In this document: piece after piece, positions 1 through 64,000 of the stretch
Layout: every line of letters begins with the position of its first letter
Position numbering within the stretch: the stretch's first letter is position 1
Source of the DNA: Candidatus Falkowbacteria bacterium
Lineage (GTDB): Bacteria > Patescibacteriota > Patescibacteriia > Patescibacteriales > UBA12075
DNA: 64,000 nt
Direction: 5' to 3'
NCBI GenBank assembly: GCA_003514005.1
Contig: DOSJ01000012.1
Coordinates: forward strand, 26,508 to 90,507
The notes under the pieces: model-generated
Told to the model about the DNA's origin: nothing
Seen by the model: the letters and a program-made list of their open reading frames with translations, nothing else
The model's database searches: none
Made by a program: the position numbers and the translations under genes

Positions 1-1
1 C

Positions 2-3000
2 GGCGGTGGAACGCAGATTGCCGGCGGTACTGCCGGTACGGGATCCAATAACGGAACGGCGGGCGCTTTGACGAATGGCGGTGCCGGCGCGGATGGACGC
101 ATAGCTCAAGGCGCGGATGGCGGCGGAGGAACAGCCGGTACCGGCGGCGGCGCGGCCGGAGGCTTGGGCGATGCTTCAAATCGTTATGGCGGCGCGGGCG
201 GTGGCGCGGGCGGTTATTATGGCGGCGGCGGCGGCGGCGCGGGTAATGGCGGCGGCGCTGGCGGCGGCGGCGGTTCTTCTTACGCAACTTCGACCGCGAT
301 CGCGACCTCGACTAGCGCCGGATCAGGCATTAATCCCGGCAATAGCAGTGATGAGGACTATCTTGCGAGCGCGGGCGTAGCCGGTAGCGGTGGAAATTAT
401 CTGAGTGCCGGATCCGTTGGCAATCCCGGCCTGGTAGTTATCGAATTCACGCCTGCGATTACGATTGCCGGAAAAGGAACAGATGCTTATCAGATAAGCC
501 TGAACAGTGATAACTATATTTCAGCGCAGATTAACAGTCAAAGCGTATCCACGCCAATTTCTTCCGGCTGGCACCATATTGCCTTGACTTACGATCAAAA
601 CGCCGGCGGTACGGCCGAAATGAAACTTTTGCTTGACGGCGTAGTAAAGAGTACGGCTGACTATTCAACCGCGATCAATGCCAATACCAGCCCGATAATT
701 ATTGGATCAGCCTTTAATGGCACGATTGACGAAATGCAGATTTCAAACTTCGCACGCCATCCAAGCTGGATTGAGACCGCTTATAACAATCAGAATGATA
801 ATAGCTCCTTTTTGACAATCGGGAGCGAGGGGACGGTCGCATCATATTTTGAATCAGCTTTGATCGTTTCTGTTCCGGATAATCCTGACTTTGCTACCGG
901 CTACAAATGGCAGGTTAAGGCCTGTGACGACGATGGTGATTGCACTTCTTGGGATCAGTATAATCCGACAACACCGAATTTCAAGATAGACACGACCAAT
1001 CCGTCCGCGCCCGGGCAATTAACAGAAAACAGCAAAACCTCGAATTCGGTAACACTAAATTACGGTTCGGCGACTGATGAGGATAATTTTACCGAATACC
1101 GCGTTTATTATTCAACCAACCCGATCGTAACCGAAGCGGATAGCCTGTACGGCTCTACATCGGATGCTAATTTGCTTTCAAAAACGTATAATGGCATTAC
1201 GAATTTTACAATCAATAATCTGAATCCGGCAACAACCTATTATTTCAATATTTGGGCATACGATGTTGTCGGTCATAAAGCCAGTTCGACCGTTACTTCG
1301 GTGGATACGAATGATGCCGTATCTACTCCGGGCATTATGTTTTATGCCAAAAATGACCGCGCGATCTATTACCGTGTTTGGGACGGGGCCGCTTGGGGCA
1401 CTGAGCAATCCAGCGGCAATGTTACGGCGCTTGGCGACAATATTCGCCATATTCGTACAATCCGAAGTGACAACGGAGCCAAGATCGGGCTTCTTATAAA
1501 GACTTGGGATGGTACGAATCAAGATTGGTATGGCGCGGTTTATCGTTACGCGGCGGATGATTTTGTCAATGTCAGCGCCCTGGGAACATCATGGGCGAGC
1601 GCGACGAATAATGACCTAATGACTGCTTGTATCACTCCTTTGTCCGGCGGAGAATTTGTGATTGTCCGTAACAATAATGCCGGCAACGGCGCTATCGCTT
1701 TTTCATGGGATGGAATCGCCGGTTGGACCAGCGAAGGCCTTGTTCCGGGAACGGATACGACCGGAAAATTTGGCGTTATGAACGGCTGTAACCTTGTCCG
1801 TAGACCCGGCACAGACAATTATCTGCTTTTGACTTTTGATGATACGCAATACGTCGGCAGTATGTATTATTTTGGCGGATCGACTTTTGATAATTCCAGC
1901 GCGTCTTGGACCAGCTGGGTGGACCATGCCAGCGCCGAAGAAGATATTAATAATTTTGTCGGCGATGCTTTCTTTGATCCGTCAAACAATAGCCGCGGTG
2001 CGTTGTATTATTCCAACAGCACTACAAATAATTACGCTTATGCAAAATATTTTACGTGTGCAGCCAATTCGATAAATTTTGGCGGATCTCAGCCTAGTCC
2101 GGCGGTTGCGCCGAATGATTGGGGCGGTGATTTTGTCCATGGTGAATTTGCGTCAGATCCGGGCGGAACCGGTATTGCTTATTTTGTCGGCCGCGATGTA
2201 AGCGGCCAGTTGAATGCTTATCAAGTGAACGCGTCTAATCCGACAATTTCTTGGTCAACCGTAACGAATGGCGACAATATTTCCAGCGGCAATTTGTATA
2301 GCCAAGCCAATTACGCACAGACGCCGTTTGCCACAAAATTTTACAAAAGCGGAAAAGGATTGGTATTGGGCAACTACTCTTCGGCACTGGCGCCATTTTA
2401 TAGCGTAATAACGACCAGTGGCAATACGCTTTCCGCCACCACATCGGTCGAAGGCGCGGAAGCGAATATTTATCCGCGCGTTCGTTTGTATGATGATCCG
2501 AACGAAGATGAAGTGGTTGCGATTTTCCAGAATGATGATATTGATTATTCCGCCGCTTTCTGGGACCCGGGCAATGAGCGGTTTTACAATTCTGGCAATC
2601 AAGCTTGGACACAGCTTGTAACCGGTTCCGGCGCGGCGGATGCCGATTTTGAATCAACCTCTTTCGGTTATGTTAAATACAATTCCGCGCCCTTGGCCCC
2701 GACAAATCTTGAACAATACAAATCAAGCGGTACCACCACGATTGCCAATTTGGGCTGGACAAATGAGAGCACGGTCAGACTTAGCGCATCGGTTTTTGAT
2801 ATTGACACGCGGGAAGCGATCCGTATTTATTTGCAGTTGATTACGAATAACGATACTTTTGCCACTACTTCAGACTATACGACTTTCAATCCATGCGCGT
2901 CATCAGCGTCTTGGACAGATTGCAATTCAAAAATTTGGCTGGTTGCATCCAGTACCTCTGGCGATTACAGCGTAACACCTTATACGGCGACAGCCACGAT

Positions 3001-6000
3001 TACAAGCATTGCCAGTTCGACTATCGGCTATAAATGGCAGATGCTTTCTTGTGATGACGAGGATGAATGCTCGACCTGGCAAAAATTCAATGCAGTAACG
3101 CCAAATTTTTATGTGGATACAGAGGCGCCTTCCGCACCCGGCAATCTAAGTATTGGCGGAAAAACCAGTCAAACCGTTACCTTGACCTATGGCGCGCCGA
3201 CCAACGAGCCGGCAGTGAGCTTTTTGGAATACAAGATATTTTACAAGATCGGCGCTTCGGGCGTAACCGAAGCGAATACCCCTTGGACTCAGGCGAATGA
3301 CGCGAATCTGTCTAGCCGTACTTATAATGGCGCGACTTTTACGACTATTAACGGCCTGGCTTCATCTACGCAATATGTATTTAATATTTGGGCATATGAC
3401 AAGGCTGGCAATAAGGCAACGGCAACAGTGGAGATTGCGACAACGACGAGCGCTTTACCGGCGGTAAGACAATCATCGTTTATTTGGGAGAATGATAACG
3501 GCGCAAATGTGAATTCCAACGTGTCCGCCACGGCCGCATCAACGACGCTTAGCAATATTAAAATCGGAACGCGCTTGGCGGCAAGACTACAGATCGAAAA
3601 TATCGGCGGCGATGATAAGTTGAATAATATTTACAAACTGCAATATGAAAACTATACTGACGCGGCTGGTACTTGGCTGGATGTTACTTCGACAACAAGC
3701 GTAAGCTACGGTCCGGGATTATCTGGCGCAAATAACGATGCGATTACCGCCTATAAGGCCGAAGCGAATGCCAGAACATGGCATAACGGCGCTTGGCAGG
3801 AAAATACCGGAACGACCGGAAATATTTCTTTGGCTTACAATGAATATACCGAATTGGTCTTTATGATTAACACAAGTAATGCCACGACTTCCAAAACATA
3901 TCGACTTCGCGTGTATGATGTTACGGAAAATAAAGTATTGGCGGATTATGCCAAGTATCCGGTTTTCTCAACCGTCGCTTCGGATACGACCAGGTATTCC
4001 AAGGGCCTGATTACGCCTCTACCGACAGTTAAGACCGATTTGGAATATTATTTTGATCCATTGGGTTATAACGATGTTTTAACGGACAATTCAATCTATG
4101 ACACAGCTACATCCGCCGCGAATTTTCCGGTTTTCTTGTTTGCCACTAAACATACAAACAGTACGGATGCGGCATCCAGTACTTGGAACGGGCAATCGTC
4201 TGTCAGTACCATAACAAACACCGCGATATTGCAAGTTTATCGCTATGGCACGACCAACGCCTGGGTAACGGTTGACACAGAGGCGACAATCGGCGCGAAT
4301 ATTGATTTTACTTTAAGCGGAGGCGTAAATTCGTCATTATCCGAATACTATGGTCCGAATAATTGGATCTATTGGCGCGTTTATCAAGTAAGTGGAACAG
4401 AGGCTTTGCGTACTGATTTTTATAATGCAAACTTTGCACCAGCCGTTCCCGATGTCTCTCAACTGCATTACCGCTGGCGTGCGGATAACGGTACGGAAGC
4501 GACCGCTACCTGGCTCGAGGATGAAGACGCGAACAGCCCGACTACAGGATCGGAAATCGGCGTTGGTTCGACTACAAGGCTACGCATAGAAGTAGCGAAT
4601 ACCGGAGGCGGTAGCGCGACCGATTATAATTATCGCTTGGAATATGCCTCGTCCAGCCTTGGTTGCGCGACTGACCCAGGCGATTGGCGGACCGTGCCGG
4701 TAACCGTATCGGCCGGAGAGCATTTTGAGATGATTGATAGCGCGTATTTCGGGGACGGTACAACAACGGTTGCGCGTTTTGCAAATAGTGAAACATACAC
4801 TTTCGTTGCTGGTGACATGGTCGAGGATCCAACGAATGCTTCGGCTAATCTAAGTCTGACTGAGGGGCGTTATACGGAAATCGAGTACGCATTTTCGGTT
4901 ACTAGCGATGCGGACGCAGCGCAAACTTATTGTTTCCGTGTAACCAGAAATGGAGCGGTTTTAAATAATTATGCGATATATCCGTCAGTAACGCTTTTTG
5001 GAAGTACGAATATCGCGCCGGCATATAGCGTTTTGCCGGGCGATTACGATTCGGACGGCGCTTCGGCCTCGACTTCTCCAACGAATATGGGAGATAATAT
5101 TACGTTTCGCGCGACAGCCGGCGATGTCGCGGGCGACCAATACTATTTGGCAATCTGCAAAAGCGCAAGCATAAGCGCCGGCAACGACACCGCGCCGACT
5201 TGCAACGGCGGCGCTTGGTGCGTTTCGACTGCGACCGCAAGCGGCACGGAAGCTTCTTGTGTTTATACCGCCGCAACCACGACAGAATCAAATACTTGGT
5301 ATGCCTATGTCTGTGATAAAGTATTCGGTTTTGGACAAGCAAAGTGTTCGGCTTATTCGCAGGGAGCAAGCTGGTCGGCTTACGCCTCGCCGTTTGCGAT
5401 AAACCATGCGCCGAATTTTACGTCCGTTGCGACGGTTGAAAACAACAAGAATCCCGGACAGACATACCGTGTTACCGCGTACGTAACCGATACGGATGTT
5501 GATGGCGGCGCTGACACTATGGATTTTTTCGTTTGTGGATCTGCCGGCGCGACAGTCGCGGGTTGTACCGGATCCACGCTTTGTTCCGAGCTTGCGACGA
5601 CATCGCCGAACGCCTCGTGCGTTTTTGCCACAACCACGCCCGCCTTGGCCGGCAATTACGATTACTACGCGTATATATTTGACAGCCATGATTTTCCGGC
5701 ATCGCCGGCATCGCGCAACGGGACATATACTGTCAATAACACTGCGCCGGTTTTGGGAACATTGTTTTTGAATAATGGAACCATAATTATTTTAAACATC
5801 AAAGATGCTCCGGATACCTCCATATCAGCTATCAATTCTTCAATCGAAGATTTGAATGGTTGTCAGGATATTGAAAGCGCGGTTAGCGCGATTTATATGT
5901 CAAATGCCACAAACGGTTATAACTGTACCGCCGATGATAATGTCTGTTATCAGATCGCTCCGGCCGGATGCGTATTAAGTAATTGCGACGGTCCGACGGA

Positions 6001-6583
6001 CATGATTGCGACCTACACTTGTACGGCCGGGATGAAGTATTTTGCCGTTCCGACTGATAATCAATCTGCCAACAATCCTTGGAAAAATTATCAATGGTTG
6101 TCTTATCTTAATGTTTTTGACGGGGTAAATTACAGCGCTACAACGTCCGTTTCCGGAACAACAACCGAATTGCAGACCAATCTGGCAATAGAAGTACCGG
6201 AACAATGGATCGATTTTGGGACAGGTATATTTGCCGGTGAAAATACCGGAACAAATAATTCTACGACTACGATCGAAAATGCCGGTAATTCGCCGTTGGA
6301 TGCGAATATTCAGGGAACAAATCTTGGTGGCGTATCTTATGCGGGTTCAATTGATGTTGAATGGATAAAATTTGATCTTACTATCTTTGATTATGAACTT
6401 GGAACAAATGTTCTGAAAACAACCAATAAATTAGTAGATGTAGTTGCCCCGCGTTCTACTTCTTCCGCAACTCCAAGTTCTGATATCATGTATTGGGGTA
6501 TTGGCATCCCTCCCGTGGCTTATCCTGATACGTATATTGGCAGAAATACATTTATTGCCGTTATGGATGATGATAATTGGTAA
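2..6583 (+). CDS. Giant cell-surface/adhesin-like protein, 5'-truncated by the window edge (Gly-rich region, LamG-like lectin domain, duplicated FN3-containing modules, Cys-rich C-terminal repeats)
   Basis: Frame 2 is open from base 2; the ORF-track start at 68 is an internal TTG. Glycine tract GGAGGGAGGYYGGGGGGAGNGGGAGGGGGSSY. WHHIALTYD...LLLDGVVK...FNGTIDEMQISN resembles a LamG/ConA-like signature. Two copies of YKWQ..CDD..C..W....TPNF..DT..PSAPG...TS..VTL.YG....YYFNIWAYD lie about 700 aa apart. Confidence 0.8.
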   Translation, partial: GGGTQIAGGTAGTGSNNGTAGALTNGGAGADGRIAQGADGGGGTAGTGGGAAGGLGDASNRYGGAGGGAGGYYGGGGGGAGNGGGAGGGGGSSYATSTAIATSTSAGSGINPGNSSDEDYLASAGVAGSGGNYLSAGSVGNPGLVVIEFTPAITIAGKGTDAYQISLNSDNYISAQINSQSVSTPISSGWHHIALTYDQNAGGTAEMKLLLDGVVKSTADYSTAINANTSPIIIGSAFNGTIDEMQISNFARHPSWIETAYNNQNDNSSFLTIGSEGTVASYFESALIVSVPDNPDFATGYKWQVKACDDDGDCTSWDQYNPTTPNFKIDTTNPSAPGQLTENSKTSNSVTLNYGSATDEDNFTEYRVYYSTNPIVTEADSLYGSTSDANLLSKTYNGITNFTINNLNPATTYYFNIWAYDVVGHKASSTVTSVDTNDAVSTPGIMFYAKNDRAIYYRVWDGAAWGTEQSSGNVTALGDNIRHIRTIRSDNGAKIGLLIKTWDGTNQDWYGAVYRYAADDFVNVSALGTSWASATNNDLMTACITPLSGGEFVIVRNNNAGNGAIAFSWDGIAGWTSEGLVPGTDTTGKFGVMNGCNLVRRPGTDNYLLLTFDDTQYVGSMYYFGGSTFDNSSASWTSWVDHASAEEDINNFVGDAFFDPSNNSRGALYYSNSTTNNYAYAKYFTCAANSINFGGSQPSPAVAPNDWGGDFVHGEFASDPGGTGIAYFVGRDVSGQLNAYQVNASNPTISWSTVTNGDNISSGNLYSQANYAQTPFATKFYKSGKGLVLGNYSSALAPFYSVITTSGNTLSATTSVEGAEANIYPRVRLYDDPNEDEVVAIFQNDDIDYSAAFWDPGNERFYNSGNQAWTQLVTGSGAADADFESTSFGYVKYNSAPLAPTNLEQYKSSGTTTIANLGWTNESTVRLSASVFDIDTREAIRIYLQLITNNDTFATTSDYTTFNPCASSASWTDCNSKIWLVASSTSGDYSVTPYTATATITSIASSTIGYKWQMLSCDDEDECSTWQKFNAVTPNFYVDTEAPSAPGNLSIGGKTSQTVTLTYGAPTNEPAVSFLEYKIFYKIGASGVTEANTPWTQANDANLSSRTYNGATFTTINGLASSTQYVFNIWAYDKAGNKATATVEIATTTSALPAVRQSSFIWENDNGANVNSNVSATAASTTLSNIKIGTRLAARLQIENIGGDDKLNNIYKLQYENYTDAAGTWLDVTSTTSVSYGPGLSGANNDAITAYKAEANARTWHNGAWQENTGTTGNISLAYNEYTELVFMINTSNATTSKTYRLRVYDVTENKVLADYAKYPVFSTVASDTTRYSKGLITPLPTVKTDLEYYFDPLGYNDVLTDNSIYDTATSAANFPVFLFATKHTNSTDAASSTWNGQSSVSTITNTAILQVYRYGTTNAWVTVDTEATIGANIDFTLSGGVNSSLSEYYGPNNWIYWRVYQVSGTEALRTDFYNANFAPAVPDVSQLHYRWRADNGTEATATWLEDEDANSPTTGSEIGVGSTTRLRIEVANTGGGSATDYNYRLEYASSSLGCATDPGDWRTVPVTVSAGEHFEMIDSAYFGDGTTTVARFANSETYTFVAGDMVEDPTNASANLSLTEGRYTEIEYAFSVTSDADAAQTYCFRVTRNGAVLNNYAIYPSVTLFGSTNIAPAYSVLPGDYDSDGASASTSPTNMGDNITFRATAGDVAGDQYYLAICKSASISAGNDTAPTCNGGAWCVSTATASGTEASCVYTAATTTESNTWYAYVCDKVFGFGQAKCSAYSQGASWSAYASPFAINHAPNFTSVATVENNKNPGQTYRVTAYVTDTDVDGGADTMDFFVCGSAGATVAGCTGSTLCSELATTSPNASCVFATTTPALAGNYDYYAYIFDSHDFPASPASRNGTYTVNNTAPVLGTLFLNNGTIIILNIKDAPDTSISAINSSIEDLNGCQDIESAVSAIYMSNATNGYNCTADDNVCYQIAPAGCVLSNCDGPTDMIATYTCTAGMKYFAVPTDNQSANNPWKNYQWLSYLNVFDGVNYSATTSVSGTTTELQTNLAIEVPEQWIDFGTGIFAGENTGTNNSTTTIENAGNSPLDANIQGTNLGGVSYAGSIDVEWIKFDLTIFDYELGTNVLKTTNKLVDVVAPRSTSSATPSSDIMYWGIGIPPVAYPDTYIGRNTFIAVMDDDNW

Positions 6584-6624
6584 AGACACGAAAATATACG
6601 AATTAAAAACGAATATACTCGAAT

Positions 6625-7329
6625 ATGTTTATGCTGAAAAAAAAGAAAATAAAAATATTAGTTGGTGTTATATTGTTTTTTTGCATATTTTTTATCTACA
6701 AAACTTTTTTTTATCATGAAAAAATAGTTAAAATTATTACTTGCGAAGAGCAGTTTGATAATTTTGATGATGCATTGAAAAAAGTTGAGATATATAATTA
6801 TCGCAAAGATTTTGAGAACGCATCCAGTACGATTACTGGTGCTAATATCGCATGGCAAGAATTTTTGAAAATGAATCAAGCGGGAAAATGCGTGATATTT
6901 CAATCTGACACGAATCTTGCTAAAAAACTTTTTGTAATAACAGAGTCAATCAGCAAAGCACATGAGATTGCGCAGGAAAAAAGCTTTGAATCAGCCTGTC
7001 AGTTGGCGCTTACCGCTCGCGCTGATTTGTTAAAATTAAAAAAAGACAATAGTGCATACGATATCAGTTTGGAATTGTTTGATTTTTTTATCGAAATTGA
7101 TAAATTGGAAAAGGTTGAAAAAAAAGCCGAGGTTATGTCGATTTTGCCAGACTTGAAATATAAGTTTACAGGGTTAAAACAATATAATCCGAATGATAAT
7201 TTTTTGCGGATTATCAGCGAAATGGAAAAAAATATCGGCTATCTGGATAAATTTTTAGACGGCCCTGATTTTCAAAAAGCAAAAAGCGATTTAAGTGATT
7301 TGTTTTGGGAAATTTATTATGAATACTAA
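6625..7329 (+). CDS. Hypothetical membrane-anchored protein
   Basis: 234-aa ORF with an ATG start. N-terminal hydrophobic segment ILVGVILFFCIFFIY, the rest predicted helical. No recognisable motif. Confidence 0.6.
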   Translation: MFMLKKKKIKILVGVILFFCIFFIYKTFFYHEKIVKIITCEEQFDNFDDALKKVEIYNYRKDFENASSTITGANIAWQEFLKMNQAGKCVIFQSDTNLAKKLFVITESISKAHEIAQEKSFESACQLALTARADLLKLKKDNSAYDISLELFDFFIEIDKLEKVEKKAEVMSILPDLKYKFTGLKQYNPNDNFLRIISEMEKNIGYLDKFLDGPDFQKAKSDLSDLFWEIYYEY

Positions 7330-7448
7330 TTTTCAATTTTCAATTTTAAATTTTCAAACAATTTTCAATTTTCAATTTTTAAATTAATTTTTAAATTTGA
7401 ATATTGATTATTGATTGAATATTGAATATTGATTATTGAACATTGAAA

Positions 7449-8414
7449 ATGTTAAAAAAGCAATTATACTTTTTCATATTATCGGGCGCCATTATTCTTA
7501 CATCTGCCCATGCCGCCCTCGCCGGCTTCGGCGTTTCGCCGCCTGCTGTTATTTCGGACAAGATTTTACCTGGTTCGCATTTTGAGCAAAGGGTTACGCT
7601 GTTGCGATCTTCGGCAGAGAGCGTTTTGAACGCGACCGTAGAGATTAATGCGCCAGAGATTGAAGAATGGATAACTATCAATAAAGGCATGACCTTTGAA
7701 TTGCCTGCCGGAATAATCCAGGTGCCGATAATCATAAATATTGATCCGCCCAAAGACGCGGCAATCGATTCTTATTCCGGCAAGATCAACATTAATGTAG
7801 CGGAAAAAAATAATACCGGAGCCAGCGGAATCGAGCTTGGAGTAGGCGCGCAAATAAACCTTGATATACGCCTGACGTGCGATATTTATCGGGATTTTTT
7901 GGTGCGGGCAACCAATATTATTGATTTGGAATTGCCCAAAAAGCCTTGGGATCAGCCGATTTTTTCCTCGATTTTTCGGCGTTTGCAAGTGTCATTAAAA
8001 ATTGAAAATACGGGAAATATTGAGATTGCACCGTCAAAAGTTACGCTTGATATATATGATATTAGCGAAGAAAATTTACTGGAAACTGTTACTGATTTTA
8101 AAATTAAAAAAATTCAAGCTTTTCAAACAAAAGATGTGCTCGCATCGTTTCCAGTGCAAATCGATGCAGGGCAATATTGGGCTAAGGTTAGAGTGTACAA
8201 GGGCAATGATATTATCGCTTCTGAAAAGATTGCTTTTACGATAATGCCGGCAGGCGCTTTTAAAATAAGCGATTTATTGCCTTGGTCTGCGGTTTTTGCT
8301 CTGCTCGCTTTGATATGGTTTTTGCTTTATGCTGTTTTTAGGATAAAAGTTCGAAATATTATCATAAAACCATTTAGATTTTTCATTTTTGTATTAAAAA
8401 ATATTTATTTTTAA
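7449..8414 (+). CDS. Secreted/cell-surface protein with signal peptide and C-terminal TM anchor
   Basis: ATG at 7449 gives MLKKQLYFFILSGAIILTSAHAALAGFGVSPP, which is signal-peptide-like. C-terminal hydrophobic segment LLPWSAVFALLALIWFLLYAVF. The architecture is reminiscent of two-Ig-domain surface proteins. Confidence 0.65.
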   Translation: MLKKQLYFFILSGAIILTSAHAALAGFGVSPPAVISDKILPGSHFEQRVTLLRSSAESVLNATVEINAPEIEEWITINKGMTFELPAGIIQVPIIINIDPPKDAAIDSYSGKININVAEKNNTGASGIELGVGAQINLDIRLTCDIYRDFLVRATNIIDLELPKKPWDQPIFSSIFRRLQVSLKIENTGNIEIAPSKVTLDIYDISEENLLETVTDFKIKKIQAFQTKDVLASFPVQIDAGQYWAKVRVYKGNDIIASEKIAFTIMPAGAFKISDLLPWSAVFALLALIWFLLYAVFRIKVRNIIIKPFRFFIFVLKNIYF

Positions 8415-8487
8415 GATTAATATTTATTAATTCAAAAAAGAGATTTTGGCAATGGGTTTATGACAAAATCAATCGTCGCAAATCTGA

Positions 8488-8517
8488 TTGATTATTAATA
8501 GCCGCTTGTGTTATAAT
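8488..8517 (+). promoter_or_regulatory. Candidate sigma70-type promoter (TTGATT-18-TATAAT)
   Basis: TTGATT at 8488-8493 and TATAAT at 8512-8517, 20 nt upstream of the ATG at 8538. Confidence 0.45.
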
Positions 8518-8537
8518 ATAGGCAAGATAAAGATTTT

Positions 8538-10301
8538 ATGAATTCACTCAAATCGTTTTATATTAATACGCTGATTTTTATCGGAATAATAATATTCGTA
8601 TTTTTTTCCGGGTTTTTGATAATGAAAAATCTTGGGCCTTTGACAGTGGCTGCGGAAGAGGGGGATGATGAAATACCGCCGATTATCAGTAATATTAAAA
8701 TAAGTGATATTTCAGCAACTTCATCAATCGTGAGTTGGGAAACGGATGAATTAGCCGATTCTTTGATAAATTACAGTTTAAACAAGAATTATGGCATTGT
8801 TCGTGAGCCGCGCTTTGATAAAAAACAGCACGAGATTGTCATGGATGATTTATTGGCTGATACGACCTATTATTTCCGTATTACGTCCGCTGATGCTTCG
8901 GGCAATCAGGGCATATCCAGTGATCATGAATTTAAAACACCGAAAGATAAGCAAAGCTCCATAACCGGCGGTGAATTGAAAGCCAATACCGTTGAAATAG
9001 TTGATGAGCTTCTGGATCTTGTCAATAAAATATCCAGTGGCGATGAAAGTGAGAAAATTGATGACAAACTCGACGACAAAGGTAGGGGAGAACGGATGGA
9101 CGTTGACGGTGCTTTGGGTGAGATATTAGAAAAGCTCAGGCAGATTGCACTTGAAGAAAATCTGGAAACTAAAGATATCCAAACCGGAAAAGAGCTCGGT
9201 CGTCTGGAAGGTGGCGAAGGTAATTTGGAATATGTCTCACTGAAGGAAGTGCTTGAAATGCTGCAGTCTATAAGTAGCGAGGAGGCACTGGAAGTAATTA
9301 ATGAAGAAGTTAAAGAAAAAGCTGAAGAAATCGTTGCCCCGCCGACAATTATCTTGGATTATGCCGATGTCGAGGTTGGTACCGATTATGCGATAATTTC
9401 ATGGAAAACCGACAAAGAATCAAATACGATTGTATCATTGGCAGAGGAGAGCGACTATAAACCGGACGCGGAAAATCCATATATTTGGAAAGAGGGCGAG
9501 CCGGATTTAATGACGCTTGATCACGTTGTCCAGGTAACAGGCTTGCGCCCGGCTACCACATATCATTTTCAAGTGTCTTCAAAATCCGCTTTGGATTTGA
9601 CGGGCAAGAGTACGGACAAAACTTTTCGCACCAAATCAATTAAGCCGGAAATTTATAATCTACAAGTAGTAAAGATCGAAGAAGAAGCGGCGACCATCCG
9701 CTGGTCAACCAACGTGCCCTGTTCTTCAATCATTGAAATTACCAATCTGAACAATCAAGATACGAAACTAGAAGGCAACTCCAGCTTTTTGACCGCCCAC
9801 AATATTCGCGTTTCAAACCTGATTTTTGACACGTACTATTCCGCATTAATCAAAGTAGAAAGTGAAGACGGTGAAAAAGCGGAAAGTGATCCGATTACAT
9901 TTATTACGACTCGTGATAAGTATCCACCGGAAATTACCAAGGTCAACACCGAATCAACCATCTACCCCGGATCAGACAACAAGATCCAGACTATTGTTAG
10001 CTGGCGCACAGATGAAGAAGCGTCTTGCCAATTGTTTTATCATCAGGGTCTTGTGATCATGGACGAACCATTGTCATTGCCCAAGGAAGAAGATTATACT
10101 ATCAAGCATGTACAGGTTGTTACCAATTTTTTACCCGGCAGTGTTTACAAATTTTGGGTTACTTGTGAGGACAATGCCAAAAATAGCAAAAAGTCCGAGG
10201 ATTTTACTATGTTGACTCCTTCCCAGGAAGAAAGCATTATCGATATTATTATCAAGAACTTTGAGAGCTCGTTCGGTTGGGTAAAGAAGGTGGGTAAATA
10301 A
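8538..10301 (+). CDS. Membrane-anchored protein with four FN3/purple-acid-phosphatase-N-like repeats and an acidic coiled linker
   Basis: N-terminal TM LIFIGIIIFVFFSGFLIM. Repeats of the type ISDISATSSIVSWETDE..DS.I.YS....YYFRITS.D..GN, seen four times. Confidence 0.75.
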   Translation: MNSLKSFYINTLIFIGIIIFVFFSGFLIMKNLGPLTVAAEEGDDEIPPIISNIKISDISATSSIVSWETDELADSLINYSLNKNYGIVREPRFDKKQHEIVMDDLLADTTYYFRITSADASGNQGISSDHEFKTPKDKQSSITGGELKANTVEIVDELLDLVNKISSGDESEKIDDKLDDKGRGERMDVDGALGEILEKLRQIALEENLETKDIQTGKELGRLEGGEGNLEYVSLKEVLEMLQSISSEEALEVINEEVKEKAEEIVAPPTIILDYADVEVGTDYAIISWKTDKESNTIVSLAEESDYKPDAENPYIWKEGEPDLMTLDHVVQVTGLRPATTYHFQVSSKSALDLTGKSTDKTFRTKSIKPEIYNLQVVKIEEEAATIRWSTNVPCSSIIEITNLNNQDTKLEGNSSFLTAHNIRVSNLIFDTYYSALIKVESEDGEKAESDPITFITTRDKYPPEITKVNTESTIYPGSDNKIQTIVSWRTDEEASCQLFYHQGLVIMDEPLSLPKEEDYTIKHVQVVTNFLPGSVYKFWVTCEDNAKNSKKSEDFTMLTPSQEESIIDIIIKNFESSFGWVKKVGK

Positions 10302-10336
10302 TTAAAAATTAAGAATTAAAAATTAAGAATAAATAC

Positions 10337-11131
10337 ATGAGTTTAGGTAATTTATTGGGTTTTGGCGGGGGAGGGGGAAAGCCGATTAATAATAGTGGCG
10401 GAGGGATGAAGCCGGGACAGGTTTTGCGAAGAGTTGATTTTGAAAGAGAAAAACGTTTGAGTAGAACCGGAGTAAAAAGCGCTCTTGGGAGTGGGGTTTT
10501 GAATGTGAAAAGAATTATAACCGCAAAACAGAATAATGATGGAATGAGAAAAGGCGAAAAAAATATTACGCATCAGAAATTGAAGGAGGAGAATGTAATT
10601 GATTTGATGCGAAAAAAATATATCGGTAAAACCGAAGGACAGATTGAGAGAATGATTAATAAAGAGAAAGGTGTTATCGTTGAAGACGGTACAGAAAGAA
10701 TTCAATACGAAATGGAACGGAAAGATCGGAAAATTTTTGATAATATCATAACCGGCGGAGACGGGCCGAGTCGTGAAGAAATTTTAGCAGACGAGAAGAA
10801 GCATGAAAGATTCCAAAGACTGAATATTCTTGGCGTTCAACGGAGCCGTGAAAAAGACGATATGGCCAGCCAGCTTAGCGCGGGAAGACAGGTTGGAGAA
10901 AAGAATGCGATAAAAACCGTTTTGGGCAAAGGCGGCGTAAAAACCAACTATACGGATTTGGGAATAAATAATCCTTATGCCGGTTCAAGTATCAGCGCAT
11001 TGGCTAGGAAAAATAACACAGCGCCAAAGAATGTCGCAGTATCCGGTTTTGCCGGAACGGTTCAAATCGACAAAAAAGAACCAGACAGCGTTGTTTCGCC
11101 ACATGTAAATGTGCCGTTAAAAAGTATATAA
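10337..11131 (+). CDS. Hypothetical protein (Gly-rich N-terminus, charged)
   Basis: 264-aa ORF packed tightly between neighbours. No recognisable motif. Confidence 0.55.
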   Translation: MSLGNLLGFGGGGGKPINNSGGGMKPGQVLRRVDFEREKRLSRTGVKSALGSGVLNVKRIITAKQNNDGMRKGEKNITHQKLKEENVIDLMRKKYIGKTEGQIERMINKEKGVIVEDGTERIQYEMERKDRKIFDNIITGGDGPSREEILADEKKHERFQRLNILGVQRSREKDDMASQLSAGRQVGEKNAIKTVLGKGGVKTNYTDLGINNPYAGSSISALARKNNTAPKNVAVSGFAGTVQIDKKEPDSVVSPHVNVPLKSI

Positions 11132-11138
11132 AAAACTC

Positions 11139-11972
11139 ATGATAACAATAAAATCAAAACCAGAAATAGAAATACTGTGTGAAGGCGGAAAAATATTGGC
11201 TGGTATAATGAAAAAACTGGGGCAGATAGTTGCACCGGGCGTAACTACGGGCGACTTGGAAAACGCGGCGCGCGAGCTTGCCATGCAAGCCGGCGGTCGC
11301 GCGGCTCAACTTGGCTTTGTTATGCCAGACGGCAAAAAATTCCCTTCGGCTTTGTGTGTTTCGATAAATAGTGAAATAGTCCATGCCGCGTCTTTGCCCA
11401 CGCGTCGAATCAATGAAGGAGATGTTGTTAGTTTGGATTTTGTATTGGAATATCCAATTAATGAGAAATTCAGAACCGGAAGAATATGCAATCAACATTC
11501 AAAGCTCGGTGGATACTATACGGATATGGCGATAACCGTTCCGGCTGGAAAAATCAGCAAAAAAGCCGAGGAATTAATCAAGGTTACGTGCGAGTGCCTA
11601 CGTATCGGCATCGAGCAGGTGAAGCCGGGTAATACGCTCTACGATATCGGTTCGGCGATTCAAAAATACGCCGAAGACCGCGGTTATGGCGTAATCCGCG
11701 AATTGGTCGGACATGGCGTCGGTTATAGCCTGCACGAGGACCCGCAAGTACCGAACTACGCTTTTACAAAAAAAGAAATGGAAAATGCCGTACTTGAACC
11801 AGGCATGGTTTTGGCGATTGAACCCATGATTTGTCTTGGTAATTGGCGCATCAAAAGCGTTAAAAACAGCTTTGCGTTTGCTACGGTTGATGGTGGTCTC
11901 GCCGCGCATGCTGAGCATACGGTGGCGGTGGTTGACAGCGGGAGGGTGGTTTTGACGGAAGAGGGCGATTAA
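11139..11972 (+). CDS. map: Methionine aminopeptidase, type I
   Basis: Pita-bread fold motifs: SLDFVLEY, GHGVGYSLHEDPQVPNY, LAIEPM, AHAEHTVAV. Confidence 0.9.
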   Translation: MITIKSKPEIEILCEGGKILAGIMKKLGQIVAPGVTTGDLENAARELAMQAGGRAAQLGFVMPDGKKFPSALCVSINSEIVHAASLPTRRINEGDVVSLDFVLEYPINEKFRTGRICNQHSKLGGYYTDMAITVPAGKISKKAEELIKVTCECLRIGIEQVKPGNTLYDIGSAIQKYAEDRGYGVIRELVGHGVGYSLHEDPQVPNYAFTKKEMENAVLEPGMVLAIEPMICLGNWRIKSVKNSFAFATVDGGLAAHAEHTVAVVDSGRVVLTEEGD

Positions 11973-11992
11973 TTTAGTACAAGAAAAACTAT

Positions 11993-12132
11993 TTGTCATT
12001 CCCGCGTAAGCGGGAATCTCGGTGTTAAAATGGAAAGTAAAGAATAAAATAAAATGGTTTTATAACGTATATATAAGTAAAAATATTTTATTATTTTTTA
12101 AAACAAGATTCCCGCCTACGCGTGAATGACAA
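11993..12132. mobile_element. MITE-like element with about 26-bp terminal inverted repeats (ttgtcattcccgcgtaagcgggaatc ... gattcccgcctacgcgtgaatgacaa)
   Basis: Inverted copies of the gtcattcccgcg-N-cgggaat palindrome flank 88 bp of AT-rich sequence between map and ruvX. The same termini recur at 32853-33032 and 19309-19335. Confidence 0.6.
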
Positions 12133-12163
12133 GAACAAGAAGTTTTTTAAATAAATAATTTTT

Positions 12164-12550
12164 ATGCATATAAAGTATCTCTCAATCGACTGGGGTGCCT
12201 CCCGTATCGGCCTAGCTACCGGGGATAGCGAAAACAAAATCGCTATTCCGTTTAAGGTTGCGCGGGATATCAAAGAAGTGCTGGCTGTTATCAAAGAAGA
12301 AGAAATTGACGAAATAATAATCGGCCAGCCGATCAAGATGTCGGGGGAAAAAAATAATCTGACTGCCGGCTTTAATCTATTTCTCGAGTCTTTAAAAAAG
12401 AAAACAGCACTGCCGATTATTTTGGTTGATGAGCGCTTGTCCAGCAAAGGCGCGGACGCGCTGTTTGGCACAAAAAAAACCAAAGCCAAGCAGGACGCTG
12501 TGGCGGCGATGATTATATTGCAGAGTTATTTTGACAACCTTAGTGTGTGA
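12164..12550 (+). CDS. ruvX: Holliday junction resolvase-like nuclease RuvX/YqgF
   Basis: LSIDWGASRIGLATGD N-terminus, 128 aa, ...DERLSS... motif. Confidence 0.85.
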   Translation: MHIKYLSIDWGASRIGLATGDSENKIAIPFKVARDIKEVLAVIKEEEIDEIIIGQPIKMSGEKNNLTAGFNLFLESLKKKTALPIILVDERLSSKGADALFGTKKTKAKQDAVAAMIILQSYFDNLSV

Positions 12551-12626
12551 AATTTGTAGTATTTGAATTTAATTTGTAGCATTCGTATTATTAGTGTTCG
12601 TTGATAATGCGAATACTACAAATATG
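12551..12626. repeat. Intergenic word hairpin (tttgtagcattcg / cgaatactacaaa family)
   Basis: atttgtagtatttgaatttaatttgtagcattcg ... gcgaatactacaaatat. The right arm ends 3 nt before the recO ATG. Confidence 0.6.
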
Positions 12627-12628
12627 TA

Positions 12629-13372
12629 ATGTCGTATTATATGGATGAAACCTACACAACCAAAGCCATAGTGCTAAATCGTCAGCCATATCGCGAGAAT
12701 GACAGCCGGGTTACGGTTTGCAGCCTTGAATACGGCAAACTTGTTCTGATTGCGCGCGGTACCGCAACGACAAAATCCAAAATGGCCGGACATATTGAAC
12801 CGTTTTGTTTTTCCGATTTTATGATTGTGCGAGGCAAGTGCCATAGCTACATTGGCGGTGTTGCCAGCCAAAATTGTTTTTCCGCAATCAAGTCTGATTT
12901 GTCAAAATTGCGAATAGTCGGACAGGTAATCGCGGTTATTAATAAATTGGTAAAAGAAAATGAAGCGGACAGTAGATTATTTTTTCTTTTACATGATTTT
13001 TTGGAATTTTTAGATAATAATGATATCAAAGAAGAAACAATTGATTTTTTTATCCACGCATTTGTATTGAAATTAATGTCAGGTCTTGGTTATGAGCCGG
13101 AATTGCGCGTCTGCGTTGCATGTGGCAAGGAATTGAAACCCGAAAACAATAGCTTTGATTTTTCTCGTGGCGGATTGGTTTGCGGATTGTGCCAAGCCCA
13201 AAACAGTACTATAATAAAAAACGACACGATAAAGTTATTGCGCTGTATGGTCAAGGAAAAATTCATTGATCTGCAAAAGCTGAAATATGACAAAAAAATT
13301 TCTGACGAAGCGATAAAAAATATTATTTTGTTTTATAATTATACCCATCCGGGAGCGGGTGATTTTAAATAA
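12629..13372 (+). CDS. recO: DNA repair protein RecO
   Basis: N-terminal OB-like region (TKAIVLNRQPYRENDSRVTV) and zinc motif CVACGKE...CGLCQ. Confidence 0.85.
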   Translation: MSYYMDETYTTKAIVLNRQPYRENDSRVTVCSLEYGKLVLIARGTATTKSKMAGHIEPFCFSDFMIVRGKCHSYIGGVASQNCFSAIKSDLSKLRIVGQVIAVINKLVKENEADSRLFFLLHDFLEFLDNNDIKEETIDFFIHAFVLKLMSGLGYEPELRVCVACGKELKPENNSFDFSRGGLVCGLCQAQNSTIIKNDTIKLLRCMVKEKFIDLQKLKYDKKISDEAIKNIILFYNYTHPGAGDFK

Positions 13373-13377
13373 AAATT

Positions 13378-14451
13378 ATGCTGAAATTATCATTTGAAAA
13401 AGCGCAAGCAGACGCGCAAAAGATGGAGAAGTTAATGGGCGAAAATACCGCCCGCGACTATAAGGAAGCGGATATTTTGGTTGAGCTTGACGACAAGAAG
13501 GCAGAGCTTGCGGATGCGCAAGATACGATCGAATGGTTGAATAATAAACATGAAGAATTGATTGATGAGTTTAAAAAGATGTTGATTGAAAGTACAACAG
13601 GATTAAAGCGGCGTGAAATGTTATACAAAGATATGGAAGAAAAAATATCCAATTTGTTTGGTATTGAAAATATCAATGATGTTAGTGATGAAGAAGTGAT
13701 TGCCTTGGTAAAATCAAAAAATCCGATCGATTTTAAAAATGAACCTTTGTATGTAATGCTTGGTGATATGTCCTATCTATCACTTGCCAATGAAGGCGGA
13801 CATAGTCAAGGCGACGAGCTTTTGGGAGAAACCGGCAAGGCCATAAAAAATGAATTTACCGATGCTTCCCGGCATGGTGGCGATGAATTTACAACTTTGA
13901 TTTTATTGCAAAAGAAAGTAGCTGAAGAAAAGGTGGCTAAGCTTGAAGAGGATATTCAAAAAATGAAGAATATTTCTGAACTTGGACGTTTTGGGCTTAA
14001 ACCGAATATGGATATCGGTATTGCGCATTTTTCCGAGAGCTTAAAAGCGTTTCAAGAAATTATTCTTATAATGGAAAAAACTGATGCGGGAAAAGAAAAA
14101 TTGGCCAAGCTTGACGCATTGAAAGAAATGCAAAATATTTGGCTTGAGATAGCTGATAAACGCTCAACATTAAAAAAGGCAATGACAAGAATTCCGCTTT
14201 TGCTTGGAAAAAAAGAGAAAAATCCAGAGGAATATAAAGAGTTATATAAATTTTTAAATAAAGGCGCATATGGAATTGAAGCTGAAGATTTGGAAGAAAT
14301 AGGCACAAAAATTAAAAATGGCGCGAACCCAGAAGAAGTTATTTTTGAATACATAAAAAAAATGGAACTACTGAATTTAAAGAAAAAATCCGGTTATGAA
14401 AAGGCAAAAGAAGAAGTAATTATAAGAACAGCTGATGATAGAATTCTTTAA
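13378..14451 (+). CDS. GGDEF-domain protein (putative diguanylate cyclase) with coiled-coil N-terminus and extended C-terminus
   Basis: VMLGDMSYLSLANEGGHSQGDELLGETGKAIKNEF..ASRHGGDEFTTLIL ... MDIGIAHF matches the GGDEF-domain layout with an intact GGDEF motif. Confidence 0.7.
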   Translation: MLKLSFEKAQADAQKMEKLMGENTARDYKEADILVELDDKKAELADAQDTIEWLNNKHEELIDEFKKMLIESTTGLKRREMLYKDMEEKISNLFGIENINDVSDEEVIALVKSKNPIDFKNEPLYVMLGDMSYLSLANEGGHSQGDELLGETGKAIKNEFTDASRHGGDEFTTLILLQKKVAEEKVAKLEEDIQKMKNISELGRFGLKPNMDIGIAHFSESLKAFQEIILIMEKTDAGKEKLAKLDALKEMQNIWLEIADKRSTLKKAMTRIPLLLGKKEKNPEEYKELYKFLNKGAYGIEAEDLEEIGTKIKNGANPEEVIFEYIKKMELLNLKKKSGYEKAKEEVIIRTADDRIL

Positions 14452-14508
14452 TTTAAACTTAACAATCCCATGATATCATTAAAATATGATTAAATAATTA
14501 TAAAAAAT

Positions 14509-15438
14509 ATGGAAACACAACAAAACAATTCAGCCAAATTCGCGTTTTTTTACATGTTAAGCTTGGTCGCGCTTATTTTTATGTCGCAAGCGGCCGGTAT
14601 GATCATTTTTCAGATCATAAACAAAAACATTAGTGATGTTATCAATCAAAACAGCGGTAACTATTCTCCCGAGTCATTGAAATATGCGATTTCCGCTTTG
14701 CTTATTTCCGCGCCGATTTATTTTTTGACAATGCGACAGATAAGCCGCAGTTTATACAGCGGAATCTTGGACAAGGATTCTGGTATCCGCAAATGGCTTA
14801 GCTATTTTATTCTTTTTGTTTCTTCGGTGGTAATGATTGTCTGGCTGATAATGACTATTAATAATTTCTTGGACGGCGAGCTTAGTCTCAAATTTATTCT
14901 CAAATCCATTACCGCGCTTGTTATTTCCGGATCGATTTTCTCTTTTTATTTTTATGATTCAAAAAGGGAGGTTATCGTTAATACCAAAGATAAAGTAATC
15001 GCGATTTATTTGTATAGCGCGCTTGCGGTTGTAATTGCAGTGTTTGTTGCGTCATTATTTTTTGTTGAATCACCGACCGAAACCAGAAATCGCAAGATTG
15101 ATAACGCGGTTTTGGAGGATTTTAACAGTATTGATGGCGCGATTAACAGCTATTTTTTGGACAAAAAAACATTGCCCGCTGATTTGGATGTCTTAAAAGA
15201 GGATTACCCATATATCACAGACAAAGAGCTTGCGCATCCAAGCACTAACGAGCCTTATCGCTATAATGTTGTAGAAGATAAAAAATACGAGTTATGTTCA
15301 ACTTTTTTGAGCGATAATACCGGTGATGATTCTTTGGAAAATTATTATAAAGACAGATGGCCGCATGCTTTGGGCGAACAATGCTTAAAGCAAAAAATAG
15401 CCGGCGATGCTTTGCTTGAACAAAAAATGTACCGCTAA
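14509..15438 (+). CDS. Integral membrane protein (4-5 TM) with extracytoplasmic C-terminal domain
   Basis: Several hydrophobic segments, followed by a C-terminal soluble part (NRKIDNAVLEDFNSIDGAINSYFLDKKTLPADLDVL) that resembles pilin-like proteins. Confidence 0.6.
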   Translation: METQQNNSAKFAFFYMLSLVALIFMSQAAGMIIFQIINKNISDVINQNSGNYSPESLKYAISALLISAPIYFLTMRQISRSLYSGILDKDSGIRKWLSYFILFVSSVVMIVWLIMTINNFLDGELSLKFILKSITALVISGSIFSFYFYDSKREVIVNTKDKVIAIYLYSALAVVIAVFVASLFFVESPTETRNRKIDNAVLEDFNSIDGAINSYFLDKKTLPADLDVLKEDYPYITDKELAHPSTNEPYRYNVVEDKKYELCSTFLSDNTGDDSLENYYKDRWPHALGEQCLKQKIAGDALLEQKMYR

Positions 15439-15470
15439 GATTTTTGCGGTAATAGCATAGAATATTTTTT

Positions 15471-17624
15471 ATGATTTATTTGTTTTTAATTGGCGGGATA
15501 ATTTGCACGGCTGTAATTTTTTTGCTTTCTATTTTTGTCTATTTAAAGGATTGTAATAATCGTTTGAATCGGATATTTTTTTTGTACGGAATCAGCGCAA
15601 CCATGGTGTTTTTGGCTATTGTTTTCTGGCCTTTGGAAAAATCGGATATTTTGCTTGGTTTTGCTTTTAAGTTTTTGTACGCGTCCATGATATTATCGGC
15701 AGCGGTTTTTTTTCATTTTGTTGTTACTTGGTTAAAAATAATTGAAAATAAAAAAAAGCTTTTAGCGACTGTTTACTCCTTGTTTATTTTTGCCACAGCC
15801 CTGATATTCAGTCCATTTTTTATTAATAAAGTATTCTTTTTATCCGACAGGCTCCCTTGGTTTTCTCTGGAAAAGTTTTTTTATATTTATCCTGTTTTGC
15901 TTTTTATAATTTTTTCCGCAACAGCTTATCTTTTGGCAATAAATTATAAAAAAAGTTTTGTATCGCGTAGGGCAAAATTCAAATATTTATTTCTTTTGTT
16001 ATTTATATCCAATTGCGCTTTGGTAAATATTGTTTTGGTTTCACTCGGAATTTTTATATGGCCTTATGGAGTATTTTTGCTTTTTGTCGGTTTTATAACT
16101 AGCTCGTATATCGTGCTAGTTAAGCGAGCGGTGGAATTGGCCGTGGTATTCAGGAATCTGATGCTTTTCTTCTCTTCATTTGTAAGCGTGGCTTTGTTCG
16201 CGGTTATTTTAAAATACACTTTGATAGCGCATTTTCCGCTTTTCAAGTCTTGGATTGATTTTCCGGTGCTTTTCGCGGCTTTGTTTATTTTTCCGATTGT
16301 AAAAGATTTTTATACCTGGTCTGGAAATAAATTCGTTTTTTCAAATTATTATGACAGTCAAAAAGTGATTACGTTTTTGAATAATAAATTGCGGACAACC
16401 ATCAGCGTCGAAAAAGTTTATGAGATGATTTGCGATTTGATCAAGCAGACTTTTCATGCCAAGGCTTTTTGTATTTTTAATTATAATGAAAAGACCAAAG
16501 AGTATTTTTTGGCATACAACAAAGGATTCAAGCTGGATTGGCACCGAAGATTTTCGGCCAATCAGATAATCGGCAGCTTTTATTTTAACAAAGGACAGGC
16601 TGTTGTCGTTGAAGAAGCGATAAACAATGAAAACAAAGAAAATGATTTTATCCTTATGTTGATGCGCGTAAACGCGGAGCTAATAATTCCGATCAAAGCC
16701 AAGCATAACACTGTCGGCTTGATCATGTTGGGAGCAAAAGAATCAGGCAATATATATAATAATAAGGATATGCAAACGCTGGAAATAATCGGCGCGCAAG
16801 CGTCGATGGCGATTGAAAACGCCTTGATGTATCAGCGCACAAAGGATTTTAATATTTTATTGGAACAAGAGGTTGAAAAAGCGACAAAGGAATTGCGTGA
16901 AGCCAATGAAAAGCTGAAAAAACTGGATAGCGCGAAAAGCGAATTTATTTCCATTGCCTCGCATCAGCTGCGGACGCCTTTGACGATTATCAAGGGATAT
17001 ATTTCCATGATTATGGAAGGAAATTTTGGACCGGTTTCCAAAGCCGTGGCTGATTCGCTAAAAAAAGTTTATGACTCAAATGAAAGATTGATTCTTTTGG
17101 TTGAGAATCTTTTGAATATTTCCCGCATCGAATCCGGCAATCTGCAGTTTGATTTCAAGGAAACGGATATTGAAGAGCTCGCCATCAGCGCGATAGATGA
17201 GCTTTCCGATACTGCAAAAAAACGCAATAATCATCTTGTATACAAACCGTCAACACAAAAATTACCCAGCATAGTCGTAGATTCAGAAAAGATTCGCCAT
17301 GTCATTATGAATTTGCTTGATAACGCAATTAAATATTCCGAGAAAGGGGATATTGTGGTAAAAATCGATTTGGAAAAGGACAGGCTAGTATTGAGCGTTA
17401 CCGACGAAGGCATCGGTATTCCTGACGAAGAAATATCAAATCTTTTCAGAAAATTCTATCGCGGCAATCTATCTCCGCTAATTCACACAGAAGGCACCGG
17501 TCTCGGTTTGTTTGTTGCCAAACAAATGATCGAATCGCACAAAGGACGTATCTGGGCGAAAAGCAATGGCCGAGACAAAGGCACGACATTTTATTTTTCC
17601 TTACCGCTCGTAGTTAAAAGTTGA
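15471..17624 (+). CDS. Sensor histidine kinase (polytopic membrane N-terminus, GAF-like domain, HisKA, HATPase_c)
   Basis: H-box FISIASHQLRTPLT, N-box NLLDNAIKYS, G-boxes DEGIGIP and GTGLGLFVAK, and about 8 N-terminal TM segments. Confidence 0.9.
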   Translation: MIYLFLIGGIICTAVIFLLSIFVYLKDCNNRLNRIFFLYGISATMVFLAIVFWPLEKSDILLGFAFKFLYASMILSAAVFFHFVVTWLKIIENKKKLLATVYSLFIFATALIFSPFFINKVFFLSDRLPWFSLEKFFYIYPVLLFIIFSATAYLLAINYKKSFVSRRAKFKYLFLLLFISNCALVNIVLVSLGIFIWPYGVFLLFVGFITSSYIVLVKRAVELAVVFRNLMLFFSSFVSVALFAVILKYTLIAHFPLFKSWIDFPVLFAALFIFPIVKDFYTWSGNKFVFSNYYDSQKVITFLNNKLRTTISVEKVYEMICDLIKQTFHAKAFCIFNYNEKTKEYFLAYNKGFKLDWHRRFSANQIIGSFYFNKGQAVVVEEAINNENKENDFILMLMRVNAELIIPIKAKHNTVGLIMLGAKESGNIYNNKDMQTLEIIGAQASMAIENALMYQRTKDFNILLEQEVEKATKELREANEKLKKLDSAKSEFISIASHQLRTPLTIIKGYISMIMEGNFGPVSKAVADSLKKVYDSNERLILLVENLLNISRIESGNLQFDFKETDIEELAISAIDELSDTAKKRNNHLVYKPSTQKLPSIVVDSEKIRHVIMNLLDNAIKYSEKGDIVVKIDLEKDRLVLSVTDEGIGIPDEEISNLFRKFYRGNLSPLIHTEGTGLGLFVAKQMIESHKGRIWAKSNGRDKGTTFYFSLPLVVKS

Positions 17625-17732
17625 AAGTTATTAAGTAGAAAGTTAAAGTTTAGTTAAAAGTGTAAAGTTATAAAGTAAAAAGTTATGGTAATATAGTACT
17701 TTTAACTTTATAACTTTTAACTTTTTACTTCG
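17625..17732. repeat. Intergenic word hairpin (aagttaaaagt family)
   Basis: gttaaaagtgtaaagttataaagtaaaaagt ... acttttaactttataacttttaactttttactt immediately after the kinase stop codon. Confidence 0.6.
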
Positions 17733-17808
17733 TGTCTTGCTACAAATATTAATTTCTGTTAATCTGTTAGTATATTTAAAAGTTAATTATTAATAACAAA
17801 ATAACACT

Positions 17809-17985
17809 ATGTCAATTTCAGTAAACAAAGATCTTTGCATCGGTTGCGGTGCATGTGCCGCTCTTTGCCCTAGCGGTTTTGCTATGAATGCCGACGGCAA
17901 AGCCGAGGCTGTTTCCCAAGAGGGTTTAGATTGCGCGCAAAATGCGTCAAGCAGTTGTCCAGTGCAGGCGATTACGGCTGAGTAA
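17809..17985 (+). CDS. Small 4Fe-4S ferredoxin (58 aa, below the ORF-track cutoff)
   Basis: Hand translation: MSISVNKDLCIGCGACAALCPSGFAMNADGKAEAVSQEGLDCAQNASSSCPVQAITAE. CxxCxxC...CP plus a distal C....CP pattern. Confidence 0.75.
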   Translation: MSISVNKDLCIGCGACAALCPSGFAMNADGKAEAVSQEGLDCAQNASSSCPVQAITAE

Positions 17986-18050
17986 TTAAATTTTTGATAA
18001 AAAACAATTCTTTTAGGGTTGTTTTTTAATATAAAATAGGGTTTAATGAT

Positions 18051-18207
18051 AGTTAATTAGGGATTAGTTAATTAGGGATTAGTTAATTAGGTATTAGTTA
18101 ATTAGGGATTAGTTAATTAGGTATTAGTTAATTAGGGATTAGTTAATTAGGTATTAGTTAATTAGTTAATTGGGGGAATAACAACCCTAATTAACTAATT
18201 AACTAAG
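18051..18207. repeat. Tandem array of seven 15-nt units agttaattagg(g/t)att, plus a partial unit and a downstream inverted copy
   Basis: Units run back to back from 18051 to 18155 with G/T alternation at unit position 12. The complement ccctaattaactaattaactaag lies at 18185-18207. There are no spacers. Confidence 0.85.
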
Positions 18208-18226
18208 TAACTGTTCAATCAGAATC

Positions 18227-19672
18227 ATGAACATCAAAGCACTAAACATTCCCCAAACCCCCGGCTGTTATCGCTACAAAAGCGCCAAGGGTGAAATAAT
18301 CTACATCGGCAAAGCAGTCAATCTGCGCAGCCGGGTTTCTTCGTATTGGCGTGAAAGCGCTAATCATACGCCGGCGAAAAAAGCGATGTTAAGAGAGATC
18401 GCAAGCGTGGACTGGATTGAGACTGAAACGGAAATTGAGGCTTTGTTACTTGAGGCGAATTTGGTAAAAAAATTCCAGCCTCGTTTCAATATTGATCTGC
18501 GCGATGACAAACGTTTTTCTTATATCAAGATATCAACCGAGGACGAAATACCCGGCGTGTTCATTACGCGAAAAATAGACAAGCAGGGAAAATATTTTGG
18601 ACCATTCACTAGTGCGGGATCCGTGCGTGAAGTGCTAAAAATAATTAGAAAGATCTGGCCGTATTGCACTGAGCGGACGGTTAAGAAAAAAACCTGTTTT
18701 TACGCGCAGATAGGACGTTGTACCGGAGTGTGCGGTGGTCGTTTTGATGTAAAAGAATACAAAGAAAAAATAATAAAGCCGATTACGTTGTTTTTGGCAG
18801 GGGAGAAGGGGAAGGTGATTAAGAAGTTAGAAGTTAGAAGTAAGAAGTTGGAAGTTGAAAGTAAGAAGTTAGATGCAAGAAGTAAGAAGTTAAAAGAGGT
18901 GAAGTCATATAATACAAAAAATGAAACACGCAGCACGCAACAAACGATAAGTAGCTTGCAAAATAATGTTGATATTGAATTGCGAGTGATTAAATCTCAG
19001 TTGTTGAATATAAAATATGTTTTGGCGAGTGCCAAGGTTATTGGTGTTCAAGATAAATACGCGGCGGATGTGGTTGAGTTGGCAAAAATTCTTGGTCTGC
19101 CCCGCGTGCCGGAGCGGATTGAGGGCTATGATATATCCAATATTTTTGGCAAAGAAGCGGTTGGGTCTATGGTAGTTTTTTCTGGCGGTGAACCAAACAA
19201 GAGTGAGTATAAAAAGTTTAAGATAGAAGTGACGAGTGACATGGGAGATACCGGGATGCTTGGGGAGGTAATGGAGAGAAGATTGTGCCATATAGTGAAT
19301 CCGTCTTTTTGTCATTCCCGCGAAGGCGGGAATCCAAGGGTAAATAATATAGATGTTAAAAAAACAAAAAATGTTGATATCTGGCTTACCCCAGACCTAA
19401 TCATTATTGACGGTGGCAAAGGACAGTTAAATGAGGTAATAAAGATTCTAAAAAAAAATAATCTTGATATTCCAGTTCTTGCGATATCCAAAGGCGAAGG
19501 CTTGCGCAGTGCCGCGGCTCCGGATAAGATATTTTTTCCTGGCGAAAAAAAACCATTGGAATTACCATTGGCTTCGCCGGCTTTGCATATTATAAAAAGA
19601 GTGCGTGACGAGGCGCATCGTTTTGCGATTAAGTTTCATCGTGATTTGCGAAAAAAACGCTTTTTGCCGTGA
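18227..19672 (+). CDS. uvrC: Excinuclease ABC subunit C, short form (GIY-YIG plus RNase-H-like endonuclease domain; no C-terminal HhH2)
   Basis: GIY-YIG region PGCYRYKSAKGEIIYIGKAVNLRSRVSSY. Endonuclease region IEGYDISN...IIDGGKGQL...VRDEAHRFAIKFHR, ending 12 aa later. Low-complexity insert KKLEVRSKKLEVESKKLDARSKKLKE. In-frame palindrome copy CHSREGGNP. Confidence 0.85.
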   Translation: MNIKALNIPQTPGCYRYKSAKGEIIYIGKAVNLRSRVSSYWRESANHTPAKKAMLREIASVDWIETETEIEALLLEANLVKKFQPRFNIDLRDDKRFSYIKISTEDEIPGVFITRKIDKQGKYFGPFTSAGSVREVLKIIRKIWPYCTERTVKKKTCFYAQIGRCTGVCGGRFDVKEYKEKIIKPITLFLAGEKGKVIKKLEVRSKKLEVESKKLDARSKKLKEVKSYNTKNETRSTQQTISSLQNNVDIELRVIKSQLLNIKYVLASAKVIGVQDKYAADVVELAKILGLPRVPERIEGYDISNIFGKEAVGSMVVFSGGEPNKSEYKKFKIEVTSDMGDTGMLGEVMERRLCHIVNPSFCHSREGGNPRVNNIDVKKTKNVDIWLTPDLIIIDGGKGQLNEVIKILKKNNLDIPVLAISKGEGLRSAAAPDKIFFPGEKKPLELPLASPALHIIKRVRDEAHRFAIKFHRDLRKKRFLP

Positions 19673-19776
19673 TTGTTATATTTGGGGAAAAATGATAAAA
19701 TTAGGGTAAGTAAAATGCTTTTTAAGTAAAAAAATGTTATACTCAATTTTGAGTATAATCATTCTCAAAATTAAAT

Positions 19777-20355
19777 ATGCTTGATATATTGATAAAATCA
19801 AAAATTAGAAAAAAAATACTTTTATTGTTTATCTATAATCCCAAAAATAAATATTATATCAATCAAATTGCCCGTTTGGTGAAAACTTCGTCTGGCACCG
19901 CGTATAGAGAACTAAATGTACTTTTGAAATCGGATATTTTGCTTTGCGAAAAAGAGGCAAATTTAACTTATTACAGGCTTAATCAAATAAACCCTCTACT
20001 AAAAAATATCAAAGAAATTATTAGTCAAACTATTGGTATAGAGATAATGCTAAAAAAAAAGTTAGCAAAAATGAAAGGAATCAATTTTGCTTTTATTTTT
20101 GGATCGTATGCCAAAAATAGTTTTAAATCCGATTCAGATATTGATTTGTATGTAATCGGCGATATTGGCGAAAAAGAATTGTATCGCGAAACCATGTTGC
20201 TCGAAAAAGAAATCAATCATCCGATCAATTATCATTTGTCATCATTGGCGGAATTTAAGCAAAATTTGAAAAAATCTTTTTTTCACCAATCAATTTTAAA
20301 AAATTATATATTTTTAATCGGCAATCAAGATGAATTTAAAAACATTATTAGATAA
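19777..20355 (+). CDS. wHTH plus minimal nucleotidyltransferase (MNT-type antitoxin-like)
   Basis: N-terminal HTH-like segment (YINQIARLVKTSSGTAYRELNVL) and NTase motif FGSYAKNSFKSDSDIDLYVIG. Confidence 0.7.
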   Translation: MLDILIKSKIRKKILLLFIYNPKNKYYINQIARLVKTSSGTAYRELNVLLKSDILLCEKEANLTYYRLNQINPLLKNIKEIISQTIGIEIMLKKKLAKMKGINFAFIFGSYAKNSFKSDSDIDLYVIGDIGEKELYRETMLLEKEINHPINYHLSSLAEFKQNLKKSFFHQSILKNYIFLIGNQDEFKNIIR

Positions 20356-20800
20356 TCTAGAAAAAGAAGGCAAAATAAAAAAACAAATTACGGGCAAGGA
20401 ATTTTTGAATGGTCTTTTATATTCCGCCAAGGCAAATTTTTTGGCCGCAGAATTCAATCTTGAGCACGGATTTCCCGATACGGCATTCAAATCAGCCTAT
20501 GATGGCATATTGCAGGTATCCAGGGTGATTATTTTTGTAAACGGCTATCGTCCAGATGACGGCGAACAGCATAAAACGACGCTGTTGGTTGCCGGCGCAT
20601 ATTTGGGTGATGGTTTTAATGATTTGATTGGCAAATTGGACCGTTATCGAATAAAAAGGAATAAGGCTGTTTACCAACCGATTGATTTTATTTCAAAAAA
20701 TGAAGTTATTGGTATATTGGAATCTGCCCATGAATATTGGTGCATTGCCAAGAAATATCTAAAAGAAAAAAATGGACAGCTTGAATTATTTGATTTTTGA
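20330..20800 (+). CDS. HEPN-domain protein (toxin-like partner of MNT)
   Basis: Overlaps the MNT gene by 26 nt. Helical protein with DRYRIKRNKAVYQ where the HEPN Rx4-6H motif would be; the histidine position is Y here. Confidence 0.6.
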   Translation: MNLKTLLDNLEKEGKIKKQITGKEFLNGLLYSAKANFLAAEFNLEHGFPDTAFKSAYDGILQVSRVIIFVNGYRPDDGEQHKTTLLVAGAYLGDGFNDLIGKLDRYRIKRNKAVYQPIDFISKNEVIGILESAHEYWCIAKKYLKEKNGQLELFDF

Positions 20801-20829
20801 ATTTTTACTTAATTTTATATTCCAATCTT

Positions 20830-20919
20830 ATGCAATTCAAAACAAAACTCCTCGCCATCATCCTTTCCGTTGTTTTTACGGCTGGGGGTGTTTTTATTGT
20901 TGTGTGTAGCTTAAAATAA
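20830..20919 (+). pseudogene. Remnant of the 5' end of a DUF1566-type gene (29 codons)
   Basis: MQFKTKLLAIILSVVFTAGGVFIVVCSLK* is near-identical at the DNA level to the first ~23 codons and the upstream leader of the gene at 22204. Confidence 0.7.
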
Positions 20920-20950
20920 AAATTGTTTTTTAGTTATATTTAATAAAGTA

Positions 20951-20978
20951 TTGACAAAAGTTACATTAAATGTATAAT
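20951..20978 (+). promoter_or_regulatory. Candidate promoter TTGACAAAA-type (TTGACA-16-TATAAT)
   Basis: TTGACA at 20951-20956 and TATAAT at 20973-20978, upstream of the ATPase gene at 21017. Confidence 0.5.
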
Positions 20979-21016
20979 TAGTTATATCTATTTATACATA
21001 TAATGTAAAAAAAGTT

Positions 21017-22183
21017 ATGAAAAGACATCTTGACTACAATATTAGTCAACATTTTAATAAATATAAGCAAGTATTAGTATTGCTTGGGTCTAGGCAGGTT
21101 GGTAAAACAACGATTGTAAAAAAAATTTTCCCAAAAGCTGATTATTTTTTGGTTGATAATGAGCCGGTTAAAAGAATATTGGAAACATACGATATTGAAG
21201 CGTATAAAACTTTGATTAATCAAAATGCCAAAACGATAATTATTGACGAGATTCAGCTTTTGACTGACCCTGGTCGGGCAATAAAGATAATCTACGACCA
21301 AATAAAAGACATCAAAATCATAATTACTGGCTCCTCGTCATTCCATATCAAAAATAAAACCGGCGAAAGTTTGGCAGGAAGAAAAATCGATTATAAAATA
21401 TATCCTTTGACTTTCTCGGAATATTTACAGCAAAAAGGTATAGAAAAAGAATTAAATTATAATATTTTTGAAAATATTTCCAAAGAAAATAGAATTAGCT
21501 CTGATCATTTATATCGCTTTGATATTAAAAATATTCTCGAAAGCGTTCTTATATATGGTTTGTATCCGCATTTGATTGAAAATTCCAATGACGAAAAATA
21601 TCTTATGAATTTTGTCGATAGTTTGATTTTTAAAGATATTTTGGAACTAAATTTGATTGAAGATAAAAAACTGGCTGCTGACTTACTGAAAATATTGGCA
21701 TTTCAAATCGGAAACCTGATCAATTATTCCGAACTAGCCGGAAACCTTGGCGCTGATAAACGTACAATCAAGCGCTATATAGAAATTTTTGAACAAAGCT
21801 TTATATTGTTTCGTCTTTATCCTTATTCCAAAAATAAGCGCGATGAAATATCCAAGTCTCCCAAGATTTATTTTTTTGATACCGGTATTCGCAACGCCTT
21901 AATCGGAGATTTTTCCAGCTTGGAAATCAGAACCGACAAAGGCGCGTTATTTGAGAATTTTATTGTTACCGAAGCAATCAAGCAAAATGAATATTTGGAT
22001 GAAAAATTCAAGCCATACTATTGGCGCACAAAACAAGGTTCCGAAATCGACCTTGTATTGGAAAAGGGGAAGATTTTGATCGGAATAGAGCTGAAATATC
22101 GGCGTAAAGCGGCAAACGCGGCATTTAAAAATCGCTATCCCAAGTCCAATATAGTCATGATGACTTCTGATAATTTTTATTAA
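21017..22183 (+). CDS. AAA-family ATPase with DUF4143-like C-terminal domain (paralog 1)
   Basis: Walker A LLGSRQVGKTT and Walker B IIIDEIQ. Conserved C-terminal PKIYFFDTGIRN...YYWRTKQGSEIDLV. Confidence 0.8.
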   Translation: MKRHLDYNISQHFNKYKQVLVLLGSRQVGKTTIVKKIFPKADYFLVDNEPVKRILETYDIEAYKTLINQNAKTIIIDEIQLLTDPGRAIKIIYDQIKDIKIIITGSSSFHIKNKTGESLAGRKIDYKIYPLTFSEYLQQKGIEKELNYNIFENISKENRISSDHLYRFDIKNILESVLIYGLYPHLIENSNDEKYLMNFVDSLIFKDILELNLIEDKKLAADLLKILAFQIGNLINYSELAGNLGADKRTIKRYIEIFEQSFILFRLYPYSKNKRDEISKSPKIYFFDTGIRNALIGDFSSLEIRTDKGALFENFIVTEAIKQNEYLDEKFKPYYWRTKQGSEIDLVLEKGKILIGIELKYRRKAANAAFKNRYPKSNIVMMTSDNFY

Positions 22184-22203
22184 TTTTTATATTCCAAACC
22201 CTT

Positions 22204-23052
22204 ATGCCAATCAAAACAAAACTCCTCGCCATCATCCTTTCCGTCGTTTTTACGGCTGGGGGTGTTTTTATTATTTCTCGCGCCGGCACGCTAAATCCGA
22301 GCGTTGCCCCCGGCGACACCATGAAGACGCTGGAAGACATTTATTGTCTGGCGACAGGCTGTACGCCGGCTGTTTACGAACTGGATTCGCCGGGGGCGCC
22401 AGGCGAGACTATGCATGACTTGCAGGATATTTATGATGCCGTAGATGCTTTGGCAAATGGTATCGACTACTCCCTGCAAAAAAACCAAATCTGGGATGAC
22501 TGGAAAGGCTCGGCTGTCGCTACTTCCGCCAGTTTATCGCTGGCCTATACTGCCGCGGTTGACCAAAACTTGGAAGAAGGCGAATGGGCAAGTACAACAG
22601 ATACGGATTTGACCGCAACAACGATTGCCTCTGGAGTGGTTAAAAAAGATTTGCGGACGGGACTGTTCTGGTCTGACTGCTATTCGGCTGCGGTTGACGG
22701 TACTTGTGATACGCGCACAAACAGCTTTACTCTAAATGGCACAGTCGATGATGCCGACGACGGTCTGGACGCCGAAGGCGGATTATCAGTTGATTTTTGT
22801 GAAGCACTGGCGCTTGATGCTGATGGCGACGGCACAGACGAAACCGATTGGTATTTACCAAGTCAAAAAGAATTAATACAAGTCTATATTAACGGCGCCG
22901 CAAACAATATTCCCTCTCCCGCCAACAACTTCTGGTCCAGTACCGAGCTCTATACTAGCACGGCTAACGCTTGGTACGTCTACTTGGCCTTCGGCTACAC
23001 GCTCAACGTCGGTAAGACGAATAACTCCTACGCGCGTTGCGTCCGTCGTTAG
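22204..23052 (+). CDS. Membrane-anchored DUF1566 (Lcl C-terminal, C-type-lectin-like) protein
   Basis: N-terminal TM LLAIILSVVFTAGGVFIIS. C-terminal DWYLPSQKELIQVY...FWSSTE...AWYVYLAFGYTLNVGKTNNSYARCVRR. Confidence 0.75.
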   Translation: MPIKTKLLAIILSVVFTAGGVFIISRAGTLNPSVAPGDTMKTLEDIYCLATGCTPAVYELDSPGAPGETMHDLQDIYDAVDALANGIDYSLQKNQIWDDWKGSAVATSASLSLAYTAAVDQNLEEGEWASTTDTDLTATTIASGVVKKDLRTGLFWSDCYSAAVDGTCDTRTNSFTLNGTVDDADDGLDAEGGLSVDFCEALALDADGDGTDETDWYLPSQKELIQVYINGAANNIPSPANNFWSSTELYTSTANAWYVYLAFGYTLNVGKTNNSYARCVRR

Positions 23053-23055
23053 TTG

Positions 23056-23186
23056 TCTGAACCACTGATTAGCGCTGATTTACGCATGATTTCGCTGAGT
23101 TTTGTTTACAGAATCAGTGTAATCAGTGTTAATCTGTGAAAATCATCCTACGCCAAAGCTACGGATGACGGGTCAGCGGTTCAGAC
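23056..23186. repeat. 14-bp inverted repeat (gtctgaaccactga / tcagcggttcagac) enclosing word repeats and a catcctacgccaa palindrome
   Basis: The arms at 23056-23069 and 23173-23186 differ at one position. The interior contains aatcagtgt words and atcatcctacgccaaagctacggatgac. Confidence 0.6.
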
Positions 23187-23208
23187 AAATAAATCAGACA
23201 AATAAATC

Positions 23209-23282
23209 TTGACAAAATTCCAAAAACAGCTTATATTATTATTGTGCAATCCATTGCACAATAATATAATAATTTGTGCAAT
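23209..23282 (+). promoter_or_regulatory. Candidate promoter (TTGACA-17-TATATT) overlapped by a palindromic operator-like site
   Basis: TTGACA at 23209-23214 and TATATT at 23232-23237. Perfect 13-bp arms attattgtgcaat/attgcacaataat at 23238-23265, with a third ttgtgcaat half-site at 23274-23282. Confidence 0.5.
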
Positions 23283-23288
23283 GTATTT

Positions 23289-24599
23289 ATGAATAAGAAT
23301 ATAATCAAACAAGTACTGCTTGAACAAAAAACTGAGATAAACACGATTTTGCAAGAAAAGATTATTGTTCGTGACAAGGAGAATGTTGTCAAAAGCGCCA
23401 TGTCAAATCGGCTGATCAAGGTAATAATCGGAGTGCGACGCTCGGGCAAATCCATGCTGGCGCATAAAATTTTGACAAACAAAGTTTATGCCTATATAAA
23501 TTTTGATGACGAGCGTTTTATTGGGGCAAAAACCGGTGATTTGAATGATTTTCTCGAAGTACTGAAAGAAATTGAGCCACAGGCAAAAACATTATTGCTG
23601 GACGAGGCACAAAATATTAGTGGCTGGGAGCTGTTTGCAAACCGTTTGAAACGTTTCGGCTACAATATCATTATAACAGGATCCAACGCTCGTTTGCTGT
23701 CTCGTGAGTTAGCAACGCATTTGACAGGCAGACATGTAACGATTGAGCTTTATCCTTTTTCATTCAAAGAATTTATTTTGCAATGCGGATACCAATTTCA
23801 GGCTGACGATTTTTTTATAACAGAAAAAAAAGCCGCGTTAAAAAAATATCTGGAAAAATATTTGGAACAAGGCGGTTTTCCCGAGCTTTTTCAGATTGAA
23901 AATAAAAATCAGTACTTGCGTGATTTGTATGACAAAATAATTAGCAGAGACATTACGCCTCGACATAATGTTAAATATGTCAAGGATTTGAAGGAGATAG
24001 CACTTTATCTATTTTCAAATTTTGGGTCGCGCTATACTTATCAAAAACTTAGCCGAGCTTTTGGAATCAAAAGCGTACATACGATAAAAAATTATATCAG
24101 TTATCTGGAGGAAGCCTATCTTTTATTCGAGCTAATGCCTTTCTCTTTCAAGGCCAAACAACAGATCAACGCTCCAAAAAAGATCTATGCTATTGATACT
24201 GGTATGATAAATGCCATTGCATTGCAAAACTCTGCCAATTTTGGCCGGCTTATGGAAAACGCGGTTTTTTTGGAGCTAAAACGTCGCGGACATGAAATAT
24301 ATTATTACAGCGATGCTTTGGGCAGAGAAACCGATTTTGTAATCAAGCAAGGCAGAAAAATTTTGCAGCTTATCCAGGTATGCAAAGAAATGGAAAATTT
24401 GGAAACCAGAGAAAGAGAAATAAAATCAATTTTGCAAGCGAGTGAAAATTTGAAATGCTCCGAACTTTTGATTATTACCGCGCTAGAAGAAGACGAGCTT
24501 ATAATCGGCAAAAACAAGATAAAACTAATACCTCTCTGGAAATGGTTGTTGTCAGAGCCTTTGATTGACGCATTTACCGCTTTACACAAAAACATTTGA
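23289..24599 (+). CDS. AAA-family ATPase with DUF4143-like domain (paralog 2)
   Basis: Walker A GVRRSGKSM and Walker B LLLDEAQ. C-terminal KKIYAIDTGMIN...RETDFVI. The start is taken at the second ATG (MNKNIIKQ). Confidence 0.8.
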   Translation: MNKNIIKQVLLEQKTEINTILQEKIIVRDKENVVKSAMSNRLIKVIIGVRRSGKSMLAHKILTNKVYAYINFDDERFIGAKTGDLNDFLEVLKEIEPQAKTLLLDEAQNISGWELFANRLKRFGYNIIITGSNARLLSRELATHLTGRHVTIELYPFSFKEFILQCGYQFQADDFFITEKKAALKKYLEKYLEQGGFPELFQIENKNQYLRDLYDKIISRDITPRHNVKYVKDLKEIALYLFSNFGSRYTYQKLSRAFGIKSVHTIKNYISYLEEAYLLFELMPFSFKAKQQINAPKKIYAIDTGMINAIALQNSANFGRLMENAVFLELKRRGHEIYYYSDALGRETDFVIKQGRKILQLIQVCKEMENLETREREIKSILQASENLKCSELLIITALEEDELIIGKNKIKLIPLWKWLLSEPLIDAFTALHKNI

Positions 24600-24680
24600 A
24601 TTTATCAAGCATCTTTACCGAATAGTAAAAATAAGACGTATTTGCCTATAATCTACTCTAGAATAAATTGCTAAATAGAC

Positions 24681-24709
24681 TTGACAAAATATTCTAAATA
24701 GTATATGAT
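24681..24709 (+). promoter_or_regulatory. Candidate promoter (TTGACA-17-TATGAT) only 6 nt from the ATG, implying a leaderless mRNA
   Basis: TTGACA at 24681-24686, TATGAT at 24704-24709, ATG at 24716. Confidence 0.5.
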
Positions 24710-24715
24710 TTTTTT

Positions 24716-25876
24716 ATGACATATATAAAAAGAGAAATAGAAAATGAGATCAAGACTTTGGCTAAAGAATTTCCAATTTTGGCTATTTTGGGTCCGAGAC
24801 AATCAGGAAAAACAACCTTGGCTAAGCACCTGTTCCCGGATTATGCTTATATTTCTTTAGAGAATATAGATATGCGTGAATTCGCCGACAGCGATCCTCG
24901 CGGTTTTTTTGATAAATATTCCGAGAACATAATTATCGACGAAATTCAAAGGGTGCCAACCTTGTTTTCTTATTTGCAGACGCATTCTGATAGTCAGAAA
25001 AAAGCCGGAAAGTTCGTTATTACCGGTTCGCAAAATTATCTCTTGCTTGAAAAAGTATCACAGTCTTTAGCAGGCAGAGTTGGCCTTGTCACATTGTTGC
25101 CTTTTTCTTTGAATGAAATAGAAAAAATTCATCAAATTAAAAATCCCGCGGATATTATTTTTAACGGCGCTTATCCTCGTTTGTATAATCAAAGGATAAG
25201 ACCGGCGGTTTTTTACGACTCTTATGTTAATACTTATTTGGAAAAAGATGTCAGACAGATTACTAATATAAAAAATTTTGATATTTTCAGAAAATTCTTG
25301 GTAGTAATAGCCGGCAGAAGCGGACAAATTTTGAATGTTAGCGCAATCGCCGCGGAATGCGGCTTATCTCGGTCTACAATCGAAGAGTGGCTGAATATCC
25401 TGGAGGCTTCATTTATTATTTATCGTTTGAGACCGTTCCATAAAAACTATAAAAAACAAGTGATAAAATCGCCAAAAATATTTTTTTATGATACTGGGAT
25501 AGTCTGCAGTTTGTTGGGAATCACCAGCGTCGAGCAGACGGAAAATCATTATCTGAAAGGAAATATTTTTGAGACTTTTATTATTAGTGAACTGATAAAA
25601 AATAATTATAATCATGCGAAACTCCAGAAATTTTTTTATTGGCGGGATAGCAAAGGCAGAGAAATCGATTTGATTATTGAAGATAATCTTGATATTAGTG
25701 GCATTGAGATTAAATCCTCAAAAACAATAGCAAATTCTTTTTTTGAAAATTTAAATTATTGGAGTGCTTTGGATAAAGGAAAAATAAAAAAATATTTAGT
25801 ATATTCCGGCGAAGAAACATATACAAGGGATTCGACAAAAATTATAAATTGGCAAAAATTAAAAACTATAGGCTAA
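24716..25876 (+). CDS. AAA-family ATPase with DUF4143-like domain (paralog 3)
   Basis: Walker A LGPRQSGKTT and Walker B IIIDEIQ. C-terminal PKIFFYDTGIVC...FYWRDSKGREIDLI. Confidence 0.8.
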   Translation: MTYIKREIENEIKTLAKEFPILAILGPRQSGKTTLAKHLFPDYAYISLENIDMREFADSDPRGFFDKYSENIIIDEIQRVPTLFSYLQTHSDSQKKAGKFVITGSQNYLLLEKVSQSLAGRVGLVTLLPFSLNEIEKIHQIKNPADIIFNGAYPRLYNQRIRPAVFYDSYVNTYLEKDVRQITNIKNFDIFRKFLVVIAGRSGQILNVSAIAAECGLSRSTIEEWLNILEASFIIYRLRPFHKNYKKQVIKSPKIFFYDTGIVCSLLGITSVEQTENHYLKGNIFETFIISELIKNNYNHAKLQKFFYWRDSKGREIDLIIEDNLDISGIEIKSSKTIANSFFENLNYWSALDKGKIKKYLVYSGEETYTRDSTKIINWQKLKTIG

Positions 25877-25910
25877 TTCATTTACGTAATCAGTGTATGA
25901 TACAGTAAGA

Positions 25911-27572
25911 ATGAACAATAAAAAAAATAAATTAAAAATCTTTATTTTTTTGGCTATATTTGCATTTATGATTGCAATTGGTTTTTATTTTTTGTATTCC
26001 AAGAAAAACGCCGTTAATTTTTCATTGGAACAGCCAAATGTTTATACGGATGCTCTGAAAATCACTGCCGGATCGGTCGAGCTCTTGATTAAGCCATTGG
26101 ACGCCGTCGCGGCTACTCCGGAAACAGACGGCGCGGAAACTGTTTACAAGGACACTTACGCCAAAACCGATATTCGGCAGAGGATTGATAATTATCTGAT
26201 AAAAGAAGATATTGTTTTGAAAGAGGCGGGGCACCCGGCTGAGTTTCGTTTTGCGATCAGCGCGGACGGACTTGTCGCGCAGGCAGAGGCGAACGGTGAT
26301 TTGGGTTTTTATTCTATCGAAAATAAAACGCGCGAAATGAACGAGCCGCATCCGTTGGATAGGATATTTACGATTCCGGCGGCGTTTTTGATTGATGCCA
26401 AGGGCATAAAAAGTTCGGTACGCGATGTTAGCATGGCATATGTCGACGGTGTTTTGACCTTCAAACCGGATTCGGCTTGGCTGGCCGCGCATCCGTATCC
26501 GATTGTCCTGGATCCGTCGGTTGAGATCAGTATTCTAAATCTGTATTCGCACCCGATAGAGGGTGACGATTGGATAGTCAGCTTTACGACCAGTGGTAAG
26601 GCAGATCTGTTGATCAGTCCGAACGATGCCGTGACAATCGCTGATGACGAGTTTGTATCGCTTTGGTGCGGTAACAAACAAATCCAGCCGCAGATTTTGG
26701 CAGGCGATGGAATATTTTTCAAGGATTGGGAATGTTTAGAAATCAGCAAGGTAATCCATAACACAAAAACGGCAGGGGACCATACGCTCAAATTCCAATT
26801 TGGGGGCGAGATCGCTTATGCTTATAATCATTTCACAGGCGACCGGCGTTATGCTTGGGGCGAAAATACGGGTTGGATTAATGCCAGCTCAACACACGAA
26901 ACCCTAACCGTAACGGACGCCGGTATTACCGGTTATGCCTGGGGCGAGAATATCGGCTGGCTCAAATTTGACTACGACGGTGTTGCCGGCGCGACCAATA
27001 CGACAGCGGACGATTGGGGCGTTGTGAATGATGGCAACGGCAATCTGGCCGGCTATGCCTGGGGCGAGAATATCGGCTGGCTCAATTTTGATTCTGCCCA
27101 TTCACAGGTAGTAATCAATCGCGATTCCGGCGATTTTGGCGGTTATGCCTGGGGCGAGAATATCGGCTGGGTAAATTTTCAACATACGCTTTCAAATTAT
27201 GTAGTTCGCAATTTGGACACACCTGCTGTCGTCACCTATCCGGCTGGCGCAATCGGCTCGCAGTCGGTTATGGCGCGCGGTCAAGCTTGGCGGCGCGGCG
27301 CCGATATTACCGAACGTGGCTTCAAATACGGCCTCTCTGAAACCGATACTTGGACCAAGAGCGAAAGTGGCAATTTTAAATCAGGCGATTTTGAGTTGCT
27401 TTTGGAAAACCTGACCCCCGGCACAGCCTACTATGTCCGCGCCTATGCTACTAATTCCGAAGGGACGGTTTACGGCGCATACGTTTTGTTTTCGGCCGAG
27501 AGTACGCACAAAGGCAGTCCAATCATATTCAAACGCGGAACGATATTGAAGGAGCAAATTATTTTGAAGTAA
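25911..27572 (+). CDS. Membrane-anchored/secreted protein with four YAWGENxGW(I/L/V)NF repeats and a C-terminal FN3-like domain
   Basis: N-terminal TM IFIFLAIFAFMIAIGFYFLY. Repeats RRYAWGENTGWINA, GYAWGENIGWLKF, GYAWGENIGWLNF, GYAWGENIGWVNF. Near-identical ~40-bp DNA repeats. Confidence 0.75.
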   Translation: MNNKKNKLKIFIFLAIFAFMIAIGFYFLYSKKNAVNFSLEQPNVYTDALKITAGSVELLIKPLDAVAATPETDGAETVYKDTYAKTDIRQRIDNYLIKEDIVLKEAGHPAEFRFAISADGLVAQAEANGDLGFYSIENKTREMNEPHPLDRIFTIPAAFLIDAKGIKSSVRDVSMAYVDGVLTFKPDSAWLAAHPYPIVLDPSVEISILNLYSHPIEGDDWIVSFTTSGKADLLISPNDAVTIADDEFVSLWCGNKQIQPQILAGDGIFFKDWECLEISKVIHNTKTAGDHTLKFQFGGEIAYAYNHFTGDRRYAWGENTGWINASSTHETLTVTDAGITGYAWGENIGWLKFDYDGVAGATNTTADDWGVVNDGNGNLAGYAWGENIGWLNFDSAHSQVVINRDSGDFGGYAWGENIGWVNFQHTLSNYVVRNLDTPAVVTYPAGAIGSQSVMARGQAWRRGADITERGFKYGLSETDTWTKSESGNFKSGDFELLLENLTPGTAYYVRAYATNSEGTVYGAYVLFSAESTHKGSPIIFKRGTILKEQIILK

Positions 27573-29396
27573 TTAAATAATCGCATCATGAAAACCAAGT
27601 GTAATCGTCCGCGGCGTAATGCCGTGTTTTTTGTTGTAGGCAATTTGGATTTTGCGGCGTCTTTTGGTTTCGCTAACCGCAAAGCGCATCGCGGGAGTCA
27701 TGCGGTCGCCGTAGAGAATTACCCGGCCTTCGGAATGGCGTGCGGCTCGGCCCATGGTTTGGATAAGTGATGTTTCGTTGCGCAAGAAGCCGGACATATC
27801 GGCATCGAGAATTGCGACTAGTGAGACCTCTGGCAGGTCCAGACCTTCGCGCAAAAGATTGATTCCGACCAAAACATCGCATTTGCCTTGGCGCAAGCTT
27901 TGGAGAATATCTACTCGTTCCAGTGTTTTAATATCCGAATGCAAGTATTCCACTTTAATTTTTTGTTCTTTTAGATATTCGCTTAGCTCCTCGGCCATGC
28001 GTTTGGTCAAAGTTGTAACCAATACGCGTTGTTTTTTAGCAACGGTTTTTTCGATCTCGATAATCAAGTCCGGAATCTGTCCGGTCGAGGGGCGGACCGA
28101 TACTTCGGGGTCAAGCAATCCGGTCGGGCGGATAATCTGCTCGGCAATCTGTTTGGATCTTTTGGTTTCGTATTCCGATGGCGTAGCACTAACATAAATA
28201 ACCTGCTTGAATTTTTTATTAAATTCTTTGAAATTGAGCGGACGGTTGTCGCGCGCGCTAGGCAAGCGAAAGCCAAAATCGATTAGCGTTTGCTTGCGCG
28301 ACTGATCGCCGGCATGCATACCGCGTATTTGCGGCAGGGTAGCGTGTGATTCATCAATAAACAAAAGAAAATCTTTTGGGAAAAAATCCATTAGTGTTGA
28401 AGGCGCTTCGCCTGCATTGCGTCCGGTCAGATGCCGTGAATAATTTTCGATTCCGTTGCAATATCCCACTTCTTCCATCATCTCAAGGTCATAATTCGTC
28501 TTGCTTTCAAGCCGATAAGCCTCCATTTGCTTATTGTCTTTGATAAGCTCATCCACACGATTTTTTAACTCCAGCTTTATTTCAGCAATCGCTTTGTGCA
28601 AGCGCTCATCCGGTGTCATAAAATGCTTGGCTGGCAATATATTTATTTCCGGTAAAGCCAAGCCGTTTTTGTTTTTTAGGTCCGAAGCCCACACCGGTAC
28701 TTTACCGTTTGGGACAACTGTAAAAATTATAATATTTTCAATCTCGTCATTATAAAGTTGAATCCGCGCAACCGCTTCACCAGTTGCCAAGTGAATATCG
28801 ATCAAATCGCCTTTAACGCGAAATTGCCCGCGGTAAAAAGCCGTGTCATTCCGTTCATACTGAATAGCAACCAGCTGTCGCAACAAATCATTGCGCTTAA
28901 CATTTTGGCCGACTCTGAATATCCGTCCCATTCCTTCGTAATCGGTTTTTTCGCCCAAGCCGTAGATGCAGGATACACTCGCGATAATAATAACATCTTT
29001 TCTATTAATCAAAGACTGGGTTGAAGCATGACGCAAGCGGTCGATTTCTTCGTTTATTGTCGCTTCTTTCTCGATATATGTATCCGTATGCGGAATATAG
29101 GCTTCGGGCTGATAATAGTCATAATAAGAAACAAAATAATGTACGGCTGATTCCGGGAAAAAATTGCGGAATTCGCCATACAGCTGTGCCGCCAAAGTCT
29201 TATTGTGGGATATTATCAAGGTCGGCTTTTTTACGCTGGCGATAATATTTGCCATCGTAAAAGTCTTTCCACTTCCGGTAACGCCAAGCAAGGTTTGTTC
29301 TTTATGACCAAGTTCCAGCCCGGTTAATAGTTTATTGATAGCATCTGGCTGGTCGCCGGTTGGTTTAAATTTTGAGTGCAGTTTGAATAAATTCAT
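27573..29396 (-). CDS. uvrB: Excinuclease ABC subunit B, lacking the C-terminal UVR domain
   Basis: [10 protein letters not shown]...[14 protein letters not shown], helicase motifs DESH and [14 protein letters not shown]. Ends ...[18 protein letters not shown] directly against the convergent gene, with zero spacer. Confidence 0.9.
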
Positions 29397-29434
29397 GCTA
29401 ATAGTATAAGCTTATTGTGATAAAAAGTCTAGAA

Positions 29435-29615
29435 AATAAATAGGGGTTTGCTCGTTTTTTAGTCGAGCAAACCCCATTTTGAGTATTCTACGCGGGACTT
29501 TTTTGGCCCTAAATTTGTTTTTTTCCTGGGTTGGGGGAGGTGCCTATTAGTGGTAAGCAACGCACGAAGGTAGGTGCGGTTTGGCAGGCGAAAAACAAAA
29601 ACGTATCAACACTCA
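29435..29615 (-). ncRNA. Candidate small RNA (about 180 nt) with its own promoter and terminator and a CACCUCCCCC motif
   Basis: On the minus strand: TTGACA (29649-29644), 16 nt, TACACT (29627-29622). Perfect 12-bp stem ggggtttgctcg/cgagcaaacccc (29443-29475) followed by a U-rich tail. No ORF. Function unknown. Confidence 0.35.
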
Positions 29616-29673
29616 GAAGTAAGTGTAGCAGAAAATTGGAATTTGTCAAGGGGAGTGTCGAAAAAAAAGTTTT

Positions 29674-29702
29674 TTGACATTCAATCCGCTTTGGGCTAAA
29701 AT
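29674..29702 (+). promoter_or_regulatory. Candidate ileS promoter (TTGACA-17-TAAAAT)
   Basis: TTGACA at 29674-29679 and TAAAAT at 29697-29702, 30 nt upstream of the ATG. Confidence 0.5.
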
Positions 29703-29732
29703 AATCATATAATTTAATGAAAAATATATATT

Positions 29733-32700
29733 ATGCAAGACCGTAAAACCGATGTAAAACAAAACGAAAAAAATCCTTTTGCCGTGATGGAAGAAGAAGT
29801 ATTGGATTTTTGGCAAAAAAATAAGATTTTTGAAAAATCAGTAAATAAAGAAGCGCCAAAAGGTGATTATGTTTTTTATGATGGACCGCCGTTTGCGACT
29901 GGTCTTCCACATTACGGTCATATCGTTGCGAGTATTATCAAAGATGTTGTGCCTCGGTTTTGGACTATGAATGGTTACCGAGTAGAGCGAAAATGGGGCT
30001 GGGATTGCCATGGGCTTCCGATTGAGAATATTGTAGAAAAAGAATTGGGCTCAAAAAGTAAGCGTGATATCGAGGAAATCGGTGTGGCTAAATTCAATGA
30101 AATGTGCCGTTCAAAGGTTATGGATTATGTTGAAGATTGGAAAGTCGTGATTAACAAACTTGGTCGTTGGGCAGACATGGAGAATGATTATAAAACCATG
30201 GATTTGGATTTTATGGAATCGGTTTGGTATGTTTTTAAGACTATGTATGAAAAGGGCTTGGTTTATGAAGGTTATCGCTCTATGCATGTGTGTCCGCGTT
30301 GCGAAACGACTTTGTCGCAGTCTGAGGTAACGGAAGGATATAAGGATATAAAGGATTTGTCGGCTATTGCTAAGTTTAAAGTTGAAAGTGAAAAGTTGAA
30401 AGTAGACGGCGACGTTTATGTTTTAGCTTGGACAACTACACCATGGACATTGATTGGCAATGTGGCTTTGGCGGTTGCGGTTGCGGAAAATATTGATTAT
30501 CAGATTTTGGAGTTTGATAATGATTGTAAAACATTGTTATGTAGTAAAGGTGATAAAATTATTATTGCGAATGATAGACATATAGAAAATCTTATTTTTG
30601 GGGGTATGATTCATTGTGATGATTCAAAGCTTAATCAAAATAAAAAAGTTTATTATGTTAATTATAAAAAAAATAATATTGAAGAAAAAATATTTTTTTC
30701 TTTAAGAAAAACTGGTATTAATGGCAAGGACTTGGTTGGTTTGGAATATAAACCATTGTTTGATTATTATTCATCAGACGAAAAATTAGAAAATCGGGAA
30801 AACGGTTGGAAGATTTATGCCGGGGATTTTGTTACGACAGACGAGGGGACTGGAATCGTGCATATTGCGCCGGCGTTTGGAGAAGATGATATGCAGTTGG
30901 GCAAGAAACATAATCTGCCTTTTGTACAGCATTTAACCATGGATGGTAATTTCAAGCCGGAAGTGAAAGATTTTCAAGGACTCAATGTCAAGCCGATTGA
31001 TAATCATATGGCGACAGATATTGAAATTATCAAATATCTTGCGCATAACAATCTGTTATTTTCCAAAGAGAAATATGAGCATTCTTATCCGCATTGCTGG
31101 CGCTGTGATACTCCGCTTTTGAATTATGCGACCGGGTCTTGGTTTGTGGATGTAACAAAGATTAAAGACAGGATGATAAAAGTGGCAGAAGATATAAATT
31201 GGTCACCTGAGCATATCAAGAAGGGCCGTTGGGGAAATTGGCTTGAAGGTGCAAGAGATTGGTCTATTAGCCGGCAAAGATTTTGGGCGTCGGTTATTCC
31301 GATTTGGGAATGCGAACACAAAACAAAAGGTGCTTGTGATAATCGCGTTGTGATTGGATCAGTTGATGAGCTGGCAAAATTGAGTGGTAAAAAAGTTGCT
31401 GATTTGCATAAACACGTTGTTGATGAGATAACATTCACTTGCAGTAAATGCGGTGGAACAATGAGGCGTATTCCTGATGTTTTTGATTGTTGGTTTGAAT
31501 CCGGTTCAATGCCTTTTGCGCAGATGCATTATCCTTTTGAAAATAAAGAAAAATTTGAGCATAATTTTCCGGCACAATTTATTGCCGAAGGCGCAGACCA
31601 ATGCCGTTGTTGGTTTTACTATATGCATATTTTGGCAGTCGGCACAAAAGATGTACAGGCGTTTCAAAATGTTATCGTAAACGGCATTGTTCTTGCGGAA
31701 GACGGAAAGAAAATGTCAAAGAAGCTGAAAAATTATCCGGATCCGCTTTTGGTTTTTGATAAATACGGAGCTGATGCTTTGCGTTATTATTTATTGACTT
31801 CGCCCGTTATGCTTGCTGATAATTTGAATTTTTCTGAGAAAGGCGTTGGTGATTCTTTGCGAAAAATAAACATGACGCTTTGGAATGTTGTACGTTTCTA
31901 TGAAATGTTTAAGGCGGAACTTGTTGATGGAAACTCAGAATTAAAAACCAGTAGTGATAATGTTTTGGATAAATGGATTTTAGCCAGACTAAATCAATTG
32001 GTACAAGAAATCAGCGATGGCATGAAAGCGTATAATCTGCCGGAAGCCAGTCGCCCTATCGCAAAATTTATCGACGACCTCTCCACCTGGTACCTCCGCC
32101 GTTCGCGCGACCGCTTCAAGGGCGCGGACGAGGCGGATAAATTGCAGGCTTTGCAGACGACAAAATATGTACTCATTAACCTGTCAAAAATAGTCGCGCC
32201 AATCGTGCCGTTTATTGCCGAGCAGGTTTGGCAAAAAGTAACAGGACTTGATTTTAAAGACAGTGATAAATCCGTCCATTTGGAAGCATGGCCGGAGTGC
32301 ACGGCGATAATGGAAGAGAGCGATGCGAAAAAGATTATAGAGGAGATGGAGGCGACACGAAAAATCGTCGAGCTGGCTTTGGCAAAGCGCGATATGGCCG
32401 GGATCAAAGTGCGTCAGCCATTGGCAAGACTGACTGTGCGCGCGCCCAAGACAGTATCGATCAAGAATGCCTATATCGAATTGATCAAAGATGAAGTGAA
32501 CGTTAAGGAAGTTGATTTTGTCAGTAACGGCGACGAAGTTTATGTCGAGCTTGATACGGAAATCTCTCCGGAATTAAAAATGGAAGGCATTAAACGCGAA
32601 TTCGTACGCCAGATAAACTCTATCCGTAAAAATCAGGGGCTTACTATCAATGACAAGATAATTATTCACTGGGAAACCGCCAGCAAAGAAGTTGCATACG

Positions 32701-32840
32701 CGATTAATAGTTTTAGCGACGAAATAAAATCTGACACTTTGGCGTTTAACATAAAACAAGGCGTACCGGATAGCATTGAGCTAAAAAATGAAATGAATAT
32801 CGAGGGATTTCTCGTGACTATCGGAGTATTAAAAAAATAA
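29733..32840 (+). CDS. ileS: Isoleucyl-tRNA synthetase (type 2-like)
   Basis: HIGH region PPFATGLPHYGHIV, KMSKS region KMSKKLKN, editing-domain region TTTPWTLIGNVALAV, Zn-like CWRCDTP...CSKCGG. Confidence 0.92.
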   Translation: MQDRKTDVKQNEKNPFAVMEEEVLDFWQKNKIFEKSVNKEAPKGDYVFYDGPPFATGLPHYGHIVASIIKDVVPRFWTMNGYRVERKWGWDCHGLPIENIVEKELGSKSKRDIEEIGVAKFNEMCRSKVMDYVEDWKVVINKLGRWADMENDYKTMDLDFMESVWYVFKTMYEKGLVYEGYRSMHVCPRCETTLSQSEVTEGYKDIKDLSAIAKFKVESEKLKVDGDVYVLAWTTTPWTLIGNVALAVAVAENIDYQILEFDNDCKTLLCSKGDKIIIANDRHIENLIFGGMIHCDDSKLNQNKKVYYVNYKKNNIEEKIFFSLRKTGINGKDLVGLEYKPLFDYYSSDEKLENRENGWKIYAGDFVTTDEGTGIVHIAPAFGEDDMQLGKKHNLPFVQHLTMDGNFKPEVKDFQGLNVKPIDNHMATDIEIIKYLAHNNLLFSKEKYEHSYPHCWRCDTPLLNYATGSWFVDVTKIKDRMIKVAEDINWSPEHIKKGRWGNWLEGARDWSISRQRFWASVIPIWECEHKTKGACDNRVVIGSVDELAKLSGKKVADLHKHVVDEITFTCSKCGGTMRRIPDVFDCWFESGSMPFAQMHYPFENKEKFEHNFPAQFIAEGADQCRCWFYYMHILAVGTKDVQAFQNVIVNGIVLAEDGKKMSKKLKNYPDPLLVFDKYGADALRYYLLTSPVMLADNLNFSEKGVGDSLRKINMTLWNVVRFYEMFKAELVDGNSELKTSSDNVLDKWILARLNQLVQEISDGMKAYNLPEASRPIAKFIDDLSTWYLRRSRDRFKGADEADKLQALQTTKYVLINLSKIVAPIVPFIAEQVWQKVTGLDFKDSDKSVHLEAWPECTAIMEESDAKKIIEEMEATRKIVELALAKRDMAGIKVRQPLARLTVRAPKTVSIKNAYIELIKDEVNVKEVDFVSNGDEVYVELDTEISPELKMEGIKREFVRQINSIRKNQGLTINDKIIIHWETASKEVAYAINSFSDEIKSDTLAFNIKQGVPDSIELKNEMNIEGFLVTIGVLKK

Positions 32841-32852
32841 TTTATTTTCTCT

Positions 32853-33032
32853 TTGTCATTCCCGACACACAATAGCCCCGCAGGGAATAGATATTAAATG
32901 CCTGCCCCGCAAGCGGAGCTGGCCGGGGATCGGGAATCCAGAATTAAAAGATTTAATTATTTTTTAACGGCAAAGGATTTTTACAAGATAGATGCATTTT
33001 CCCCTGGATTCCCGCCTACGCGGGAATGACAA
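32853..33032. mobile_element. MITE-like element, second copy (ttgtcattcccg ... cgggaatgacaa termini)
   Basis: The termini match those at 11993-12132. An internal partial copy ggggatcgggaatcc is present. The ORF-track start at 32992 (MHFPLDSRLRGNDKG) is a read-through of this element. Confidence 0.6.
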
Positions 33033-33048
33033 GGGGAGAGGACTTAAT

Positions 33049-34074
33049 ATGTTAACAAAATCTTTATCCTTATTCTCCGGCGGACTTGATTCGATTATCG
33101 CTGTAAAATTGTTACAAAAACAAAATATTGATGTAACGGGTATTTGTTTTTATTCTCCTTTTTATGGCTGTGAAAAAGCGCTTGAATCGGCCAAGGAACT
33201 GGGGATTGAATTAAAGACTATTGATATTTCCGCAGAAATGCTTGCGGTTGTGAAGAATCCGGCATGCGGTTATGGTAAAAACCTGAATCCTTGCATTGAT
33301 TGTCATGCATTGATGATTCGCTTGGCAAACGAGATTGCGCAAAAAGAAAATTTTGATTTTATCGCAAGCGGCGAGGTGCTGGGGCAACGGCCGTTTTCGC
33401 AAAACAAAGAGGCTTTGCAAAGAGTACAAAAACTGGCCGGCGCCGAAGTACTGCGTCCTTTGTCCGCAAAGCTTTTAGACGAAACCGCGGTTGAAAAAAG
33501 CGGTTTGGTAAACCGCGGACTTTTGGAAAGAATCAATGGCCGTGATCGCCACGACCAAATGGAACTGGCAGAGCGATTTCAGATAAAAAAATATCCCAGT
33601 CCGGCTGGTGGCTGTTTATTAACAGATCCGGCCTACGGCGAAAGACTGGGGTTAATGCTGGAAAATTGGCCGGATTGTGATAGTAATGACGTTAATATTC
33701 TCAGGCATGGTCGAGTTTTTTGGATAAATTTAGCCAAAAACGACAAGCAAAAGCCGGAAAAAATCCTAGTGATAATCGGCAGGGAAGAGGCTGATAATAA
33801 TAACCTAAAAAAACTAGCCAAGAAGGGTGATTTTATGGTACAATTAAAGGAGTTGAATGGACCGGTTACTTTGATTCGATCGAAGTTTGGCCTGGAACCT
33901 CTCGATGCTGGTGAAATAACCATAGACATCCCGGAAAAACTTAATCTGGGTAATCGTAAACTAGGCGAAGACAAGAGTGCGGATGAAATATTCCAGATTT
34001 CTGCGATGTTAACCGGTTTGTATTCGGTGAAGGCGAGAGGGAAGAGTGCGGTGTTTGTATTGATTAATATGTGA
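33049..34074 (+). CDS. PP-loop ATPase, ThiI/MnmA-like tRNA thiolation-type enzyme
   Basis: PP-loop SLFSGGLDS at the N-terminus when started at ATG 33049, which is preceded by aaggggagagg. NPCIDCHALM cysteine motif. Confidence 0.7.
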   Translation: MLTKSLSLFSGGLDSIIAVKLLQKQNIDVTGICFYSPFYGCEKALESAKELGIELKTIDISAEMLAVVKNPACGYGKNLNPCIDCHALMIRLANEIAQKENFDFIASGEVLGQRPFSQNKEALQRVQKLAGAEVLRPLSAKLLDETAVEKSGLVNRGLLERINGRDRHDQMELAERFQIKKYPSPAGGCLLTDPAYGERLGLMLENWPDCDSNDVNILRHGRVFWINLAKNDKQKPEKILVIIGREEADNNNLKKLAKKGDFMVQLKELNGPVTLIRSKFGLEPLDAGEITIDIPEKLNLGNRKLGEDKSADEIFQISAMLTGLYSVKARGKSAVFVLINM

Positions 34075-34082
34075 CTAGTTAA

Positions 34083-34207
34083 TTAGTTGATTAGTTAATT
34101 AGGATAAAAATAACTAATCAACTAATCAACTAATCAACTAATCAACTAATCAACTAATCAACTAATCAACTAATCAACTAATCAACTAATCAACTAATTA
34201 CCTAATT
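34083..34207. repeat. Asymmetric word hairpin: 10 perfect tandem copies of the 8-nt unit aactaatc (34112-34191) facing a short complementary arm (ttgattagtt)
   Basis: Counted directly. Units start every 8 nt from 34112, with a degenerate 11th unit. The complement tagttgattagttaattagg lies at 34083-34102. Confidence 0.85.
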
Positions 34208-34216
34208 ACCTAACCC

Positions 34217-35392
34217 ATGTCCCTAAAAAGCAAAAACGAAGATAACAAAGTCGATATCATTAAATTGGTAAATGATATTTTTTACCAAGGGATCAAAGAA
34301 GGCGTAAGCGATATCCATATTCAGCCGTATAAAGGCGGTATTATCGTACGTTATCGTATTGATGGCATTTTGCATTCCGTGTTTGAGGGTGATAAAACTT
34401 TGAATGAGTTCATGCTGTCTCGCATCAAAATTTTGGCTGACTTGGAGACCACCGGTTTACCTCGTCCGCAAGAAGGTAATATCAAATTTCCTTTTGAAAA
34501 TGGATTTGTGGATCTGCGCGTTTCGATTTTTCCGACTAGCCAAGGCGAAACAGTAGTGGTACGCGTATTGGAAAGCAAGAAATTTTTTAATGATTATAAA
34601 GATTTGGGATTTAATAGCGAGCAAATAACAGATCTGGAGAAAATCATCAAAAAGCCGTATGGTCTTATTTTGGTTACCGGTCCGAATGGCAGCGGTAAAT
34701 CAACAACGCTTTTTACGATTTTAAATAAGTTGAATGTTCCGGAAAAAAGCTTGGTTACGCTCGAGGATCCGGTCGAACGCAAGATTGAGCTTGTTCGGCA
34801 GACAAATATCGACCCTTCAATCGGTCTGACTTTTGCCGAAGGTTTGCGTTATCTTTTGCGCCAAGATCCGGATGTTTTGATGGTAGGCGAAATCCGCGAT
34901 AAAGAAACCGCAAATATTGCCGTGCAAGCTGCCGTTACCGGTCATTTGGTTTTGGCTACGATCCACACAAATAACGCCGCCGGTGCTATCGTCCGCTTGA
35001 TAAATATGGGGATCGAGCCCTTTCTTTTGTCTTCTGCCCTGAAATTCGTTTCCGCCCAGCGCTTATCGCGCCTGAACTGCCCACATTGCAAAGAGGAATA
35101 TATTCCGCCCAAAGACTTAATCGAAGCACTTGACGCGCCAAGTGGAATAAAATTTTATCATTCTATTGGCTGTGATAAATGCAATGGCAAAGGTATGAAA
35201 GGTCGGCTCGGTATCCACGAAGTTTTAATCGTAACCAAGCCGATCCAGGAGCTAATACTGCAAAGGCCGTCTGACGACCATATCAATGATCTGGCGATTA
35301 AAGAAGGCATGACCAGCCTGCGCCAAGCCGCTTTGCAAAATGTTTATAGCGGGAATATTAGTATTGAGGAGGCGTTGCGGCTGACAGAATAA
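34217..35392 (+). CDS. Type II/IV secretion-family ATPase (GspE/PilB-like, short form)
   Basis: Walker A VTGPNGSGKSTTL and LMVGEIRD. C-terminal tetracysteine CPHCKEEY...CDKCNGKG, typical of PilB/GspE. Confidence 0.85.
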   Translation: MSLKSKNEDNKVDIIKLVNDIFYQGIKEGVSDIHIQPYKGGIIVRYRIDGILHSVFEGDKTLNEFMLSRIKILADLETTGLPRPQEGNIKFPFENGFVDLRVSIFPTSQGETVVVRVLESKKFFNDYKDLGFNSEQITDLEKIIKKPYGLILVTGPNGSGKSTTLFTILNKLNVPEKSLVTLEDPVERKIELVRQTNIDPSIGLTFAEGLRYLLRQDPDVLMVGEIRDKETANIAVQAAVTGHLVLATIHTNNAAGAIVRLINMGIEPFLLSSALKFVSAQRLSRLNCPHCKEEYIPPKDLIEALDAPSGIKFYHSIGCDKCNGKGMKGRLGIHEVLIVTKPIQELILQRPSDDHINDLAIKEGMTSLRQAALQNVYSGNISIEEALRLTE

Positions 35393-35418
35393 TAATTTTT
35401 AACTTTTAATATAAATAT

Positions 35419-35799
35419 ATGTCAGATAAAAAAACAATTTTAATCGCCGAAGACGAAGCACCAATGCTTATGGCTTTGGCAAAAAAATTTCAAGATAAGG
35501 GTTTCGCGGTAATTGAGGCGATTGATGGGCAAGCGGCTCTGGACAAAGCTATGGAAAATAAGCCGGACATTATTTTGTTGGATATCATAATGCCTAAAAT
35601 GGAAGGAATAGAAGTGATGCGGCGCATTCGGGAAGACAAAAAATGGGGGAGCGATGTGCCGATTGTTATGTTGACAAACCTAAGCGACGCTGATAATGTA
35701 GCAGAAGCGTCAAAGTATGGTGTTTATGATTTTTTGGTAAAAACCGATTGGCGGCTTGACGATATCGTTGATATTGTCAAACAGAAATTATTTATATAG
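35419..35799 (+). CDS. Stand-alone response-regulator receiver domain (CheY-like)
   Basis: ILIAEDE...DIILLDIIMPKMEG...MLTNL...K pattern, 126 aa. Confidence 0.85.
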   Translation: MSDKKTILIAEDEAPMLMALAKKFQDKGFAVIEAIDGQAALDKAMENKPDIILLDIIMPKMEGIEVMRRIREDKKWGSDVPIVMLTNLSDADNVAEASKYGVYDFLVKTDWRLDDIVDIVKQKLFI

Positions 35800-36062
35800 T
35801 TATTGTGTAAATTTTCTATTTTAACAAATATCTTATTTTCTAAATTCACTGATATTTAATAAATTTTCGCGGATTTACGCGGATTAAAACGTGGATTTAC
35901 GCTGAAAATAATTTTTTACACATTAACGCTATATTTTATTACCGCTAAATATATGCTGGTTGATACAGATAAAATCGGAATAACTTTCGTAAAAATATTT
36001 TCAATCGAATTTACAATTTTTATTTTAATTATTTTTTTGCTTATAAATATATAAACGCTCAA

Positions 36063-36102
36063 TAAAAAAAATCTTCTCACGAGCGGTGAGAAGATTTTTT
36101 TA
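36063..36102. terminator. Bidirectional intrinsic terminator (10-bp stem atcttctcac/gtgagaagat flanked by A8 and T7)
   Basis: Stem at 36071-36080 / 36086-36095, loop gagcg, A-run 36063-36070, T-run 36096-36102. Lies just downstream of rpmB on the minus strand. Confidence 0.75.
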
Positions 36103-36112
36103 TTTTAACTAA

Positions 36113-36283
36113 TTAGTTTTTTTTGCTGGTTTTAATACATTTTGTGCAGACTTTGATCGTTATTCCGTCTAATTTCTTTGTTTGTAAATTGATATTCTGC
36201 CGCTTAATAGTTTTGATATTCGAATGGGACCTGGAAGCATCTTTAGTTGAACTTCGTCCGCAGACATCGCATTGTTTTGACAT
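36113..36283 (-). CDS. rpmB: 50S ribosomal protein L28
   Basis: MSKQCDVCGRSSTKDASRSHSNIKTIKRQNINLQTKKL... The start is taken at the internal Met of the 79-aa ORF. Confidence 0.85.
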   Translation of the reverse strand: MSKQCDVCGRSSTKDASRSHSNIKTIKRQNINLQTKKLDGITIKVCTKCIKTSKKN

Positions 36284-36349
36284 AGTATTGGTATTTTTAT
36301 TATTAGTTTGATTAACAAAATTTAGCATATCATGTTTTGCAAAATAATG

Positions 36350-36454
36350 CAAGATGTGATATATATATAATATTCAATAATCAATATGCAATATCCATTC
36401 AATATTTAAATATTAAATTGAATATTGAGTATTGGATATTGAATTTTTTTAAGT
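36350..36454. repeat. Intergenic word hairpin (caatattcaat / attgaatattg family)
   Basis: caatatccattcaatatttaaatattaaattgaatattgagtattggatattg, between rpmB and the M50 protease gene. Confidence 0.55.
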
Positions 36455-37066
36455 ATGCAAACAAATCTGATAATATTTCAAATAATTGTTCTGGTATTTT
36501 CAGCCATAATTCACGAGTATATGCATGGTTGGATGGCTGATCAATTGGGGGATACGACTGCCAAGGACGAAGGACGGCTTACTTTGAATCCACTGCCGCA
36601 TATTGATCCTTTTGGTTCTGTTTTCCTGCCTTTTTTACTGGTTTTATCCGGTTCGCCTTTTGTTTTCGGCTGGGCCAAGCCGGTTCCCTACAATCCCTAT
36701 AATCTGCGCGATCAGCGCTATGGTCCCGCCAAAGTGGCGCTTGCCGGACCTTTGGGCAATTTAATCACAGCGATTTTTTTTGGAATGCTTTTGCGTTTTG
36801 CGCCTTTGGCCGGAAACCCGCTTTTAATTACCTTGTTGGCGATAATTGTTCAGATAAATCTGCTTTTGATGATTTTTAATCTGTTACCGATTCCGCCTTT
36901 GGACGGCTCAAAAATTATCGCACCTTTTTTGCCGGAAAATATTCAAAAATTCATGCTTAATTTAGAGCGATACGGCATGATCTTGGTGATTGTCTTTGTG
37001 ATGTTTGGATTTAATCTGATAATTCCTTTAATAAATTTTTTATTCAATTTGATAGTAGGTATTTAA
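36455..37066 (+). CDS. Site-2 protease family (M50) membrane metalloprotease
   Basis: HEYMHGWMA (HExxH) and NLLPIPPLDGSK motifs, polytopic. Confidence 0.85.
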   Translation: MQTNLIIFQIIVLVFSAIIHEYMHGWMADQLGDTTAKDEGRLTLNPLPHIDPFGSVFLPFLLVLSGSPFVFGWAKPVPYNPYNLRDQRYGPAKVALAGPLGNLITAIFFGMLLRFAPLAGNPLLITLLAIIVQINLLLMIFNLLPIPPLDGSKIIAPFLPENIQKFMLNLERYGMILVIVFVMFGFNLIIPLINFLFNLIVGI

Positions 37067-37161
37067 GCGGTTGCTAGAAAATTCTAAAAGAAAAATATTT
37101 GCCTAATATTAAAATAATTTTAATTTATTTTAGCTTTTAAAAATATCCTTGGCAAAGGTTC

Positions 37162-37190
37162 TTGACTTATTTTCTATATTTTGATAAATT
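37162..37190 (+). promoter_or_regulatory. Candidate str-operon promoter (TTGACT-17-TAAATT)
   Basis: TTGACT at 37162-37167 and TAAATT at 37185-37190, about 110 nt upstream of rpsL. Confidence 0.45.
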
Positions 37191-37301
37191 GAAATAGCAA
37201 ATAATAACAAATTTAGATTATTTTGTAATTGCCGATTAGCGTTTGGTAAATTTTTTTTAATTATGTTTATGCTAATCCGTGTTTACAACATATTATAAGA
37301 G

Positions 37302-37724
37302 ATGCCTACAATCAACCAATTAGTCAGACAGGGTCGCGTAAAGACTAAAAAGAAAGTCAAATATCCTGCAATGCAAACAACCTTGGACACGCTCCATCGC
37401 AAAAGAACTATTTTGCGCAAAGGCGCGCCTTTTAAAAGAGGTGTTTGTTTAAAGGTGACAACGACTACTCCGAAAAAACCGAACTCGGCTTTGCGTAAGA
37501 TTGCCAGGGTGCGCTTGTCAAACGGTATGGAAGTAACCGGCTATATTCCGGGAATGGGGCATAATCTGCAGGAACACTCAATCGTTTTATTAAAAGCCGG
37601 AAGAACCGCTGATTTACCGGGTGTTCGCTACAAGATTATCCGTGGCGTTTATGATACGCAGGGAGTTGCGAACCGTAAACAATCTCGAAGTTCTTATGGA
37701 GCAAAGCGGGAGAAGAAGAAATAA
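37302..37724 (+). CDS. rpsL: 30S ribosomal protein S12
   Basis: [12 protein letters not shown]...[10 protein letters not shown]... Confidence 0.95.
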
Positions 37725-37835
37725 TATATCAGGTACTTAGGTACTTAGGTACTTAGGCAATTAGGATAAAGGGCAATTTTTTTAATCAACCCGCTCCTAT
37801 GCCCTATGCCCTATGCCCTATGCCCTAATTCAAAT
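37725..37835. repeat. Intergenic tandem words (gtacttag x3; cctatgcc x4)
   Basis: ggtacttaggtacttaggtacttaggcaattagg ... cctatgccctatgccctatgccctatgccctaat. The second array overlaps the ORF-track start at 37806. Confidence 0.7.
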
Positions 37836-38303
37836 ATGAGAGGAAAACAAGCACCAAAAAGAAAAATTGAAGGCGATATCAGATACAATGATACTGATGT
37901 AGCTAAATTCATAAACTATATAATGCAACGCGGGAAAAAGACGGTTGCGCAAGGTATTGTTTATGACGCTTTTGATATTATAAAAGAAGATACCAAGCAG
38001 GATCCGCGCCATGTTTTTAATAAAGCTTTGAAAAAAGTATCTCCACTTTTGGAAGTGCGCGGCAAGCGCGTCGGCGGAGCAAATTATCAGATACCATATC
38101 AAGTACGTGGAGAACGTCGCTTTGCTTTGGGCAGTCGTTGGTTGATTGAAGCCGCAAAAGACAGAAAGGGCAAACCAATGAGAAAAAAATTAGCTGACGA
38201 AATTATTGCCGCATCAGCAGGTGAAGGCGCCGCGATGAGAAAGAAAGAAACCGTGCACAAGATGGCGGAATCGAATAGGGCTTTTGCGCATTTTGCCAGA
38301 TAA
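37836..38303 (+). CDS. rpsG: 30S ribosomal protein S7
   Basis: MRGKQAPKRK...FINYIMQRGKKTVAQ...VRGKRVGGANYQIP. The start is set at the Met after the repeat array. Confidence 0.93.
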   Translation: MRGKQAPKRKIEGDIRYNDTDVAKFINYIMQRGKKTVAQGIVYDAFDIIKEDTKQDPRHVFNKALKKVSPLLEVRGKRVGGANYQIPYQVRGERRFALGSRWLIEAAKDRKGKPMRKKLADEIIAASAGEGAAMRKKETVHKMAESNRAFAHFAR

Positions 38304-38329
38304 ATCGAGTAACTGAATATTGTGAAGAT

Positions 38330-38410
38330 AGTAAATAAAAAATTTCTAATGTCTAATTTCTAATTTCTAATTTTTTTAGAAATTAGTAATTATAATTTAG
38401 AAATTTATTA
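38330..38410. repeat. Intergenic word hairpin (tttctaat / attagaaa family)
   Basis: tttctaatgtctaatttctaatttctaatttttttagaaattagtaattataatttagaaatt. Confidence 0.65.
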
Positions 38411-38444
38411 TTTTATAATAATTAATAAAATTTATCATAACTAT

Positions 38445-40523
38445 ATGCCTCGTGAATATTCTTTAGACAAAACTAGAAATATCGGAATTATGGCGCACAT
38501 TGATGCCGGTAAAACCACATTTACAGAGCGTGTGCTTTTTTATACTGGAAAAAAACACAAGATTGGTGAAACACATGACGGCGCCGCGGATATGGATTGG
38601 ATGGAACAGGAAAAAGAACGAGGTATTACGATTACATCAGCCGCGACTACCTGTTTTTGGAAAGATCACCGTATCAACATTATCGATACTCCGGGACACG
38701 TTGATTTTACGGTTGAGGTTGAGCGTTCTTTGCGTGTTTTAGACGGAGCGGTCGCTGTTTTTGACGGTGCCGCCGGCGTAGAGCCGCAATCCGAAACAGT
38801 ATGGCGTCAAGCCGATAAATACCAGGTTCCTCGCTTATGTTTTATCAACAAAATGGATAAGATGGGTGCGGATTATTACATGAGTTTGAAATCGGTGCGT
38901 GAACGTCTTAATTCAAAGGCGGTTGCAATCCAAATCCCGATCGGAGCGGAAGAAACCATGCGTGGCGTAATCGATTTAATCCATCAGAAAGCTTATGAGT
39001 TTAAGGGTGAAAACGGAGAAAAAATAACCGAGGTTGATATCCCGGAAGATATGCTGGGCAAGGTCAAAGAAATGCGCAATGAAATGATCGAAAGAGTTTC
39101 CGAGTGCGATGATGCCGCTATGGAAAAATATTTGAACGGTGAAGAATTAAGCATTGAAGAAATAAAAAAGACAATCCGCAAAGGCGTAATTGCCAATCAG
39201 ATATTTCCGGTTTTAGCCGGAACGGCCTTGCGAAATATCGCGGTGCAATTGGTTTTGGACGCGGTAATCGATTACTTGCCATCACCGCTTGACGTAAAAG
39301 CGATTGAAGCGACCGAGGTTGACGATATTGAAAAGAAAATCGAAGTTCATGCCAGCGATTCCGAACCCTTTGCCGGCTTGGCATTCAAGATCGCGACTGA
39401 TCCATTCGTTGGCAAGCTTTGCTTTGTCCGCGTTTACAGCGGTGTGTTGGAATCAGGGTCTTATGTTTACAATTCATCAACCGGCAAAAAAGAGCGCATC
39501 GGGCGGCTTGTCCGCATGCACGCGAATCACAGGGAAGAAATCAAGGAAGTTTTTGCCGGCGATATTGCTGCGATTATCGGGCTTAAGTCAACGATTACCG
39601 GAAACACTCTTTGTGATGAAAAAAGACCTTTGCTTTTAGAATCGATTATCTTTCCGGAACCGGTTATCAAAATCGCGGTTGAACCGAAAACAAAAGCTGA
39701 TCAGGAAAAAATGGGTATTGCTTTGTCAAAATTGGCGGAAGAAGATCCGACCTTTAGAATCGAAACCGACGAGGAAACCAATCAGACTTTGATTTCCGGT
39801 ATGGGCGAATTACATTTGGATATTATCGTTGACCGCATGAAAAGAGAATTTAAAGTAGAAGCAAATATTGGCAAACCGCAGGTATCATACCGTGAGACAA
39901 TAAAAAATACGGCCGAGGCTGAAGGAAAATATATCAAGCAGTCGGGAGGACGCGGACAATACGGACATTGCTGGATTCGCGTGGAAGCGCAGGAGCCGGG
40001 AGTCGGCAACCAATTCGTTGACGCGATCAAAGGCGGAGTTATCCCGCGCGATTTTGTACCGGCGATTGAAAAGGGTATTAAGGAAGCGACCGACCAAGGC
40101 GTATTGGCCGGCTATCCGATGGTGGATATCAAGGCGACTGTTTTTGACGGCTCTTATCACGAAGTCGATTCATCGGAAGCGTCTTTCAAGATGGCGGCGA
40201 TTTTCGGATTCAAAGATGCTTGCCGCAAAGCCGAGCCTATCATCCTTGAGCCTATCATGAAAGTCGAGGCGGTTACTCCGGAAGAATATATGGGCAACGT
40301 TGTCGGCGATCTTAACGCCAAACGGGGACAGATCGGGCAGATGAGCGATCGCGCGAACAACAAAGTAATCGACGCAAAGGTGCCGTTGGCGGAAATGTTC
40401 GGTTATGCCACTCAGTTGCGTTCGATGACACAGGGTCGTGCCAGCTATACCATGGAATTTGCCTACTACGCGGAAGCGCCGAAATTTGTTGCGGAAAATA
40501 TTGTTAAAAAATCTGGGAAATAG
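38445..40523 (+). CDS. fusA: Elongation factor G
   Basis: [28 protein letters not shown], and full-length domain order. Confidence 0.97.
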
Positions 40524-40582
40524 TTTTAGTTAAGGTGATTAAAAATAGTTATTTATTTAGATAAATGATAGTGGAGTAAAGG

Positions 40583-40684
40583 CTTGAATTAGTTATTATC
40601 GAAGCGAGGACTGTTTGAGTCGCTTCCAAAATAAATAATAAAGAAAAAAGACGAGTTCCACAGCGAGAGAATAACTAATTCAAG
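40583..40684. repeat. 15-bp perfect inverted repeat (cttgaattagttatt / aataactaattcaag) enclosing 72 nt with an inner hairpin
   Basis: Arms at 40583-40597 and 40670-40684. Inner stem gaagcga...tcgcttc at 40601-40626. Confidence 0.6.
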
Positions 40685-40723
40685 TCTTTACGGAACGGGT
40701 TGGTGAGAAACTTTTTTGAGTAT

Positions 40724-40752
40724 TTGACGATTCGACGGTAATCGGTTAAAAT
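40724..40752 (+). promoter_or_regulatory. Candidate promoter (TTGACG-17-TAAAAT)
   Basis: TTGACG at 40724-40729 and TAAAAT at 40747-40752, upstream of the ORF at 40782. Confidence 0.45.
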
Positions 40753-40781
40753 AAAAAATATAAAAATAATTATAAATTTTT

Positions 40782-41267
40782 ATGCAAAGCCAATTACAAA
40801 AAGCCATTGATTTGGTTAGAAAGACCGGCGACCGCTTATTGGTGCTGGACATGGCAAGGCCGGAAAACGCATTTGCGGTCATGTCAATCGACGAATATGA
40901 AAAATTAATGATTGGCAAGAGCGAAGTGCGGGGCTTGACAGAAAATGAATTAGTTGATAAGATAAATCGCGATATCGCTATCTGGAAAAGCGAAAAAGAA
41001 TACAATGAAAATGAGCCGTATCGGGCTTGGCAAGCGCGAAAATATTTAGCGGATATCAGAGAAAAAAAAGACTATATAGACAATTTTGATTTTGATGATA
41101 TAGATGATGAAGACGATTTTGCGGATTTGCCGGATTTTTCTGAGAAATATACGGAAAATCCATCGCAAGCAAACCGAAAAAATCCTTGGGCAATTCCATC
41201 CGATCGCAAAGAAGCGGCTGAAGAAATTATCGAAGAAGACCGCCAGTACCTAGAAGAAATCAGATAA
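40782..41267 (+). CDS. Hypothetical acidic protein inserted between fusA and tuf (weak Phd/YefM-like N-terminus)
   Basis: 161-aa ORF. AIDLVRKTGDRLLVLDMARPENAFAVMSIDEYEKLM weakly resembles antitoxin-fold N-termini. The C-terminus is Asp/Glu-rich. Confidence 0.55.
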   Translation: MQSQLQKAIDLVRKTGDRLLVLDMARPENAFAVMSIDEYEKLMIGKSEVRGLTENELVDKINRDIAIWKSEKEYNENEPYRAWQARKYLADIREKKDYIDNFDFDDIDDEDDFADLPDFSEKYTENPSQANRKNPWAIPSDRKEAAEEIIEEDRQYLEEIR

Positions 41268-41438
41268 AAAATATATCATAAATCAAATATCATAAATTAT
41301 AAATTAATTAAATAAGCTAACGGCTGGTTTCCTGTTAAACAGGATAATAACTCTGGGAATTTTCGATTTACGATTGGCGATTGCAAAAATCGGCAATCGA
41401 AAATCTGAAATTTCTCGGGGGTCGTAAAATCATAAAAC

Positions 41439-42626
41439 ATGGCAGAGAAATTTGAACGCACAAAACCCCATGTCAACGTTGGCACAATCGGCCACGTTGA
41501 TCATGGCAAAACTACCTTGACAGCGGCGATTTTAAAAGTGTTAGCCGCTAACGGCTTAAACGCTTCCAAGAAAGACGTTGATCAAATTGACGCAGCTCCG
41601 GAAGAAAAAGCTAGAGGCATCACCATCGCGACCGCGCACGTTGAATACGAATCAACAAAGCGCCACTACGCGCACGTTGATTGTCCCGGACATGCCGATT
41701 ACGTAAAAAATATGATTACCGGTGCCGCTCAGATGGATGGCGCGATTTTGGTAGTGGCCGCTACTGACGGACCTATGCCTCAAACCAGAGAACACATATT
41801 GTTAGCTCGCCAGGTTGGTGTGCCGAATATCGTAGTGTTTTTGAATAAATGCGACATGGTTGAAGACGCTGAATTAATCGATTTGGTTGAAGAAGAAATC
41901 CGCGATTTGCTTAAGAAATACGAATTTGACGGCGATAATATCAAAATTATCCGCGGTTCAGCTTTGAAGGCTTTGGAAAATCCAACCGGAGAAGAAGCAA
42001 AAGCGATTATGGATCTTATCAGCGCTGTTGATGAATCCATCCCAGAACCGGTTCGTGATTTAGAAAAACCATTCTTACTTCCGATTGAAGATGTATTTTC
42101 AATCGAAGGTCGTGGTACTGTCGTAACCGGCAGAATCGAAAGAGGAGTTATTAAAGTCGGCGAAGAAGTTGAAATCGTCGGTTTGAAAGATACTAAAAAA
42201 ACCGTTGTTACCGGAATCGAAATGTTTAACAAGCAGTTAGACGAAGGTCGTTGCGGAGACAATGCCGGCATTTTATTGCGCGGTACCAAAAAAGACGAAG
42301 TTGAAAGAGGTCAGATTCTTTCCAAACCGGGATCAGTTACTCCTCACACCGAATTTGAAGGACAGGTATATGTTTTGTCGAAAGAAGAAGGCGGACGCCA
42401 CAAACCTTTTTTCAAAGGCTACAAGCCACAATTCTATATCCGTACAACCGATGTTACTGGAGAAGTTGAGTTACCAGAAGGAACTGAGATGGTTATGCCT
42501 GGCGATACAATCACTTTTAAGGTTAAATTGATCAATCCGATTGCTCTTGAAGAAAAACAACGTTTTGCTATCCGCGAAGGCGGAAGAACCGTTGGTGCCG
42601 GAGCTGTTGTCAAGATTATAAAATAA
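41439..42626 (+). CDS. tuf: Elongation factor Tu
   Basis: [22 protein letters not shown], 395 aa. Confidence 0.98.
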
Positions 42627-42633
42627 GCACTTT

Positions 42634-42658
42634 AAGCTCCCTAATTTTTAGGGAGCTT
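42634..42658 (+). terminator. Hairpin after tuf (aagctcccta/tagggagctt)
   Basis: 10-bp perfect stem at 42634-42643 / 42649-42658. The T-run is displaced by about 13 nt, so terminator function is uncertain. Confidence 0.45.
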
Positions 42659-42680
42659 TGTAGTGAGTATTTTTTACATA

Positions 42681-42758
42681 TTTTGTAGTATTTGAATTTT
42701 ATTTGTAGTATTCGAATTATAATTCGAATACTACAAATAAAATTCAAATACTACAAAA
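42681..42758. repeat. 78-bp perfect palindrome (38-bp arms, 2-nt centre)
   Basis: ttttgtagtatttgaattttatttgtagtattcgaatt-at-aattcgaatactacaaataaaattcaaatactacaaaa. The arms are exact reverse complements, checked base by base. Confidence 0.9.
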
Positions 42759-42800
42759 ATATTTATACTGAATATTAAATTATAAAACTAAATTTAAATC

Positions 42801-43166
42801 ATGTCAGAAGAAAAAGACAGCGTAAAAGCTAAAAGCAAGAATTCCGCGGAAAGCACAGAATTTAAGCAAAAAATTCGCATCAAAATCAAGGCGTTTGATC
42901 ACAAGATTATCGATCAGTCCACAAAAACCATTATTGATACGGCTGAAAGAAGTGGCGCGCAAATTTTTGGTCCGATTCCGTTGCCGACCGAGATTAAGAA
43001 ATACACAGTCAACCGTTCTACGTTTGTACACAAAGATGCGCGCGATCAATATGAAATGCGTACGCACAAACGTTTGATTGACATTGTTGAACCTTCGGCC
43101 AAGACAATCGAAGATTTGACTAATCTTAGCCTTCCAGCTGGAGTAGATGTTGAAATAAAGATGTAA
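42801..43166 (+). CDS. rpsJ: 30S ribosomal protein S10 (with ~20-aa N-terminal extension)
   Basis: [17 protein letters not shown]...GPIPLPT...RTHKRLIDI. Confidence 0.95.
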
Positions 43167-43189
43167 ATTTTTATTTTAATAAATAGGGC

Positions 43190-43218
43190 TTGCATTTTTT
43201 TAAAAAAGAATATATACT
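43190..43218 (+). promoter_or_regulatory. Candidate internal promoter (TTGCAT-17-TATACT) in the 334-bp S10-L3 spacer
   Basis: TTGCAT at 43190-43195 and TATACT at 43213-43218. Confidence 0.4.
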
Positions 43219-43500
43219 ATAAAAGTTATTAGTAAAAAAGTAGAGAAAAAAGTTGATTATTCTTATAACTCCATATTTCAAAGGGATAGTGTAAGATAAA
43301 TTGATTTTTTTTTGAAAGGAAATAATCCGACAAAAACGAACTGAAAAAATATAAACAAAACTTTAAAGTTTTATTTTGTGTTCGCTGGATCTTTCTTGAA
43401 GTCCGGCTTTTGTTTTAGAAAGATAACCTTCACCCCGACCCCTCTCCTAGTCAGGAGAGAGAGGAAATGGAATTAAAAAATATTTTGATATAAGTTCAAT

Positions 43501-44310
43501 ATGAAATATATATTAGGAAAAAAATTAGAAATGACCCAAGTTTGGCAAGGAGAAAAGGTTGTTGCGGTTACCAAGGTTCAGACCGGCGCATGCGTAATTA
43601 CTCAGGTCAAATCTGAAACAACAGACGGCTACAAGGCAGTGCAAGTCGGTTTTGGCGAACGAAAAGCAAAAAATATCAAAAAACCGCAGATCGGACATAA
43701 TAAAGGTTTGGGAAATTTCGCAAAAGTGAAAGAATTCCGTATTGAGACAGATTCTATTGATGGTCTAAAACGCGGCGATACCATTAGCCTGGAAAGTTTC
43801 GCGATTGGTGATAACATTCAGATAACCGCAACCAGCAAAGGTAAAGGCTTTCAAGGCGTTGTAAAACGACACGGTTTCCATGGCTCAAAAAAAACCCATG
43901 GTAATAAAGACCAGGAAAGAATGCCTGGCGCAGCCGGAGCAACCGGTCCTGCGCACGTTTTCAAGGGCACCAAGGGCGGAGGCAGAATGGGCAACGACCA
44001 AGTTACGGTAAAAAATTTAGAAGTAATTGAAATTGATTTTGAAAATAATATCATATACGTAAAAGGAGCGGTACCGGGAGCCAGAAACGGACTAGTCATG
44101 ATTTCCGGAGCAGGGGAATTAAAAGTAACAAGCGTAGCAGAAGTGGTAGATGAAAAGTTAGAAGTTAGAAGTGAGAAGGTAGAAGATAAAAGCGAGAAGG
44201 CAGAAGATAAAAGTGAGAAGAAAGAAGAGCTTGAAACTCCGGAACAAGTCGAGAAGGAAGTGATTGAAGCAAAAGAAAAAGTAGACGAGAAAAAAAGCGA
44301 AACTGTGTAA
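43501..44310 (+). CDS. rplC: 50S ribosomal protein L3 with low-complexity C-terminal extension
   Basis: ILGKKLEMTQVW...GKGFQGVVKRHGF. The tail is EKLEVRSEKVEDKSEKAEDKSEKKEE. Confidence 0.95.
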   Translation: MKYILGKKLEMTQVWQGEKVVAVTKVQTGACVITQVKSETTDGYKAVQVGFGERKAKNIKKPQIGHNKGLGNFAKVKEFRIETDSIDGLKRGDTISLESFAIGDNIQITATSKGKGFQGVVKRHGFHGSKKTHGNKDQERMPGAAGATGPAHVFKGTKGGGRMGNDQVTVKNLEVIEIDFENNIIYVKGAVPGARNGLVMISGAGELKVTSVAEVVDEKLEVRSEKVEDKSEKAEDKSEKKEELETPEQVEKEVIEAKEKVDEKKSETV

Positions 44311-44367
44311 ACATTTCAGCGTGAATCCGCGTATAGATCCGCGTGAATCCGCGATTAAAAAAATAGT

Positions 44368-45078
44368 ATGGCAATTAAAATAAATATATACAATCAAAAG
44401 GCGGAAAATGTCGGACAGATGGAAATTTCAAATAAAGTTCTTAATGTCGAGATAAACGAAGGTTTGGTTCATCAGGCTATGGTAGCGCAGATGGCGAATG
44501 AACGCCAAGTTTTGGCGCACACCAAAGATCGTTCCGAGGTTTCCGGGGGAGGCAAAAAACCGTGGCGCCAAAAAGGTACAGGCCGCGCACGCTCAGGGTC
44601 TAGCCGTTCACCGATTTGGATTGGCGGCGGAATCACATTTGGACCACGCAGTGATCGGAATTTCAAAAAAGACCTTAATCGAAAAATGAAACAGAAAGCG
44701 CTATGCATGGTTATGACTGACAAAGTAAAAGAAGATAATTTTATCGTTTTAGATAAATTTGAAATAAAAGAATACAAAACCAAGCAGGTTAATGAAATTT
44801 TGAAAGCATTGGAAAAAACCAGAAAACCGGTAGAAACAAGTCCAGCAAAAGAGAAAAAATCTGAAAAAAAATCTGAAAAACCCGCTGTAAAAAAATTAAA
44901 ACGCAGTATACTAGTGATTAATGATGAAAAAACAAGCGAAGTGAAGTATTCATTCAGAAATTTAAGCGGAGTAAAGATGATAAACTTGGAAAATATCAAT
45001 ATTGTCGATTTATTAAAATATAAGGAATTGATAATTACCCAAGAAGGATTAAAGAAGATCGAAGAGCGCTATAAATAA
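44368..45078 (+). CDS. rplD: 50S ribosomal protein L4
   Basis: GGGKKPWRQKGTGRARSGSSRSPIWIGGGITFGP. Confidence 0.95.
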   Translation: MAIKINIYNQKAENVGQMEISNKVLNVEINEGLVHQAMVAQMANERQVLAHTKDRSEVSGGGKKPWRQKGTGRARSGSSRSPIWIGGGITFGPRSDRNFKKDLNRKMKQKALCMVMTDKVKEDNFIVLDKFEIKEYKTKQVNEILKALEKTRKPVETSPAKEKKSEKKSEKPAVKKLKRSILVINDEKTSEVKYSFRNLSGVKMINLENINIVDLLKYKELIITQEGLKKIEERYK

Positions 45079-45112
45079 ACAGCAATTTTTTAAAAAAATT
45101 AAACCAAATACG

Positions 45113-45574
45113 ATGAAGATATTCAATAAGGAAAAAACTGAAAATAAAGAAAAGAAACCAAGCGTTAAAAAGACTGCCAAACCTTTGGATACCGCAAAAA
45201 CCAGCATGAAAGATTTGTATGCTGGTGATGTGCCAAAGTTGGTTGTTGGCGGCGCTAAGAAAGACGCGAAAGGCAAAACCGTAAAACGGGGCAATGCTTA
45301 TCGTATCTTGGTCAAACCACTGATTACCGAGAAGGCATCGCATATGGGCGCGATAAATAAATATTTTTTCGCGGTTTCCAATAAAGCAAATAAGATTGAA
45401 ATAACAGAAGCAGTATTTGAGACATACGGCATCAAACCGACTGCCGTGAATATCATTAATTTGCTTGGCAAACAGAAGCGTAGTGGCAGAATCAGTGGAA
45501 AAAGAAAGGATTGGAAAAAAGCGATAGTCACTTTACCAAAAGGACAAACTATAAATTTATACGAAGGAGTTTAA
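45113..45574 (+). CDS. rplW: 50S ribosomal protein L23 (long N-terminal extension; start uncertain)
   Basis: ILVKPLITEKAS...YFFAVSNKANKIEI...VNIIN. Confidence 0.9.
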   Translation: MKIFNKEKTENKEKKPSVKKTAKPLDTAKTSMKDLYAGDVPKLVVGGAKKDAKGKTVKRGNAYRILVKPLITEKASHMGAINKYFFAVSNKANKIEITEAVFETYGIKPTAVNIINLLGKQKRSGRISGKRKDWKKAIVTLPKGQTINLYEGV

Positions 45575-45672
45575 TAATTTTCGATTTCCGATTTTCGCAT
45601 GCCTGCCGGCAGGCAGGATTTCCGATTTTTTTAAAAATCGGCATTCGACATTCGGCAATCGACATTTAAAAA
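45575..45672. repeat. Intergenic word hairpin (cgattttcg / cgaaaatcg family) with a gcctgccggcaggc core
   Basis: ttttcgatttccgattttcgcatgcctgccggcaggcaggatttccgattttt...aaaatcggcattcgacattcggcaatcgacatt. Confidence 0.6.
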
Positions 45673-46515
45673 ATGGGTATCAAGCATGTAAAACCGACAA
45701 CAGCAGGACGGCGTCAAGCAAAATTTGATGATTTTTCAGATATTACAAAAACGATTCCGGAAAAAAGATTGGTAATCGCCAAAAAAAGAAGTGGCGGACG
45801 AAACGCGCAAGGAAAAATAACCGTAAGACACAGAGGCGGCGGCGCAAAACGCGGCATCAGAGTTGTTGACTATATCCGTGATAAATTTGACATACCGGCT
45901 CGTGTTGCGGCTATTGAGTACGATCCAAATCGTGGCGCGCGGCTTGCTTTATTGAATTATAAGGATGGAGAAAAGCGCTATATCGTTTCACCGATTGATT
46001 TGAAAGTCGGCGATGAAATCCTAAGTTCCAACAAGAAGATAGAAATCAAGAAAGGCAACGCTATGCCAGTGGAATATATCCCGGCAGGTGTACCGATCTA
46101 TAATCTAGAAATGATACCCGGACGTGGCGGACGCATCGCGCGCGGAGCAGGAAATTCCGTTTCGGTCATGGGTGTAGAAAAAGAATTCGCGCAGGTGAAG
46201 TTGCCATCTGGAGAAATCCGTTTGATCAACAAGAATTGTTTATGCACGGTCGGACAGGCAAGCAACCCGGATAAAAGACATATCAAATTAGGCAGTGCCG
46301 GCAGAAAAAGACATTTGGGCATTCGTCCGACTGTCCGTGGAACAGTAATGAATCCGGTAGATCATCCGCACGGCGGCGGTGAAGGCAACCAATCAATCGG
46401 CTTAAAACATCCGAAAACACCATGGGGCAAGCCGGCATTGGGAGTCAAGACCAGAAGAAAGAAAAAAGCATCAGGAAAGTTTATTATCGCTAGAAGAGGA
46501 AAGAAAAGAAAGTAA
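45673..46515 (+). CDS. rplB: 50S ribosomal protein L2
   Basis: RHRGGGAKR...NPVDHPHGGGEG. Confidence 0.97.
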   Translation: MGIKHVKPTTAGRRQAKFDDFSDITKTIPEKRLVIAKKRSGGRNAQGKITVRHRGGGAKRGIRVVDYIRDKFDIPARVAAIEYDPNRGARLALLNYKDGEKRYIVSPIDLKVGDEILSSNKKIEIKKGNAMPVEYIPAGVPIYNLEMIPGRGGRIARGAGNSVSVMGVEKEFAQVKLPSGEIRLINKNCLCTVGQASNPDKRHIKLGSAGRKRHLGIRPTVRGTVMNPVDHPHGGGEGNQSIGLKHPKTPWGKPALGVKTRRKKKASGKFIIARRGKKRK

Positions 46516-46609
46516 TTAATTAGTTAATTAGTTAATTAGTTAATTAGTTTGAAGATAGTGAAAAAGAAAAGCATTTTAAACACTAATCACTAATTAACTA
46601 ATCACTAAC
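46513..46609. repeat. Intergenic word hairpin (ttagttaattag family)
   Basis: taattaattagttaattagttaattagttaattagtt ... cactaatcactaattaactaatcactaac. Confidence 0.65.
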
Positions 46610-46611
46610 AT

Positions 46612-46893
46612 ATGCCAAGATCACTGAAAAAAGGTCCGTATGTAAATGAGCGGATTATTAATAAAATAAAAAATCTGAAAGCAGACGACAAATCGATTAT
46701 CAAGGTTTGGGATCGGGCTTGTACGGTAACTCCGGAGATGGTTGGTTTTACTATGGGCGTGCATAATGGCAGAAAGCATGAACCAGTGCATATTGTTGAA
46801 AATATGGTTGGACATAAATTGGGAGAATTCGCGGCGACCAGAAAATTTGTCGGTCACGGCGGTAAAAAAGCCAAAGAACAGAAAAAAGGATAA
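46612..46893 (+). CDS. rpsS: 30S ribosomal protein S19
   Basis: PRSLKKGPY...HNGRKH.PV.I...MVGHKLGEF. Confidence 0.96.
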
Positions 46894-46973
46894 ATATATT
46901 TACGATTTCCGATTTCCGATTTCCGAATAAATAATAATTCGAAAATCGACAATCGGCATTCGACATTAGAAAA
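46894..46973. repeat. Intergenic word hairpin (cgatttccg / cgaaaatcg family)
   Basis: tacgatttccgatttccgatttccgaataaataataattcgaaaatcgacaatcggcattcgacatt. Confidence 0.6.
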
Positions 46974-47546
46974 ATGGAAGTTAAAGCATCAGCAAAAACT
47001 ATAAAAATAGCTCCGCGCAAGACTAGACTGCTTGCCGGTCTTATTCGCGGCTTAACAGCGGAAAAAGCCGGAGATCAATTGCGTTTTTCCGGAAAGAAGG
47101 CCGCATCACCGATGATCAAGTTGCTTAATTCGGCGGTGGCGAACGCGGAAAATAATTTTGAATTGAAAAAAGATAACTTGTTTGTAAGAGAAATAAGAGT
47201 TGATGAGGGTGTAACTATGAAACGATGGGCGCCGAAAGCCAGAGGAAGAGCGACTCCACTCCGAAAAAGAACCAGCCACATCCATATCACTTTGGGAGAA
47301 CTGGTAGATAGCGGAAAAGTTGCCGGCAAAAAAGGGAAAATCGAGGCTCCGATCAAGCTGGATGCCAGAGTGAAAGAAGCGGAAGGCGTAAAGATCACCC
47401 CGAAAAAAGACACTGCCAAAGAGACGATAAAAAAAGAAGGCGAAACAAAGAAAATAATCGATCCGCGCGGAGAAGGCAGAGGCAAGAATACGAAGATTGA
47501 GGGCAAAGGTTTTGCTAGTCGGATATTTAGAAGAAAGTCAGGTTAA
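46974..47546 (+). CDS. rplV: 50S ribosomal protein L22 with ~70-aa basic C-terminal extension
   Basis: KIAPRKTRLLAGLIRG...ANAENN...RWAPKARGRA. Confidence 0.94.
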   Translation: MEVKASAKTIKIAPRKTRLLAGLIRGLTAEKAGDQLRFSGKKAASPMIKLLNSAVANAENNFELKKDNLFVREIRVDEGVTMKRWAPKARGRATPLRKRTSHIHITLGELVDSGKVAGKKGKIEAPIKLDARVKEAEGVKITPKKDTAKETIKKEGETKKIIDPRGEGRGKNTKIEGKGFASRIFRRKSG

Positions 47547-47640
47547 AGTTATTAGTTAGTTAGTGATTAGTTGATTAGGAAGGCGTGTGATTGTATAAAA
47601 ATTTCTGCCTGATTAACTAATTACTAATTAACATAATGTT
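47547..47640. repeat. Intergenic word hairpin (ttagttgattag family)
   Basis: attagttagttagtgattagttgattagg ... cctgattaactaattactaattaac. Confidence 0.6.
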
Positions 47641-47702
47641 TTAGTAAACTATCTATAAATAATAGAGCGAAAATTTAAGAATAATAACACAAAACCAACA
47701 AC

Positions 47703-48413
47703 ATGGGAAAAAAAATAAATCCAAAAGTATTCCGTTTAACAACCACAAAAACGTGGACGTCTAAATGGTTTGCCGATGGAAAACAATATATAAAAAATCT
47801 TGAACAAGACGTAAGAGTCAAACGGTTTTTATTGAAAAAATTGCGAGAAGCCGGAGTAGATCGCGTTGAGATGGAACGCAGTGCTGAAAAAGTTACGATC
47901 GGCGTATACACCGCAAAACCGGGTGTTATTATCGGACGCGGCGGTAACGGGGTTGAGGATTTGAAGAAATTGATTCATGGTAAATTTTTGTTCAGCTACA
48001 AACCGGGAAATATCAATTTGAACATATTTGAAGTTGACCGCCCTAACTTAAGCGCGATGATATTGGTACAGTCGATGGCGATTGATATTGAAAAGAGAAT
48101 GCCGTTTCGCAGAGTAATGAAGCAGACCATGAACAAAGTTGAGCGCGCTGGCGCCTTGGGTGTAAAGATTATTATCAGCGGACGATTGAATGGAGCAGAA
48201 ATCGCGAGAAGCGAAATGTTGACATCCGGAAAAGTGCCTTTGCACACGCTTCGCGCCGATATCGATTATGCCCGTGGCGTAGCCAGTACGACATATGGAG
48301 CAATCGGTTTGAAAGTTTGGATATACAAAGGAGATAAATTTGAAAGAGAAGAAGAAAAAAAAGGCGAAGTTGTTGGAAATAATCCACAAAACAGCAAGAA
48401 GTTTAAGAAGTAA
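47703..48413 (+). CDS. rpsC: 30S ribosomal protein S3
   Basis: GKKINPKVFRL...KPGVIIGRGG...GRLNGAEIARSE. Confidence 0.96.
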   Translation: MGKKINPKVFRLTTTKTWTSKWFADGKQYIKNLEQDVRVKRFLLKKLREAGVDRVEMERSAEKVTIGVYTAKPGVIIGRGGNGVEDLKKLIHGKFLFSYKPGNINLNIFEVDRPNLSAMILVQSMAIDIEKRMPFRRVMKQTMNKVERAGALGVKIIISGRLNGAEIARSEMLTSGKVPLHTLRADIDYARGVASTTYGAIGLKVWIYKGDKFEREEEKKGEVVGNNPQNSKKFKK

Positions 48414-48443
48414 TCATCCTACGCCAAGGCTCCGGATGACAGG
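48413..48443. repeat. REP-like palindrome, type 2 (atcatcctacgccaaggctccggatgac)
   Basis: A near-identical copy lies at 23142-23172 (atcatcctacgccaaagctacggatgac). Confidence 0.6.
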
Positions 48444-48489
48444 CCATTATTAGGGCTTTATATGATAAAGAAGTAAGAAGAAACAAAAT

Positions 48490-48894
48490 ATGTTGATGCC
48501 AAAAAAAACCAAATTCAGAAAATCACATAAACCATCACGAGGCGGAAAAGCCACACGATTGGTAAAGATTAGTTTTGGAAATTTCGCTTTGAAAAGTATA
48601 GGAGCACACTGGGTTTCTAGTCGCCAGATAGAGGCAGCCAGAAGAGTCATGTCCCGCTTTACGAAAAGAGGTGGAAAAATCTGGATCAGAATTTTCCCGG
48701 ATGTGCCGATAACGAAAAAAGGCGGAGAGATGCCGATGGGTAAAGGCAAGGGCGGAGTTGATCACTATATTGCGAACGTAAAGCCGGGAATGATAATGTT
48801 TGAAATGGACGGTGTTACTCCGGAGGTTGCAAAAGAAGCGATGAATCTTGCGGCCTATAAATTGCCATTGAAATGCAAGTTTGTTGCTAAGTAA
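48490..48894 (+). CDS. rplP: 50S ribosomal protein L16
   Basis: MLMPKKTKFRK...IEAARRVMSR...GKIWIRIFPD.P.TKK. Confidence 0.96.
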   Translation: MLMPKKTKFRKSHKPSRGGKATRLVKISFGNFALKSIGAHWVSSRQIEAARRVMSRFTKRGGKIWIRIFPDVPITKKGGEMPMGKGKGGVDHYIANVKPGMIMFEMDGVTPEVAKEAMNLAAYKLPLKCKFVAK

Positions 48895-48941
48895 AGCTGA
48901 TTTGCACAGATTTAAAACAAATTTACACAAATATTAATTAT

Positions 48942-49175
48942 ATGGAAATTAAAGAAATAAAGAAAAAAACTGAAAAAGAATTACACCAGCTTTTGATGGA
49001 ATTTCGCGATAAATTGCGCGAGCTCCGTTTTAAGGATGCGAATAAACAGCTGAAGAATGTCAGAGAGATTAGAATTGTCCGCACAACTATTTCCAGGGTT
49101 TTGACAATATTAAATCAAAAGAAAACAGAAGTACAGCCGGAAGAGAAGATTGAAAAAGAAAGCGAAGTAAAATAA
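48942..49175 (+). CDS. rpmC: 50S ribosomal protein L29
   Basis: ELHQLLMEFRDKLRELRFK...NVREIR..R..I. Confidence 0.9.
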   Translation: MEIKEIKKKTEKELHQLLMEFRDKLRELRFKDANKQLKNVREIRIVRTTISRVLTILNQKKTEVQPEEKIEKESEVK

Positions 49176-49206
49176 TAATTTGATGTTAAAATAATTAACA
49201 TATTAT

Positions 49207-49497
49207 ATGGTAAAAAAAGCAAACGACAAAAAAATAATTGAAAAAAAGACTGAAACAGTCAAGGCGGTTTTGATTAGAAAAAAGTTTCAAGGCGTGGTAG
49301 CGAGCGATAAGAATGATAAAACAATTGTGGTAAATGTTGATAGCGTAAAGATTCATCCGAAATACAAAAAACGCTTTACCAGAAGCAAGAAGTATAAAGT
49401 TCATGATGAAAAAAACCAATTTAAGATAGGTGATAAGGTAGTTTTCGAAGAATGCCGTCCAATATCCAAAGATAAAAGATGGAGAGTAATTTATTAA
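49207..49497 (+). CDS. rpsQ: 30S ribosomal protein S17
   Basis: FQGVVASDKNDKTIVVNVDSVKIHPKYKKRF...YKVHDE. Confidence 0.93.
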   Translation: MVKKANDKKIIEKKTETVKAVLIRKKFQGVVASDKNDKTIVVNVDSVKIHPKYKKRFTRSKKYKVHDEKNQFKIGDKVVFEECRPISKDKRWRVIY

Positions 49498-49571
49498 TTT
49501 ATGATTTATGATTTTTGATTTACGATTTATAAAAATCGAAAATCGGAAATCTGAAATCGAAAATCCGAAAG
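49498..49571. repeat. Intergenic word hairpin (gatttatgattt / aaatcgaaaatc family)
   Basis: ttatgatttatgatttttgatttacgatttataaaaatcgaaaatcggaaatctgaaatcgaaaatccgaaag. Confidence 0.6.
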
Positions 49572-49943
49572 ATGATCCAAAATGAATCAAAAATTAAAGT
49601 AGCAGATAATTCCGGTGCAAAAATGGTTTTATGCATCAGAGTATTGGGCGGTTATAAAAAGCGCTATATTCATGTCGGCGAGGTTTTTGTCGCGGCCGTG
49701 AAAGAAGCGGCTCCGCATATGCCAATCAAGAAAGGCGATGTTGTAAAAGCGGTTTTGGTGCGATCCAAAAAAGAGATCAGAAGAAAAGATGGAACATATT
49801 TGCGTTTTAATGAGAATGCCTGCGTAATCGTTGATAAAGAAAAGAAAGAACCGAAAGGAACCCGTATTTTTGGACCGGTAGCGCGCGAAGTGAGAAAAGC
49901 AGGATATTTCAAAATAGCCAGTCTGGCACCGGAAGTATTGTAA
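49572..49943 (+). CDS. rplN: 50S ribosomal protein L14
   Basis: [17 protein letters not shown]...RFNENA.V. Confidence 0.96.
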
Positions 49944-50029
49944 TTTTCGATTGACGATTGACGATTTTCGATTATTGAATATATATAAAATATTTGTGCT
50001 ATTTGTAGCAATTTGTAATTTGTAATATT

Positions 50030-50353
50030 ATGAATATAAAAAAAGGCGACAAAGTTAAAATAATTGCCGGAAAAGATAAAGGAAAGAGCGGAAAAGTTTT
50101 GCAAGTTTTCCCGGAAAAAAATCGCGTAAGCGTTGAGGGTTTGAATTTGCTTGTAAAACATATGCGTCCGCGCAGACAAGGTGAAAAAGGTCAAAGAATT
50201 GAATTTCCCGCACCACTTGAAGCATCCAATTTAATGATAGAATGTCCGAAATGCGGCAAGCCATCCCGAATCGGCGCGCAGATAGTAAAGGCAGAAGGCA
50301 AGAAAGACAAAAAATTCCGCGAATGCAAAAAATGTAAACAGATTATAGACTAG
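50030..50353 (+). CDS. rplX: 50S ribosomal protein L24 with a Cys4 (zinc-ribbon-like) C-terminal region
   Basis: IKKGDKVKIIAGKDKGKSGKVLQV (KOW), then CPKCGK...(26 aa)...CKKCKQ. Confidence 0.93.
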   Translation: MNIKKGDKVKIIAGKDKGKSGKVLQVFPEKNRVSVEGLNLLVKHMRPRRQGEKGQRIEFPAPLEASNLMIECPKCGKPSRIGAQIVKAEGKKDKKFRECKKCKQIID

Positions 50354-50429
50354 CATTTAGCCAGTAGTATTTAGCGAATTACAATTTTCGCTTAAAAGCT
50401 ACCCGCTACCCGCTACTAGCTAATTATAT

Positions 50430-50981
50430 ATGAAACTACAAGAAGATTACAAAAAGAATATTTTACCGAAATTAAAAGAGCAGTTTGGCTACAAGAATGA
50501 TTTTGAAGCCGCGCGCTTGCTTAAGGTTGTGATAAACGTCGGATTTGGCAGACATAACAAGGAAAAAGCTTTTATTGATAATGTCCTCAAGGGTCTAACA
50601 AAAATTTCCGGACAAAAAGCGGTTCCGACCAAAGCAAAAAAATCGATTTCATCTTTCAAGATTAGAGAAGGCATGGTAATCGGCGCTTGTGTAACCTTGC
50701 GCGGAAAACGGATGTATGATTTTGTTGAAAAATTGATTAATGTTACTTTTCCAAGAGTTAGGGATTTTCGCGGCATAAGCGAAAAAGGCATTGATCGGAA
50801 TGGAAATATGACAATCGGTATCAAGGAAAATATGGCTTTTCCAGAAATCAATCCTGACGATTTTGAAAATATTTTTGGGATGGAAATCTCTTTCGCGACC
50901 AGCGTTAATACGCGCGATGAAGGTTTGGCATTATTCAGATTGATGGGCTTTCCTTTTAAAAAAGAAGAAAAGACTAAATAA
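50430..50981 (+). CDS. rplE: 50S ribosomal protein L5
   Basis: KVVINVGFG...RDFRGIS...GN.TIGIKE...FPEI. Confidence 0.96.
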   Translation: MKLQEDYKKNILPKLKEQFGYKNDFEAARLLKVVINVGFGRHNKEKAFIDNVLKGLTKISGQKAVPTKAKKSISSFKIREGMVIGACVTLRGKRMYDFVEKLINVTFPRVRDFRGISEKGIDRNGNMTIGIKENMAFPEINPDDFENIFGMEISFATSVNTRDEGLALFRLMGFPFKKEEKTK

Positions 50982-51016
50982 AACTAACGAATTAAAAATT
51001 ATTAATTTATTATCAT

Positions 51017-51202
51017 ATGGCGAGAACAGCATTAATTGCAAAAGCAAAAAGAAAACCGAAATTCTCTACAAGAATTGTTCGCAGATGTTGGCGTTGCGGC
51101 CGCAATCACGGCTACATGCGCGATTTTAACCTTTGTCGCATTTGCTTTCGAGAATTGGCTGAAAATAACGATTTGCCCGGTGTAACAAAGTCGTCTTGGT
51201 AA
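51017..51202 (+). CDS. rpsN: 30S ribosomal protein S14, zinc-binding short (type Z) form
   Basis: 61 aa, CWRCGR...CRICFRE...GV.K.SW. Confidence 0.95.
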
Positions 51203-51265
51203 TGAACACAGATTTCACAAATTTTAAACAGATTAACACAAAAAAATAACTAAGTATTTAAAAAT

Positions 51266-51679
51266 ATGATTGATCCAATCGCAGACATGTTAACAAGAAT
51301 TAGAAATGCTTCCGCAGTTGCCAAGCAGGATGTTGTCTTGCCAATGAGTAAAATAAAATTTGAAATAGCAAAAATTCTTAAAAGCGAAGGCTGGATTAAT
51401 GATGTTGAAGTTTTGAAAACCGGCAAGGGAAAAAGAGCGACTACTGTTTTTGACGAATTGCGGATTGTTTTGAAATATAAAAAGAATAGCATTTCCGTAA
51501 TAACGAATATCAAACGCATCAGCAAACCCGGCTTGAAAATATACGCGAACAAGGAAAATTTGCCAAGAGTTTTGAATAATGCGGGAATTGCGATTCTGTC
51601 AACACCGCAAGGATTAATGACCAATAAGGAAGCGAGAAAGAAAGGAATGGGTGGAGAGGTTTTGTGTGAAATTTATTAG
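51266..51679 (+). CDS. rpsH: 30S ribosomal protein S8
   Basis: DPIADMLTRIRNA...STPQGLMT...GGEVLC. Confidence 0.96.
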   Translation: MIDPIADMLTRIRNASAVAKQDVVLPMSKIKFEIAKILKSEGWINDVEVLKTGKGKRATTVFDELRIVLKYKKNSISVITNIKRISKPGLKIYANKENLPRVLNNAGIAILSTPQGLMTNKEARKKGMGGEVLCEIY

Positions 51680-51760
51680 TGATTAGTAATTAGTGAATTA
51701 GGATTATTTTAACCCTCTAATTAACTAATCAACTAATTAACTGACAACAGATAATTAAGC
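51680..51760. repeat. Intergenic word hairpin (ttagtgattag / ctaattaacta family)
   Basis: ttagtgattagtaattagtgaattagg ... cctctaattaactaatcaactaattaactg. Confidence 0.6.
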
Positions 51761-51812
51761 ATAAATTAAAAAATAAACTAGATATAAATTAACAGTTTCA
51801 AATACAAAAAAT

Positions 51813-52352
51813 ATGTCAAGATTAGGAAAATTACCAGTCGAATTAAATGCCGGTACTCAAGCGAAAATTGAGAAGGGTTTTATTATAGTAAAAGGGCCAA
51901 AGGGCGAGTTGAAGCAGAAAATGCATGAATTGGTTGATATCCAGATTAGTGAAAAAGAAATTTTAGTTGATGTTAAGAACAAGAAAAGCAAAGACGAGCG
52001 CGCCTTGTGGGGATTGTATCGCAGTTTGGTGTTCAATATGGTCGCGGGCGTTAATACCGGTTTTGAGAAAAAGCTGGAAGTTAACGGCGTCGGTTACAGG
52101 GTGGCCTTGGCTGGAAACAAGCTTAATCTGACTTTGGGTTTTTCCCATCCGGTAGAATATGTTTTGCCAGAAGGCATCAGTGGATTAGTCGAGGCCAATG
52201 TTATCACTATCAAGGGAATAGACAAACAGCTTGTAGGTGAGGTCGCGGCCAATATCAGAAAAATCAAAAAACCGGAACCGTATAAAGGCAAGGGTATTAA
52301 ATATATTGATGAAGTGATCAGAAGAAAAGAAGGCAAGACTGCCGCTAAATAA
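51813..52352 (+). CDS. rplF: 50S ribosomal protein L6
   Basis: MSRLGKLPV...GVGYRV...[10 protein letters not shown]. Confidence 0.96.
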
Positions 52353-52369
52353 TTTTTAAAGTTTTATAT

Positions 52370-52732
52370 ATGAACAAAGAGAAAACAAAAAGAATAAAAC
52401 AAGCTGTTAGAAAGCGAAGAATTAGAGCAAAAATTTCCGGCACGAATGAATGCCCACGTTTGAATGTGTTTAAATCCAATACCGGCTTATTTTTGCAATT
52501 GATTGACGATGCAAAAGGCGTTACTTTGGCAAGCGCCAGCAGCAAGGAAGTAAAGGAAAAAGCGAAAGGCATGAAAAAAACCGAGCTATCAATGCTTTTG
52601 GGAAAAGAATTTGCTGAAAAGATAAAAGCATTAAAAATCGAAAGAATCGTATTTGATCGCGGCGGAAACAGATATCATGGACGGGTCAAGGCTGTGGCCG
52701 ATGGCTTGCGTGAGGGTGGTTTGTCTTTTTAA
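52370..52732 (+). CDS. rplR: 50S ribosomal protein L18
   Basis: [12 protein letters not shown]...RL.VF.SN......FDRGG..YHGRVKA.ADG.REGGL.F. Confidence 0.95.
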
Positions 52733-52816
52733 TTTCTAATTTCAAAATTATAATTTCTAAAAATAAGATTCAATTTAGGCATTATAATTTAGAAATTAGA
52801 AATTGTTAATATATTA
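52733..52816. repeat. Intergenic word hairpin (atttctaa / ttagaaat family)
   Basis: tttaatttctaatttcaaaattataatttctaaaaataagattcaatttaggcattataatttagaaattagaaatt. Confidence 0.6.
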
Positions 52817-52825
52817 TTGTTACAT

Positions 52826-53515
52826 ATGACAGAGGAAAAAAAACAATTAAAAACCGAGAAAGTAGAAACAAAGGTTGAAACTAAATCTGATGTTAAGGCT
52901 GGTACTGCGGAAACAAAGGGCGATACAAATCAATCCGTTTATGCTAAAAAAAGGGCTGAGAAAGGTGGCGGTGCTCGAAAGAATTTTGGCAGAAAAACCG
53001 AGAAAGTTCCGGAAGAGTTTGAGCAGCAAATTGTTGATTTGGCCAGAGTTACCCGCGTTATGGCAGGCGGAAAACGCATGCGTTTTCGAGCTTGTGTCGC
53101 AATAGGCGACAAGAAAGGACGCGTTAGTCTTGGCATTGCCAAGGGCGCTGACGTGACAATCGCCGTAACCAAGGCTGTAACTAATGCAAAGAAAAAAATA
53201 ACCATCGTTCCGATTGTCAATGGCACAATTCCGCATGAAATATTTTGGAAAACCGGAGCCGCTCGCATCATGCTTAAACCGGCACGACGCGGACGCGGTG
53301 TAATCGCGGGCGGAGCAATCCGCATTCTGCTTCGATTGGCAGGAATTCAAAACGTTACAAGCAAGAATTTGGGAACCAGTAATAAGGTAAACGTTGCCAA
53401 ATGCACGATTGAAGCTTTGGAAAATCTGAAAAAGAGCGATAAGCCAAAAAGCGAAAAGAAGGCGGAAGAAGTAAAGGTGGTATTAGATACTGAGAAAAAG
53501 GAAAAAAGCGCGTAA
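52826..53515 (+). CDS. rpsE: 30S ribosomal protein S5 with N- and C-terminal extensions
   Basis: QQIVDLARVTRVMAGGKRMRFRACVAIGDKKGRVSLGIAKG...GRGVIAGGAIR. ATG at 52826. Confidence 0.94.
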   Translation: MTEEKKQLKTEKVETKVETKSDVKAGTAETKGDTNQSVYAKKRAEKGGGARKNFGRKTEKVPEEFEQQIVDLARVTRVMAGGKRMRFRACVAIGDKKGRVSLGIAKGADVTIAVTKAVTNAKKKITIVPIVNGTIPHEIFWKTGAARIMLKPARRGRGVIAGGAIRILLRLAGIQNVTSKNLGTSNKVNVAKCTIEALENLKKSDKPKSEKKAEEVKVVLDTEKKEKSA

Positions 53516-53547
53516 ACAGTTAAATAAAGAATTTTGAAAATAACAAT

Positions 53548-54039
53548 ATGTCATTATCACAACATAAAATAAAAGCAGAGAGCGGTTCGCAGAAAAGCAA
53601 AAAAAGAGTCGGCCGTGGCAATGCGTCCGGACACGGTACGTATAGTACCAGAGGTTTGAAAGGCCAGAAATCCCGTTCCGGCGTCAGCAACCTAAAAAGA
53701 TTGGGTATGCGCCAATTGCTTTTAAAGACTCCGAAAAAACGCGGTTTCACTTCTCTGCAGGAAAAATCTCCGATTGTCGGTTTGGATAATATCAATCTAG
53801 CCTACAAAGACGGCGAAACAGTAACCGTAAAAGATTTGTTTGAAAAAGGTTTGATTGCGACTCCGAAATTGGGCGCGAAAATTCTTGGCAATGGCCAACT
53901 GACTGTTTCAAACCTAACTTTTGAAGGCACAAAAGTCAGCAAGAGCGCGAAAGAACAGATTGACAAGACAAAAGGAAAGATAATCATGAAAAAGAAGGTA
54001 AATAAAGCCGTAAAAAAATCAAAAAAAAGCGAGAAATAA
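53548..54039 (+). CDS. rplO: 50S ribosomal protein L15 (follows S5 directly; no L30 gene between them)
   Basis: KRVGRGNASGHGTYSTRGLKGQKSRSG. Only 32 nt separate it from the rpsE stop. Confidence 0.95.
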   Translation: MSLSQHKIKAESGSQKSKKRVGRGNASGHGTYSTRGLKGQKSRSGVSNLKRLGMRQLLLKTPKKRGFTSLQEKSPIVGLDNINLAYKDGETVTVKDLFEKGLIATPKLGAKILGNGQLTVSNLTFEGTKVSKSAKEQIDKTKGKIIMKKKVNKAVKKSKKSEK

Positions 54040-54132
54040 TCAATTTTCAATAATCGATTTTCTTTGAATGACAATAGTTTGAAAATTAAAAAATTAAAAA
54101 TTCATTGAAAATTAAAAATTGAAAATTAAAAA
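54040..54132. repeat. Intergenic word repeats (ttgaaaattaaaaatt family)
   Basis: gtttgaaaattaaaaaattaaaaattcattgaaaattaaaaattgaaaattaaaaatt. Confidence 0.6.
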
Positions 54133-54141
54133 TTGATTCCT

Positions 54142-55413
54142 ATGCTAGAAAAAATTCTTCAAATTTGGAAAGTCCGCGATTTAAGAAACAAGATTCTTTT
54201 TGTACTCGGAATGCTTGTTATTTTTCGTTTTGCCGCGCATATTCCCGTACCGGGCGTTAATGTGGAGGCTTTGCAGAAATATTTCGCATCCAATCAGATT
54301 ATGGGACTTCTGAATATTTTTTCCGGCGGTAGTATGCAGAATTTTTCTATCGTTATGATGGGTATTGCTCCCTATATTACCTCCTCGATTATTTTCCAAT
54401 TGCTCGGAATGATTATTCCAGCTTTGGAAGAGATGCAAAAAGAAGAATCCGGACGCCAGAAAATAAATATGTGGACGCGCTGGTTGACCGTGCCTTTGGC
54501 TTTTTTACAGGCTTTCGGCATGATTACGATTTTGCGTAATTCATCCGCGGAAATCCTAAGCGATGTCAGCAGGATAGATTTTCTTATGATGTTGACGATA
54601 ATAACAGCCGGTACGATTTTTTTGATGTGGATTGGCGAACTCATATCCGAGAAGAAAATCGGCAACGGCATATCGCTTTTGATTTTTGCCGGCATCGTAT
54701 CCGGCTTGCCCCAAGCTGTCCAGCAGATGGCGGCGCAGTATGACCCTTCCCAGCTTTTCCTTTTGATCGGCTTTGTCGCGATTGCGGTCGTAACCGTTGT
54801 CGGTGTAGTTATCATAACCGAAGGGCAGAGGAATATACCCGTGCAATATGCAAAACAGATTCGCGGCAACCGTATGTTCGGCGGCACAACTACGCATCTG
54901 CCTTTGCGCGTAAACATGGCTGGAGTTATCCCGATAATTTTTGCTATTTCCGTAGTCTTGTTTCCGCCGATGATCGCGCAATTCTTTATCAAGGCGCGAA
55001 CCGCTTGGCTGGCAGCCGGCGCGGAAAAAGTTATTACGCTTTTTAATAACCAGCTTTTTTACGGAATTGCCTATTTTTTACTGGTTTTTCTTTTTACATT
55101 TTTTTATACTGAAGTTATTTTTCACCCGGATCAGATCGCAGAAAATTTACAGAAACAAGGTGGATTTATTCCCGGCATTCGTCCCGGACGGCACACAAGC
55201 GAGTACTTGGCCAATACCACTTATAAGATAATTTTTGTCGGCGCGCTTTTTCTCGGCATTATTGCCATACTGCCATTGGTAATGAAAGCATTCACCGGCG
55301 TTCAATCGCTTGCTATCGGCGGCACCAGCCTCCTGATCGTGGTAGCAGTTGTTATTGAAACCGTTAAACAGATTGAATCGCAATTGACTATGCGGGAGTA
55401 CGAGGGGATGTAG
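54142..55413 (+). CDS. secY: Preprotein translocase subunit SecY
   Basis: ELRNKILFVLGMLVIFRFAAHIPVPG, GI.PYITSSII.QLL, 10-TM layout. ATG at 54142. Confidence 0.96.
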   Translation: MLEKILQIWKVRDLRNKILFVLGMLVIFRFAAHIPVPGVNVEALQKYFASNQIMGLLNIFSGGSMQNFSIVMMGIAPYITSSIIFQLLGMIIPALEEMQKEESGRQKINMWTRWLTVPLAFLQAFGMITILRNSSAEILSDVSRIDFLMMLTIITAGTIFLMWIGELISEKKIGNGISLLIFAGIVSGLPQAVQQMAAQYDPSQLFLLIGFVAIAVVTVVGVVIITEGQRNIPVQYAKQIRGNRMFGGTTTHLPLRVNMAGVIPIIFAISVVLFPPMIAQFFIKARTAWLAAGAEKVITLFNNQLFYGIAYFLLVFLFTFFYTEVIFHPDQIAENLQKQGGFIPGIRPGRHTSEYLANTTYKIIFVGALFLGIIAILPLVMKAFTGVQSLAIGGTSLLIVVAVVIETVKQIESQLTMREYEGM

Positions 55414-55471
55414 GAATTTGGGGATTTACGATTGCCGATTTACGATTGCCGATTTAGGATTTTAGATTTAT

Positions 55472-55500
55472 AAAACAGCCTTGAAAGGGTTGTTTTTTTT
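55472..55500 (+). terminator. Intrinsic terminator after secY
   Basis: aaaacagcc-ttgaaag-ggttgtttttttt: a stem with one G-U pair, followed by T8. Confidence 0.65.
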
Positions 55501-55548
55501 GTGAAGTATTTTTTTGACTATCGGTCATATTTGTGCTAATATTGTAAT

Positions 55549-55851
55549 ATGGTTAAGGAAAAAGTAATAAAAAAAATAAATAAAAAACCCACAATCCATG
55601 ATTTTATCAAGAAGCGGAAGTATTTGATTTGGTGGGTGGCTGATTATGACAAGCTGAATGCCGAGGCGATTGTTGAGGCGACTTTGAATTATGGCGACTG
55701 GGAAGATGTGCAGGAGCTTTTTGCGATTATGGGTATCAAGGAAGTGGCAAAGATATTCCGAAAAAAGTCTAGGCCATCAAAAATGGGTAGGCAGAATTAT
55801 TTTCCGATTACAAAAAATTATTTTACTCTTTATTTTAAAAAGCATGCATAA
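55549..55851 (+). CDS. Small protein, putative antitoxin partner of the downstream NTase
   Basis: 100 aa. Its stop overlaps the next start (ATGCATAA, 8-nt overlap), indicating translational coupling. Confidence 0.55.
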   Translation: MVKEKVIKKINKKPTIHDFIKKRKYLIWWVADYDKLNAEAIVEATLNYGDWEDVQELFAIMGIKEVAKIFRKKSRPSKMGRQNYFPITKNYFTLYFKKHA

Positions 55852-56458
55852 AGTTATTTTAACAGAAAAACAGATCGAGCTTCTGCCATTGGTAAAAAAA
55901 TTTAGGGAAAATTTTATTTTGGTGGGTGGAACAGCAATCGCTTTGCAGATAGGTCATCGACGGTCGATTGATTTTGATATGTTTTCATTTCAGGAATTTA
56001 ACAATTTAAAAATCAGAAAAACGATTATTAAAAACGGTTATAAGATTGGAAAAGTATACAAAGATGAAGAGGGGCAGTTTACTTTTTTTATTGATAATGT
56101 TCAATTTACTTTTTTTCATTATCCTTTTAAAATTGATTTTCCAGAAAAATTAGAAAACATTTTACAAATGCCAGATCTTTTAACCCTTGCAGCGATGAAG
56201 GCATACGCATTGGGTCGACGTGCAAAATGGAAAGATTATGTTGATTTATATTTTATTATAAAAAAATATCATTCGATTGATAAAATAATGGAAAGAGGTA
56301 AAAAAATTTTTAAGAATGAATTTAACGAAAAAATAATTCGCGAAGCGCTTGCTTATTTTGGCGATATTAATTATTCGGAAGAGGTTGAATTTTTGCCAGG
56401 ATTTGCAGTGGATGAAAAAATAATCAAGAAAGCTTTGGTGGAGTTTAGTATTGCATGA
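55844..56458 (+). CDS. Nucleotidyltransferase, AbiEii/AbiGii-toxin-like
   Basis: Started at ATG 55844: MHKVILTEKQIELL...FILVGGTAIALQIGHRRSIDFDMFS (GG...S.D.D NTase motif). Confidence 0.65.
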   Translation: MHKVILTEKQIELLPLVKKFRENFILVGGTAIALQIGHRRSIDFDMFSFQEFNNLKIRKTIIKNGYKIGKVYKDEEGQFTFFIDNVQFTFFHYPFKIDFPEKLENILQMPDLLTLAAMKAYALGRRAKWKDYVDLYFIIKKYHSIDKIMERGKKIFKNEFNEKIIREALAYFGDINYSEEVEFLPGFAVDEKIIKKALVEFSIA

Positions 56459-56490
56459 TTTATTTTAGAATAGAAATAATGTTTTGAAAA

Positions 56491-58731
56491 ATGCTTAAAG
56501 AACCAAAATTCGAGGCAGTCAGAATAAATCCGGACAATCGTGATGAAGAGATATTGTCCGGTTTTACAGTGGAGGAGCGCGCAGAAATTGAGAATAAGCG
56601 AAAGATTTTATCATCTTTGGCTTTTTTTATTGGCAAGGACTTTGAGATTCCCGTGGAATTGAACGAGCCAGGGAAAGGCTGGCATTGGAATTTCAAGAAT
56701 AATATTATTCGGATTGATCCGAAAGATTTGCTTGAGAAGCCGATGGATTATCTGCGCTTCGTTATATCACATGAGGGTGGACATCGGCGAATTTCGCGTA
56801 CGGATTTTATTCCAAAAGAGGTTTGGCAAGAGCCTGGTTTTTCTTTTTTGATGAATTCGATCGAGGATCCGCGCGATAATAATTTTGTGGCCGATGCTTA
56901 TCCGAAATTTCGCGAGCAGATGGAGTCTGCCTATCGGGACGACATGGATATTGAAGGTAAGTCAATCGAGAAGGCCAAGCAAAAACTGGGTTATCAGCCA
57001 CGTTTTATGCAGGCGGGTTTTGAATATATCAAACAGTGGTATCGCGATACGCATGATGACGGGATAGCAGTGACGCAAGAATTGCCAGAAGAAGTGCGCA
57101 CGGTCGTTGAAAAAACAGTTGAGGCGGCCAGAGATTCATGGTGGAAATATCCTTCCAAGGAAGAGGCGGATGCGAGCGAAGATACTATAAGCAAATATGC
57201 AGAGGCTTCATATAAGATAAATTTAAAAAAAGTGTGGCCGGAATTCAAAAAGTTAATAGAGAAAGACCAGGAAGACCAGAAGATGCAAGAATTTTTAAAA
57301 GATATGGAAGTTGAACTGGGTGAAAAACAAAGCGGCGAGCATGGCACTCCAGACAGTTTAAAAGATAAATTAACCGATCAAGAGAAAAAAGAACTAGAGG
57401 AAGCAATTAAAAAAGCGCTTGAAGATGTGAAGGAGAGTAAAAACAACCAAGACTCAGAAAATGACGAATCGCAACCGAATGAGAAAAGCGACGAAGATAA
57501 AGACGGTGATTCTATATCTGGCGAAACATCCTCTGACGTAAAAACTATCGCAGATAAAATGGCTGGCAAGCCATCCTCTACCAAGGCTCCGGACGGCAAA
57601 CCGATTGAACTTGATTCGCTTTCCGATGAATTAAAACAAAAAATCAAAGAATATATTGAGGGTTTGTCGGATGACAAGAAAAAAGAATTGGCAGAAAAAG
57701 CCGGCAAGGCAATTAAGGATTTTGAAGATGAGATAAATAAAGATTTGAAAGGCAAATTTTCTGATGAATCGGGCGAATCAGAGCCAAAAAAGGACAAAGA
57801 TGTCGAAGGTGATAAAAAGGTGGAAGTAGAAAATGATACAAGCGATAAAAATGTAGCGGTTGATTTTAGTAAAAAAGACCAAGAAGAATTCCGAAAAAAC
57901 TTGGAAAATATTTTTATTGAAGCCAAAAACGATCCATATAATAAGGCTTTGAAACAAATCGCGCCGCTGATAGACAATCTGGCAGGCGACTTGCGGGATG
58001 TATTTATCAAAAGAAAACAAGAAAGTAATGAAGCAGAATACAGAAGTGGAAAAAGATGGAATGTGAAAAAGCGCATAAAGGAGATTTCTTCAGGAATTCC
58101 TTTGTTTAAAAGCGAAGCCAGGGAACAGAAAAATAGTGAAAGTGAAGAAAAGGATTACGCACTGACTTTATTAATCGACTTATCTGGTTCGATGCGACAG
58201 AATGGAAAAATAAACGAAGCGTTTAAATCCACAATCCTTTTGGCTGAAGTTTTGCATGACCTTGATATTAAATTTGAGATTGTCGGATTTCAAGATTGTT
58301 TGATAGAATTTAAGAAATTTGAAGCAGATTTGAATAATGAGATGCGGCAAAAAATAAATCAGATGCTTTTGGAAGTTGATGACAGCAATGAAGGTGGCAA
58401 TAATAATTGCGGCGACAATAACGACGGTGAATGTCTTTTGGGTGCTTCGGAACATTTGCAAAAACAAATGGCAGAAAATAAATTTTTGATAGTTTTGTCC
58501 GACGGCGAACCGGCTATGGATTCTAGAAGAAAAAGCTCAAGTCAGCTTGACCGAGAATTAAAAGAAGTAGTAAAATATATAAAAGAGAATACCGAGCAAA
58601 AATTGATAGGCATCGGCTTGTTATCGTCAGCCGTAAAAAAATATTATCCGAATAATATCCCAAATGTTTCAACTAAGGAATTGGCAGAGATTTTAGGTAG
58701 CGTTATTCGCGAAATTATTGAAAATTATTAA
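56491..58731 (+). CDS. HExxH metallopeptidase-like N-domain, long acidic linker and C-terminal vWA domain (MoxR partner)
   Basis: HEGGH at aa 94-98 (nt 56770-56784). About 300 aa of E/D/K-rich low complexity. vWA MIDAS LTLLIDLSGSM (nt ~58176) and LIVLSDGEP. No signal peptide. Confidence 0.75.
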   Translation: MLKEPKFEAVRINPDNRDEEILSGFTVEERAEIENKRKILSSLAFFIGKDFEIPVELNEPGKGWHWNFKNNIIRIDPKDLLEKPMDYLRFVISHEGGHRRISRTDFIPKEVWQEPGFSFLMNSIEDPRDNNFVADAYPKFREQMESAYRDDMDIEGKSIEKAKQKLGYQPRFMQAGFEYIKQWYRDTHDDGIAVTQELPEEVRTVVEKTVEAARDSWWKYPSKEEADASEDTISKYAEASYKINLKKVWPEFKKLIEKDQEDQKMQEFLKDMEVELGEKQSGEHGTPDSLKDKLTDQEKKELEEAIKKALEDVKESKNNQDSENDESQPNEKSDEDKDGDSISGETSSDVKTIADKMAGKPSSTKAPDGKPIELDSLSDELKQKIKEYIEGLSDDKKKELAEKAGKAIKDFEDEINKDLKGKFSDESGESEPKKDKDVEGDKKVEVENDTSDKNVAVDFSKKDQEEFRKNLENIFIEAKNDPYNKALKQIAPLIDNLAGDLRDVFIKRKQESNEAEYRSGKRWNVKKRIKEISSGIPLFKSEAREQKNSESEEKDYALTLLIDLSGSMRQNGKINEAFKSTILLAEVLHDLDIKFEIVGFQDCLIEFKKFEADLNNEMRQKINQMLLEVDDSNEGGNNNCGDNNDGECLLGASEHLQKQMAENKFLIVLSDGEPAMDSRRKSSSQLDRELKEVVKYIKENTEQKLIGIGLLSSAVKKYYPNNIPNVSTKELAEILGSVIREIIENY

Positions 58732-58783
58732 AATATACTAATATATAAAGTATAATGCGAATACTACAAATATTTTAAAAAAT

Positions 58784-59203
58784 ATGGATATTGCATCAAA
58801 AATTAAAAAATTAATCGAAGTTGTCGGTAAATTAGGCGAAATTGGCTTGATTATTATTGAGGATGAAAAAGAGAAAGTTGGAATGCAAAAACAGATTGCC
58901 GCGGAATTAAATCAAGCGGGCGTTGCCAGTGCCAAAAATTATTTGGAAGTCATGGACTTTTTGGAAAAATCCAAAGCTTTTTATTATTTGGAAGAGACGG
59001 ATAAGTTAGACGATTTGATGCTGGAAATAATCGCGGAATACAAAACCGGTATTGTTAGTTTGCAGGATAGAAAAAATAGTACAGGTTTAAGAACGGTCAA
59101 ATTTAATCCAAATGATAACTATTTTATTTTAATCTTAAGCAGGAAGCAAGTCGAGGCATCCGGGCAATTTTTTGAATTTATTGGACCGATAGAGTCTTTT
59201 TGA
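58784..59203 (+). CDS. Hypothetical 139-aa protein, operon member
   Basis: The ORF ends 5 nt before the ATG of the AAA+ gene. No recognisable motif. Confidence 0.55.
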   Translation: MDIASKIKKLIEVVGKLGEIGLIIIEDEKEKVGMQKQIAAELNQAGVASAKNYLEVMDFLEKSKAFYYLEETDKLDDLMLEIIAEYKTGIVSLQDRKNSTGLRTVKFNPNDNYFILILSRKQVEASGQFFEFIGPIESF

Positions 59204-59208
59204 AATAT

Positions 59209-61287
59209 ATGAAAAATGAATCACAATTTAACATGACCACGCTAGTTGAAGCCGAAGATGTACAAGTCAATAAAAAGACTGAGAATCCAGAAAGGAAAGA
59301 AGGTTTAAGTAAGAAATATTTTGAAGAACGCGAAGATGTCTGTGTTTATCTTGGTGTTGAAGTGCCAAAAGGCGAGGGTGGCGATCTGGTGCCGAATAAA
59401 AGCGCTTTTGAAAATTATTATTTAACCAAAGAGGATTATATTTTACGCCGGGAAATTGCTACTTCACTGGTACTGAACAAGCCATTACTGCTTGAAGGTG
59501 GAACCGGTATTGGCAAGACTTCGGCGGTTGCAAATATGTGCGCGGATTTGAATACGAATTATTGCAAGGTGGCATTTGGACGGAATACGACTGTGGAGGA
59601 CGTGATCGGAAACAAAGACGTGGACATTGTCGATGGCAAAGAGGTTTTTCTTTGGCATGATGGCAAACTTTTGAAAGCGATTCGTGAAGGCGGCATTGCT
59701 TTTCTGGATGAATATAATTTCCAAGGGTCAAAGATTGCCGGACATGTTAATCCGATTATCGACGCAATTTTGAATGGATACAAAACAGTTTCTATCCCAG
59801 AAAATAATCACGAGCAAGTTACAGTGCATCCGAATTTTCGCCTTGTGGCGGCACAGAATCCGCCCGGTACGGAAGAAGGACAAGAATTTCCCGGTCGGGA
59901 AGTGCTTGGCTCTGAAACATTTGGACGTTGGGCTTATCATAAAATGCCATTAAAGATGAGCAAAGAAATGCGACTTAATCGGCGCAAAGGAACAATGGGC
60001 AAGAAGATTGGTATTAATATAACCGATTCTGAATTTCGCTTTTTAGGGAATGACATTCCCACTTCGGAATTGATCGATATACCCGGCATGGAGCATTGGG
60101 CGGAAAAGAGCGTGGAAATAATCGAGATGTTGGAAGAAAAATCCAGCGGCGCTGGCAAGGATATGGCCAAAGATCAGCGCCAGAAATTATCATTTAATCC
60201 GCGCTTGGAGCAGGGGATAGATCGCTATGTGGCAAAATTTTATCGTGGTGATGTAAACCAAGTCTGGAGCGATGCTTTGGAATATTTTTTGGTGAATATG
60301 TACAAATCGGATATTGATAAAGAAAAAGTGCGAGAGGCTATCCGGCAGTCGTATTATATTCCGCCCAAGACCGAGTCTAAAAGAAAAGGGTTGGATGAAA
60401 ATGATGAGGAGGATGAAGAAAAAGAAAAACAAGATTTAATCGACAGAATTAAGAAAGCAAAAGGCGAAATTCCCTCTTGGATTGTGGGTGATACTGAAGA
60501 TAGTTCAGTCAAGGCTGAAATCGAAACCGCCCCGTCCACGCCCGAATTCGCAAAAGCCAAACTCGAACTACAAAAATCCGAAACTGAAGCAATCAAAAAA
60601 TACTTTGGTAAAACAGCCGAGGCAATCGAAGTCCCGCCCATCCCTGCCGAAATCACTGCCGAACAATTCGAATTCTGGAAAAATAACAAATTTAAACTCC
60701 ATTATAGTCCAGGCATTGAAATAAAAAAAGACAATGAATTTCCAGGCATGAAGGAGAGATTAAGCGATAATATTTATGAATGGATGAAAAAAGACGACAA
60801 GGGAAAAAGTAAAATCAATATTGATTCCGCTATTTTGCCTAAAGGTTGGATATTGATTGACGAACGTCCAAAACCGCAATATGACAACGGAAACCAGATG
60901 TACGAAGACGATATTTTGGCCCCGGTTTTGGAAGACTTGCGAAAAAAGGGCTTGATAGCGGGTTATAAAGAAAAAGGCTCGCGTAATGTATCAAATGATG
61001 AATTTAATAAACCGGAAGTGAAAGAAACCTTTGCTAAGGCCTTGAAAATTAAACCCGAACAACTGGAACTTCCCAAAGCCGTCTTGTTTAATTATATCGG
61101 CAATAAATCGCATCCAGAATGGGGCAATACAAATACCTGGGAATGGTTTCAAGATGAATATACGAGCGGTAGCCGTTTGAACGGCGGCGATTCGGGCAAC
61201 GGCGGTCTTTCGTACGCGGACTACGCTTCGTCCGGCTTTCGGTTCGACTCCTTGGGTTTCCGTCCTTCGGTTCGTTTCTCTGTTTAA
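59209..61287 (+). CDS. DGR target 1: MoxR-like (AAA_5-type) ATPase fused to a C-terminal C-type-lectin/FGE-like variable domain
   Basis: Walker A LLLEGGTGIGKTS, Walker B IAFLDEYN, sensor RLVAAQNP. C-terminus WEWFQDEYTSGSRLNGGDSGNGGLSYADYASSGFRFDSLGFRPSVRFSV contains VR1. No signal peptide or TM segment. Confidence 0.85.
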   Translation: MKNESQFNMTTLVEAEDVQVNKKTENPERKEGLSKKYFEEREDVCVYLGVEVPKGEGGDLVPNKSAFENYYLTKEDYILRREIATSLVLNKPLLLEGGTGIGKTSAVANMCADLNTNYCKVAFGRNTTVEDVIGNKDVDIVDGKEVFLWHDGKLLKAIREGGIAFLDEYNFQGSKIAGHVNPIIDAILNGYKTVSIPENNHEQVTVHPNFRLVAAQNPPGTEEGQEFPGREVLGSETFGRWAYHKMPLKMSKEMRLNRRKGTMGKKIGINITDSEFRFLGNDIPTSELIDIPGMEHWAEKSVEIIEMLEEKSSGAGKDMAKDQRQKLSFNPRLEQGIDRYVAKFYRGDVNQVWSDALEYFLVNMYKSDIDKEKVREAIRQSYYIPPKTESKRKGLDENDEEDEEKEKQDLIDRIKKAKGEIPSWIVGDTEDSSVKAEIETAPSTPEFAKAKLELQKSETEAIKKYFGKTAEAIEVPPIPAEITAEQFEFWKNNKFKLHYSPGIEIKKDNEFPGMKERLSDNIYEWMKKDDKGKSKINIDSAILPKGWILIDERPKPQYDNGNQMYEDDILAPVLEDLRKKGLIAGYKEKGSRNVSNDEFNKPEVKETFAKALKIKPEQLELPKAVLFNYIGNKSHPEWGNTNTWEWFQDEYTSGSRLNGGDSGNGGLSYADYASSGFRFDSLGFRPSVRFSV
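61165..61270 (+). repeat. DGR variable repeat 1 (VR1)
   Basis: 106 bp aligning without gaps to the TR. There are 10 differences, all at TR adenines. Confidence 0.92.
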
Positions 61288-61517
61288 ATCGGATCTTTGG
61301 TTTTTTGGCCTTTGGAAATTTTATTTAACACAACATGGAGCTAATGTAGCCGGTTTGTATTATGCAAATGACGGTTCGCTCCAAAAAAGAGAAACGACTT
61401 GTTTTGGTTTGACGCGGGAAAAATGTCCAGGTATTGAGCGTGTACATTTTATACAAGTGCGACCATCCGACAAAACGGATCGAAGCACCCTTGCCAAAGA
61501 TGGACCAAGGCAAAGAA

Positions 61518-61623
61518 AGCGGTAACCGTTTGAACGGCGGCGATTCGGACAACGGCGGTCTTTCGAACGCGGACTACGATTCGTCCGGCAATCGGAACGA
61601 CAACTTGGGTTTCCGTCCTTCGG
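61518..61623 (+). repeat. DGR template repeat (TR)
   Basis: Intergenic 106-bp copy of the VRs with 21 adenines, mostly in AAC/AAT/GAC codons when read in the target frame. The 71-aa ORF-track ORF over it is not a gene. Confidence 0.92.
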
Positions 61624-61635
61624 CCGTATCTCAAA

Positions 61636-61668
61636 AGAATTCCGCTTAATCGGCGGAATTCTTTTTTT
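61636..61668. terminator. Perfect 10-bp hairpin (agaattccgc/gcggaattct) plus T7, 13 nt downstream of the TR and overlapping the avd stop
   Basis: Stem at 61636-61645 / 61653-61662, 7-nt loop, T-run 61662-61668. The avd stop codon (61646-61648) lies in the loop. Confidence 0.7.
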
Positions 61669-62044
61669 GTGGATTTTTTATCCAACCGCCAAGTTGGCAT
61701 CCGATTTCTTGTATTTGAATTTGAAGTAATAAATATTCTTTTTCTTCGATTGCACTTGAATCTTTTAAAAGTCGAATGATTACTTTTAACAAATCAAGCT
61801 GATCACTGGCTGTGTTTAACAAGTTTATCCGTTCGTAATTATATTTTCGGTTGGCCTTGAATAGCAAAATAAAAAAATCAACAATCAAATTATCGCATTT
61901 TGTACCCAAACAGTAACGATCGATTTTTGGCAATGTTTTGGAGATCAAATGCCAACTTAGATAAAAATCATAAGTCTTATGAATAATCGGAGCGCTAAAA
62001 CTTGGCTGGGGGGGGGGGGCATAATAGTAGATATCAAAAATCAA
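61646..62044 (-). CDS. avd: Avd-like accessory variability determinant (four-helix-bundle protein)
   Basis: ...LPKIDRYCLGTKCDNLIVDFFILLFKA...LLNTASDQLDLLKVIIRLL...EKEYLLLQIQIQEIGCQLGGWIK matches the pattern of DGR-associated four-helix-bundle proteins. Confidence 0.75.
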   Translation of the reverse strand: MIFDIYYYAPPPQPSFSAPIIHKTYDFYLSWHLISKTLPKIDRYCLGTKCDNLIVDFFILLFKANRKYNYERINLLNTASDQLDLLKVIIRLLKDSSAIEEKEYLLLQIQIQEIGCQLGGWIKNPQKKNSAD

Positions 62045-63063
62045 AATGCAAAATTGAATGCAATGAAATTTTTGAAGAAATTATTTGTTTAGAAAATTTA
62101 TTCGCAGCTTGGCGTGAATTTTATAAAGGGAAAAAGCAGAAAAAAGATGTCGAGGAATTTTCCGTAAATTTAGAAGATAATATTTTTGCGTTGCACGATG
62201 ATTTGAAAAACGGTAATTATCAACACTCTCAGTATGCATCATTTTTTGTCTGTGACCCAAAATTGCGACATATCCACAAAGCCTGTGTCCGTGATCGGCT
62301 TTTGCATAACGCGATTGTTCGCATTGTTGAACCAGTTTTTGAAAGAATATTTATTTTTGATTCATATTCTTCGCGAAAAAACAAAGGAACACATAAGGCC
62401 ATTGAAAGATTTAAAAAATTTGCTTGGGCATTGTCGCAAAATAATACAAAAACGGTTTGGGTGTTAAAATGTGATATTCGGAAATATTTTAACTCGGTGA
62501 ATCATGAAATTTTAATGAATTTGTTAAAAAAAAGAATATTTGATGATAAATTAATACATCTTCTCGAAAATATAATAAAAAGCTATAATAAAGAAGAAGA
62601 GAAAGGAATTCCCCTGGGAAATTTGACTAGTCAATTGTTTTCCAATGTTTATTTGAATGAATTGGATGATTTTATTAAAAGGAAACTTGGTTTTAACCAC
62701 TATACCCGATATGCCGATGATTTTCTTTTGGTAAGTAAAAGAAAATCAGAACTTTTGGCTATATTGGAAGATATTGGAAAATTTTTAGAAGATAAGTTGA
62801 AATTGTCATTGCACCCCAAAAAAGTAATAATTCAAAAATGGCATCAGGGTGTTGATTTTCTTGGTTATAAGATTTTTCCACACCATATATTATTACGGAC
62901 AAAAACCAAAAAGCGAATTTTAATGAAAATGAAAATATTTAAGAAAAAGTTAATATCTGGAAACATAAATAAAAATAATTTTGAGCAATCCAAAAATTCG
63001 TATTTGGGAATATTAAAACACTGTTTTGGACACAAAATAGAATGTATACTAAAAAATAATTAA
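62002..63063 (+). CDS. DGR reverse transcriptase
   Basis: RT motifs VLKCDIRKYFNSVNH, GIPLGNLTSQLFSNVYLNELD (the DGR-typical SQ motif), YTRYADDFLLVS (YxDD), GVDFLGYKIF. The start is uncertain: the only canonical in-frame start is TTG at 62002, upstream of the G12 tract. Confidence 0.9.
   Translation: MAGGGGHNSRYQKSKCKIECNEIFEEIICLENLFAAWREFYKGKKQKKDVEEFSVNLEDNIFALHDDLKNGNYQHSQYASFFVCDPKLRHIHKACVRDRLLHNAIVRIVEPVFERIFIFDSYSSRKNKGTHKAIERFKKFAWALSQNNTKTVWVLKCDIRKYFNSVNHEILMNLLKKRIFDDKLIHLLENIIKSYNKEEEKGIPLGNLTSQLFSNVYLNELDDFIKRKLGFNHYTRYADDFLLVSKRKSELLAILEDIGKFLEDKLKLSLHPKKVIIQKWHQGVDFLGYKIFPHHILLRTKTKKRILMKMKIFKKKLISGNINKNNFEQSKNSYLGILKHCFGHKIECILKNN
62008..62019. repeat. G12/C12 homopolymer inside the overlapping 5' ends of avd (PPPQ) and the RT ORF (GGGG)
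   Basis: Counted directly: 12 consecutive G on the plus strand. Confidence 0.95.
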
Positions 63064-63069
63064 AATATT

Positions 63070-64000
63070 ATGCCAAAAGAACAATTTGAAATGACAATTC
63101 CACCAACGCCGGACTCTGCTGACGTGGCAGAAATCAGAAAAGAACAAAAACAAAGAGCCAGTGAATTGAATAGTGAAATAAAAAATATCCAAGGCGAAAA
63201 AAGTCTTGAGGATTTAAGCATTGACGAGCTTCGGAAAGTGCTGGCGTTATATGAGGATATAAAAAACATTGCGACAGCTGAAACCGTTCCATCCACTCCT
63301 GAATTTGCTCAAGCCAAACTCGAACTGCAAAAATCCGAAACTGAAGCCGTGAGTAAATATTTTGGTAAAAAAATTGAAGTCCTGCCAGTTCCCACCCAAA
63401 TCACAGTTGAACAATTCGAGTTTTGGAAACAAAACCAATTTGAACTTCATTATTGCCCAGGCACAGAAATAAAAGAGGACAGCAAGTTTCCAGGTATGAA
63501 AAAAGGACTAGACGAAGACATATATAAACGGATAAAAGACGGAAGCATTACCCCTGACTCTGCCACCTTGCCAAAAGGCTGGATACTGATTGATGCACGG
63601 CCCAAACCGAATTATGACAATGGCGACCAGATGTATGAAAATGATATTTTGGAAGAGGTTATGGAAAAGTTAAGAATTGCCGGTCAAATCGAAGATTTTA
63701 AACACAAAGGCTCCAGATTCAATTGTTCCTGGGATGAACTAGACAAAGAAATAGTAAAAAAAGCAGTCGCTGAAGTATTAAAAGTCAGACCGGAACAATT
63801 AGAAATGCCAAGTGCCGCTCTATTTAATTATATCGGCAATAAAACCCATTCCGAATGGGGTAAAACAGATACTTGGGAATGGTTTCAGGACAAATTTAAA
63901 AGCGGTTACCGTTTGGACGGCGGTGATTCGGACGACGGCGGTCTTTCGGACGCGGGCTACGCTTCGTCCGGCGATCGGTACGACTACTTGGGTTTCCGTC
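63070..64000 (+). CDS. DGR target 2 (3'-truncated by the window end): stand-alone paralog of the variable C-terminal module
   Basis: Hand translation from ATG 63070: MPKEQFEMTIPPTPDSADVAEIRKEQ...STPEFAQAKLELQKSETEAV...WEWFQDKFKSGYRLDGGDSDDGGLSDAGYASSGDRYDYLGFR. About 235 aa are collinear with the C-terminus of target 1. Not in the ORF track because no stop codon falls inside the window. Confidence 0.85.
   Translation, partial: MPKEQFEMTIPPTPDSADVAEIRKEQKQRASELNSEIKNIQGEKSLEDLSIDELRKVLALYEDIKNIATAETVPSTPEFAQAKLELQKSETEAVSKYFGKKIEVLPVPTQITVEQFEFWKQNQFELHYCPGTEIKEDSKFPGMKKGLDEDIYKRIKDGSITPDSATLPKGWILIDARPKPNYDNGDQMYENDILEEVMEKLRIAGQIEDFKHKGSRFNCSWDELDKEIVKKAVAEVLKVRPEQLEMPSAALFNYIGNKTHSEWGKTDTWEWFQDKFKSGYRLDGGDSDDGGLSDAGYASSGDRYDYLGFR
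63901..64000 (+). repeat. DGR variable repeat 2 (VR2; first 100 of 106 bp visible)
   Basis: 10 differences from the TR. Nine are at TR adenines and one is a synonymous C->T (GGC->GGT). Confidence 0.9.

Follow-up and report, generated by a model that had tools for sequence, protein, structure and literature searches.

Many spacers of this ribosomal gene cluster hold inverted repeats built from short tandem words. Are these RNA signals placed at particular gene junctions, or do they have another origin? The first-pass annotation saw an inverted repeat in nearly all spacers and read them as a system of positioned RNA hairpins. We analysed the window, that is the whole stretch of 64,000 nucleotides, together with loci of related genomes. 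Our reading, with a probability of roughly 0.6, is that the spacers hold several families of REP/REPIN/MITE-like miniature palindromic elements, dispersed across the intergenic regions of this Patescibacteria genome and its relatives.

Hairpins at the ribosomal junctions

When folded, the hairpins are far more stable than shuffled controls: 12 of the 25 junctions from rpsL to secY contain one of 16-36 bp with z <= -4. This criterion applies to the hairpin segment folded alone, and some whole-spacer values are weaker; for rpsH-rplF they are -3.3 in one run and -1.9 in another. Four junctions (rpsL-rpsG, rplC-rplD, rplN-rplX and downstream of secY) carry tandem words with an unclear complementary arm, and at nine there is no word element (fusA-orf161, rpsJ-rplC, rplD-rplW, rpsC-rplP, rplP-rpmC, rpmC-rpsQ, rplE-rpsN, rplF-rplR and rpsE-rplO). 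At rpsN-rpsH only a weak repeat of about 10 nt is seen. The tandem words noted in the first pass are in place, while "almost every" spacer was too generous.

The hairpins end 3-81 nt before the next ATG, a looser spacing than the 5-40 nt first described. The regularity is tighter on the other side, where 9 of the 12 begin at most 10 nt past the upstream stop codon. A second, independent assembly (JGI 3300025309) has exactly these spacers, which excludes an assembly artefact. As had been proposed, Shine-Dalgarno sequences are effectively missing from these genes: 3 of 57 starts are preceded by an SD-like 4-mer, compared with 17% of random 20-mers.

In 11 of the 12 hairpins the arms are periodic words of 7-8 nt. 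The CTAA-core family is found at rpsG-fusA (38344..38402; (TTTCTAA)n / (TTAGAAA)n; 23 bp, z -6.8), with period 7 in both arms according to TRF, and at rplR-rpsE (52730..52805; TTTCTAA ... ATTATAATTTAGAAATTAGAAATT; 30 bp, z -7.3), where the palindrome overlaps the rplR stop codon. At rplB-rpsS (46520..46608; (TTAATTAG)x4.2 / (CTAATnAn)n; 32 bp, z -5.0) TRF gives period 8 with 100% matches, and the element begins 4 nt past the stop codon and ends 3 nt ahead of the ATG. Word matches place rplV-rpsC (47555..47632; 30 bp, z -6.6) in the TTAGTnAn family and rpsH-rplF (51680..51731; 21 bp, z -4.2), which begins at the stop codon, in the TTAGTnAn / CTAATnAn family.

The CGATTnn palindrome at rplW-rplB (45581..45662; z -7.1, both arms period 7) begins 6 nt past the stop codon, and a GC-rich palindrome (CCTGCCGGCAGG) is nested in its 5' arm. 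At rpsS-rplV (46903..46962; (CGATTTC)x3 / (nnAATCG)n; 20 bp, z -6.5, period-7 score 0.95) the stem consists of 5-6-bp helices, and the mismatches between them fall at the variable word positions. The array at rpsQ-rplN (49497..49564; (TGATTTA)n / (AAATCGn)n; 28 bp, z -7.3, period 7 at 0.88/0.84) includes the rpsQ stop codon. The rplX-rplE hairpin (50346..50422; 25 bp, z -4.6) has (GCTACCC)x2.7 in its 3' arm by TRF. The rplO-secY hairpin (54042..54127; 22 bp, z -4.1), with (AATTTTC)-type words opposite (GAAAATT, AAAAATT)n, belongs to one word family with the element at 7327-7445.

Upstream of tuf, the orf161-tuf hairpin of CGATTnn / nnAATCG words (41351..41420, plus strand; 29 bp, z -5.6) lengthens helix P2 of a conserved leader at about 41319-41428. 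In 13 genomes the closing stem of this leader, ACGGCU/GGGCCGU, is kept, with GC/GU/AU covariation; helix P2 is short in most relatives and CGATT-lengthened in the window and in L096.

The exception to the 7-8-nt words is tuf-rpsJ (42682..42757), a perfect palindrome of 36 bp made of two 20-nt units (TTTGTAGTATTYGAAT...), with dG -45.9 and z -19.7. Further copies of its family lie at 12553-12622 and 58755-58770, and a copy upstream of rpsL in L014 is 93% identical over 43 nt. A canonical terminator-like hairpin is located upstream of the palindrome, at about 42634-42659.

Among the junctions with an unclear second arm, rpsL-rpsG (37731..37827) has two TRF arrays, (AGGTACTT)x4.4 and (CCTATGC)x4.6, the second overlapping the annotated rpsG start. 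Only the TAGG/CCTA core is common to them, and with periods of 8 and 7 the arrays fall out of register and pair weakly (fold z only -1.9 to -2.8). TRF further finds one-armed arrays, (GCGTGAATCC)x3.3 at rplC-rplD (44319..44353), where the fold is not significant, and (CGATTGA)x3.7 at rplN-rplX (49948..50026), which is followed by TTTGTA-type words and forms no significant hairpin. After secY lies (GATTTACGATTGCC)x2.8 (55423..55470; TRF and word matches), with a canonical intrinsic terminator (55472-55504) directly 3' of it.

Word families and elements outside the cluster

The recurrence of word families, already noted in the first pass, is highly non-random. CGATTNNCGATT has 14 matches (0.45 expected), TTAGTNNNTTAG 30 (0.34 expected) and TTTGTAGTATTYGAAT, allowing up to 2 mismatches, 9 (0.24 expected); no shuffle reached any of these counts. 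TRF finds 20 period-7 arrays compared with 2.0 in shuffles, and 10 period-8 arrays compared with 3.2. The same canonical words are common to different arrays 165 times, against 50±6 when letters are shuffled within words. Period-7 arrays number 31 per 100 kb in the window; the clade has 27, other Patescibacteria-like loci have 16 and outgroups 4.5.

The elements are non-coding palindromes of about 50-170 bp. Their arms are short arrays of 7-8-nt words, in which a core of 4-5 nt (TTAG/CTAA, CGATT/AATCG, TCAA/TTGA or TAGG/CCTA) is conserved and 2-3 positions vary. The polarity X...rc(X) is constant within a family: all loci of the CGATT, TTAG and TTTGTAG families have word(+) followed by word(-), never the reverse.

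Word elements are not special to the ribosomal cluster. Equivalent ones include (TTTTCAA)n / (TTGAATA)n at 7327..7445 (43 bp, z -6.4), a copy of the TTTGTAGTATTYGAAT family at 12553..12623 (word matches and folding), (AAGTnAA)n / (ACTTTTA)n at 17652..17729 (30 bp, z -8.2) and (AATATTC)n / (ATTGAAT)n at 36381..36442 (z -6.8). Two more, found by TRF and word matches, show that arm copy numbers vary independently of each other. At 18050..18212, (TAGTTAATTAGGGAT)x7.7 is followed by (CTAATTAA)x3.2, with arms of 116 and 26 nt. At 34072..34206, (TAGTTAAT)x3.4 precedes (AACTAATC)x11.9, and the arms are strongly unbalanced (3.4 vs 11.9 word copies over 34076-34206).

Shared segments in other genomes

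Comparing the window spacers with the fetched loci gives 183 short-blastn matches; shuffled spacers give 1. The longest exact matches to L096, L091 and L012 are 33, 32 and 31 nt, all between intergenic elements at non-orthologous junctions. In coding DNA of the same comparisons the longest is at most 23 nt, and uS3 is about 69% identical. The 33 nt start at 38375 (rpsG-fusA) and recur at the rpsE-rplO junction of L096 (16331), with 32 nt in L091. Similarly, 24 nt of the rplR-rpsE palindrome are identical in L096 and L091 at a different junction, 31 nt of 18050..18212 match L012 at 1738, 26 nt of 17652..17729 match the rpsQ-rplN junction of L002 (6207), and 36381..36442 is 92.7% identical to L010 17461-17501 over 41 nt. 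These alignments show near-identical copies at non-orthologous sites of distantly related genomes.

Some words are generic: the 20-mer (TTAGTTAA)2.5 is found, as one-armed arrays, in 98 viral contigs. Shared words by themselves thus count for little as evidence of common descent, and the argument rests on the longer, non-periodic segments in common. The loops are wholly different among copies of one family, which suits palindromes regrown locally as well as it suits copying.

Elements can also nest within each other or extend helices already present, as in a nested insertion at L096 10700-10920 that is absent from L091.

Occupancy and turnover among relatives

A system of positioned hairpins was the earlier proposal, and occupancy speaks against it. 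Across 19 junctions in 23 clade genomes hairpin occupancy is homogeneous (chi-square p=0.92, permutation p=0.83), with 13.8% in relatives at window-filled junctions vs 13.5% at window-empty ones. Junction occupancy is thus random.

Further, elements are gained, lost and replaced quickly. Genome pairs 88-98% identical in DNA differ by clean presence/absence or replacement of whole elements. In the pair L014 and L015 (97.6%) one rplW-rplB spacer measures 16 nt and the other 112 nt; only L015 has a word hairpin there, which starts at the stop codon, and in the same genome the adjoining rplD-rplW junction carries a paralogous copy. L007 and L087 (94%) differ by a CGATT hairpin found only in L087 and by a 90-nt indel in rpsG-fusA. 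In L012 vs L096 (90%), rpmC-rpsQ measures 75 nt, a perfect word hairpin, vs 26 nt, and rplP-rpmC 233 vs 16 nt; the majority of spacers cannot be aligned. L089 and L090 (87%) differ at several junctions in whether a GC-rich hairpin family occurs there. Added together, the spacers from rplC to secY amount to 1386 nt in the window and, across relatives, to between 148 and 3612 nt. Since several relatives manage with spacers a few nucleotides long, the elements are dispensable.

The first-pass annotation had itself named missing positional conservation among related genomes as grounds for rejecting its reading, and this is what the comparison shows. Together with the turnover of whole elements and the compact spacers of some relatives, it leaves a conserved RNA punctuation or insulation system unsupported. 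Stem mismatches show no significant sense-RNA bias (G·T 60 vs A·C 46, p=0.21; T·T 32 vs A·A 25). The word hairpins are not terminators: none is among the sites of a terminator scan, which gave 19 sites vs 20.5 expected.

Some copies may nevertheless have gained a function. L012 and L096 also have a CGATT-family hairpin at rpsQ-rplN, and between these two genomes 93 of 97 positions of that spacer are identical, better kept than the surrounding DNA.

Evolution by word slippage, also suggested earlier, has left signs in the unequal arms and in the CCG and CTG word order, which is permuted between L012 and L096. Slippage is not fast on the timescale separating the two assemblies of this species, since no array differs in copy number between them.

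Proposed spread and tolerance of the elements

If the elements are mobile, the copied unit would be the whole palindrome, spreading in a REP/REPIN- or MITE-like manner via a trans-acting enzyme; alternatively, ectopic template switching or recombination between word arrays could spread it. Slipped-strand mispairing would lengthen or shorten the arms, and intrastrand (quasipalindrome) template switching would keep the two arms alike. Among the scanned ORFs of the 64-kb window, all but four small ones, there is no transposase, RAYT or IS200/IS605-like gene, and filled vs empty sites show no clear target-site duplication or defined element termini.

Elements would survive mainly just 3' of stop codons. 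With words rich in stop codons and a period that three does not divide, they presumably cannot be read through. For REPs, most sites are likewise found downstream of coding regions; transcription is probable for many of them, and they are believed to move as inverted doublets (PMC3733652, PMC3116915). Within operons they are probably tolerated because the lack of a U-tract would spare transcription from termination, and because an A-rich unstructured leader would usually be left before the next SD-less start codon.

Co-transcribed elements would fold as AU-rich hairpins of 16-36 bp, which may happen to shield upstream 3' ends or become targets of RNase III. Such protection or cleavage would be a side effect and not the reason for their presence; any effect at the RNA level would be secondary. 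The word elements are probably mobile DNA with a fast turnover rather than conserved RNA punctuation, and the ribosomal operons merely provide many junctions as sites for them.

Word hairpins at the gene junctions

The ribosomal cluster has the gene order rpsL-rpsG-fusA-orf161-tuf-rpsJ, followed by a 334-nt promoter-bearing spacer and by rplC through secY, all on the + strand; it has no L30, and its S14 is the zinc-type form. The GC is about 40% in the window and about 20% in the spacers of the cluster. The first-pass annotation described these spacers as inverted repeats built from short tandem words, and the sequences match that description. However, its statement that almost every spacer is filled in this way is too strong: a hairpin of 16-36 bp with periodic-word arms is found at 12 of the 25 junctions from rpsL to secY, while four junctions have arrays without a convincing partner arm and nine have none. 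The hairpins were also said to end 5-40 nt before the next ATG, but the observed distance ranges from 3 to 81 nt. The tighter rule is at the upstream side, where 9 of the 12 start at most 10 nt after the stop codon, sometimes taking in the stop codon itself.

The reported recurrence of word families is clearly above chance: CGATTNNCGATT has 14 matches where 0.45 are expected, TTAGTNNNTTAG has 30 against 0.34 and TTTGTAGTATTYGAAT, with at most 2 mismatches, 9 against 0.24. Tandem Repeats Finder detects 20 non-redundant period-7 arrays in the window and 2.0 in locally shuffled sequence; for period 8 the numbers are 10 and 3.2. The junction hairpins are also far more stable than their dinucleotide shuffles, with segment z-scores from -4 to -20. 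Five or more families are represented by 2-6 loci apiece in the 64 kb, many more than chance would give. Further, the same families are found beside unrelated genes outside the ribosomal cluster, at 7327, 12553, 17652, 18050, 34072 and 36381; such elements are not peculiar to that cluster.

A second independent assembly (JGI 3300025309) has exactly the same spacers as the window, so the repeats are not artefacts. The NCBI copy that was compared, LBUW01000006.1 (GCA_000992765.1), is identical to the window across the 20.3 kb checked. An exact-protein look-up leads to the same species only, with seven substitutions clustered in rplD. Over 20 kb these substitutions, all within 9 nt (44501-44509), are the sole differences between the NCBI and JGI copies, and they look like a single multi-base (template-switch-like) event, not independent SNPs. 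Arm-length change was examined in close pairs among relatives, the same-species copy having zero spacer differences.

By uS3 similarity, the window is placed in the Patescibacteria, or candidate phyla radiation (CPR). The nearest species representatives in this comparison are labelled Parcubacteria or Falkowbacteria and have 67-81% amino-acid identity; scans of genome and metagenome contigs gave no relative closer than 81%. The genes had been described as lacking Shine-Dalgarno sequences, and such a motif is indeed present upstream of 3 of 57 starts, against 17% of random 20-mers, while the sequence before the starts is A-rich. Such starts fit elements that persist only where the initiation region stays open, which does not imply that the elements are needed.

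Anatomy of the elements

A family word is 7-8 nt long; its core is conserved and 2-3 of its positions vary, as in CGATT+NN, TTAG+TNAN, NNN+CTAA, and TCAA/TTGA within T-rich words. The words found in arrays are TTAGTTAA, CGATTnn, TTTCTAA, AATTTTC, GGTACTTA, CCTATGC and GCTACCC, and there are at least six unrelated cores in this one genome. Because of the variable positions the stems are often runs of 4-6 bp broken by small symmetric mismatches; perfect stems are few, for instance the 36-bp palindrome at 42682-42757. The arms can be strongly unequal, with 3.4 versus 11.9 copies at 34076-34206 and 116 versus 26 nt at 18050-18212, so that much of an array may have no pairing partner.

The polarity is fixed. 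At every CGATT, TTAG and TTTGTAG locus the word on the + strand comes first and its complement second (X...rc(X)), and the loop sequences are unrelated among copies. Elements can also be nested: a GC-rich palindrome breaks the 5' arm at 45581-45662, and an arm in L096 (loci labelled with L are ribosomal loci fetched from other genomes, mostly relatives) holds a GC-rich hairpin that is absent from L091. GC-rich dispersed palindromes of a second kind (GTCATTCCCGC...GCGGGAATGAC) recur among clade genomes. They are located at 11995-12020 and 32855-32940 in the window, at 8868-8900 in L001, in rplR-rpsE of L014 and L015, between which the internal length differs, and in rplO-secY of L090.

In the orf161-tuf spacer, CGATT words extend the second helix (P2) of a leader that is conserved in the clade, and the same helix and word family are found in L096. 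STRR arrays lengthen a helix in the RNase P RNA of heterocystous cyanobacteria in a like manner. The leader is located directly upstream of tuf (41319-41428 in the window; 3391-3460 in L001, 3656-3724 in L005, 4150-4216 in L010, and in others) and was found in about 17 clade genomes. Its closing stem, ACGGCU...GGGCCGU, has one pair covarying GC/GU/AU and encloses two hairpins that co-vary by eye; MAFFT with RNAalifold recovered the closing stem only, and the length-variable inner helices were compared by eye. The leader has zero Rfam matches and may be a new cis-regulatory or processing element for EF-Tu.

Coding DNA, too, takes up word arrays whose length is a multiple of three. A GAAGTTA array with a 21-nt super-unit lies in frame in the C-terminal tail of uL3 (44139-44228), and the same array is in frame at 18820-18896 in a UvrC-like ORF (18227-19672). 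The two genes are unrelated, and the arrays encode K/E-rich 7-residue repeats, ...EKLEVRSEKVEDKSEKAEDKSEK... and KKLEVRSKKLEVESKKLDARSKKL. The uL3 array has a 23-nt exact match in L096 coding DNA (16782). At rpsG (37796-37836), the start in the NCBI record (37806) falls within a CCTATGC x4.6 array; the ATG at 37836 (MRGKQAPKRK...), which is called in the JGI copy, is more likely to be the start.

Other features of the locus

A sigma-70-like promoter (TTGCAT, 18 nt, TATACT) is found at about 43190-43225 in the rpsJ-rplC spacer. It is kept in relatives, with 93% identity over 42 nt in L010 and similar sequence in L001, L005 and L008, so rplC-secY are probably transcribed separately from rpsL-rpsJ, with a long leader after the promoter. 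The 161-aa ORF between fusA and tuf (40782-41267) is clade-specific; its position is kept across the clade at 37-62% identity, and it has zero Pfam or NCBIfam matches. Lineage-specific extensions rich in K, E and A are present at the N-terminus of uL23 (45113-45574; about 60 aa), the C-terminus of uL22 (46974-47546; about 80 aa) and the N-terminus of uS5 (52817-53515; about 65 aa).

Downstream of secY (55549-58731) we find not adk-map-infA but a 100-aa ORF, an AbiEii-family nucleotidyltransferase (toxin-like) gene and a 746-aa CobT_C/vWA-like protein. At 21017-25876 there are three neighbouring paralogous AAA_14/DUF4143 ATPase genes, one of them set apart by an Lcl_C-domain ORF, and the trio adjoins a pair of nucleotidyltransferase (Polbeta/NTP_transf_2) genes that resembles a toxin-antitoxin module.

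The window also contains a complete diversity-generating retroelement at 59.2-63.1 kb (59209-63060). The 3' end of an AAA_5-domain ORF (59209-61287) is repeated 353 nt downstream with 91% identity: the VR is at 61165-61270 and the TR at 61518-61623, and all 10 of the 10 mismatches between them are at adenines of the downstream (template) copy. The RT (RVT_1) is at 62515-63060. A second, paralogous target ORF (63064-64000), 74-84% identical to the target gene, runs off the window end.

Spacers and hairpins in related genomes

Orthologous genes were mapped in 34 related loci. Summed over the 19 spacers from rplC to secY, the window has 1386 nt, the compact relatives (L019, L004, L103, L011, L017 and L006) 148-390 nt and L096 3612 nt. 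Many relatives have the same kind of word hairpins, with words that are partly shared and partly different. Per 100 kb, the window has 31 period-7 arrays and the clade 27; other Patescibacteria-like loci have 16 and outgroups 4.5. Heptamer arrays of the GAAAATT/AAAAATT type are also found in or near Bacteroidota ribosomal clusters (L060, L136, L147, L154 and L162, Prevotella-like), where they match the window spacers at 7330 and 54040 over up to 30/30 nt; Bacteroidota make little use of Shine-Dalgarno motifs.

Hairpin occupancy is even across the 19 junctions in 23 non-redundant clade genomes (chi-square p=0.92; within-genome permutation p=0.83; the all-genome folding used a reduced number of shuffles). 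A junction with a hairpin in the window has one in 13.8% of cases in the other genomes, and a junction empty in the window in 13.5%. The first-pass annotation had proposed a system of RNA hairpins and had named missing positional conservation as a result that would refute it; among the 23 clade genomes there is no such conservation.

Close pairs of genomes differ in their elements. In L014 and L015, at 97.6% DNA identity, the rplW-rplB spacer is 16 nt versus 112 nt. The extra DNA in L015 is a word hairpin that begins at the stop codon and has a paralogous copy in the adjacent rplD-rplW spacer, which L014 lacks. The comparison of filled and empty site shows an insertion at the stop codon with AT-rich flanks and no clear duplication. 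Between L007 and L087 (94%) a CGATT hairpin is found in L087 only, and rpsG-fusA has a 90-nt indel. At 90% identity, L012 and L096 have rpmC-rpsQ spacers of 75 nt (a perfect word hairpin) versus 26 nt and rplP-rpmC spacers of 233 versus 16 nt, and most of their other spacers are unalignable. In their rpsQ-rplN spacer, 93 of 97 positions are conserved, and the four differences permute CCG and CTG words. Finally, L089 and L090 (87%) differ at several junctions in whether they carry a GC-rich hairpin family. It follows that small palindromes generally colonise such junctions in this clade; AT-rich elements built from words are the prevalent form in the genome of the window.

Function at the RNA level

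Intercistronic structures can direct cleavage and leave a stabilising 3' hairpin, as is the case for the RNase III hairpins in the early mRNA of phage T7 and for tRNA punctuation in mitochondrial transcripts. The model of the first-pass annotation would work in this way; however, those sites are positionally conserved, while the positions of the window elements are not.

Since a palindrome reads identically on either strand, a strand can be recognised from its imperfections only. The hairpins were folded without G·U pairs, and opposed bases were then counted in the symmetric internal loops. The window has 24 G·T versus 16 A·C, which is not significant; in 83 hairpin spacers of the clade there are 60 G·T versus 46 A·C (p=0.21) and 32 T·T versus 25 A·A. 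The bias runs in the sense-RNA direction but is not significant. An Rfam gathering search of the window gave zero matches, and a scan for tRNA and tmRNA found nothing. The one structure that is conserved among relatives is the scaffold of the tuf leader, which is extended by words. By stem length, taken as at least about 20 near-continuous bp, 11 of the 12 predicted stems could be RNase III sites.

Selected mRNA stems, as proposed in the first-pass annotation, would be sites for RNase III or other processing, stabilisers of the 3' end of the upstream cistron, or insulators through which the A-rich initiation region of the next gene, which lacks a Shine-Dalgarno motif, stays free of structure. 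Several observations agree with such a role: the stems of 16-36 bp are far beyond shuffle stability and have no U-tracts, nine of twelve start within 10 nt of a stop codon, an A-rich leader is usually left, and the genes lack Shine-Dalgarno motifs. One hairpin belongs to the conserved tuf leader, the L012/L096 spacer is conserved at 93 of 97 positions, and the sense strand has more G·T than A·C and more T·T than A·A, though not significantly. We also count in its favour that REPs have reportedly been hypothesised to act as mRNA stabilisers (PMC3733652). However, positional conservation is zero, near-identical genomes differ in presence or absence, relatives with spacers of 2-20 nt manage without the elements, and the mismatch spectrum is statistically strand-symmetric. 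Further, the arms can be so unequal that much of an array is unpairable, one-armed arrays are common, and variable word positions are often mismatched and not compensated. Selection for a function in the RNA is therefore unlikely; mRNA punctuation is not supported as the reason for the existence of the elements, while incidental effects on mRNA stability or processing are possible.

That the hairpins are unconventional terminators or attenuators within the operons is hardly credible, even though stable hairpins right behind stop codons would suit such a role. The word hairpins are AT-rich, have neither a T-run nor a U-tract in the transcript, and none appears in a terminator scan. Canonical GC-rich, T-tailed sites exist separately, at about 42634-42659 after tuf and at 55472-55504 after secY, and a dozen stops inside essential ribosomal operons would be implausible.

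Dispersal of element sequences

A short-blastn search of the window spacers against the fetched loci gives 183 matches, while shuffled spacers give 1. The longest exact matches to L096, L091 and L012 are 33, 32 and 31 nt, and all are pieces of elements at non-orthologous junctions: the rpsG-fusA element of the window matches rpsE-rplO in L096 and rpsC-rplP in L091. In the highly conserved ribosomal coding DNA of the same genome pairs no exact match exceeds 23 nt, and the uS3 identity is only about 69%. The shared segments are more than plain periodic sequence: their word variants follow one order (TTAGAAA-TTAGTAA-TTATAAT-TTAGAAA). Single-linkage clustering of words at Hamming distance 1 chained nearly all AT-rich words, and exact canonical words were used instead: arrays share such words 165 times, versus 50±6 after within-word letter shuffling, a threefold difference.

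The TTAGTTAA 20-mer is found in 98 viral contigs, and its inverted partner in 1 of these 98. The word is thus generic in viral contigs and a weak marker of common descent; it is the palindromic arrangement, not the word, that is the distinctive feature of the clade. In a scan of viral contigs, the 23-mer of the CTAA family was absent.

Quasipalindrome template switching is an established mutational mechanism. The elements could be a local by-product of mutation, with no dispersal, if, in an AT-rich genome, slippage made the 7-8-nt arrays and this switching mirrored them in place; the words would then recur because only stop-rich, AT-rich ones survive between genes. The unequal arms and unrelated loops agree with this, as do the TTAGTTAA arrays that arise in many unrelated AT-rich viral genomes and the absence of a transposase from the scanned window ORFs. 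It is also in line with the work of Mrazek (2007), as summarised in PMC4679880 and PMC4692102, where heptamers are reportedly the commonest long SSR unit in many bacteria and polymerase slippage is proposed as the cause. What makes a purely local origin improbable is that identical non-periodic segments of 24-33 nt occur with the same word-variant order at non-orthologous junctions, in genomes where uS3 is about 69% identical. Further, the paralogues at neighbouring junctions of L015 are missing in L014, the polarity is uniform within each family, and the viral TTAGTTAA arrays are palindromic in only 1 of 98 cases, so inversion is no automatic consequence of the word.

Comparison with known repeat systems

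The REP/BIME/REPIN sequences of Proteobacteria, mobilised by RAYT, are also families of small imperfect palindromes that are extragenic, mostly just downstream of coding regions and within operons; their inverted doublets form long hairpins, their abundance differs strongly among close relatives, and they are probably co-transcribed (PMC3116915, PMC3733652). The window likewise has multi-copy families of extragenic palindromes, with copies in related genomes too, arranged as inverted doublets of constant polarity (CGATT, TTAG and TTTGTAG; z -4 to -20). In contrast to the fixed REP unit of 20-40 nt, the arms here are variable-copy arrays of 7-8-nt words, the elements are AT-rich and the host belongs to the Patescibacteria. 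REPs end on one side in a GTAG or CGTC tag that is not paired (PMC3733652). None was found in the element sequences, where the GTAG of the TTTGTAG family pairs with CTAC, and Pfam and NCBIfam scans of the ORFs of the 64-kb window, four small ORFs excluded, revealed no transposase, RAYT included.

MITE-like sequences such as Correia/NEMIS in Neisseria, ERIC in enterobacteria and RUP/BOX in pneumococcus are non-autonomous inverted repeats between operon genes as well. When transcribed, such palindromes form hairpins that RNase III or RNase E can process, which alters mRNA stability. They have defined lengths, terminal inverted repeats and target-site duplications, whereas the arms of the window elements are variable and show no recognisable duplication. 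Inverted arms are present, and no parent insertion sequence for a MITE-like origin was seen in the window. NEMIS and ERIC have been named as comparable short palindromic repeats (PMC3116915).

STRR and other heptanucleotide repeats are tandem 7-nt words as well, over-represented and intergenic, including in ribosomal operons; they are found in lineages with weak Shine-Dalgarno usage, and their length varies among relatives (PMC4679880, PMC4692102, bioRxiv 10.1101/2022.06.06.494920). The window arrays belong to this general type, i.e. 7-nt (5-11-nt) units in tandem beyond chance and mainly intergenic, at 31 versus 4.5 per 100 kb in outgroups. They are not the cyanobacterial STRR heptamers or the TAACTGA repeats, whose hosts are Beggiatoaceae, Cyanobacteria and Bacteroidetes: TAACTGA is not among the window arrays. 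The known heptamer repeats are mainly direct arrays (169 direct sets versus one indirect in the Maribeggiatoa genome) and are often directly upstream of start codons, while the typical unit in the window is an inverted pair of arrays whose hairpin abuts the upstream stop, with several coexisting word families and other word sequences. Going by its title, cited in PMC2858038, Vioque 1997 places STRR arrays inside the RNase P RNA gene of heterocystous cyanobacteria.

TAACTGA repeats adjoin start codons in ribosomal operons without ribosome-binding sites (PMC4679880), and Nostoc heptamers affect expression (bioRxiv 10.1101/2022.06.06.494920). By analogy with both, the window arrays might be binding sites, in which units of 7-8 nt with a 4-5-nt core are read by a DNA-binding or nucleoid protein, or by an S1, cold-shock or CsrA-like RNA binder that acts on Shine-Dalgarno-less translation, as proposed for the TAACTGA repeats. 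The conserved core with variable flanks and the Shine-Dalgarno-less starts agree with this. Nevertheless, protein binding is very unlikely as the explanation, given at least six unrelated cores in one genome, arrays that adjoin the upstream stop codon and not the downstream start, random occupancy across junctions and genomes, and relatives that dispense with the elements.

Two other array types were considered and set aside. TIGR arrays, which are Tas-associated and known from CPR and phages, have units of about 36 nt with dual spacers, next to a Nop-domain tas gene (PMC12045711); the window has short arrays of period 7-8 nt that are scattered over gene junctions, and a Nop-domain gene is absent from its scanned ORFs. 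A CRISPR-like reading does not agree with a period of 7-8 nt without spacers. Literature searches found no descriptions of such elements in Patescibacteria, while both parent phenomena, heptamer repeats and REP-type palindromes, are already known elsewhere.

Origin and significance

The observations are best fitted by families of miniature palindromic repeats that behave like REP/REPIN or MITE elements. This reading follows from their dispersal, constant polarity, placement downstream of genes, co-transcription and a load that differs strongly between close relatives. What sets them apart is that their arms consist of heptamer or octamer words in tandem, which recalls cyanobacterial STRR and other heptamer repeats (PMC3116915, PMC3733652, PMC4679880, PMC4692102). 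The arm lengths change by slippage, which the unequal arms and the word permutations show indirectly. The shared segments and the paralogous neighbours would be due to palindromes copied as a whole, or to ectopic template switching from array to array, although scans of the window showed no enzyme for this step. Quasipalindrome template switching would keep the arms alike without selection.

It is possible, though rather doubtful, that these repeats form an undescribed class of self-propagating CPR hairpin elements, with slippage-prone arms, spread between genera and homing to stop-proximal or loop sites. Their targets would be DNA close to stop codons or existing hairpin loops, helices of structured RNAs among them. 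Their mobility would depend on an unrecognised ssDNA/HUH-type enzyme or on template switching during replication. Such elements would also seed low-complexity segments in proteins, compare the GAAGTTA array in uL3 and in the UvrC-like protein.

CPR bacteria are regarded as having small, streamlined genomes, and the S10/spc cluster ranks with the most densely packed and best conserved loci of bacteria. Here this cluster is riddled with palindromes of fast turnover, and its rplC-secY spacers vary from 148 to 3612 nt among relatives. The repeat-element activity is intense, and the architecture is a hybrid that links heptamer tandems of the STRR type with palindromes of the REP/REPIN type, both of which are poorly understood. 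The natural filled and empty sites are a ready set for studying how such elements originate, and the elements could serve as strain markers in CPR populations. Without comparative evidence, even striking intergenic hairpins in operons should not be taken for regulatory RNAs. A mobilising enzyme, if there is one, would be new to this phylum, and if the elements do propagate themselves they would contribute greatly to sequence turnover in genomes that are streamlined in other respects.

Follow-up and report, generated by a model that had tools for sequence, protein, structure and literature searches.

An uninterrupted G12/C12 homopolymer (62008-62019) sits in the head-to-head overlap of avd and the RT gene of a DGR, and because its length differs between otherwise identical assemblies, the tract probably switches targeted hypermutation by frameshifting both genes. 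We consider it reasonably probable that it is a hypermutable simple-sequence repeat which phase-switches the DGR from within a codon-aligned overlap of approximately 45 nt. Slippage-based phase variation of the DGR, as the original prediction had proposed, is well supported in silico as a reading, both by the length polymorphism and by the conservation of the tract in orthologs. We further infer which start codons cells use, that expression tracks the phase of the tract and that the switch is under selection.

A poly-G tract between avd and the RT gene

The locus carries a complete DGR, made up of an RT whose nearest homologs are Patescibacteria DGR RTs, avd, one template repeat (TR) and two VRs. 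A viral origin was considered and rejected, as an RT scan of viral contigs gave no match. The TR (61516-61625, plus strand) is mismatched to both VRs almost solely at its adenines. Comparison of TR and VRs placed VR1 (61165-61292, plus strand) at the 3' end of target gene 1 (59200-61287), the product of which is an AAA_5/MoxR-like ATPase with a diversified C-terminus, and VR2 (63899-64000, plus strand) at the 3' end of target gene 2 (from 63070), where it is cut by the end of the 64-kb window, that is, the whole stretch of DNA analysed; one mismatch of VR2 to the TR, a C to T change, falls outside the adenine pattern. A 9-bp perfect hairpin with a T7 run (61637-61668, plus strand; about 11 bp in the fold, -18.4 kcal/mol, z = -4.4) lies 12 nt past the TR and holds the avd stop codon inside its loop.

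Apart from the tract, no G or C run in the whole window exceeds 5 nt. Either i.i.d. or first-order Markov models give an expectation of about 0.001-0.002 runs of this kind, and the GC content is 39.5% in the window and 30% locally; the claim that a G12 run would be very unexpected in DNA this AT-rich was thus well founded. Its immediate context is AAAACTTGGCT-(G)n-CATAATAGTAGAT, and it is translated, as had been read from the sequence, as Gly4 (GGGG) in the RT frame and as Pro3 (A-PPP-Q) in the avd frame. A pure assembly or poly-G chemistry artefact was rejected, since the run was recovered, properly flanked on either side, in 8 lineages that stem from independent studies and assemblers.

At n = 12, where n is the length of the G tract, avd is the minus-strand ORF 61646-62044, in agreement with its predicted strand, and it matches the Pfam bAvd profile over aa 20-124 (E = 1.4e-14, 54.9 bits, cut-off 40) and the NCBIfam DivGenRetAVD profile (E = 4e-20, 72 bits, under its cut-off of 80). 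The codon at 62044-62042 on the minus strand, taken in the original prediction for an ATG, is a TTG, and in the n = 0 mod 3 phase avd has no other canonical in-frame start. The RT ORF (62002-63063, plus strand) contains an RVT_1 match (E = 2.6e-28) and the motif IPLGNLTSQLF, and at n = 12 it does begin at TTG 62002 as proposed; from these two TTG starts the head-to-head overlap measures 43 nt, likewise as proposed. What had been missed is that each gene has an out-of-frame ATG beyond the tract. The RT ATG (61979-61981, plus strand) is antisense to the conserved avd His codon in the S/P-I-I-H-K motif, and the avd ATG (62020-62022, minus strand; CAT on the plus strand) abuts the tract, 5' of the C-tract, and reads as His in the RT frame. 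Each comes into frame only if n = 1 mod 3, so that neither is in frame at n = 12 and both are at n = 10, 13, 16 or 19, when avd from ATG 62022 reads MPPPPQPSFSAPIIHK... and the RT from ATG 61979 reads MNNRSAKTWLGGGGHNS... The codon-aligned coding overlap between the two ATGs (61979-62022) spans 44 nt in the window, and 45 nt at n = 13. The organisation is unusual: in a codon-aligned antisense overlap, the ATG of each gene is a His codon of the other, and one repeat gives poly-Gly on one side and poly-Pro on the other. The peptides expected from the alternative N-termini are MNNRSAKTWLGGGG(H), MPPPPQPSF and MAGGGGHNS.

In-silico changes of tract length moved avd and the RT between in-frame and out-of-frame states, with matching products in databases, which bears out the earlier claim that slippage by one nucleotide in either direction shifts both N-termini at once. 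In the phase-switch model, the RT would start at ATG 61979 and read the tract as poly-Gly, avd would start at ATG 62022 and read it as poly-Pro, and slipped-strand mispairing would alter n and rephase the two genes together. Alleles with n = 1 mod 3 would then supply an ATG for both genes (ON); those with n = 0 mod 3, such as that of the window, retain only the TTG starts for avd and the RT and would be weak or uncertain; and those with n = 2 mod 3, in which truncation leaves 290 aa of the RT and 100 aa of Avd, would be OFF. Because DGR cDNA synthesis requires the RT-Avd complex, the tract would toggle mutagenic retrohoming, stochastically and reversibly.

The tract could conceivably tune transcription instead, by altering how divergent avd and RT promoters are spaced or arranged, or by forming a G-quadruplex or roadblock that separates the TR transcript from the RT. 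The two genes are divergent with the tract central between them, and a weak promoter-like match at 61958-61987 would put a transcription start just upstream of it. However, the suggestion that slippage might alter divergent-promoter spacing found no support: no -35/-10 hexamer pair brackets 62008-62019, promoter-like matches were not above the level of shuffled sequences (5 vs 3.2 ± 1.6), in the ORF layout both start codons precede the tract, and no Rfam family was matched in 61000-63200, the sole match there (E = 0.72) lying far under its gathering score. We regard a transcriptional role of this kind as very improbable.

Variation in tract length within populations

All length data derive from Illumina assemblies. 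In the Candidatus Falkowbacteria population from Rifle groundwater (runs including SRR1658471 and SRR1658473), n was 12 (the window and L010), 13 (L017, L018 and L019), 14 (L012 and L023) or 19 (L020), with 0 mismatches among the flanks of these alleles in 1308 + 1981 nt, and the TR, VR1 and VR2 consensus was identical in all assemblies, ON-phase and OFF-phase alike. Several contigs (L014, L015, L025 and P0005) stop in or at the tract. Predicted RT proteins of 353, 361, 363 and 290 aa are on record for all three phases, the 361-aa form (KKQ65557.1) being present in the n = 13 assemblies. A second lineage (Parcubacteria, KKP90472) had n = 10 on 8 contigs, 11 on 4 and 13 on 1, with flanks identical over 2.2 kb, and frame-shifted N-termini were seen among the members of three further clusters (P0101/P0155/P0158, P0067/P0143 and P0103/P0140), whereas control clusters lacking the tract had uniform N-termini. 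The proposed heterogeneity of tract length was thereby confirmed between assemblies.

Some of this variation may be technical, because a single SRA run (SRR1534154) yielded G9 or G10 depending on the assembler (L027 and L028, respectively), and two near-equal contigs of 98,684 and 98,686 nt, probably from one sample, differ solely by n = 12 versus 14. Taken to its end, this argument would hold that the tract has one fixed length and that all differences reflect Illumina phasing errors, PCR stutter and assembler choices; the contig breaks at the tract and odd deletions beside it in three GenBank MAGs would fit such an account. A range of 12-19 is nevertheless too wide for stutter, n = 19 was recovered in two independent assemblies (L020 and L021) and n = 13 in three, and lineages clearly differ in length, from 7 to 19. 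To our knowledge, G/C runs this long have proved hypermutable in all bacteria studied in this respect. A purely technical origin of the length differences therefore appears quite improbable.

Conservation of the tract and its flanking start codons

Comparison with orthologous DGRs, which the original prediction had recommended, revealed that related Patescibacteria keep a G/C homopolymer at the same place in the avd/RT overlap, in 8 DNA-verified lineages with RT identities of 55-67% and tract lengths from G7 to G19. At the protein level, at least 3 consecutive Gly residues are encoded at the tract position in 43 of the 117 nearest RT clusters (~37%), with His directly after the Gly run in 38 of these 43. 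An ATG equivalent to that of avd at 62022 was found, codon-aligned with the RT frame, in 8/8 tract lineages examined, and the one phase that gives avd this ATG in all of them also gives the RT its ATG in 7/8; the exception is L027, in which that phase restores the avd ATG only and a TAA shuts the RT frame right after the tract. In two lineages, L026 (G12) and L029 (G11), the consensus is already in the both-ATG phase. Tract-less relatives (L007, P0018, P0024 and others) start their RT at the same place as ATG 61979, and L007 displays the same overlap, its RT beginning MNNRIVLL...H and its avd METDT..., which suggests that the ATG-ATG configuration is the ancestral functional one. The functional starts are most likely ATGs 61979 and 62022 rather than the TTGs, and for this reason the n = 12 allele of the window most likely represents a non-canonical state, weak or off.

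It is also conceivable that both proteins start downstream at non-canonical codons (the RT at ATT 62068), so that the tract would be slippery without being a selected switch, lying in 5' leaders or a short intergenic space where its length is near-neutral. The RT extension is dispensable in some lineages, since a few relatives, L004 among them, begin their RT at MFDKIIS without it. In addition, L003 and L005 have RT starts downstream of the tract that do not depend on it. ATT 62068 aligns with the ATG of L004 and the TTG of L003, the codon aligned with the Met of MFDKIIS-type RTs reads ATT in the window as well as in L026, L027 and L029, and the stop codon behind the tract of L027 points in the same direction; moreover, SD-like motifs precede only 2 of 33 long genes in this genome, which therefore makes no evident use of Shine-Dalgarno sequences and in which start choice is hard to predict. 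On the other hand, every lineage examined has an open RT frame between the tract and the IISLENLF motif, and in all 8 tract lineages the ATG of avd coincides with a codon of the RT frame, with His after the Gly run as often as stated above. Moreover, in none of the lineages examined is a canonical in-frame start available to avd between the tract and the conserved P-I-I-H-K (SIIHK) motif, nor is there one here between the tract and the Avd domain, although conserved helix 1 begins 6-10 codons from the tract and Avd profile matches start at aa 19-20. The long mononucleotide tract would accordingly belong to the 5' coding region of avd, and also to that of the RT given a start at either ATG 61979 or TTG 62002. 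Finally, neutral homopolymers of 9-19 nt should decay, and this one persists at 55-67% RT identity. Downstream starts that leave the tract without a role are, in our assessment, rather improbable. Two further ideas about translation were discarded: a Shine-Dalgarno-like function of the G run for the RT, given the scarcity of such motifs in this genome and the 48 nt to the nearest plausible downstream start, and an alternative genetic code (UGA = Gly) rescuing the nearby out-of-frame ATGs, as TGA readthrough recovered no RT motifs by eye and the other genes of the window are normal in code 11.

Most consensus alleles lie outside the both-ATG phase, which fits a switch that is mostly OFF but would also fit ATGs that are irrelevant. 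Such alleles in several lineages (12, 14; 10, 11, 13; 10; 9; 7), together with a DGR that is nonetheless intact and has A-specific TR/VR mismatches, could also be explained if the tract acted as a dimmer, with RNA polymerase slipping on the 12-19-nt run or ribosomes shifting on CCC/GGG to yield low, constitutive amounts of Avd and RT whatever the value of n. RNA polymerase slippage is known on A/T runs of at least 9 nt. Programmed slippage sites, however, are fixed out of frame, unlike the avd/RT tract, and in Neisseria and Campylobacter poly-G tracts of 8-17 nt produce clean ON/OFF phenotypes set by DNA length. The correction needed here differs in sign, being +1 in the window and -1 in L002 and L003, and in-frame alleles exist (L017-L020, L026 and L029), by which a programmed frameshift of fixed direction, at a transcriptional or a ribosomal slippage site, was rejected. 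Continuous low-level expression through slippage is accordingly unlikely.

Implications and comparison with known systems

A heritable, reversible ON/OFF switch in a single tract would explain inactive-looking DGRs in metagenomes for a widespread CPR clade. We would give even chances to the broader proposition that a large Patescibacteria DGR clade evolved a dedicated contingency switch for hypermutation, which stochastically activates the machine in a minority of cells and leaves it off in the others, so that adapted VR alleles are preserved while a subpopulation explores. Such a switch would be the first regulator of DGR activity to be described for CPR bacteria and the first simple-sequence repeat to phase-vary two antiparallel overlapping genes together. 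In practical terms, the tract breaks contigs and yields truncated or mis-started avd and RT annotations (GenBank versions of one RT measure 290, 344, 353, 355 and 361 aa), and DGR-finding pipelines may score tract-bearing elements as defective.

The closest parallels are the poly-G/C contingency genes of Neisseria, Haemophilus and Campylobacter (e.g., hmbR/hpuA, lgtA/C/G and the G8-G13 tracts of Campylobacter), which undergo translational phase variation via slipped-strand mispairing. Like them, the avd/RT tract is a long G/C run near the 5' end of a CDS, is polymorphic in length in otherwise identical genomes, follows an ON/OFF logic of reading frame, and is kept among relatives while its length varies. 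It differs in serving two opposite-strand genes through a codon-aligned head-to-head overlap, in having three states (ATG/ATG, TTG/TTG and none), in controlling a mutagenesis machine (RT and Avd) rather than a surface or modification gene, and in residing in environmental Patescibacteria rather than a host-adapted pathogen. In Haemophilus influenzae hifA/hifB, a single tract of TA repeats likewise lies between divergent genes and co-regulates both, but there the repeat occupies the spacer of overlapping divergent promoters and acts on transcription, whereas the avd/RT tract is within both CDSs and acts on frame.

Among DGRs, the element shares with that of Bordetella phage BPP-1 (avd-TR-brt) and with those of Patescibacteria, for which the comparison sets are clade 2 of Roux et al. 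2021 (PMC8144416) and the CPR set of Wu et al. 2018 (PMC5758913), an IGNLTSQ-type RT motif, an Avd four-helix-bundle accessory protein, adenine-specific TR/VR mismatches and C-terminal VRs; it differs from them in that avd lies on the opposite strand, head-to-head with the RT, with a homopolymer in the overlap. Neither of these two surveys mentions homopolymers or phase variation, and a full-text search, which did not cover Paul et al. 2017, found no literature tying DGRs to either. Phasevarions and switchable mutators (mod methyltransferases controlled by simple-sequence repeats and repeat-mediated mutL alleles) resemble the avd/RT tract at another level, in that a repeat toggles a gene with a population-wide diversifying effect, a form of second-order evolvability; their output is methylation or the global mutation rate, whereas that of the avd/RT switch would be the targeted hypermutation of two proteins by reverse transcription.

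The DGR locus and its homopolymer

The window holds a complete diversity-generating retroelement (DGR). The avd ORF lies on the minus strand (61646-62044; Pfam bAvd, E = 1.4e-14, aa 20-124; NCBIfam DivGenRetAVD, E = 4e-20, aa 19-123), the reverse transcriptase (RT) ORF on the plus strand (62002-63063; RVT_1, E = 2.6e-28), and a template repeat (TR, about 61516-61625) matches two variable repeats at the ends of target genes, VR1 (61165-61292; target 1) and VR2 (63899 to beyond 64000; target 2), with differences almost confined to TR adenines. In the block 56491-61287, target 1 encodes a MoxR-like AAA_5 ATPase whose C-terminal domain is diversified; next to it lie genes for a CobT-like VWA protein (56491-58731) and a protein of 139 aa. 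Target 2, from 63070 on, has its C-terminal region in common with target 1, and a hypervariable AAA+/VWA module is an uncommon kind of DGR target. Between secY and the VWA/AAA/DGR block lie a gene for an AbiEii-family toxin and, upstream of that gene, a small ORF (about 55.7-56.4 kb; 3061-3675 of the same-population contig L010), and the cassette looks like part of a small accessory island directly after the ribosomal-protein/secY operon. A strong hairpin with a T7 run (61637-61668, 12 nt past the TR; -18.4 kcal/mol, z = -4.4), whose loop contains the avd stop codon, was not called by the terminator scan; it may terminate transcription in both directions or form a structured part of the DGR RNA.

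The plus strand carries 31 of the 33 long ORFs of the window, avd being an exception, and the two DGR genes overlap head to head. As originally predicted, this overlap contains 12 uninterrupted G (62008-62019), translated as GGGG in the RT frame and PPPQ in the avd frame. The second-longest G or C run in these 64 kb (39.5% GC) is 5 nt, and only ~0.001-0.002 runs of at least 12 are expected.

Reading frames set by tract length

Rebuilding the locus in silico with n = 7 to 18 G yielded three phases. At n = 1 mod 3, an ATG at 61979-61981 opens the RT (MNNRSAKTWLGGGGHNS...) and an ATG abutting the tract opens avd (CAT at 62020-62022; MPPPPQPSFSAPIIHK...). At n = 0 mod 3, the phase of the window (n = 12), TTG 62002 (RT) and TTG 62044 (avd) are the sole starts. 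At n = 2 mod 3, both genes lack a start ahead of their conserved N-terminal parts, which leaves an RT of 290 aa and an Avd of 100 aa. The joint frameshift of both N-termini proposed in the original prediction was thus borne out in the rebuilt loci, and its RT start at TTG 62002 holds at n = 12; it overlooked the two ATGs, and the codon it read as an avd ATG at 62044 is TTG. On these reconstructions the window allele is not the predicted canonical ON state, and its TTG starts are themselves predictions. A Shine-Dalgarno-like motif occurs within 20 nt upstream of only 2/33 long ATG-started ORFs in the window, so the genome offers no such guidance on the TTG starts, and initiation in this organism appears Shine-Dalgarno-independent.

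On the opposite strand, the RT ATG corresponds to a conserved avd His codon in the motif (S/P)-I-I-H-K, and the avd ATG reads as His in the RT frame. Because each ATG opposes a His codon of the other gene, the overlap is codon-aligned on either side of the tract, and the two ATGs therefore share a phase.

Tract length within and between populations

Many independent assemblies of the same population (Candidatus Falkowbacteria, Rifle groundwater; GenBank MAGs, JGI, ENA and Logan) were retrieved by exact look-up of window proteins and predicted RT variants. The length heterogeneity that a phase switch would entail was present at the assembly level, with n = 12 (window, L010), 13 (L017, L018, L019), 14 (L012, L023) and 19 (L020). 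Other contigs terminate within the tract (L014, at least 15 G; L015; P0005, at least 21 G), have it at a scaffold gap (L025) or carry a contig-end fold-back artefact (L013). The flanks showed 0 mismatches over 1308 + 1981 nt, TR, VR1 and VR2 were identical, and VR consensus sequences did not differ between tract phases. All tract data come from short-read assemblies, and purely technical variation was considered as an alternative. A single run gave G9 and G10 with two assemblers (relatives L027 / L028), and two near-identical contigs differ solely in n = 12 vs 14, so part of the heterogeneity could be technical. The span of n (12-19), the recurrence of n = 13 and of n = 19 with different assemblers, and the differences between lineages nevertheless speak for real variation behind much of it. 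Next to the tract, in the region matching window 61971-62034, three MAGs in GenBank (L011/L024, GCA_000992575.2; L021, GCA_000992765.1; L022, GCA_000992745.1) have deletions, which comprise 37 nt, 24 nt, and the tract together with 15 nt; these are probably mis-joins at poly-G, since re-assemblies of similar contigs lack them, and they spoil the avd and RT annotations. Tract-length variants and deletions together account for the presence of one RT in GenBank as 290-, 344-, 353-, 355- and 361-aa versions.

Genome and metagenome contig scans and a protein search recovered relatives with 50-67% RT identity, all Patescibacteria. Among them, the avd(-)/tract/RT(+) arrangement recurs with G7 (L001 = L005), G9 (L003), G10 (L002 = L008), G11 (L029), G12 (L026), G9 / G10 (L027 / L028) and G10, G11 and G13 (L030-L033). 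In every one of these lineages exactly one phase puts the avd ATG in frame, and it also provides an RT ATG in all but L027; this RT start is always M-(N/D)-N-R-like, antisense of SIIHK. The consensus stands in the both-ATG phase in L026 and L029 and out of phase in the remainder. L030-L033 form a second population-level case, with flanks identical across 2.2 kb and n = 10 (8 contigs), 11 (4 contigs) or 13 (1 contig), phases in which Avd has no start. The low-coverage contig L006, grouped with L002, reads G4TG5 (about 2499-2508), and a G10TG tract is deduced for the protein P0136; these are either G-to-T sequencing errors in poly-G or locked switch alleles. The Avd of L005 (2300-2474; = L001) is apparently about 25 residues shorter than its relatives (FPKK-DRYTLG segment) and may be shortened or degenerate.

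At the protein level, three further 90% clusters (P0101 / P0155 / P0158; P0067 / P0143; P0103 / P0140) include proteins whose N-termini, on the left side of the Gly run, are frame-shifted, vs uniform N-termini in control clusters lacking a tract. The RT call P0158, on a 1.2-kb contig, begins MWGGGGGGGGGGDK, implying at least 30 G, probably an assembler run-on in the homopolymer, though an exceptionally long allele is conceivable. Among 117 RT cluster representatives, 43 have at least three consecutive Gly located 10-20 aa before the IISLENLF motif, followed in 38 by the His antisense to the avd ATG; 19 have GG only, 36 a long extension without GG, 8 a short MF(D/E)KIIS-type N-terminus, and 11 are truncated. 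Tract-less relatives such as L007, P0018 and P0024 retain the ATG/ATG overlap; in L004 the two ATGs instead abut back to back.

A candidate translational phase switch

The tract is interpreted as a conserved hypermutable repeat inside the head-to-head overlap, whose length changes rephase avd and the RT jointly, the two genes required for DGR cDNA synthesis. Its most consistent target appears to be avd, because in every lineage canonical avd starts are absent from the stretch that separates the tract from the first conserved helix; the RT is predicted to be affected in most lineages, not all, and in L003 and L005 it has starts downstream of the tract. In L027 (817-840), a TAA right after the G9 tract, antisense of an avd Leu codon (TTA), shuts the RT frame, so the RT cannot start upstream; no canonical start precedes the ENLF motif, and an ATT occupies the position of the L004 ATG. 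Either this DGR is decaying, or initiation may be non-canonical. Alternatives considered include non-canonical starts downstream of the tract, and transcriptional or ribosomal slippage with the tract as a dimmer. A role in structure or in the spacing of divergent promoters, the latter also raised originally, drew no support from the promoter and Rfam scans at the locus. The literature covered, which took in large DGR surveys but not Paul et al. 2017, nowhere describes a homopolymer or phase variation for DGRs.

In-silico support for phase variation is good, and the tract matches the defining sequence-level features of the slipped-strand translational type, as in the poly-G genes of Neisseria, Haemophilus and Campylobacter. 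Unlike those genes, the window locus has a single tract that would serve two antiparallel overlapping genes, and the target would be the mutagenesis system itself; both features are new.

Follow-up and report, generated by a model that had tools for sequence, protein, structure and literature searches.

A second, free-standing target gene that shares one template repeat with an ATPase-fused target in a CPR-type DGR of Candidatus Falkowbacteria

Does one template repeat (TR) of a Candidatus Falkowbacteria DGR serve two target genes of different architecture, one fused to an ATPase and one free-standing, and, if so, is the free-standing one a genuine gene, and how might it be related to its tethered counterpart? 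The question arises at the 3' end of the DNA analysed here (64,000 nucleotides, referred to as the window), where an ORF located downstream of the reverse transcriptase (RT) gene runs off the last position. The genes and repeats of the locus are the following.

56491..58731, forward strand: vWA-domain protein of 746 aa, upstream of target 1 (Pfam CobT_C 9e-18, VWA 4e-5)
58784..59203, forward strand: ORF of 139 aa that overlaps the start of target 1 and is called as a gene in every assembly
59200..61287, forward strand: target 1, 695 aa, with an AAA_5 ATPase at residues 95-226 and the variable module at residues ~445-695
61165..61270, forward strand: VR1, 106 nt aligned to the TR
61518..61623, forward strand: TR, source of both A-specific mismatch patterns
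61646..62044, reverse strand: avd (bAvd; Pfam bAvd 1.4e-14), between the TR and the RT gene
62002..63063, forward strand: DGR reverse transcriptase, 353 aa from the TTG at 62002 (Pfam RVT_1 2.6e-28)
63070..64000, forward strand: target 2 as far as it lies in the window; stop at window-equivalent 64021-64023, 317 aa when complete
63901..64000, forward strand, continuing to window-equivalent 64006: VR2, from its alignment to the TR

The RT contains the sequences LGNLTSQ (LGxxxSQ) and YADD, which we take to be the motifs of DGR-type RTs, and it is 47-64% identical to the RTs of 80 loci with an equal cassette order. Elements of this kind have already been described, namely CPR DGRs with the order TR, avd (reverse) and RT, with targets fused to AAA and with cassettes of two targets. 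In Wu et al. 2018 (PMC5758913) and Roux et al. 2021 (PMC8144416), they correspond to the 'CPR set' with architecture B3 and to clade 2, respectively, and about 13% of DGRs are reported to have two targets. The present locus resembles these CPR DGRs in its target-TR-avd (opposite strand)-RT order, in its chromosomal location in a groundwater CPR bacterium, in having targets without transmembrane or recognisable domains and in VRs that are unclassifiable by sequence; it also resembles a subclass of them, UVR4, with targets that match the AAA domain of Midasin, in that the GenBank label of target 1 is 'Midasin' (KKQ54180.1). According to Paul et al. 2017, as summarised in PMC10907252, fusion to an AAA ATPase is the commonest recognisable architecture of CPR targets. 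Target 1 is like the AAA-ATPase-fused CLec targets of that summary, with a module whose CLec fold has no significant match here, whereas target 2 is a free copy. The placement of a second target 3' of the RT gene is unlike the usual CPR arrangement, and only one other of the 80 related loci (L096) also has a VR there.

The first-pass annotation of the window placed the start of target 2 6 nt past the RT stop codon; indeed, the RT ORF ends at 63063, and the ATG at 63070 opens a frame that continues up to 64000. It also advised extending the contig, and stated that a frameshift or a stop just beyond the window, or an artefactual duplication, would undo its reading. A 99.5-kb contig (L001), identical to the window over positions 52002-64000, provides this extension and the missing 3' end: the target 2 frame remains intact for 7 further codons, with no disruption of VR2, and ends in a TAA, the stop lying 17 nt from the end of VR2. 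The resulting C-terminus, ...GFRPSVRFSV, is identical in target 2 and target 1, and the contig extends 9 kb beyond target 2 into ABC-transporter genes. The junction between the RT gene and target 2 is present in L001 and in five other assemblies (the further assemblies comprise MEGAHIT, JGI, ggKbase and Logan ones, from different samples), and over 7.1 kb the sole difference among the assemblies is the length of a poly-G tract (G12, G13 or G19), the remainder being 100% identical. The exact 317-aa sequence is found on 16 contigs, and no variants of it were found in the protein clusters. Although target 2 lies at the end of the window and VR/TR repeats do misassemble, as shown by a 743-aa public MAG protein (P0012) that is a VR1-to-TR chimera, a false second copy created at a collapsed or chimeric contig end is scarcely credible, given the conserved order of RT, target 2 and ABC transporter in the 99.5-kb contig and five assemblies, their identity outside the poly-G tract, and a copy that is 72-75% identical to target 1, unlike a collapsed repeat. 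Target 2 is very probably a real gene with an intact frame, the second target of a chromosomal DGR of the CPR type in groundwater Candidatus Falkowbacteria.

The target 2 protein consists of an N-terminal helical region of ~75 aa followed by a variable module of ~240 aa. Helices are predicted at residues 16-41 and 51-69, and these run on into a further helix at 77-98; as had been proposed, the first ~75 residues are unrelated to target 1, where they have no counterpart. The N-terminus of target 2 is shared by a homologue (P0002), found in another organism, that likewise begins with MPKEQF. The collinearity of the remainder with residues ~445-695 of target 1 was confirmed by BLASTP with target 1 as the query and full-length target 2 as the subject (61% identity, target 1 407-695 and target 2 43-317, E 8e-107); identity is 61-65% between residues ~75-317 of target 2 and ~445-695 of target 1, and strong similarity sets in at STPEF (~447 in target 1, ~75 in target 2). 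Likewise, the DNA identity recognised in the first reading amounts to 74.7% over 887 nt (window 60523-61405 versus 63280 to window-equivalent 64141). Target 2 has no hydrophobic 19-mer (Kyte-Doolittle maximum 0.39) and is predicted to be a soluble protein, whose diversified surface would be formed by the final ~35 residues of the module. The suggestion of a recent duplication stands as regards paralogy, but 'recent' is too simple a term for two genes whose scaffolds flanking the VRs diverge by about 28-28.5% in DNA and by 45% at third codon positions.

The window contains exactly three copies of the TR core pattern, compared with 0 expected from shuffles, and an exact-pattern scan of metagenome contigs found no further copies. 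VR1 differs from the TR at 10 of the 21 TR adenines and at none of the 85 other positions (hypergeometric P 1e-8), and VR2 shows 10 mismatches, located at nine of the 21 adenines and one of the 85 other positions (P 8e-7). The lone non-adenine mismatch is a synonymous C>T change (GGC to GGT, Gly); thus, 19 of the 20 pooled mismatches are at TR adenines. In the VR reading frame, 8, 13 and 0 of the TR adenines occupy codon positions 1, 2 and 3, respectively, giving 14 diversifiable codons, and the TR would permit roughly 1e12 protein variants. The diversified residues are those listed previously, S, G, Y, A, F, F, S in VR1 and Y, D, D, D, G, A, D, Y, Y in VR2, the TR-encoded reference being SGNRLNGGDSDNGGLSNADYDSSGNRNDNLGFRPS. 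One TR therefore matches two VRs in two architectures, the AAA_5 fusion of target 1 and the free-standing target 2, as the first-pass annotation had claimed.

VR1 and VR2 differ from each other at 11 adenine sites and at one of the 85 other sites. If VR2 were TR-like through copying from target 1 and had never been a homing site, an explanation to which the clear paralogy and the extension of the duplicated unit past the stop codon lend some appeal, divergence would be expected at all positions, as in the scaffold (28.5%). Instead, 84 of the 85 non-adenine sites of VR2 are equal to the TR, and its substitutions are unlike those of VR1 at most codons. The probability of at most one difference in 85 sites is 1.4e-11 at the scaffold rate and 1.8e-5 at the rate of second codon positions alone, which makes passive duplication very improbable. 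Since 84 of 85 non-adenine sites of VR2 match the TR despite a scaffold divergence of 28%, VR1 and VR2 have each been rewritten from the TR, independently, after target 1 and target 2 diverged.

Around the TR and the VRs, we located the following elements.

61294..61315, forward strand: three YTTG(G) repeats with a spacing of 7-8 nt, just past the target 1 stop; an equal array follows VR2, outside the window
61337..61402, forward strand: hairpin GGAGC...GCTCC with a conserved AAAAAAGAGAAACGACTTGT tail, from folding, ~180 nt 5' of the TR
61633..61668, forward strand: 14-bp hairpin with a U-run, about 10 nt past the TR, extending over the avd stop codon of the opposite strand
62008..62019, forward strand: poly-G tract, G12 in the window, where the 5' ends of avd and RT overlap head to head

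At their 3' junction, VR1 and VR2 are identical, CTTGGGTTTCCGTCCTTCGG being followed by TTCGTTTCTCTGT, whereas the TR has CCGTATCTC in the second position; both VRs are alike through ...CCTTCGG TTCGTTTCTCTGT, the TR goes on as CCGTATCTC, and an equal contrast is found in L006. This shared GC-rich junction probably acts as the IMH. As in the Bordetella phage BPP-1 DGR (Guo et al. 2011, PMC3240598), TR-to-VR transfer is adenine-specific, the target ORF carries its VR at the 3' end, VR and TR can be told apart by a GC-rich junction, and both Avd and RT are present. The BPP-1 element, by contrast, has one target, an avd gene on the same strand and a long spacer from TR to RT, where the window has two targets, avd on the opposite strand and a terminator-like hairpin directly after the TR. 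BPP-1 also depends on a GC-rich hairpin with a GRNA loop immediately past its VR; no GC-rich hairpin or cruciform with a 4-nt GRNA loop occurs 4-34 bp past VR1 or VR2, where the YTTG array is found instead. A GC hairpin follows the VR in some relatives (L014, L003). Across 49 VR flanks of related DGRs, YTTG has a mean density of 2.98 per 60 nt, compared with a background of 0.79, and the 7-8 nt spacing is dominant.

The hairpin 5' of the TR keeps its position in most of the related loci inspected, and compensatory changes affect nine of its 13 pairs in an alignment of 13 sequences of its subtype, which leaves out the window's own variant. It may constitute the 5' domain of the TR RNA. A role as a BPP-1-like homing element of the VR was rejected, as across the related loci there is one such hairpin per element, it lies upstream of the TR, and it is absent after the second VRs of L006, L025, L027 and L029. 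A second copy is present after VR2 of the present locus (window-equivalent 64073-64140). Because the duplicated unit thus carries a hairpin otherwise found only upstream of TRs, the 3' ~890 bp of the target 2 gene, comprising the module, the VR and the 3' flank, derive by copying or conversion from the target 1 locus. The hairpin that follows the TR was not reported by a simple terminator scan and is clear on direct folding (-18.2 kcal/mol, z -6.0), with an equivalent after the L006 TR (z -5.8); its shape is that of a terminator, in which the TR RNA would end.

If the element works like that of the Bordetella phage, a short TR RNA that codes for no protein would span roughly 61337-61668 and contain the 5' hairpin, the TR and the terminator hairpin, and the RT-Avd pair would reverse-transcribe it with misincorporation opposite adenines. 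The resulting cDNA would replace VR1 or VR2, guided by their identical GC-rich 3' junction and probably also by the YTTG array, which is found after every VR of the clade.

Rewriting in the past is also compatible with an element, or a target 2, that is now inactive, the paralogue having become fixed and decaying. No variation of VR1 or VR2 was seen across the six consensus assemblies, all of which are identical, in agreement with the exact target 2 protein recurring on its 16 contigs. Nevertheless, VR1 is as invariant as VR2, so that invariance does not single out the latter, and in consensus assemblies from one aquifer low-frequency variants are invisible. In the protein clusters, one incomplete target 1 sequence (P0013), located at a contig end, carries S658N at one of the variable codons; the remaining variants of target 1 differ in the start codon or, in one instance, stem from a chimeric VR1/TR assembly. 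The poly-G tract provides a further argument for inactivity, because the G12 tract of the window leaves the conserved ATG at 61979, which precedes the RT, out of frame, and RT expression may be low or off as a consequence. The RT ORF is nevertheless intact, and G13 or G19 restores the frame. At least 8 G are present at the equivalent place in 37 of 74 related loci, and the upstream ATG is mostly out of frame there. That second targets can decay is illustrated by the short target of L006-L011, which has a frameshift within the VR and is identical across 10 contigs. In target 2, on the contrary, the ORF is intact, the agreement with the TR at non-adenine sites places the last rewriting recently relative to the scaffold divergence, and the IMH-like junction and YTTG array of VR2 are preserved. 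We therefore regard inactivity as possible, although on balance unlikely.

The module family comprises 638 clusters at 50% identity, mostly free-standing proteins of ~300 aa; 132 of the best 150 cluster representatives have at most 400 aa, AAA_5 is present in 8 of 10 long members scanned, and all the genome matches of the family are in Patescibacteria. The free-standing form is thus the common form of the family and not a derived oddity. Additionally, five of seven related loci (L001, L006, L025, L027 and L029) have a fused and a free paralogue on one TR, in one case or more with an unrelated module family, and for this reason the pairing has the look of an arrangement that is maintained and not accidental. 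In the tree, the window modules and P0002 form one clade (191 of 200 bootstraps). The window pair and the L006 pair were also considered as orthologous pairs; this was rejected, the L006 modules being sisters in 0 of 200. The ATPase parts of the window and L006 fused targets have only the Walker A region in common.

Searches for the fold of the module yielded a weak two-step link to FGE-sulfatase. Neither FGE-sulfatase nor any other CLec family of Pfam was matched at E up to 10 by eight members and the C-terminal 65 aa, and no significant C-type lectin match was obtained by Pfam, PDB profile search or Foldseek. The AlphaFold model of the module (pTM 0.79, VR pLDDT below 50) retrieved nothing at E below 0.5 with Foldseek in the PDB and BFVD libraries. 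A 111-sequence profile gave a weak match to 5aoh_A over N.sEW...GG.S...iGFR (E 0.028), and the matching 5aoh_A fragment in turn weakly matches the C-terminal end of FGE-sulfatase, below the cut-off (E 0.0027).

The ATPase of target 1 (Pfam AAA_5 1.4e-16) has intact Walker A (GGTGIGKT) and Walker B (FLDE) motifs, and its bpMoxR match (0.003, 17 bits) is under the 27-bit cut-off. Full-length homologues of the upstream vWA protein (48-50% identity) are located directly 5' of AAA-fused DGR targets in L025 and L080, and the 139-aa ORF has no Pfam match. By Pfam, the genes between 55691 and window-equivalent 66000 yielded no VMAP/iSTAND, peptidase or TIR domains; the further neighbours of the DGR include AbiEii and ABC transporters. 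The window contains no tRNAs, and no Rfam family matches the DGR region or the window. The combination of a candidate MoxR-class AAA ATPase, a vWA protein and an RT-diversified binding domain is like that of the MoxR-vWA ternary conflict systems (Kaur et al. 2020, PMC7159879), in which, however, the FGS domain is fused to vWA and a VMAP is the third component, whereas here the module is fused to the ATPase and also occurs free. In Thiohalocapsa DGR 8 of clade 5A (Dore et al. 2024, PMC10907252), a single DGR diversifies its two targets differentially; that element belongs to another RT clade and to other, multicellular bacteria, and has a separate ATPase gene and a recognisable CLec, whereas in the window the ATPase is fused to one target. 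Unlike in clade 5A loci, no VMAP, peptidase or TIR effector genes were found adjoining the DGR of the window.

Based on this neighbourhood, target 1 might tether the module to a MoxR-like AAA_5 ATPase working with the adjoining vWA protein, and target 2 might contribute a free module with a second specificity, diversified independently, acting alone or in trans with the ATPase-vWA machine; gene neighbourhood is what ties target 2 to the latter pair. The sensor plus decoy/adaptor arrangement raised in the first-pass annotation is speculative. An autonomous binder with no connection to the ATPase-vWA pair, for which the common TR would be merely economical, is a serious contender, somewhat short of an even chance. 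It agrees with the predominance of free-standing family members, with the many tandem arrays that have no ATPase, RT or TR nearby (L013, L015, L018 and L003), and with the transcriptional linkage of target 2 to the RT rather than to target 1. On the other hand, the fused and free copies in five of seven related loci, including the unrelated module family, suggest that the pairing is selected, and the target 2 scaffold groups with that of target 1 in the 191 bootstraps mentioned above. A bolder proposal, which we hold tentatively and consider rather improbable, is that tethered and free modules are the two parts of a design conserved among CPR DGR-linked AAA-vWA systems, in which the free module would act in trans, e.g., by co-assembly on the AAA ring or its vWA partner or by competition for the same ligands, and the poly-G tract at the avd/RT starts, being prone to slippage, would gate the element. 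It is allowed by the recurrence of the pairing in five of seven loci with two unrelated module families, and by a poly-G tract that is the sole polymorphism and is present in half of 74 loci.

The locus is a well-documented instance of multi-target CPR DGRs with AAA-fused targets, to which our analysis adds the 5' hairpin carried in the duplicated ~890-bp unit and the fused and free pairing that recurs in five of seven related loci. It is a clean test case, with scaffolds diverged by 28% and both VRs still held to one TR, and this conservation across diverged scaffolds directly shows that retrohoming homogenises both genes at their non-adenine positions. Of more general interest for the regulation and targeting of these elements may be the poly-G tract at the RT start, the YTTG repeats after every VR and the covarying hairpin 5' of the TRs. 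The recurrent pairing of fused and free modules suggests a functional relationship and, if the pairing is functional, it would show how ultra-small, host-dependent bacteria pair intracellular hypervariable binders with an ATPase-vWA machine.

The first-pass annotation had proposed that one template repeat (TR) serves two architecturally different targets, the ATPase-fused target 1 (59200-61287, 695 aa) and the free-standing target 2. The site pattern of the TR and of the variable repeats of the two targets (VR1 and VR2) supports the core of this interpretation. The elements of the system are as follows; L001 is the window's own locus on a longer contig, and window-equivalent positions extend the window numbering along it.

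56491-58731: vWA/CobT_C protein (Pfam), upstream of target 1
Residues 95-226 of target 1: AAA_5 domain (Pfam)
61165-61270: VR1; 10 mismatches to the TR, 10 at TR adenines, 0/85 non-adenine sites changed
61294-61315, after VR1, and L001 12028-12048, after VR2: YTTG(G) array, three repeats with 7-8 nt spacing at each VR
61337-61402 (hairpin 61337-61382), and a second copy at L001 12072-12140, after VR2: conserved hairpin with tail
61518-61623: TR
61633-61668: terminator-shaped hairpin (14-bp stem) with U-run, starting ~10 nt after the TR and overlapping the avd stop on the other strand; z -6.0
61646-62044, strand opposite to the RT: accessory protein bAvd (Pfam bAvd)
62002-63063, + strand: RT (Pfam RVT_1)
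63901 to window-equivalent 64006: VR2; 10 mismatches to the TR, 9 at TR adenines, 1/85 non-adenine sites changed

The TR core pattern was found three times in the window but never in shuffles, and each of the 21 TR adenines occupies the first or second codon position. The sole non-adenine change in VR2 is a synonymous C>T, which leaves 84 of the 85 non-adenine positions equal to the TR; VR1 and VR2 differ from each other at 11 adenine positions and 1 other position, and the residues previously listed at their diversified codons were all right. Both repeats share the 3′ junction CTTGGGTTTCCGTCCTTCGG-TTCGTTTCTCTGT, whereas the TR reads on as CCGTATCTC, a contrast also present in the related element L006. 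The scaffolds of the two variable modules (residues ~445-695 of target 1 and their counterpart) are 28.5% diverged (25%, 15% and 45% by codon position); no more than one change in 85 sites would be expected with a probability of 1.4e-11 at the scaffold rate and 1.8e-5 at the slowest codon-position rate. Because VR2 matches the non-adenine positions of the TR despite this divergence, both repeats have been overwritten from the TR, with different outcomes, since the target genes diverged. This overwriting pattern is the main positive evidence for target 2 as a real homing site rather than a passive copy. The suggested recent duplication is too simple as an explanation, given scaffolds 28.5% diverged overall and 45% at the third codon position; a decoy role, also suggested for target 2, is hypothetical.

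The possibility that the second target is an assembly artefact is contradicted by six assemblies, made from different samples with different pipelines, which are 100% identical over the 7.1 kb compared, including both VRs, except for one poly-G tract. With both VRs invariant, these assemblies give no sign of current activity of the element. Among public MAG versions of target 1, P0012 (HAY12252.1, 743 aa) switches from VR1 to the TR, with read-through, and P0013 (HAM88182.1, 662 aa) ends at the VR with S658N at the first variable codon; both versions result from misassembly at the VR/TR repeat. In the related Parcubacteria element, the short target (L006 8031-8899, likewise L007-L012) carries a 1-nt insertion within its VR that truncates the protein to 272 aa and is identical on 10 contigs; it is, therefore, a decayed or misassembled second target.

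The observation of target 2 was confirmed. As annotated, its ATG (63070) lies 6 nt beyond the end of the RT ORF (63063), and the frame is open to the window end at 64000. The L001 contig, which was found by RT protein look-up, spans 99.5 kb and is identical to window positions 52002-64000; on it, the ORF continues undisrupted for 7 codons past the window and then stops, giving a complete protein of 317 aa with the same C-terminus as target 1 (...GFRPSVRFSV), followed by ABC-transporter genes. The N-terminal ~75 aa, described earlier as unrelated and coiled-coil-like, are indeed absent from target 1 and have predicted helical structure. The remainder is collinear with the target 1 module, as had been claimed, with 61% BLASTP identity (t1 407-695 / t2 43-317, E 8e-107), strong protein similarity beginning at STPEF, and 74.7% DNA identity over 887 nt. 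Identical entries for both proteins exist in GenBank, from Candidatus Falkowbacteria MAGs of the GW2011 groundwater series, annotated as "Midasin" (target 1) and "hypothetical" (target 2).

The similarity between the two targets reaches ~120 nt beyond their stop codons. No hairpin of the type of Bordetella phage BPP-1 was found downstream of the VR; where a canonical GC hairpin would stand, a YTTG(G/A) array, predominantly with 7-8 nt spacing, follows nearly every VR of this DGR clade. In 49 VR flanks (L001-L101), YTTG repeats average 2.98 per 60 nt vs 0.79 in background, and at least three repeats occur in 63% of flanks vs 4% of background windows, making the array a candidate target-recognition element. 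The conserved hairpin is of the type GGCUAAUG-stem-UACGG loop-stem-CGCC with a conserved AAGAAACUGCUUG-like tail. It has no Rfam match, and in a subtype alignment of 13 sequences compensatory changes affect 9 of its 13 pairs. In most of the related loci inspected it occurs once per locus, ~180 nt upstream of the TR, and it probably forms the 5′ domain of the TR RNA. The second VRs of L006, L025, L027 and L029 have no such element after them. Its copy after VR2 points to the target 1/TR side as the source from which the 3′ ~890 bp of target 2 were copied or converted. A hairpin with U-run likewise follows the TR in L006 (12164-12198), with z about -6 in both lineages, and thus we infer that the TR RNA is probably transcribed as a short, self-contained unit and not together with a spacer and the RT.

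The six assemblies differ from one another solely in the poly-G tract at 62008-62019, where avd and RT overlap head to head: the window has G12, three assemblies have G13 and one has G19. A conserved ATG at 61979 shares the RT frame only in the G13 and G19 states. The tract was also located at L019, L020, L021 and L022 (all 3030), L006 12559 and L016 766. Of 74 related DGR loci, 37 have a run of at least 8 G in the corresponding position (9-11 G in every case), and the majority of the 50 long G/C runs in 557 kb are of this kind. In 32/45 cases the conserved upstream ATG does not share the RT frame, and near-identical L006-type contigs carry G10, G11 or G12. The tract could act as a slippage or phase switch for RT/Avd expression, or reflect assembly noise at homopolymers; we found no papers linking DGRs to poly-G tracts.

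The AlphaFold model of the module has a pTM of 0.79 with the VR disordered, and Foldseek, Pfam and PDB profile searches for its fold gave nothing significant. A deeper profile matched weakly over the N.sEW...GG.S...iGFR motif, itself a weak match to the end of FGE-sulfatase. Profile positions 31-100 (t1 residues ~455-500; a helix and "FGK.IEVPP.P.EIT") weakly matched the bacterial ribosomal protein uS2 (E 0.04-0.8), a resemblance that is probably due to chance, but there are reports of CPR DGRs that lie beside, or target, ribosomal-protein-like genes. Adjoining the DGR system, between a ribosomal-protein/SecY operon and the vWA gene, lies an AbiEii-type nucleotidyltransferase toxin gene with an upstream partner of ~100 aa (55691-56458; L001 3548-4457).

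Target 2 belongs to an already described kind of DGR target. Wu et al. 2018 (PMC5758913) described a CPR set with the B3 order in 90% of its elements, unclassifiable VRs that include the UVR4 class, whose targets match the Midasin AAA domain, and two targets in 13% of DGRs. Dore et al. (PMC10907252) described, in other DGR clades, a short and a long target beside a MoxR ATPase, and Kaur et al. 2020 (PMC7159879) described MoxR-vWA systems with DGR-diversified domains.

A profile search with the module returned 638 clusters at 50% identity (219 with E up to 1e-30), and its genome matches were all in Patescibacteria. Among the best 150 of the 638 clusters, 132 are ≤400 aa (median 303), so the free-standing form is the rule in this family; AAA_5 was found in 8 of the 10 long members scanned. 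Tandem arrays of 2-4 free-standing paralogues occur at L013 6854-10870 (between fusA and tuf), L015 189-3131, L018 5195-7135 and L003 10001-10894, with no RT or TR on the stretches covered; these members could be remote targets or non-diversified relatives. In a neighbour-joining scaffold tree, target 1, target 2 and P0002, a short homologue starting MPKEQF like target 2, form one clade (191/200), and the two L006 modules do not group as sisters.

Of 80 loci with related RTs, 45 have one or more adenine-biased VRs, and L096 is the only one of them with a VR downstream of the RT. Seven loci have AAA-fused targets and flanks long enough for a judgement; in five of these, the fused module also has a free paralogue whose own VR matches the same TR, with identities to the fused module of 65% (L001), 45% (L006), 89% (L025), 92% (L027) and 57% (L029). 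The modules of L025, L027 and L029 belong to a family unrelated to that of the window (YTWTKRR...GVSFSRSL type). We compared L025 2-5245, L027 1642-5332, L029 1566-5219 and L080 535-5195: the ATPase parts of L025, L027 and L080 are 30-37% identical to target 1 (L025 and L027 ~37%), the vWA partner in L025 and L080 is 48-50% identical to that of the window, and the window's module profile does not recognise the C-terminal variable modules of L025, L027 and L080. The variable module has therefore been swapped, with the ATPase-vWA core and the fused/free layout retained, which argues for the pairing of fused and free targets as a selected design.
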